From contig CAXHJY010000685.1 in assembly GCA_964016885.1 (NCBI GenBank), forward strand, positions 1 through 24,064: a stretch of 24,064 nt of DNA. The letters run 5' to 3'. The position numbers were made by a program, and so were the translations under genes. How positions within the stretch are numbered: the stretch's first letter is position 1; every line of letters begins with the position of its first letter. The notes beneath the pieces are model-generated. The model was not told the DNA's origin. It saw nothing but the letters and a program-made list of their open reading frames with translations, and searched no databases. This DNA is from Eledone cirrhosa (Eukaryota). This document shows positions 1 to 24,064 of the stretch, one piece after another.

Positions 1-274
1 GAGATCATAGAAACTAATGCCAGCATGGAATACAGACATAGTGCTGCTGTTGCTGCTGCTGTTGCTGCTGCTGTTGTTGCTGCTGATAATGATGATATGT
101 CCGTGTGTGTATGTATGTATATGTATCTATGTATATATGTATGTATCATCATTATCATTGTTGTTTTAATGTTCACTTTCTCTGCTAGCAAGGCTTGGAT
201 GGGATGTATGTATGTATGTTTGTATATATATACATATGTCTCTATATACTTATGTATGTATTATGTATATAATA

Positions 275-453
275 AGGTGCAGAGTGCTCAAAGTAGAGGT
301 AGCCGTGGTGTGGGCAAGCCTAGGAAGACTTGGGATGAGGTAATAAAAGCTGACCTTGTACAATTACACCTCACGAAGGCAATGACCCAGGACTGGGACC
401 TCTGGCGCTATGCAGTTTTATGGAAGACCCGCCCTCTATTGTTCTCAGGATGA
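275..453 (+). mobile_element. RTE-clade LINE 3' fragment
   Basis: Translation GSRGVGKPRKTWDEVIKADLVQLHLTKAMTQDWDLWRYAV matches the G-R-P-x-K-T-W...D-L...D-R-x2-W-R C-terminal pattern of RTE ORFs. Confidence 0.75.
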
Positions 454-559
454 GGTTTATACCTAGTAGGCAACACCTACCTCAACCTGTTATCCCCTTT
501 CATCCACCTCCCTTAGCGGTAATCATACCTCCCCTACTACCCTGTCCACTTTTTCCCCA

Positions 560-850
560 AACCCCATTGTAAAGTGGTTGTGTCGGTGACACAACAAAGG
601 TGCCCAGTCCATACTGTAAAGAACACCCAGCCCACACTGTAAAGTGATCGTGTAGGTGTCACGACAAAAAGTACCCGGCACACAATATCAATGTGGTTGG
701 TGTTAGGAAGGGCACCCAGCCGTAGAAAACCAGTTAGAAATTCTCCTATATGAGCAAGACACGGTCACCCGATCCAACTTACCTGTAATTGGGACAAACC
801 CGTCTAACCCATGCTAGCATGGAAGACAGACGTTAATCGACAATGATGAT
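560..850 (+). mobile_element. SINE 3' portion with RTE-type tail (family ending CCCATGCTAGCATGGAAGACAGACGTTAA + (GAT)n)
   Basis: Shared blocks GTGGTTGGTGTTAGGAAGGGCA and CCCGTCTAACCCATGCTAGCATGGAAG recur at 12136-12306 (+) and 10165-10540 (-). Confidence 0.75.
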
Positions 851-986
851 ATACATATGTATGTATATACGTATGTATGTATATACGTATGTATCTATAC
901 ATGTATGTATATATATATATATATATACCAAAAAGAAGAACAAGTCAACATCATTGGATACCATCAGGGTTGCAAGTGTTATATCA

Positions 987-1393
987 GAGTTTTCCTTCTC
1001 CTAGAATTCTGCCTTGAAAAAGGCTAAGGAGTCATCTCTCCCGGTGATTTTGGATGGCCATTGACTCTTAAGAGCTCCTTTGCCCTTTGCATATCAGCTT
1101 GGTTAAGAGAGTGGGACTGGCTTTGTGCAGTGCCTTTGCTCACTATAAAATCTTCATGGCACAGGCATTGCTTTATATCTGCAGATCTCTCTGCACTTGT
1201 CGTCACATGGTACCAAAGGCAATGCACTATGTGTCAATAATTGTCACAAGTGTAGGGTTTGTACCAGAGTTTTCAAGTCGCTGGCTGGACTAAAAAGTCA
1301 CACTCGTTCAGCGCATCGGTAGGGGTTCTCCTACATGGATATAAAGTAGTGGCCGTACTCGAAAACGAGTTGGCAGCCACTATATATATATAT
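987..1393 (+). mobile_element. Short RTE-derived element: 5'-UTR-like motif, C-terminal C2H2 zinc finger, 3' hairpin, (TA)n tail
   Basis: 1251-1322 encodes CRVCTRVFKSLAGLKSHTRSAHR* (C-x2-C-x12-H-x4-H). Hairpin ACTCG-AAAA-CGAGT at 1357-1370 just before (TA)n. 987-1031 GAGTTTTCCTTCTCCTAG...GCCTT-GAAA-AAGGC-TAAGGAG resembles an RTE 5'-UTR motif from memory. Confidence 0.55.
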
Positions 1394-1555
1394 AATAAAT
1401 GTAATCTGAGTTTTTCGAATATTAATAACAACATTCGATTTGTTTGCAATTATGCAAACAAGCCTCAATTTTATAGCCATGTCAGTAGAATGAACCCTTT
1501 ATTCTTGCTCTCGAATATTATTATTAATATTCGAAAAACTCAGATTACATTTATT
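1394..1555. repeat. Inverted repeat with ~45-bp arms
   Basis: AATAAATGTAATCTGAGTTTTTCGAATATTAATAA (from 1394) is the reverse complement of TTATTAATATTCGAAAAACTCAGATTACATTTATT (to 1555). Confidence 0.8.
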
Positions 1556-1643
1556 GTATTCAGCCATGTAGAGCGAACATTTTCTTTTATATATATATAT
1601 ACAATATATTAATAAATGGAAACTATATTTATAAAACCATATT

Positions 1644-1709
1644 TATTTTATTATACATATTTCAAGGGCGACCAAGGCAAATTATGGTGCGCTTTCATCA
1701 GATAAAATA
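1644..1709 (-). ncRNA. Minimal type I hammerhead ribozyme, inverted copy
   Basis: Reverse complement reads TATTTTAT CTGATGA AAGCGCACCATAATTTGCCTTGGTCGCCCTT GAAA TATGTA TA ATAAAATA. Confidence 0.78.
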
Positions 1710-1779
1710 CAGATTTGTTTCATAAATAAATATTGACATACTCAGAAAAAAGACAATATTTATTTATAAAACAAATCTG

Positions 1780-1845
1780 TATTTTATCTGATGAAAGCGC
1801 ACCAAAATTTGCCTTGGTTGCCCTTGAAATATGTATAATAAAATA
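1780..1845 (+). ncRNA. Minimal type I hammerhead ribozyme (Penelope-like-element type)
   Basis: Stem I TATTTTAT (1780-1787) / ATAAAATA (1838-1845); core CTGATGA (1788-1794); stem II AAGCGCACCAA...TTGGTTGCCCTT; GAAA (1826-1829); self-complementary TATGTA; then U-A, giving predicted cleavage after A1837 (AUA triplet). Confidence 0.8.
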
Positions 1846-1978
1846 AATATGGTTTTATAAATATAGTTTCCATTTATTAATATATTGTGTATTTACTCCA
1901 CTAACTGTTGAGTGCTTTATATCAGTTATAAAAATGTTTAAGCTTGTTGAATCCCAACAAATTAAATATAACCTCTAC

Positions 1979-1979
<1 letters not shown>

Positions 1980-2009
<30 letters not shown>

Positions 2010-2181
2010 ATATGTGTGTGTGTGTGTATGTATATATATGAATGTATGTAAATATGTATCTATATATGTATGTACATATGTATGTATATACGTATGTATC
2101 TATACATGTATTATGTGTATATATATATATATATATGTGCGTGTGTGTATGCATATATATGAATGTATGTACAGTATGTAG

Positions 2182-2226
<45 letters not shown>
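1980..2226. repeat. (TA)n/(TG)n/(TATG)n microsatellite
   Basis: Direct reading. Confidence 0.95.
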
Positions 2227-2229
<3 letters not shown>

Positions 2230-2407
2230 GAAACAGAGAAACTATATAAATATAAATATGAGAAATGGATAAATAGAATATGAGAATTGAAAAGCTAAAT
2301 ATTGGCTATAATGATGGGTGGCATGGAAATAAACCTGAAGAAATGAAAACAAGAGGCTAGGACATAGAAATATAGAGAAGATAGAGAAAATATCAATACT
2401 ATATATA

Positions 2408-2810
2408 CTGTGAAGGTGGATGGCTTAGGGGTTAGAGCATTGGGCTTACAACTCGGAGGTTGTGAACTTGATGTGAAGGTGGATGTCTTAGGGGATGGCA
2501 TTAGGCTTACAATTGGGAAGTTGTGGGCTTGATGTGAAGGTGGATGGCTTAGGGGTTAGAGCATTGGGCTTACAACTGGGAAGTTGTGGGCTTGATGTGA
2601 AGGTGGATGGCTTGATGTGAAGGTGATGTGAAGGTGGATGGCATTGGGCTTACAATTGAGAGGTTGTGGGTTTGATTCTCAGACCTGCCGATGTGTTCTT
2701 CAGCAAGACACTTTATTTCACGTTGGTCCAGTTTACTCAGCTGTAGAAATGTGTTGCAACATCACTGATGCCAAGCTGTATCGGCCATTGCCTTTCACTT
2801 AGACAACACC
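2408..2810 (+). mobile_element. tRNA-derived SINE with tandemly amplified 5' head (~62-bp units)
   Basis: Repeated TGTGAAGGTGGATGGCTTAGGGGTTAGAGCATTGGGCTTACAA (A-box-like) followed by one B-box-like GGTTTGATTCTC and body CAGCAAGACACTTTATTTCACGTTG, which is shared with the minus copy near 10440-10540. Confidence 0.6.
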
Positions 2811-3066
2811 ATATCTAGTGTATATATAGACAATGTATAGTATATATATATATATATGAAATCAATGTATAGTATGTATATAGTCAATGTATAGTATATA
2901 TATATAATCAATGTATAGTATGTATATATAGACAATGTATAGTATGTATATAGTGTATATATATAGACAATGTATAGTGTATATATATATATAGAGAGAG
3001 AGACAATGTATAATATGTATATAATGTATATATAGACAATGTATAGTATGTATATAGTGTATATAT
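2811..3066. repeat. Degenerate TA-rich tandem repeat (CAATGTATAGTATGTATATA units)
   Basis: Direct reading. Confidence 0.85.
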
Positions 3067-3335
3067 GAGTTGCAATGTCACTGGTGCCAGGCTACATTGG
3101 TCTTTGCCTCTCCCTTGGACAACATTGGTGGAGAGACTGGTATAGATGGATGACTGGTGGTCTAACATTGGTAGAGAGACTGGTATAGATGGATGACTGG
3201 TGGTCTTCCACAAACAACCTTGACCAGTCTCTGAGGGGACTTACTATGTGTAAATCCCATGGTCATTTGTGTCCGAAGGGGGTCTTTATCTTCTGCTCTT
3301 TATATAGAGTAAAATAACCATTTGTGATGACACAT

Positions 3336-3592
3336 TAACTGTTAAGTCATAGGATGTGATGTAGTGATGTACAGCTTGTCTTGGACATTTCAGCCTAGAA
3401 ATGACCATCACCTCTCTCTCTCCAGGAGTAACTGTTGATTAAGTCATAGGATGTGATGTAGTGATGTACAGCTTGTCTTGGACATTTCAGCCTAGAAATG
3501 ACCATCACCTCTCTCTCCAGGAGTAACTGTTGATTAAGTCATAGGATGTGATGTAGTGATGTACAGCTTGTCTTGGACACTTCAGCCTAGAA
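3336..3592. repeat. ~95-97-bp tandem repeat, ~2.6 copies
   Basis: AAGTCATAGGATGTGATGTAGTGATGTACAGC recurs at ~3344, 3441 and 3536. Confidence 0.9.
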
Positions 3593-3615
3593 ATAGCTCA
3601 AACAGAACTTTGGAG

Positions 3616-4236
3616 CAAGGTACTGTACTGTCAGCTGGCCAGACTTGTCTCAAGGTACTGTACTGTCAGCTGGCCAGACTTGTCTCAAGGTACTGTATTG
3701 TCAGCTGGCCAGACTTGTCTCAAGGTACTGTATTGTCAGCTGGCCAGACTTGTCTCAAGGTACTGTACTGTCAGCTGGCCAGACTTGTCTCAAGGTACTG
3801 TACTGTCAGCTGGCCAGACTTGTCTCAAGGTACTGTACTGTCAGCTGGCCAGACTTGTCTCAAGGTACTGTATTGTCAGCTGGCCAGACTTGTCTCAAGG
3901 TACTGTACTGTCAGCTGGCCAGACTTGTCTCAAGGTACTGTATTGTCAGCTGGCCAGACTTGTCTCAAGGTACTGTATTGTCAGCTGGCCAGACTTGTCT
4001 CAAGGTACTGTATTGTCAGCTGGCCAGACTTGTCTCAAGGTACTGTACTGTCAGCTGGCCAGACTTGTCTCAAGGTACTGTCAGCTGACTAAACTTGTCT
4101 CAAGGTACAGTACTGTCAGCTGGCCAGACTTGTCTCAAGGTACGGTACTGTCAGCTGGTCAGACTTGTCTCAAGGTACTGTCAGCTGGCTAAACTTGTCT
4201 CAACGTACAGTACTGTCAGGTGGCCAGACTTGTCTC
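3616..4236. repeat. 35-bp minisatellite, roughly 17-18 highly homogeneous copies
   Basis: Unit CAAGGTACTGTA(C/T)TGTCAGCTGGCCAGACTTGTCT; produces the three overlapping repetitive ORFs in the track. Confidence 0.97.
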
Positions 4237-4288
4237 ATGATGTAGATGACCCGTCTGACCCATGAAAGCATGGGAAAATAGACGTTAA

Positions 4289-4792
4289 CCCTTTAGCATT
4301 TAAACTGGCCATATACTGGCCAGAATTATCTCACCTCTTCCTGTTTGAACCGGCTGCAACTCATACTTATGTTAAGGCATTGTTCTCAAAACAACTAATA
4401 TCAAACTCTCATAGATTCGATATTATGTGAGATAATTATGTGAGGTAAAGCCTTTACTGTGAAAATACAATAGTATATATAGAGTAATGTAAATGTTATG
4501 TGAGATAATTATGTGAGGTAAAGCCTTTACTGTGAAAATACAATAGTATATATAGAGTAATGTAAATGTTATGTGAGATATTATGTGAGGTAAAGCCTTT
4601 ACTGTGAAAATACAATAGTATATATAGAGTAATGTAAATGTTATGTGAGATATTATGTGAGGTAAAGCCTTTACTGTGAAAATACAATAGTATATATAGA
4701 GTAATGTAAATGTTATGTGAGATATTATGTGAGGTAAAGCCTTTACTGTGAAAATACAATAGTATATATAGAGTAATGTAAATGTTAAAGGG
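4289..4792. mobile_element. piggyBac-type MITE with internal 72-bp tandem expansion
   Basis: TTAA target duplication (4285-4288, 4793-4796); termini CCCTTTAGCATTTA...TAAATGTTAAAGGG; five 72-73-bp repeats at ~4422-4787. Inserted into a SINE tail (GACG-TTAA-ATGGTGATGATGAT). Confidence 0.85.
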
Positions 4793-4976
4793 TTAAATGG
4801 TGATGATGATTAGCAACTATATAGAATGAATACAATAACAGAAGGGTTAGGGTTGATTTGGGGCACCCCACACTTAATATCAGGCTAATGTGACACACCA
4901 GGAGCAAAACATGTGCCTCCTCTCAGTTTACAGTTGTATTCTAATACTTCAAACATCAGACATGTCTGTTGTGGGG

Positions 4977-5402
4977 GCACATTGTGACGTGTGAAATGGC
5001 ACATTGTGACGTGTGAAATGGCACATTGTAACATGTGTGGAGTAGAGCCACATCTAGACATGTGTGGAGCGGATGTACATCTAGACATGTGTGGAGTGGA
5101 GGTACATCTAGACATGTGTGGAGTGGATGTACATCTAGACATGTGTGGAGTGGAGGTACATCTAGACATGTGTGGAGTGGAGGTACATCTAGACATGAGT
5201 GGAGGGATGTCTCGACATGTGTGGAGTGGAGCCACATCTAGACATGAGTGGAGTGGAGGTACATCTAGACATGAGTGGAGCAGAGGTACATCTAGACATG
5301 AGTGGAGTGGAGGGATGTCTAGATATGTGTGGAGTGGAGCCACATCTAGACATGAGTGGAGTGGAGGTACATCTGTGTGGAGTGGAGCTACATCTGAACA
5401 TG
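4977..5402. repeat. 27-bp minisatellite preceded by a short 22-bp repeat
   Basis: Unit GACATGTGTGGAGTGGAGGTACATCTA; explains the 9-aa periodic ORFs on both strands. Confidence 0.95.
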
Positions 5403-5459
5403 TCACTCTTGTCCCTGTCACAAATCTCTCTCATAACAACTACTACAATAAATGTCTAA

Positions 5460-5905
5460 AGAAAAAGAAGGGGAGAGGGAGAGAGAGGATTATAGAGGGA
5501 GAGGGGAATCAGGGAGAAAGATTGGAGAAAATGAGGAGAAGGGAGTGAAGGGATAGAGAGGTAGAGAAAAGAGAGAGAGAGAGGGACAGAGATGGGAGAG
5601 AGTGAGAGAGATAAGGGAGAGAGAAAGAGCTAGAGAGAGAGATGAGAGAGAGAAAGAGAGAGAGAGTGAGAGTAGAAAGAGAGAGAGAGAGAGTGAGAGC
5701 GAGGAGAGTGAGTAGAGAGAGCTAGAGAGAAGACGGATAGAGTAGAGAGAGAAGAGAGACAGAGGGCGAGTAGAGAGAGAGTAGAGACAGAGAGTGAGAG
5801 TGAGCAGAGAGAGAGTAGAGTGAGAGAGAGTAGAAAGAGAGTAGCGAGAGAGAGAGAGAGTAGAGCGAGAGAGGAGAGAGAGTAGAGGAGAGGAGAGAGA
5901 GAGAA
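5460..5905. repeat. (GA)n-rich purine tract
   Basis: Direct reading. Confidence 0.95.
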
Positions 5906-6126
5906 GTTTATGATTTCTCTACATTTAATTGGAAGATTCCAAAGTAACGAATCCGTTCTCCTGTGGACATTTCTGTTTTTTATGTGAAATCAGGGAAATG
6001 AAGGGATTCTGTTGCCAAAATTCTGATATTTGGCAAAACAACAGTAAAAAAAACAGAGAAATAAACACTGCAAATAGAATTCTTAAAGGAGTCAAATAAT
6101 TATTGTTCATCTTCCTTCTTCTACTT

Positions 6127-6650
6127 GACACACACGCATACACACACACATATACACATGTACACTCACACATGCAGTCACACTCACACACATGCACGCA
6201 CACACACACACACGCATATACACGCATACACATGTACACTCACACACAAATACACATATATACACACACTTACGTGCACACACATGCACACACACACACA
6301 CATATACATGCATACACATGCACACTCACACACACACACCTACATACACATGCACATACACATGCCCAAACATACACACATACATGGAATATCTATCCCC
6401 CCCACACACACATATACACGCACACACATACATACACACATACACGCACACACACATGCCCAAACACATGGGCACACACACACATGGAATATTTATCCCC
6501 CCACACACACACATATACACGCACACAAACATACACATGCACACACTCATACACATGCCCAAACACACACACATGCCCAAACACATGCACACATACACAC
6601 ATTTATGCACACATTTATACACACAAATACATGGGCACACACACACATGG
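6127..6650. repeat. (CA)n-rich degenerate microsatellite
   Basis: Direct reading; source of the His/Thr and Cys/Val ORFs. Confidence 0.95.
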
Positions 6651-6859
6651 AATAATATTTATCCATTAACATATGATATTTTACAAAGAAGTTTCCATTG
6701 TTGATTTAACCCTTAACACCCTGAAGTGATTTTATAAAAAAAACAGAAAATCTAAAATCAGGTTTGTTAATTCAAATATTTATTGTATCTTTACTGGTGG
6801 ACAGATAGCAGTGAAAAGTTTCAGTATTAAAATAAAGGTGTCATTTTTTAATGTGGTGA

Positions 6860-7262
6860 AGTCTTCTTCTTCGCCCACATATTCTTGAGAGGGTTGTGAG
6901 GGGCAGAGTGCTCAAACACTCCTTCCAATAGGTCCTATCAGAAGCAACCTTCTCCTGATCCAGCTGGATCCCCAAGCGAGACCATCCAAGCTCAGAGATG
7001 TTATCCAACCATCTTGCTCGGGGTCTACATCTGAGTCTCCTACCAGTTGGTTTTGCTCCTAAAATCTGTCCAGCGATTATTTCCTGAGACATTCTAACCA
7101 CATGTCCATAGTATCAGAGCTGTGATCTCTCAAATCGGAGAAGTAGCACCTCTACCTCGAGTGACACTCTGATTTCCGAGCTACACACTCTATCAAGTAA
7201 TGTTAATCCAAGACCCTTTGGAGGAATCCTATTTCGGCCACTTGTATTTGCAATCATATTCT
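6860..7262 (-). mobile_element. RTE-clade LINE 3' fragment, degenerate
   Basis: Minus translation includes LLRFERSQL*YYGHVVRMSQEIIAGQILGAKPTGRRLRCRPRARWLDNISELGWSRLGI...ASDRTYWKECLSTLP, matching the RTE W/Y-x-G-H-V-x-R-M...G-R-P-R-x-R-W pattern; (GAA)n tail near 6862-6872. Confidence 0.85.
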
Positions 7263-7519
7263 TTCATTTGCAATGGCAAATAAAAGTGGTGTAGTCATAT
7301 TGTTTTATTGCATTTTTCATGAATGACTTACCAATGAGTTTTATGTGGTACAAGATGTTAAGAAATTATCAATCGAAGTGTATTACTGGTATGTGAACAT
7401 GGATAGATACATGACCAAGTCTAATTTAGCAAAGTTTGAACAGAATGTAAGGAGATGAACCTAAAGAACATTCTGATGTTTGAATATCTAAATAACCTAG
7501 TCAGATAAGGATTTGATCA

Positions 7520-7628
7520 TGTCATGGATACAAGCGGCCAAAAATAGGATTTCTCAGAAAGGTTGTTACTTGATAAAGTGCATAGCTTGGAGATCAGAGA
7601 GTCACTCCAAGTAGAGCCACTACTGCCA
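7520..7628 (+). mobile_element. Short RTE fragment related to 7140-7250, opposite orientation
   Basis: ATACAAGCGGCCAAAAATAGGATTTCTC...CTTGATAAAGTGCATAGCTTGGAGATCAGAGAGTCACTC resembles the reverse complement of 7150-7248. Confidence 0.6.
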
Positions 7629-7645
7629 ATATGTATATATATATA

Positions 7646-7978
7646 TATAAGCAAAGGGATATTTAATTCAACAAATATATATATTTATAACAGATTCGAA
7701 GCACTCAACAGATTTTCTGGAGTATAATATCAATGATTTTAATAAATGGAAAACTATATTTATAAAACCATATTTACTCAATTATATATATTTCAAGGGT
7801 ACCAAAACTTTGGTATGCTCTCATCAGATAAAATACAAAGTTTGTTTTATAAATATTGACATATCCAGGAATAAGACCTTAACGGTTCAAGTTTTACCTG
7901 GATAGTAAAAGGAAAAAGGGGAAGAGAGGAAAAAAAGAAATATTTTCAATTATTTAGAAGAATATGCAAATGAGGTTA
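7646..7978 (-). mobile_element. Hammerhead-bearing ~340-bp repeat (Penelope-like pseudo-LTR)
   Basis: Reverse complement aligns over its length with 20891-21230 (e.g. ACTATCCAGGTAAAACTTGAACCGTTAAGGT vs ACTATCCAAGGAAAACTTGAACTGTTAAGGT). 3' end runs into (TA)n. Confidence 0.75.
7775..7835 (-). ncRNA. Minimal type I hammerhead ribozyme
   Basis: Reverse complement reads TATTTTAT CTGATGA GAGCATACCAAAGTTTTGGTACCCTT GAAA TATATA TA ATTGAGTA. Core intact; stem I has G-U wobbles and one mismatch. Confidence 0.72.
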
Positions 7979-8110
7979 GGGTTAGGGTTATATAGTTTTG
8001 CAGCTGCAGACTCCAACCAATAAACAATGCAAGGAGGGCTAAACATCAGTATATCTTTCCTAGAGTGATATGGGATCACACATATCCATGTATGATAGAT
8101 ATTGGTATAT

Positions 8111-8325
8111 TAATAAAGCAGAAGGTAATTAAGTTAAACTTGACTACATTATATTTATTACATAATTGTAAACCTTCCAGATACAATGTCATCAGACTAC
8201 TCTCATATGTAATTGTATCTGGAATGTTTACAATTATGTAACAGATACCATGGAAATACGTAAACAGATATTAAATAATAAATGAAATGTGTTGAAGTTT
8301 AACCTAATTACCTTCTAATTTATTA
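8111..8325. repeat. Nested imperfect inverted repeat containing split hammerhead-like motifs
   Basis: Outer arms 8111-8160 / ~8275-8325, inner arms 8158-8187 / 8212-8241. CTGATGA on minus at 8189-8195; GAAATACGTA on plus at 8253-8262. Confidence 0.65.
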
Positions 8326-8379
8326 TTTATAATTATACATCTATAAGTGTGTGTGTGTGTGTCTGTGTGTGTGTAAAAT

Positions 8380-8690
8380 TGGTGGAATGCCAGGCAATGT
8401 TAATTTTTGGCATTTGTTTTAGTCCTGTGACATATCAAGTTCAAATTCCACTCAAGGACACTGCCTATTTTTCCATCTTTCCAAGGTCGATAAACTAAAT
8501 CATATATAATAAATGATAAATAGAGTTGATGTAATGAATTGTCAGAGTCATTAGAACATCAGATAGAATGTTTTCCATTATTTGTTCCGAATCTCTGCTC
8601 TCTGAGTTCAAATTTCACCAAGGTCAACTTTGCCTTTCAGCCAATCAAGGTCGATAAAAAAAGTACCAATCTAGTACTAGGGATGATTCT
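8380..8690 (+). mobile_element. Two degenerate tRNA-derived SINE copies (GAGGTCAACTTTGCCTTTCATCC...GGGGTCGATAAAATAAAGTACCAG family)
   Basis: B-box-like GAGTTCAAATT followed by AAGGTCAACTTTGCCTTTCA and GGTCGATAAAAAAAGTACCA. Confidence 0.65.
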
Positions 8691-9014
8691 TGCTCTATAT
8701 CTCTTTCTTGCATTCATTCTCTCACTCTGTATCACTGGAATAAGCTGTATTGAAACGTGGAGAAAGATGCACTCTGCCAAGGTTAAAAAGCCTGAAATAC
8801 ATTGTATGCCACTACAGCATCCCTACAACAGGCAGTACAGGACCATAATTTACCAACCTGATCTGACCCCAGCATGACCCCATTCTCAAGACTAGTAAAA
8901 GGCAAAAATGCATGTCAGTGTTTCAGTGAGAGCACGCACGCGCACACACATACACACACAGATTGAAAACCACCTCAGCTGTATTTAACGATGCTTAAAT
9001 AAAGTTCTAATTAC

Positions 9015-9140
9015 CACAGTTAATTTCATCTTCCCAATCTCCACAGTCATTTTCACCATCACACTTTAGCTTGGCTGCAATACACTGTCGCTTTCCAGGG
9101 CAAAACATTTCATTGGACTTGCAGTTTTCTTTACTAAACT
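9015..9140 (-). CDS. Internal coding exon encoding a second LDLa module, probably the same gene
   Basis: Minus strand: acceptor tttgttcctttcag, 126-nt exon, donor G|gtaatt, phase 1-1. Translation xFSKENCKSNEMFCPGKRQCIAAKLKCDGENDCGDWEDEINC has six Cys and CDGENDCGDWEDE. Splices in frame to the 22373-22486 exon across a ~13.2-kb intron. Confidence 0.95.
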
Positions 9141-9177
9141 CTGAAAGGAACAAATTACATATATTGTTGTTATTATT

Positions 9178-9888
9178 GATAAAACAAACTACCAGTAATA
9201 CACTGGGGTCAATTTTATCGACTTCCCATTCCCCTTCAAATTGCTGACTTTGTGCCTAAAGTAGAAACAATTATTACTCTTAAGGCGGGGAATTGGCAGA
9301 ACGTTGGACAGAATCCTTTGCAGTATTTAGTTACATCCCATTACATTTTAAGTTCAAATCTTGCCAAGGTTAGCTTTGCCTTTCATCCTTATGTGATTGA
9401 TAAAATAAAGTACCAGTAATGCACTGCTGTTGATTTAATCGACTTTCTCCTCCCCCAAAGTTGGCCTTATGCCAAAATCAGAAAAAGCAGTATTAGTAAT
9501 TGAAATAAGGATGGTGGAGCATCAGACACCCTGCTTTGTGGCATATAGCTATGGTCATTTAAGTTCTGAGTTGAAATCCCGCCAAGGTTAGCTTTGCCTT
9601 ACAGGGTCAATAAAATAAAGTACCAGTAACACCCTGGGGTTCAGTTAAACAACTTTCCCCTCCCCCCAAATTGTTGGCCTTGTGTCTAATTCAGAAACCA
9701 AGAGCGGTAGATTGGCAGTATCGGTAGAGGGTCGGACGCTATGCTTTGATGCATAGAGTTACGGCCCTTGCCATTCTGAGTTCGAATCCCGATGAGGTCA
9801 ACTTTGCCTTTCATCCTTACGGGGTCGATAAAATAAAGTACCAGTAATGCACTGGGTAATTGCTGCCAAAAAGGTAGAAACAATTATT
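9178..9888 (+). mobile_element. Tandem cluster of 3-4 tRNA-derived SINE copies of the same family
   Basis: Copies at ~9282-9485, ~9510-9695 and ~9700-9885 plus a partial one at 9178-9270. Each has a B-box-like GTT(C/G)AAATC, CTTTGCCTT, GATAAAATAAAGTACCAGTAA and a TTGTGCC...AGAAAC end. Confidence 0.85.
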
Positions 9889-10164
9889 AAATAAATACAT
9901 CATATTCTAACAATGTGATGATAGCAATGTCGTCGGGGAGAGAAACACTTGTGTTAAAACAGTTTTGGTTAGTTCCAGGTCAGCTCTGATCAATCTGACA
10001 TATGATCGAATGTGTTCCTGCTAAAACCATCTCTTTTTTCCTCTTTTGTTTGTTTTTGGAGGGTGGAAGTAAAGGGATATTTAGGAATTCTATACCCAAT
10101 GTATCGCCATCCCCTACTCCCTTTGGCCTTGTGCCAAAAGTAGAAACAATTATATATATATATA

Positions 10165-10542
10165 TCTTCATCATCATCATCACCGTTTTACGCCCGTTCT
10201 TCCACGCTAGCATGGGTTAGACGGGTTGTCCTGTTGTGGGCAGTGTCCGGTTGGCTGACCTTGTCTTGCTCATATGGGAACTGATTCTGGCTTGATTTTT
10301 ACAGCTGGATGCCCTTCCTAACACCAACCTCATTTACAGTGAGTGCTGGGTGTTTTTTTGCCATGGCACCTCCACGACCATTTTGCAGTGGAATGATAGG
10401 GACCCCAGTCCCTATCATCTCATTTCTACAGCTGTGTAAACTGGAGCAATGTGAAATAAAGTGTCTTGCTCAAGGAAACAACACATCACCCGGTCTGAGA
10501 ATTGAACTCACAACCTTTCGATTGCAAGCCCAATGTTCTAAC
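10165..10542 (-). mobile_element. tRNA-derived SINE with RTE-type tail, near full length
   Basis: Minus strand begins GAAGGCGCATGGCTTAGTGGTTAGAACATTGG (A box) ... GAGTTCAATTCTC (B box) and ends CCCATGCTAGCGTGGAAGAACGGGCGTAAAACGGTGATGATGATG. Confidence 0.85.
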
Positions 10543-10764
10543 CACTAAGCCATGCGCCTTCATATATATATATATATTGTTTTAAAAACACCATAGCACA
10601 TTGGGAGGTGGTGAGTTGATGACATTTTGGGGGTAACCTGATCACATGTGACTTCAACAGAAATGTGATATTGACATTTTCAGTTGCATCCCGCAGATTT
10701 TAACTCTTCATTCTTTATTTCTTTTATTAGGTATTTCAATGTCGCTATTTCTGGCTACACAAAC

Positions 10765-10960
10765 ACATCATCACCCTCACTGTCATCACTGACATCACCA
10801 TCGCTATCATCATTGTCAATATCATCATCTTCATCGTCGACATTGTCATCACCATCATAGTCATCATCATCATCATTATCATCATCACCGTCACAACCAT
10901 TATCATCATCATCACCATTGTGTAATGTCCATTTTCCACACTTGCCTGGGTTAAACGGGT
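10765..10960 (-). repeat. (CAT)n-like degenerate tail of a minus-strand SINE end
   Basis: ATC/ACC trinucleotide run followed by ATGTCCATTTTCCACACTTGCCTGGGTTAAACGGG, the reverse complement of the SINE tail. Confidence 0.7.
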
Positions 10961-11002
10961 TTTATCCTGTTTATTATTTTTATTATTTTTCTCAAGAAAA
11001 AG

Positions 11003-11430
11003 GGCAGTGGATTGGCAGTATCAGTAGAGAGTTGGACACCATGCTGCAGCATAGAGTTATGGTCCTTTAACCCTTTAGCATTCACATTATTCTATATATA
11101 CTATTATATTTTCATGGTAAAGGTTTTACCTCACATAATATCGAATCTATGAGATTTTGAAAGTATTTATTTTGAGAACAATACCTTAACATCAGTATGA
11201 GTGGCCAGTTACAGCCAGTTTCAACAGAAAGAGGTAGAGAATTCTGGCCGGTTTTGGCCGGTTTGAACATTAAAGGGTTAAGGTCTGATTTCAAATCCCA
11301 CTGAGGTTAACTTTCCCTTTCATCCTTACGGGGTCGATAAAATAAAGTACCAGTAATGTACTGGGGTTGATTTAATCACCTTTCCCCTCCCCTCAAATTA
11401 CTGGCCTTGTGCCTATAGTAGAAATCATTA
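11003..11430 (+). mobile_element. tRNA-derived SINE interrupted by a MITE
   Basis: 5' half 11003-11070 and 3' half 11282-11430 join to match the 9700-9885 copy. Confidence 0.85.
11071..11277. mobile_element. piggyBac-type MITE
   Basis: TTAA duplication (11067-11070, 11278-11281); termini CCCTTTAGCATTCA...TGAACATTAAAGGG; inverted homologue of 4289-4792 and 15650-15855. Confidence 0.9.
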
Positions 11431-11479
11431 TTTTTCTTAAGAAAACATTCACCATTCTATACTTGTGTTCATCAATAAA

Positions 11480-11835
11480 GCATTCCTAATAAAATCAATA
11501 ATTATGAGAGATTTAGAGATGGTGGGGACACAACACTATGGTAAAGGACGTGCATCTACATGTGTGAACACAGATACAGCCCCGGTGGACAGGATGGAGT
11601 AGGCGTTCCCACGGAGGACGGCAAGGGAGACGCGCTGGAAAAGCCACTCCCACTTGCGGGGTTCACACTTGCGGTTGGCCAGCTCAGCACCTATGGTGGT
11701 GAGTAGGGAGGTAGCCCTAGGGCCTATGACACCAGAAGTCTCCACTGCCGGGGTTACACCCGCAAAACCTGTCGGAGAGCGACCGGTATTTGAGGAGCTT
11801 GGCCTCCTCAGCCCGACATGCAGCAGAACCTGGGT
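11480..11835 (-). mobile_element. CRE-like non-LTR retrotransposon 3' fragment (restriction-like endonuclease region), frameshifted
   Basis: Minus translation PGSAACRAEEAKLLKYRSLSDRF / PAVETSGVIGPRATSLLTTIGAELANRKCEPRKWEWLFQRVSLAVLRGNAYSIL matches the AE-x2-K-x2-KY...ET-x-G...QR-x-S-x-AV-x-RGNA pattern of CRE-type elements; locally GC-rich. Confidence 0.75.
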
Positions 11836-11934
11836 TAGTAGTAAACTAACTAATTCTTCTTTATTAAGTTGGTTTAGATGAGCTTTCCAATTTGAAGCAA
11901 GTCAGGTGAGGTGACCATGTCTTGGTCACACAGA

Positions 11935-12570
11935 ACTGTTTTTCGATTAGTTTCTATGGCTAGATGCCATTCCTAACACCAACCACATTTACAGTGTGTG
12001 CGTGTTGGGTGCTTTTTGTTGTGTCACCAACATGACCACTTTACAGTGAGGACTGCGTGCTTTTTGTATTGACATCTACACGACCACTTCACAGTGTGTA
12101 CTGGGGGGGCTTTTTGTATTGACACCTACATGGTCCACACTGTAAATGTGGTTGGTGTTAGGAAGGGCATCAAGCCATAAAAAACCTGCCAGATAGTCCT
12201 ATATGAGAGAGTTATGGTCACCCAACCAACCTTGCCTCAAGTGGGACAACTCCCGTCTATCACATGCTAGCATGGAAGATGGACGTTAAACGATGATGAT
12301 GATGATCACTTTACAGTGTGGACCAGGGGCTTTTTGTCATGACATCTACACAACCACTTTACAGTGTGGCTGGGGGATTTTCGTTGTGACACCTACATGA
12401 CCACTTTACAGTGTGGCTGGGGGGTTTTCGTTGTGACACCTACATGACCACTTTACAGTGTGGACCAGGGGTTTTTGTCATGACATCTACACAACCACTT
12501 TACAGTGTGGCTGGGAGTTTTTTGTCATGACACCTACATGACTGCTTTAGAGTGTGGACTGGGTACTGAA
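11935..12570. mobile_element. Minus SINE remnant with ~51-bp internal tandem repeats, interrupted by a plus SINE tail (12136-12306)
   Basis: Repeats of ACCACTTTACAGTGTGG...GACACCTACATG; inserted block GTGGTTGGTGTTAGGAAGGGCA...GGACGTTAAACGATGATGATGAT. Confidence 0.7.
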
Positions 12571-12669
12571 GCAGGGGTGTAAAGGTATGGGAGAAGGGTG
12601 GTGTGATCAGATGTGGGTGGGATGTTAGGGCACGGGAGATGTATGGAAGAGGGAGGGAATGGAAGGATA

Positions 12670-12929
12670 TATATGTGTGTGGGTGTGTGGGTGTGTGTGA
12701 GTGTGAGAGTGTGTGAGTGTGTGTGTCAGTGTGAGAGTGTGTGAGTGTGAGTGTGTCAGTGTGAGAGTGTGTATGAGTGTGAGTGTGTCAGTGTGAGTGA
12801 GTGTGTGTGTCAGTGTGAGTGAGTGTGTGTGTGTGAGTGTGTCAGTATGTGTGTGAGTGTGTGTATCAGTGTGAGTGTGAATGTGTGTGAGTGTGTGTAT
12901 CAGTGTGAGTGTGAATGTGTATCAGTGTG

Positions 12930-12991
<62 letters not shown>
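12670..12991. repeat. (TG)n/(TGAG)n microsatellite
   Basis: Direct reading. Confidence 0.95.
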
Positions 12992-12994
<3 letters not shown>

Positions 12995-13045
12995 TATTTT
13001 TTTTACTAATTTCACTAGTTTTACTGCTGGTGTACCATCTTTTAG

Positions 13046-13121
13046 AATGAAGATAATTGGCCGGCGTTTATGTTATAAAAAACGAAGTGAACCTGGACAG
13101 GATTTGACAAAATACCCCACA
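13046..13121 (+). CDS. Candidate exon of an unidentified nested antisense gene
   Basis: Branch-like TACTAAT (13004-13010), acceptor ccatcttttag. Only one frame is open: xMKIIGRRLCYKKRSEPGQDLTKYPT. Donor gtatct is weak. CpG-rich relative to flanks. Confidence 0.3.
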
Positions 13122-13369
13122 GTATCTTCTCATATGCTCTACTATCATATATACCTAAATATAAGCCAACTCCACTATTTCATGTCTGAGAAATGGGCAA
13201 AATTCCAAACTCTGTTAATAAGCCAAGGCAGCTAATCAACACATTATGTTTAGATGGTGAATATCATTGATTTCTTTTGGTCACATATTCTTCAGCTTAT
13301 ATTTGAGTACATACTATAATTCTGATATCCACCTGTATAACAGATGACACATACACGTGTGTGTGTGTA

Positions 13370-13402
<33 letters not shown>

Positions 13403-14049
13403 ATGACCTATATTTTTACCACTGGTGATATTATAAGGCAAGTCATGTCATCTGCCACCTCATATTTTCACAATCACCACCACTGACATACTGTCACCTG
13501 TACAAATACAATCTCTAAAGCATTGAATATTATAAAGAACAGCTTTTGAAGTTAAGTGAACATAAAAAAGATAACATTTGTTAAGTGTGACACAACAACT
13601 ATTTGTTGACCAGCTCCTCAAACACTTGTTTTTGTCCTAACAATAAGAATTTTAAAGTCATGCTAAAACTGATTGAAGTTCAGTTCTTGTAAGTAAAAAA
13701 AAAAAAAAAAAAAAAAAGAAAGAAAAATGGCATGGGAAATCATTGACATTCAATCTGACATTTCAAAGATGTAATAGTAAATATTTTAAGTTTTATATAA
13801 CTTGTTTCTTTTTTGTTTCATTGATTACTACCCCTGTTGACAACAAAAGGTTTCTCTCTGTGAGATATATGAAATATATACAGAAGATATGCAAAGGCTG
13901 AAGAGAAGCAAGCCTGCTTCATTGGATGTGTAATGTTAATATGTATGAATGGAAAAGCATGTATGAGCTGAGATAACTGGGTATAATGGTGATGCCCCAG
14001 CATGGCCTTATCATGTCGTCTGTAACATATAATAGAGTAATAGAGTAGC

Positions 14050-14272
14050 CTGATGTAATGTGAAAGAGAAAAGACTGTGCTGGTATGGACATGTTGTACA
14101 TGATCATTGTGTGAAGAAATGCCAAGAGATCACAGTGGAAGGAAGTTGTGGTAGAGGATGACCAAGGAAGACCTGGGCAGAAGAGATAAATGTAACAAAT
14201 GGAAGGAGTCTGTGTTGGAAAAGACATGTCCAACCCATGAAAACATGGAAAATTCTGTAAAAGTATGATGAA
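14050..14272 (+). mobile_element. Degenerate RTE 3' fragment plus SINE-type tail
   Basis: AAAAGACTGTGCTGGTATGGACATGT (R-L-x-W-Y-G-H-V) ... GACCAAGGAAGACCTGG (R-P-R-K-T-W), followed by TGTCCAACCCATGAAAACATGGAAAA. Confidence 0.6.
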
Positions 14273-14415
14273 GACTTTCGTTTTTCTCTTTCTATCCAAC
14301 CTCAACATAATTTAGGCAATTTTGGCATAGCTTTTGATGGTTCCACTTAGTTGCATTGTATTATAGTGTAAGTAATTGGCTGAGTATTCCATAGACACCT
14401 GTACTAGTCAAAATA

Positions 14416-14649
14416 ACCCCTTTAGTTACCAACCCAGACCAAAACAGGCTCTAGTCCTATGAAATAAAACCACCCATTATAAAGGTTTCCAATTTTAAAA
14501 CCTTCCAACATAATTTTATATAAGAACCTTACATTAAGTTACTATCTTAGTAATGAAATAATTAATAATTTTAGTAAAGCCTTCAACATTCTTCATTAAT
14601 TAATTAAAATAGAATGTATTTCATTAGAAATGTTGTTATGAAAGGGTTA
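14416..14649. mobile_element. Probable degenerate piggyBac-type MITE of a second family
   Basis: Starts AACCCCTTTAGTTACC, ends GTTATGAAAGGGTTAA; internal AAAACCTTCCAACATAAT is related in reverse to 21400-21500. Confidence 0.45.
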
Positions 14650-14705
14650 AAATAATCTTCAAGTAGATACAGCATGATATGTGAGTGAAACAAGCTTGGA
14701 CCTCT

Positions 14706-15199
14706 GAATTACAGGTAGAATTGTACTAGTAATTTGTATTATACCTGTAATTTGTATTAGAGGTAGAATTATACCTGTAATTTGTATTATACCTGTAATT
14801 TGTATTACAGGTAGAATTCTACCTGTTGTTCCTATTGCAGGTAGAATTATACCTGTAATTTGTATTACAGGTAGAATTGTACCTGTAATTTGTATTACAG
14901 GTAGAATTGTACCTGTAATTTATATTAGAGGTAGAATTATACCTGTTATTCCTATTACAGGTAGAATTATACCTGTTATTTGTATTACAGGTAGAATTGT
15001 ACCTGTAATTTGTATTAGAGGTAGAATTGTACTAGTAATTTGTATTATACCTGTAATTTGTATTAGAGGTAGAATTATACCTGTTATTCCTATTACAGGT
15101 AGAATTATACCTGTTATTTGTATTACAGGTAGAATTGTACCTGTAATACAAATTACAGGTAGAATTGTACCTGTTATTTGTATAACAGGTACAATTATA
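14706..15199. repeat. 30-bp palindromic minisatellite
   Basis: Unit ACCTGTAATTTGTATTACAGGTAGAATTGT contains TACCTGTAAT-TTGT-ATTACAGGTA, a 10-bp perfect stem with a 4-nt loop. Confidence 0.95.
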
Positions 15200-15315
15200 G
15201 ACTGTTGAAGTAATAGTAACTTTATGTGAATATGTCTTTCTTGTCATTAATTATTGAACTGAAACAAACCAGTTTTTACTTTTAGTGAGGATAGAAGAAA
15301 GTTTGTTTTCTACAG

Positions 15316-15434
15316 ATATTTTCTAAAGAGATGCACGAACACCACAAGTGTTTATCGGTCGATATAGAGTTCCTTGCCAATGGGATCTGTATACCTACAG
15401 TCATGTTATGTTTAATCCATCACGAGGAAAGGAA
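15316..15434 (+). CDS. Candidate exon of an unidentified nested antisense gene
   Basis: Acceptor gtttgttttctacag, donor AA|gtgagt. Only phase 0 is open: IFSKEMHEHHKCLSVDIEFLANGICIPTVMLCLIHHEER. Phase-compatible with 13046-13121. Confidence 0.35.
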
Positions 15435-15649
15435 GTGAGTGGGAAGTTTGCCTCCAGATATAATCATGACCATAAAATGAGGAAGTCACATCTCAAAAAC
15501 ATTTTTTTTTATTGTAACCAATGCTTTGGGCAGTTGAACTGTTTTAACATTTTCATCAACCAAATAAACAGTATCAGATATTGATAATATCACAGTTGCC
15601 AACATAGAACATATATTGTGAACAATCAAATAAGAAAAATCTGCTTAAC

Positions 15650-15855
15650 CCTTTAGCATTTAAACTGGCCATATCCGGCCAGATTTCTCTCACTTCTTTC
15701 AGTTTGGCCGCTCATACTTATGTTAAGGTATTGTTCCCAAAATAAACAATATAAAAATCTTATTGATTCAATATTATGTGAAATAATTATGTGAGGTAAA
15801 GCCTTCAACATGAAAATATAATAGTATATATAGAGTAATGTGAATGGTAAAGAGT
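15650..15855. mobile_element. piggyBac-type MITE
   Basis: TTAA-CCCTTTAGCATTTAAACTGGCC...GTGAATGGTAAAGAG-TTAA; same family as 4289-4792. Confidence 0.85.
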
Positions 15856-15875
15856 TAATCACTTGTATTGGCTTT

Positions 15876-16328
15876 CACACTGTCAACTGGAACACTTGTA
15901 TCAGGATGTCACACTGTCAACTACAGCTGTAACAAGATGTCACACTGTCAACTACAGCTGTAACAAGATGCCACACTGTCAACTACAGCTGTAACAGGAT
16001 GTCACACTCTCAACTACACCTGTATGAGGATGTCACACTGTCAGCTACACCTTATCAGGATGTCACACTGTCAACTGCTACACCTGTAACAGGATGTTGG
16101 ACTGTCAATTACACCAGTAACAGGATGTCACACTGTCAACTGCACCTGTCACAAAGTGTCACACTGTCAACTACACCTGTCACAAAGTGTCACACTGTCA
16201 ACTACACCTGTAACAAGATGTCACACTGTCAACTACACCTGTAACAAGATGTCACACTGTCAACTACACCTGTGACAATGTATCACACTGTCAACCCCTA
16301 AACCTGTAACAAGATGTCACACTGTCAA
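15876..16328. repeat. 31-bp minisatellite, ~14 copies
   Basis: Unit GATGTCACACTGTCAACTACACCTGTAACAA. Confidence 0.95.
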
Positions 16329-16407
16329 ACAAGTATATAAGAGTCCATTCTCTTAATGTTGGACATCATATAAGTGTGTGTAACTACGCTGGCTGAAAAG
16401 TACATAG

Positions 16408-16558
16408 TCTGACCAAGTTACTCTCATGGAATGACCAAATGAGGTTTATTTTTCAGCATAGTCCTTGGAAAAAAACAAGATTTGAAATTAATGCAAGATT
16501 CACAGCTCTAACATCACTCCTTCATAGGATGACCAAGATACTCCCATGGAACGACCAT
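16408..16558 (+). repeat. Dispersed ~137-bp repeat also present in tandem at 21981-22250
   Basis: GACCAAG(T/A)TACTCTCATGGAATGACCAAATGAGGTTTATTTTTCA...GAAATTAATGCAAGATT...CACAGCTCTA shared. Confidence 0.8.
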
Positions 16559-16652
16559 AGTAGTTTGCCTAGCAGGTAAACCTATTTTAGTGCTAAAGAA
16601 AACTCCTTTTGTCTACCAATTGAAACAGTAACAGACTTTTGTAAGGATCCCT

Positions 16653-16818
16653 CCACACACACAAACACACAGACATATATACAAACACTCTCACACACAT
16701 ACACACACACACTCACAGAGACACACAGACATATACACACGCATGCATACAAATACACATACACATAGATATATACACACTGACACACACACATGCATAC
16801 AAATACACATACACACAG

Positions 16819-16848
<30 letters not shown>
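16653..16848. repeat. (CA)n microsatellite
   Basis: Direct reading. Confidence 0.95.
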
Positions 16849-16849
<1 letters not shown>

Positions 16850-17271
16850 AATATTTGTTATGCCTCCACTTTACACCATAGTATATATATATGTTTAACA
16901 GTGTCTGCTAAAATGTGTTAAGGATGTTGAAAAGTAAATGTGATAAGTTATCTTTACAACTTATCACCTTATTACATCACTTTGGGGAAAGAATGAGATG
17001 TAAAGCCTGAATAACATAAAATAGAGAATATGGCTTAAAGATGTTAAAAGATAGGTGAAGAATGGACACATTGAGTAAGCAGGTGAGAATAAAAGAGTTT
17101 GTAATGCAGTCTGGAAGAATGTTGGCGAAGAATTGGTTTAAAGAAGCTGGTGAGATATGTCAGCGACTGTTGATTGATTGTCAAACTAAAGAATACATGC
17201 AGTTATCTTATTGAAATATAGGAATACCTACAGCAAGTAAAGAATGGTAAGAAATATAAGATAATGTTGAT

Positions 17272-17287
17272 ACTACTACTACTGCTG

Positions 17288-17334
<47 letters not shown>

Positions 17335-17416
17335 GCCACTACTATTACTACCACCACCACCACCACTACTACCACCACTACTACTACTACTGCCACTACT
17401 ACTACTACTACTACTG

Positions 17417-17451
<35 letters not shown>

Positions 17452-17670
17452 GCCACTTCCACTACTACTACTACTACTACTGCCACTACTACTACTACTG
17501 CCACTTCCACTACTACTACTACTACTTCCACTACTACTACTACTTCCACTACTACTACTACTACTACTACTTCCACTACTGCTGCTGCTACTAGTGCTGC
17601 TACTAGTGCTGCTACTACTACTGCTACTAGTGCTGCTACTACTACTGCTACTGCTACTAATAATAATAAT
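17272..17670. repeat. (CTA)n/(CCA)n/(CTG)n trinucleotide microsatellite ending in (AAT)n
   Basis: Direct reading; source of the poly-Ser/Val/Leu ORFs. Confidence 0.95.
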
Positions 17671-17776
17671 AATTGTTTCTACTTTTGGCACAAGGCCAGC
17701 AATTATCCCAGTGTATTACTGGTACTTTATTTTATTGACCCTGTAAGGATGAAAGGCAAAGTTAACCTCGGCGGCA
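17671..17776 (-). mobile_element. 5'-truncated tRNA-derived SINE copy
   Basis: Reverse complement of the SINE body: AAGGATGAAAGGCAAAGTTAACCTCGGCGG and ACTGGTACTTTATTTTATTGACCC. Confidence 0.8.
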
Positions 17777-17780
17777 TAAT

Positions 17781-18040
17781 GGTTTCATTTGTTGGCCACA
17801 AGGGCCGACATATAGGGGACAATACAAAAGACAGGGACAGTGGGGGGAGGGGGGTTTACACAAATATCAAGTAAAAGATAGGAAAACAATAACAATTAAC
17901 AAGAAAAATACAACAATGAAAATTCCCCAATAGGAGGGATAACCACCCAGGGTTGATTCAGGGACCCCACCAATCCTGAACCACCCGACGCTTCGAGGGC
18001 ACCTGGGAAGGGCACCCCTCTCCTCCTCAAATTCACCAGC
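17781..18040 (-). mobile_element. L1/Tx1-like LINE 3'-UTR fragment (copy 1)
   Basis: Close match to 19700-19957. Confidence 0.75.
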
Positions 18041-18130
18041 CTAATAATAATAATGATAACAACAATAACAACAACAATAATTGACACCCGGCATGATTTG
18101 GGAAAGAAGCAGAACTCAAAGGAAGTTTCA

Positions 18131-18161
<31 letters not shown>

Positions 18162-18663
18162 CTGCTTTCTTTATTAACCACAAGGGTTTACACAAAGTAG
18201 ACATTAAGGACAGTACAGGACAATACAAATGGGCATTTCTGTGTGTAAAAAACCCCCCAAAAAACAGAGGATGTAATAAAAGAACAATGAAAAAAAATTC
18301 CCCAATAGGGGGGAGACTTCCGAGGGACATTCGTGGAGAAAGCCAATTAAAAAAGCCACAGTGACCCTGACCACCAGGGCAAGTGCCCTCTCCCAGTTTT
18401 CCACCTTTAATTTACAGGCACATACTCAGAGTAGGCCCATTCACTCGGGCCATTCTTGCCTCTCTCACCCATCTTCCAACAAAATGCTGGGAAGAGAGCA
18501 TTTCCCTCTCTACCCTGATTTTCCTTTTCAAATGAAATTTGAAAAGGTTTATCAGGGTTCACCAAAGAGGTAAGTGCTCATCTTCAGCCCTTTCAGACGT
18601 GTCCACCATACTATCTCTTTCGCCATGGCCACGAGACAGATAAAAACTGCCTGCCCTTCCCGG
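18162..18663 (-). mobile_element. L1/Tx1-like LINE 3' fragment (copy 2)
   Basis: Minus translation REGQAVFICLVAMAKEIVWWTRLKGLKMSTYLFGEP is homologous to the 19958-20412 ORF end; bounded by (AAT)n on both sides. Confidence 0.8.
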
Positions 18664-18738
18664 CTAATAATAATAATAATAATAATGATAATAATAATAA
18701 TATTAACAATAATGATAATAGTAATAATAATAATAATG

Positions 18739-19045
18739 GTTTCTTTATTGGCCACAAGGGCTAACATGAGGAAAAACATTAGAGACGGCACAGAACAGTA
18801 CAGGACGTACAAAGTGGGTTTTGGTCGTGTAAACAGGTTATAACAAAATTGGGCTAGAAGTCAAAAAAATTCAAACAACAAAAATTCCCCAAGAAAGGGG
18901 AAACCTCCGAGGGTCACTCGTGGTGAAAACTGCACAAAAGCGCCCTCTCTCACTTTTCCCATTCCTCAGTCTACAGGCGCATACGCAGAGTGGGCCCATT
19001 CACTCGGACCAGACTCGCCACTTTCACCCACCTTTCCACAAACTT
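18739..19045 (-). mobile_element. L1/Tx1-like LINE 3' fragment (copy 3)
   Basis: TTTATTGGCCACAAGGGC 3' end and CTACAGGCGCATACGCAGAGTGGGCCCATTCAC stop region shared with the other copies. Confidence 0.75.
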
Positions 19046-19054
19046 ACTAGAATA

Positions 19055-19200
19055 ATAATTTTTTCTACTTTTGGCACAAGGCCAGCAATTACTCAGTACA
19101 TTACTGGTACTTTATTTTATCGACCCCCGTAAGGATGAAAGGCAAAGTTGACCTCGGCGGGATTTGAACTCAGAATGGAAAGGCCCGTAACTATGCGTCA
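19055..19200 (-). mobile_element. tRNA-derived SINE, truncated
   Basis: Same family as 9700-9885, reversed. Confidence 0.85.
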
Positions 19201-19203
19201 ATA

Positions 19204-19470
19204 CTAAAAAGGATTTGGAACTGCCATGAGATCAAGGTTGTCCTGATTGTCATCGGAGCACTAGGTACTATCTCAAAGAGTTTCCAAGGATGGTTAAAGC
19301 CCCGTTTTTTGGAACACTTCAAAAGGCATGCTTGCTGGGAACAGCAAGAACCCTCCGATACGTCCTGAATATCTGAGGCTGCAGGTAGTGGCTTGTTATA
19401 CATTTCAACAAACCTTCCAGTTAAATAACATCAATGACTGAGACTCAAAGAACAATAATAATAATAATAA
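19204..19470 (+). mobile_element. R4/Dong-like non-LTR retrotransposon 3' fragment with (AAT)n tail
   Basis: Translation LKRIWNCHEIKVVLIVIGALGTISKSFQGWLK / LQKACLLGTARTLRYVLNI* matches the V-x-P-I-V-I-G-A-L-G...L-Q-K-x2-L-L-G-T-A-R end of R4/Dong elements. Confidence 0.8.
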
Positions 19471-19660
19471 TTGTTTCTACTTTTGGCACAAGGCCAGCAA
19501 TTACCCAGTACATTACTGGTACTTTATTTTATCAACCCCGTAAGGATGAAAGGCAAAGTTAACCTCGGCAGGATTTGAACTCAGACCCTAAAGGGCCGTA
19601 ACTCTTTGCTGCAAGGCATGGCGTCAGACCCTCTACCGATACTGCCAATCCACCGCCCTT
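19471..19660 (-). mobile_element. Full-length tRNA-derived SINE
   Basis: Minus: AAGGGCGGTGGATTGGCAGTATCGGTAGAGGG (A-box region) ... GAGTTCAAATCC (B box) ... CTTGTGCCAAAAGTAGAAACAATT. Confidence 0.88.
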
Positions 19661-19697
19661 ACAACAACAACAACAACAATAATAATAATAATAATAA

Positions 19698-20412
19698 TGA
19701 TTTCATTTATTGGCCACAAGGGCCGACATATAGGGGACAACACAATAGACAGGGACAGTGGGGGTTTACATAGAGATCGAGTAAGTATAAATAACAAAAA
19801 AACAAAAACAAAATAACAATAAAAATACAACAATGAAAGTTCCCCAATAAGAGGGATCACCACCCAGGGTTGACTCAAGCACCCCACCAGTCCTGAGCCA
19901 CCCGACGCTCCTAGGGCACCCGGGAAGGGCACCCCTCTCCTTCTCGAATTCACCAGCCTACAGGCGCATGATCAGAGTAGGCCCACTCACGCGGGCCATT
20001 CTCGCCACATTCACCCACCTTTCAGTAAATGTACTGGGGGGCAGCACTTCTCTCTCCACCCTCACCTTCCTTTCCAAGTGAAACTTGAAGAAGTTGATGA
20101 GGGATTGGCCGAAGAGAAAAGTGTCTGTCTTCAGTCCTTTCAACCTGGTCCACCATGCAACCTCTTTCGCTACTGCCACCAGGCAGAGGAAAATTGCCTG
20201 CCCTTCCTGACCAAAAGAAGGCGGCGGGTCAATCTTCACTATGGACTCGGACGATAGCCGGATCCGTTCTACACGCGACAATAGCTGTTCGACATAACCC
20301 CCACAAGTCAGCAATGCACGGACACTGGACGAGTGCGTGCAGAACGGTTTCGTCGCTCTGCGCGCATCTCGGGCAGGTTCGTCTGACAGCACTTCCGTGC
20401 CTGTGCTTGTGA
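19698..20412 (-). mobile_element. L1/Tx1-like LINE 3' fragment (copy 4) with CCHC zinc knuckle, frameshifted
   Basis: Minus translation RTCPRCAQSDETVLHALVQCPCIADLW / GYVEQLLSRVE...FLCLVAVAKEVAWWTRLKG...RWVNVARMARVSGPTLIMRL*; C-x2-C-x8-H-x4-C is the ORF2 C-terminal motif of L1/Tx1 elements. Confidence 0.85.
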
Positions 20413-20677
20413 AGAATCATATAACCTCTGGTAAATACAAAACTAGGTTAGAGGAAGAAATTTGAAAGAAATCAAAAAAAATCTCATTAATGCAAAGATG
20501 AAAGATGTTAGAAAGGAATTGAGAAAAGTTGTATGTTGCTACTTATGACAAAAGGAGCAAAGCTGTGTTGATAGCTGAAGAAAACACCTTCTCATATTTA
20601 CATAGCATTATGTTCTGAGTTTAAATCTTGCTATGGGTCAATTTTACATTTCATATTTCCAGGGTTGATGATATAGA

Positions 20678-20775
20678 CTAGAGGTTCCAAAACATTTTGG
20701 GTCACTGCCCCCCTCACAGCTATGTAATACCCTCACTGCCCCACACCGCTATTTCCAAAGAGCCCAGTCTACATG
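20678..20775 (+). mobile_element. Possible hAT (Charlie-like) MITE left end
   Basis: TAGAGGTTCCAAAACATTTTGGGTCACTGCCCCCCT resembles the CAG(T/A)GGTTCCCAAACTTTT termini; no matching right end found. Confidence 0.35.
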
Positions 20776-20890
20776 CAAATTGTAAATAATATGTAATAAA
20801 TATAATTGTTAATTTATATATAATAAATAATATAATATATACTATGTACAAATAAATATTATATTATATTTTTTTTCAGCCCTTTTACTT

Positions 20891-21230
20891 AAACCTCCTT
20901 TGCATACTCATCTTAATAATTTGAAATATCTGACTTTTCTTCTCTTATCCCTTCACTATCCAAGGAAAACTTGAACTGTTAAGGTATATTCTCCTTGGTT
21001 ATGTCAAAATTTATAAAACACACTTCGTATTTTATCTGATGATAGCGTACCAAAATTTTGGTACCCTTGAAATGTATATAATAGAATAAATATGGTTTTA
21101 TAAATATAGTTTCCATTTATTTAATATCATTCTATATTATACTCCAGAAATCCTGTCGAGTGCTCTGAATCAGTTATAAACATTTATATTTGTTGAATTA
21201 CCAACAAATTGAATATCCCTTCTGCTTATA
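20891..21230 (+). mobile_element. Hammerhead-bearing ~340-bp repeat (Penelope-like pseudo-LTR)
   Basis: Same family as 7646-7978 and 1754-1978; contains the hammerhead at 21028-21088. Confidence 0.75.
21028..21088 (+). ncRNA. Minimal type I hammerhead ribozyme
   Basis: TATTTTAT CTGATGA TAGCGTACCAAAATTTTGGTACCCTT GAAA TGTATA TA ATAGAATA. Core intact; stem II GTACCAAAA/TTTTGGTAC. Confidence 0.75.
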
Positions 21231-21559
21231 AATAAATATTATATATTTTTTATTTTACTATATTTATATATGTATCATTTGATATTCAATATACTGTTAT
21301 ATCATTATGATGGAAGCTCTTTAGATAAATATCAGTACTTTAAAACAAACTTTTTTATATTGTAGAACCAGGGTTGGTTCCAAGTGGTTTGGAACATAAC
21401 TTAACAAGGGTTCTTACATAACATTATGATGGAAGGTTTTTCGATAAATATAAACACTTTAAAAAAAACTTTTCTTATTAATAGAACCAGGGGTGGTTTG
21501 GTATAAAAAAAGGTGAATCATCTTTACCTTTTATTATCAATGGGACCAATAGGGTGGGG

Positions 21560-21752
21560 TGGGGGTTGACGCTATAGGAAGAGGGTTGGACAACATACTT
21601 TGTGGCATGTAGCTATGGCCCTTTATGTTCTGAATTCAAATCCTACTAAAGTTAACTTTGCTTTTCATCCTTACAGAATCAACAAAAATAAAGTACCAGT
21701 AATGCACTGGGGTTGATTTAATCAACTTTCCCCTCCCCCAAGAAACCATTAT
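21560..21752 (+). mobile_element. tRNA-derived SINE, diverged
   Basis: GAATTCAAATCC...GTTAACTTTGCTTTTCATCCTTAC...AAATAAAGTACCAGTAATGCACTGGGG. Confidence 0.8.
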
Positions 21753-21980
21753 TAAAGGGGCCAATAACTAAGAATCAGTAAAGTACTGGGGTCAACAGAA
21801 TCATTAGTCAACTGTATTCCTTCCTTATAAATGAGAAGAGGTCAACTTGATTACATTGACCAGGGGTTAAACAACACCTCACGTGATCAAAAGACACTTG
21901 TATACTAATCTAGCCATAATTCTACCTTACATGGGATGGTGGAGTCATACACAAGAGGACAGGCTAAACAGTTCTAGGCA

Positions 21981-22250
21981 GACCAAGATACTCTCATGGA
22001 ATGACCAAATGAGGTTTATTTTTCAACACAGTCCTTAGGAAGAAACAAAGTAGTTATTAATAAGAAGAGTTGAAATTAATGCAAGATTTCACAGCTCTAG
22101 CATCACTACTTCATAAGCTGACCAAGATACTCTCATGGAATAAACAAATAAGGTTTATTTTTCAACATAGTCCCTGAAAAGTAACAATGCAGTTATTAAC
22201 AAGAAGAGTTGAAATGAATGCCTGCAAGATTTCACAGCTCCAACCTCACA
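21981..22250 (+). repeat. Two tandem copies of the ~137-bp dispersed repeat
   Basis: GACCAAGATACTCTCATGGAAT at ~21981 and ~22120. Confidence 0.8.
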
Positions 22251-22372
22251 CCTTCTTAGTCAGCCTATCTTTGTATCACATACGTCAGTACACACACCTA
22301 TTCCAGTTCTTAATTTCATATACTACAAAAAATATTTAGGAAAATTTCAAAAGATTATCCGCAGAGACCTAC

Positions 22373-22486
22373 CACAGTTGTTTTCATCGGAGTTATCGCC
22401 ACAGTCATTTTCCTCATCACACAGCCAAAATTTTGGGATGCAGTTTCCATTTTTGCACTTGACATTATGTTTAATGCATTCATCAG
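22373..22486 (-). CDS. Internal coding exon encoding one LDL-receptor class A (LDLa) module; LDLR/LRP-family gene
   Basis: Minus strand: acceptor ccatttattttcag, 114-nt exon, donor G|gtaggt, phase 1-1. Translation [38 protein letters not shown] has six Cys with LDLa spacing and the C-I-x3-W-x-C-D-x3-D-C-G-D-x-S-D-E calcium-binding motif. Confidence 0.95.
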
Positions 22487-22505
22487 CTGAAAATAAATGG
22501 TAATT

Positions 22506-22720
22506 CTATTACTGCAAACTAATAAGAAATAATTGTTTCTACTTGTGTACCAGTATATTACTGGTACAAAATAAGTACCAGTGTATCACTGGTACTATTA
22601 CTGCAAACTAATAAGAAATAATTGTTTCTACTTTTTGTACCAGTATATTACTGGTACAAAATAGTCCCAGTGTATTACTGGTACTATTACTGCAAACTAA
22701 TAAGAAATAATTGTTTCTAA
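22506..22720. repeat. 89-bp tandem duplication built from a SINE 3' end
   Basis: TATTACTGCAAACTAATAAGAAATAATTGTTTCTA recurs at ~22507, 22596 and 22685; starts ~20 bp upstream of the LDLa exon acceptor. Confidence 0.85.
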
Positions 22721-23290
22721 TTTAGGCACAAAGCCAGCAATTTGGTGGGAGAGGAAAGTCAATTAAATCAACCCCACTACATTACTGGTACTTTATTTTA
22801 TTGACCCCATAAGGATGAACGGCTAAGCTAACCTTGGCAGGATTTGAACACTGAACATAAAGGGCCATAACTGTATGTCACTAAGTATGTTTTCCAATGC
22901 TCTACCGATTCTGTCAATCCACCACCCTCACTGCAAAGTAATAATAAATAATTGTTTCTACTTTTGGCACAAGGCCAGCAACTACCCAGTGTATTACTGG
23001 TACTTTATTTATCGACCCCGTAAGGATGAAAGGCAAAGTTAACCTTGGCGGGATTTGAACTCAGAATGGCAAGGGCAGTAACTCTATGCGTCAAAGCATG
23101 GCGTCCGACCCTCTACCAGATACTGCCAATGCCCCGCCAAAGTAATAATAAATAATGATTTCTAAGATAGGCACAAGGCTACATATTTTTAGAGGACAAA
23201 TTAGTTCTGTTGAACCCCAGAACATCACTGGTACTTTATTTTATCAAACTATTTGACAGGATTTCAACACAGAACATAAAGAATTATAAG
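22710..23290 (-). mobile_element. Tandem cluster of three tRNA-derived SINE copies
   Basis: Copies at ~22710-22930, ~22950-23140 and a degenerate one at ~23158-23290. Confidence 0.85.
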
Positions 23291-23435
23291 TTTATTATAT
23301 ATTATATAGAAACTATATAATTCATTGGATGTAGCCTGATGATGTCCGTTATCCCCATAACCAGTAATTAGTGCAGGTCGATGGTTGTTTTGCTGGGTTT
23401 AGAAGGATGTGTGGGATTCAACTCTTCCTTGGGCA

Positions 23436-23535
23436 GTTTGGGTCAAGTGAGATCAAATGTTGGTCTATGGATTATGTTTGGGTCAAGTGAGATCAAATGT
23501 TGGTCTATGGATTATGTTTGGGTCAAGTGAGATCA
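23436..23535. repeat. 40-bp tandem repeat, 2.5 copies
   Basis: GGTCAAGTGAGATCA at 23441, 23481 and 23521. Confidence 0.9.
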
Positions 23536-23799
23536 TTAATTTGGACTGGATGTTGTGGTACCAACATAACTTTACATATATATATACATGCCTCAACACA
23601 AGGAATAAGATATACAAGCCATGCCCACCCAGATAGAACAAAAGATATTATCTGATTTTGGTCCCCAAATACCCAGACAGCCACCAGTTACCATGGATAC
23701 CATGGAGTCCAGCAGACAAACATGACAGACTTTCAGAAACTCAATAATGGATAACACTCCAGATTAAAAGGTAGAATATTTTACCTCACCTACACAGAC

Positions 23800-24064
23800 G
23801 TGTGTGTGTGTGTGTGTGTGTGTGGATGTGTGTACATATGTGGACTTGGACACATATGCACTAAGACACACACAGATATGTTTGTGTGTATGTGTGCATG
23901 TGTGTGTGTGTGCACATGGATATGTGTGTTTCCATTCATAGATGTAAATACATGTGTTTACTTATGTGTGTGTGTATGAATGCTGTATGTGTGTGTATGG
24001 ATGCCATGTGGGTGTATGAATGTCGTATGTGAGTGTGTGTGTGTGTGTATGAATGCCATGTGTG
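23800..24064. repeat. (TG)n degenerate microsatellite
   Basis: Direct reading. Confidence 0.95.

What the first reader, a model, noticed from the sequence alone, without database searches (positions are those of the whole stretch)
1644..21088. A non-coding repeat family carrying four intact minimal hammerhead ribozymes
Seen: four copies (1644-1709 -, 1780-1845 +, 7775-7835 -, 21028-21088 +) keep TATTTTAT-CTGATGA-[stem II]-GAAA-[6 nt]-TA-[stem I partner]. The catalytic core is invariant while flanks differ. Stem II changes sequence but stays paired (GCACCAA/TTGGTTGC, ATACCAAA/TTTGGTA, GTACCAAAA/TTTTGGTAC). The stem III hexamer varies among TATGTA, TATATA and TGTATA, all self-complementary with G-U allowed. 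Established: Penelope-like elements and retrozymes carry minimal type I hammerheads with a short palindromic stem III that is proposed to cleave as a dimer. Inference: this is a ~340-bp, possibly non-autonomous, self-cleaving PLE/retrozyme-like family with an AU-rich stem I, an AUA cleavage triplet and no G10.1-C11.1 pair; I cannot tell whether it is already catalogued.
Basis: partly seen in the sequence, partly recalled or inferred. Interest (0 to 1): 0.85.

Follow-up and report, generated by a model that had tools for sequence, protein, structure and literature searches.

The report
Hammerhead ends of Hydra-type Penelope retrotransposons
The four hammerhead-ribozyme motifs are real and are the cut-down tail ends of a very abundant Penelope-type jumping gene, a known kind, and their regular ends suggest that two small RNA hairpins likely set where copying starts on each DNA strand.

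Summary
The four type I hammerhead motifs are present at the stated coordinates (0.005 expected per shuffle). They are not a stand-alone 340-bp element. They are 3' pseudo-LTR ends of 5'-truncated Penelope-like retrotransposons with Hydra-clade protein motifs: relatives run upstream into a reverse transcriptase and GIY-YIG ORF (3.5-kb unit). An exact pattern finds 40,312 such hammerheads in the genome. The two copies at 1594-1984 are one head-to-head insertion. Hydra elements with hammerheads are published, including another octopus family; the AUA triplet differs from those. Added here: copies end at two fixed sites about 60 and 150 nt past the cut, each just before a bulged hairpin; 62 of 62 clean head-to-head pairs have one end of each kind; many copies start at one site about 125-133 nt before the cut, and almost none at the cut. 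Likely mechanism: both target strands prime on one RNA, and ORF-bearing copies may need a ribozyme-made circle. Cleavage and expression are untested. The scan had already noted the twin hairpins and the fixed start on other DNA of this genome.

The parts
1594..1756 (-). Family B inverted arm, short 3' end (cut+58), 5' end at cut-105; one insertion with 1754-1984
   Evidence: 96% to family B copy L076; 142-nt arms 96% complementary
1644..1709 (-). Type I hammerhead, predicted cut after 1652
1754..1984 (+). Family B direct arm, long 3' end (cut+148, with the 90-nt tail), 5' end at cut-84; overlaps the inverted arm by 3 nt; followed by (TA)n
   Evidence: 99% to L076
1780..1845 (+). Type I hammerhead, predicted cut after 1837
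1895..1916 (+). Bulged hairpin 1 (RCUC...GAGY-RCU), just 3' of the short-end site
1921..1931 (+). 5' strand of long-range helix P2; its partner lies in the element body, absent here
7639..7977 (-). Family A-type 3' end, long form, more diverged (82%), 5' end near cut-187
7775..7835 (-). Type I hammerhead, predicted cut after 7783; stem I 7 of 8 pairs
7700..7723 (-). Bulged hairpin 1
20871..21237 (+). Family A 3' end, long form, 5'-truncated at cut-207 (end point includes a few TA-rich bases)
   Evidence: 94% to L031
20955..20961 (+). Site matching the fixed 5' start of family B copies (cut-126); likely transcription start, inferred
21028..21088 (+). Type I hammerhead, predicted cut after 21080; U.U at the base of stem II
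21141..21164 (+). Bulged hairpin 1; short-form copies of the family end at about 21141
21142..21230 (+). The 90-nt one-sided tail between the two fixed 3' ends; holds the P2 5' strand at 21169-21179

Best explanation
The four motifs are hammerhead-bearing 3' ends of 5'-truncated Penelope-like retrotransposons with Hydra-clade motifs, inserted at (TA)n, and they were likely made when both nicked target strands primed reverse transcription on one RNA at two internal sites, each set by a small bulged hairpin. Shown: the link to an RT plus GIY-YIG ORF, two fixed 3' ends, a hairpin 0-7 nt behind each, one short and one long end per head-to-head insertion, a fixed 5' start, and no scar or pile-up at the cut. 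Inferred: (1) transcripts start about 125-133 nt before the hammerhead in the upstream pseudo-LTR; (2) the structured leader between cut and start codon binds two RT subunits, one per hairpin; (3) on an uncut linear RNA the RTs run off at the transcript's 5' end, giving the many 190- and 280-nt copies; (4) ORF-bearing copies that end at the same sites need the 3' UTR placed ahead of the leader, most simply by cutting at both hammerheads, with the two palindromic stems III paired to each other, and ligation into a 3.5-kb circle. Run-on round the circle would give the partial tandems. Identity about 0.95, steps 1-3 about 0.65, step 4 about 0.4.
For: ORF link. RT fold: model pLDDT 88.8, best matches retron, DRT2 and telomerase RTs. 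Hydra motifs DKT, RWR, CxCx5C, CxxC and CxH. Hammerhead selection between families: 12 of 20 pairs change on both sides, 0 of 500 shuffles reach it (12 hand-picked rows); core constant except N7 while upstream flanks are 42-64% alike; octamer fully self-complementary in 129 of 139 variants. Two 3' ends; 164 of 181 long ends that do not continue into the body are followed by (TA)n. 62 of 62 clean same-family head-to-head pairs are long plus short; 7 of 7 informative whole insertions have opposite ends. Arms share minor alleles beyond chance. Hairpin descriptor: 203 distinct hits against about 10 expected, 121 within 220 nt after a cut; seen by eye in 4 of 6 published Hydra consensi. Fixed 5' start: 15 of 42 genome-order family C copies on two positions. 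No scar at the cut in 222 of 228 copies. Two RT start sites bounding the tail, both strands extended, and a predicted dimer are published for Poseidon (PMC11167929).
Against: No cleavage, circle, transcript start or protein binding was observed. In PMC11167929 ribozyme mutants insert normally in vitro and the start site is not homologous to the target. Only 1 of 275 aligned pieces starts exactly at the cut: this fits a circle but equally an RNA that is never cut. The A/B octamer duplex is weak (-2.2 to -3.2 kcal/mol) and the hammerhead fold lies 3.9-4.6 kcal/mol above the minimum-energy fold in all four window copies. AUA is the slowest of four triplets tested in PMC1636495 (abstract). Hairpin 2 has a short upper stem, its bulged form is not resolved in the minimum-energy folds, and it is mispaired or absent in several; it was not found for family D. 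The fixed start is weak in family A (3 of 85, in a sample biased to longer copies). 12, 15 and 36 minor alleles occur in one arm only. No intact ORF was found, and no tree was built.
Confidence: 0.62

Rival explanations
1. Same element and same twin priming, but the ribozyme is not needed for insertion. Long copies come from uncut RNA whose 3' pseudo-LTR pairs with the 5' leader through helices P1 and P2, or from a template jump; the hammerhead only trims transcripts or rides along.
For: P1 and P2 covary between families and could pair across the RNA's two ends; short copies plainly come from uncut RNA; ribozyme mutants insert normally in vitro (PMC11167929); Naiads thrive without canonical hammerheads (PMC8557442).
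Against: The hammerhead is kept with compensatory changes across at least five families; 13 of 22 partial tandems read on through the cut site with no junction scar; none of 25 showed an upstream copy reaching the 1.5-kb limit.
Confidence: 0.3
2. The inverted arm arises by self-priming on an antisense template and the tail by endonuclease resolution of the intermediate, as proposed in PMC3846280 and PMC8557442; the hairpin motif would then be a DNA signal for the endonuclease.
For: Fold-back junctions are common in families B and C; PMC11167929 cites that the D. virilis endonuclease needs the tail sequence.
Against: The motif keeps pairing, G.U included, while its stem sequence changes freely; either arm can be the long one; PMC11167929 maps both ends of the tail to RT start sites.
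Confidence: 0.12
3. The two arms are copied from two RNA molecules held together by the palindromic stem III, not from one.
For: The octamer is self-complementary in 129 of 139 variants; some minor alleles occur in one arm only.
Against: Two equal RNAs should give long-long and short-short pairs half the time; 0 of 62 clean pairs do.
Confidence: 0.1
4. One reading: a short non-autonomous retrozyme-like family that amplifies as its own small circle.
For: Most of the 40,312 matches are probably short (inferred); many share one 5' start; retrozymes derive from PLE pseudo-LTRs (10.64898/2026.07.22.740005, abstract and part 1).
Against: No short head-to-tail arrays: the one same-family tandem pair is spaced 3.5 kb; short and ORF-linked copies share sequence at 90-99%; short copies lack hairpin 2.
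Confidence: 0.06

Closest known systems
Hydra clade of C-terminal-endonuclease Penelope-like elements, including Hydra-1_Obim of Octopus bimaculoides (Craig et al. 2021, PMC8557442)
   Same: RT then GIY-YIG; DKT, RW[KR], CxCx5C, CxxC and CxH motifs; (TA)n targeting; type I hammerhead near the 3' end, often without G-C at the base of stem II; inverted 5'-truncated copy; one-sided tail.
   Different: Other families than Hydra-1_Obim (different hammerhead; protein only similar by eye). Unit 3.5 kb with a 1.1-kb 3' UTR against mostly under 3 kb; AUA triplet against GUH in all 26 listed rows; tail about 90 nt against 30-40. The paper's main text has no 'hairpin', 'stem-loop' or 'twin'.
Poseidon element of Anolis carolinensis, PAc (Frangieh et al. 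2024, PMC11167929)
   Same: Two internal RT start sites downstream of the hammerhead that bound the tail; AT-rich target; no sign of RNA ends at the cut.
   Different: Penelope/Poseidon clade; start sites inside the ORF in one AC-rich stem-loop; here they lie before the ORF, in TA-rich sequence, each ahead of its own hairpin.
Minimal PLE hammerheads (Cervera and de la Pena 2014, PMC4209133)
   Same: Type I, palindromic stem III, dimer proposed, mostly dispersed single motifs from truncated PLEs; circle model proposed there.
   Different: Stem III octamer is longer than in the minimal form; G10.1-C11.1, conserved there, is found in 3 of 139 variants here.
Animal non-LTR retrozymes (PMC7229834; 10.64898/2026.07.22.740005)
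   Same: Type I hammerheads, high copy number, low G+C.
   Different: Retrozymes are 150-450-bp head-to-tail repeats without an ORF; these are dispersed or head-to-head ends of an ORF-bearing element.

Membership tests
Type I hammerhead | Core CUGANGA / GAAA / UH with stems I-III | tested here: met
Type I hammerhead | Covarying helices | tested here: met
   12 of 20 pairs, 0 of 500 shuffles; hand-picked related rows
Type I hammerhead | Purine-pyrimidine pair G10.1-C11.1 | tested here: not met
   A.U 80, U.U 31, G.U 20, G-C 3, other 5 of 139; also absent in 19 of 26 published Hydra rows
Type I hammerhead | Rfam model match | tested here: not met
   no hammerhead among 50 matches at E<=1
Type I hammerhead | Self-cleavage | not testable with these tools
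   needs an assay
EN+ Penelope-like element | RT followed by GIY-YIG endonuclease in one reading | tested here: met
   Pfam: no relevant hit in 11 own fragments, sub-threshold RVT_1 in 3 and GIY-YIG in 1 of 20 homologues; Atlas 0.94-0.96
EN+ Penelope-like element | Partial tandem (pseudo-LTR), inverted copy, one-sided tail | tested here: met
   L061
EN+ Penelope-like element | Intact single ORF | tested here: inconclusive
   all copies examined carry breaks; longest open frame 556 codons among 150 matches
Hydra clade | DKT for DKG, RWK-type motif | tested here: met
   DKT and RWR in own copies; DK[TS] 25, DKG 0, RW[KR] 17 of 26 full-length homologues
Hydra clade | CxCx5C linker, CxxC and CxH around E and N, no CCHH | tested here: met
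   CxCx5C in copies; CxxC and CxH in L031; lack of CCHH judged by eye
Hydra clade | (TA)n target | tested here: met
   164 of 181 long ends
Hydra clade | Generally under 3 kb | tested here: not met
   3,532 nt cut to cut; a tendency in the paper, not a diagnostic
Hydra clade | Placement in the RT tree | not tested
   published reference proteins were read by eye only
Non-LTR retrozyme | Short head-to-tail repeats without ORF | tested here: not met
Non-LTR retrozyme | Abundant small circular RNA | not testable with these tools
   needs RNA data

The most novel reading that the evidence does not exclude
Hydra-type PLEs use a conserved two-hairpin RNA leader to load two telomerase-related RTs, one on each target strand. 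Because every genomic copy ends before hairpin 2, a full-length copy can only be made from a hammerhead-cut, re-ligated circle. That would give the PLE hammerhead its missing job and explain tail, inverted arm, partial tandem and tens of thousands of short run-off copies in one scheme.
Probability: 0.3. Interest if true: 0.78.

Novelty: new member of a known kind. Interest (0 to 1): 0.48.

Why it matters
As a ribozyme find it is ordinary: PLE hammerheads, Hydra ones included, are published. The value lies in the record left by tens of thousands of copies. What the hammerhead does for PLEs, and how tails, inverted arms and pseudo-LTRs arise, are called open in PMC8557442 and PMC2377424. The fixed ends, the paired hairpins and the strict long-short rule turn these into specific mutants and predicted products. 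If the hairpins do place the RT, they define a compact RNA signal for internal, repeat-primed initiation in the sister group of telomerase.

Tried and rejected
Rfam scan: only microsatellite-driven miRNA-type matches. Pfam on 11 own-genome fragments: no relevant family; PDB sequence search: nothing for the single protein, one weak retron RT match for the profile. My first guess of Neptune clade was dropped after reading section 11 of PMC8557442. Pile-up of 5' ends at the cut, as from a cut linear template: not seen. In one search the value for L158 (+85) is an alignment break at a deletion; the piece starts about 540 nt before the cut. One search counted 53 pairs without removing overlapping loci and was replaced. 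Within-family conservation was uninformative: among 21 of 30 endonuclease-selected copies the core differed at 2.7%, GAAA at 7.1% and the downstream flank at 7.9%. A pattern for family C's second hairpin failed because the junction differed from my guess; the hairpin was then found. A DNA search with family C's tail returned nothing although an exact pattern gave 10,199 matches. Family D's second hairpin was not found. No RT or endonuclease of these families lies in the window.
Full report
Observation. The window is a whole 24,064-base contig of a 3.0-Gb animal genome. Rfam does not detect them.

What the copies belong to. A search with 20890-21240 gave 4,514 candidates; the 40 scored are 93-97% identical apart from the window itself. 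In the 30 loci fetched, the 3' end is fixed and followed by (TA)n while the 5' end varies; 14 of 30 share more than 400 nt further upstream and 6 more than 1,250 nt. The upstream DNA encodes a GIY-YIG endonuclease and an RT. L061 holds a whole unit: hammerhead at 4034, start codon at 4224, ORF end near 6430, second hammerhead at 7565, 3,532 nt from cut to cut, plus an inverted truncated copy. A model of a 438-residue fragment (pLDDT 88.8) matches retron, DRT2 and telomerase RTs. Pfam is silent on 11 own fragments. The motifs DKT, RWR, CxCx5C, CxxC and CxH are those that section 11 of PMC8557442 gives for the Hydra clade. Its supplement lists Hydra-1_Obim from Octopus bimaculoides, with a different hammerhead. 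The copies at 7639-7977 and 20871-21237 are family A type. The two at 1594-1756 and 1754-1984 belong to sister family B, linked to RT and endonuclease pieces at 57-82% identity, and form one head-to-head insertion with a 3-nt overlap. An exact pattern for the A, B and C hammerheads has 40,312 matches in the genome and 0 for the reversed control. No intact ORF was seen among 150 endonuclease matches.

The ribozyme. Across five families the core differs only at the free position 7, while upstream flanks are 42-64% alike. In 12 hand-picked variants from four families, 12 of 20 pairs change on both sides, beyond all 500 shuffles (related rows inflate this). The stem III octamer is fully self-complementary in 129 of 139 distinct variants and the triplet is AUA in 131. 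All 26 Hydra rows in File S2 have GUH, and 19 lack G10.1-C11.1 (by eye), so AUA is the new trait and the missing pair is not. AUA occurs naturally and is slow (PMC1636495, abstract). Against strong activity: the octamer duplex of A and B is weak, and the hammerhead fold is 3.9-4.6 kcal/mol above the minimum in all four window copies. A transcript through 1594-1984 would also lock both motifs in a 142-bp duplex (inference). Low activity, best as dimers, is reported for PLE hammerheads (PMC4209133), and protein help for one (PMC11167929).

Two fixed 3' ends. Copies end about 55-61 nt or 145-155 nt after the cut in families A, B and C. Of 68 distinct head-to-head pairs, 62 are clean and same-family (A and B pooled), and all 62 have one short and one long end. 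Three more long-short pairs were set aside (one cross-family, two with a microsatellite between). Two long-long pairs involve an inner pseudo-LTR, and one short-short pair joins two families across a microsatellite. The queries fixed the long end in A and B and the short end in C, and the partner was the opposite each time. In 9 larger family A insertions fetched as a test, 7 were informative and all 7 had opposite outer ends. Minor alleles are shared by both arms 18, 54 and 139 times against 8, 14 and 51 expected, and occur in one arm only 12, 15 and 36 times. A one-sided tail is known (PMC8557442, PMC3846280), and PMC11167929 maps its two ends to RT start sites.

Two hairpins. Each end lies 0-7 nt before a hairpin RCUC-stem-loop-stem-bulge-GAGY followed by RCU. 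Hairpin 1 opens the tail and is present in the three long window copies only. Hairpin 2 opens the element body and is seen only in partial tandems of A, B and C. A strict descriptor gives 203 distinct hits in 2.28 Mb of overlapping loci against 4.4 per Mb in shuffles; 121 lie within 220 nt after a cut of families A-D, and many others follow further hammerhead families. The outer pair switches between A-U and G-C. By eye the same hairpin is in 4 of the 6 consensi of File S7, twice in Hydra-1_Ajap and, less perfectly, twice in Hydra-1_Crog. Folds of nine leaders recover hairpin 1 and the long helix P2 in all, with P2 of different sequence in C than in A and B, and an outer helix P1 in seven; hairpin 2 is recovered only as its base helix, or not at all. 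I found no description of these hairpins in searches or in the word searches; supplementary figures held as pictures could not be seen. Two earlier notes of this scan (e1-9596226, e1-8804728) report the twin hairpins from other pieces of this genome; I reached them before that look-up (notes), and the notes are not independent evidence.

A fixed 5' start, and nothing at the cut. In family C, 15 of 42 copies taken in genome order start at cut-124 or -125, and 39 of 77 overall at -126 to -124. In B, 22 of 57 start at -133 to -129; in A only 3 of 85, in a sample biased to long copies. The site reads like an initiator (recalled consensus), and Penelope transcripts start inside the pseudo-LTR (PMC2377424, passages). 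Only 1 of 275 pieces starts exactly at the cut, and 222 of 228 copies show no length change across it. Of 25 loci with the body start, 22 had an alignable upstream piece, 13 of these reach past the cut, and none reached the 1.5-kb limit.

Mechanism. Shown: everything above. Inferred: the RNA starts at the fixed site; the leader binds two RT subunits; each nicked (TA)n strand primes before one hairpin; on uncut RNA both run off after about 190 and 280 nt and join head to head. Genomic copies stop before hairpin 2, so a transcript of pLTR-ORF-pLTR has the full signal only at its 5' end. To copy the ORF from those sites the 3' UTR must come ahead of the leader. Cutting at both hammerheads, which can supply each other's stem III, and ligation into a circle does this without a scar, and run-on gives partial tandems; a circle was proposed in PMC4209133. 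Long-range pairing or a template jump on uncut RNA is the main rival, and my data do not separate the two.

Papers seen. PMC8557442: passages, section 11, supplement parts 2, 52, 53 and search hits. PMC4209133 and PMC11167929: parts 1-2 of 4; for the latter also word searches in text and supplements. 10.64898/2026.07.22.740005: part 1 of 5. PMC7229834, PMC2377424, PMC3846280, PMC13282606: passages (the last lists Penelope-like families in Octopus vulgaris, with no mention of Hydra or ribozymes; its library was not seen and may hold these families). PMC1636495: abstract.

Verdict. A new, very abundant member of a known kind. Interest 0.48, carried by the testable account of priming sites and of the ribozyme's role.

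Noticed in passing
window 1385-1590: A second head-to-head pair between (TA)n tracts, one arm long and one short, directly beside the family B insertion. Its sequence continues in L076 and L285 into another hammerhead-like motif with a GUC triplet.
   Followed up: partly
L094, L095, L064, L066: A very common (TA)n-inserted family with GAAAC, a long hairpin and GUC, found as head-to-head long and short pairs with hairpin 1; no CUGANGA seen in the short arms.
   Followed up: partly
L183-L212; L069, L065, L066, L071, L194: At least five further hammerhead families in this genome. Family D has a very short stem II, octamer ACAAUUGU and GUU; others have longer stems III and GUA. Most show the hairpin, or a close variant, 40-60 nt after the cut.
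   Followed up: partly
window 7963-7971 and 7972-7989: An octamer-type motif ATTTGCAT (recalled POU site) about 55-60 nt upstream of the fixed start in families A and B; at the 5' end of the copy at 7639-7977 it abuts two TTAGGG-type repeats.
   Followed up: no
window 8110-8330: Inverted repeat with a CUGAUGA on the minus strand but no GAAA; no match in the fetched loci.
   Followed up: partly
window 19190-19400 (+): Broken 3' end of a LINE with a restriction-like endonuclease tail (label Dong/R4 recalled), followed by (TAA)n.
   Followed up: partly
window 19980-20400 (-), 17900-18660, 18900-19040: Fragments of an L1/Tx1-like LINE 3' end (label recalled).
   Followed up: partly
window 9290-9865, 11229-11433, 17665-17775, 19051-19170, 19463-19660, 21551-21730, 22700-23150: About ten pieces of one SINE-like repeat in both orientations.
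   Followed up: no
window 3616-4250, 4435-4790, 5004-5400, 14740-15200, 15870-16330: Minisatellites with periods 35, 72, 27, 30 and 31.
   Followed up: no
L031:6609-7379, L041-L060: Asparagine-rich linker between RT and endonuclease, like the N-rich inserts described in PMC3846280.
   Followed up: no
L165 and L166: Two insertions on different contigs with nearly identical flanks, probably a segmental duplication.
   Followed up: no
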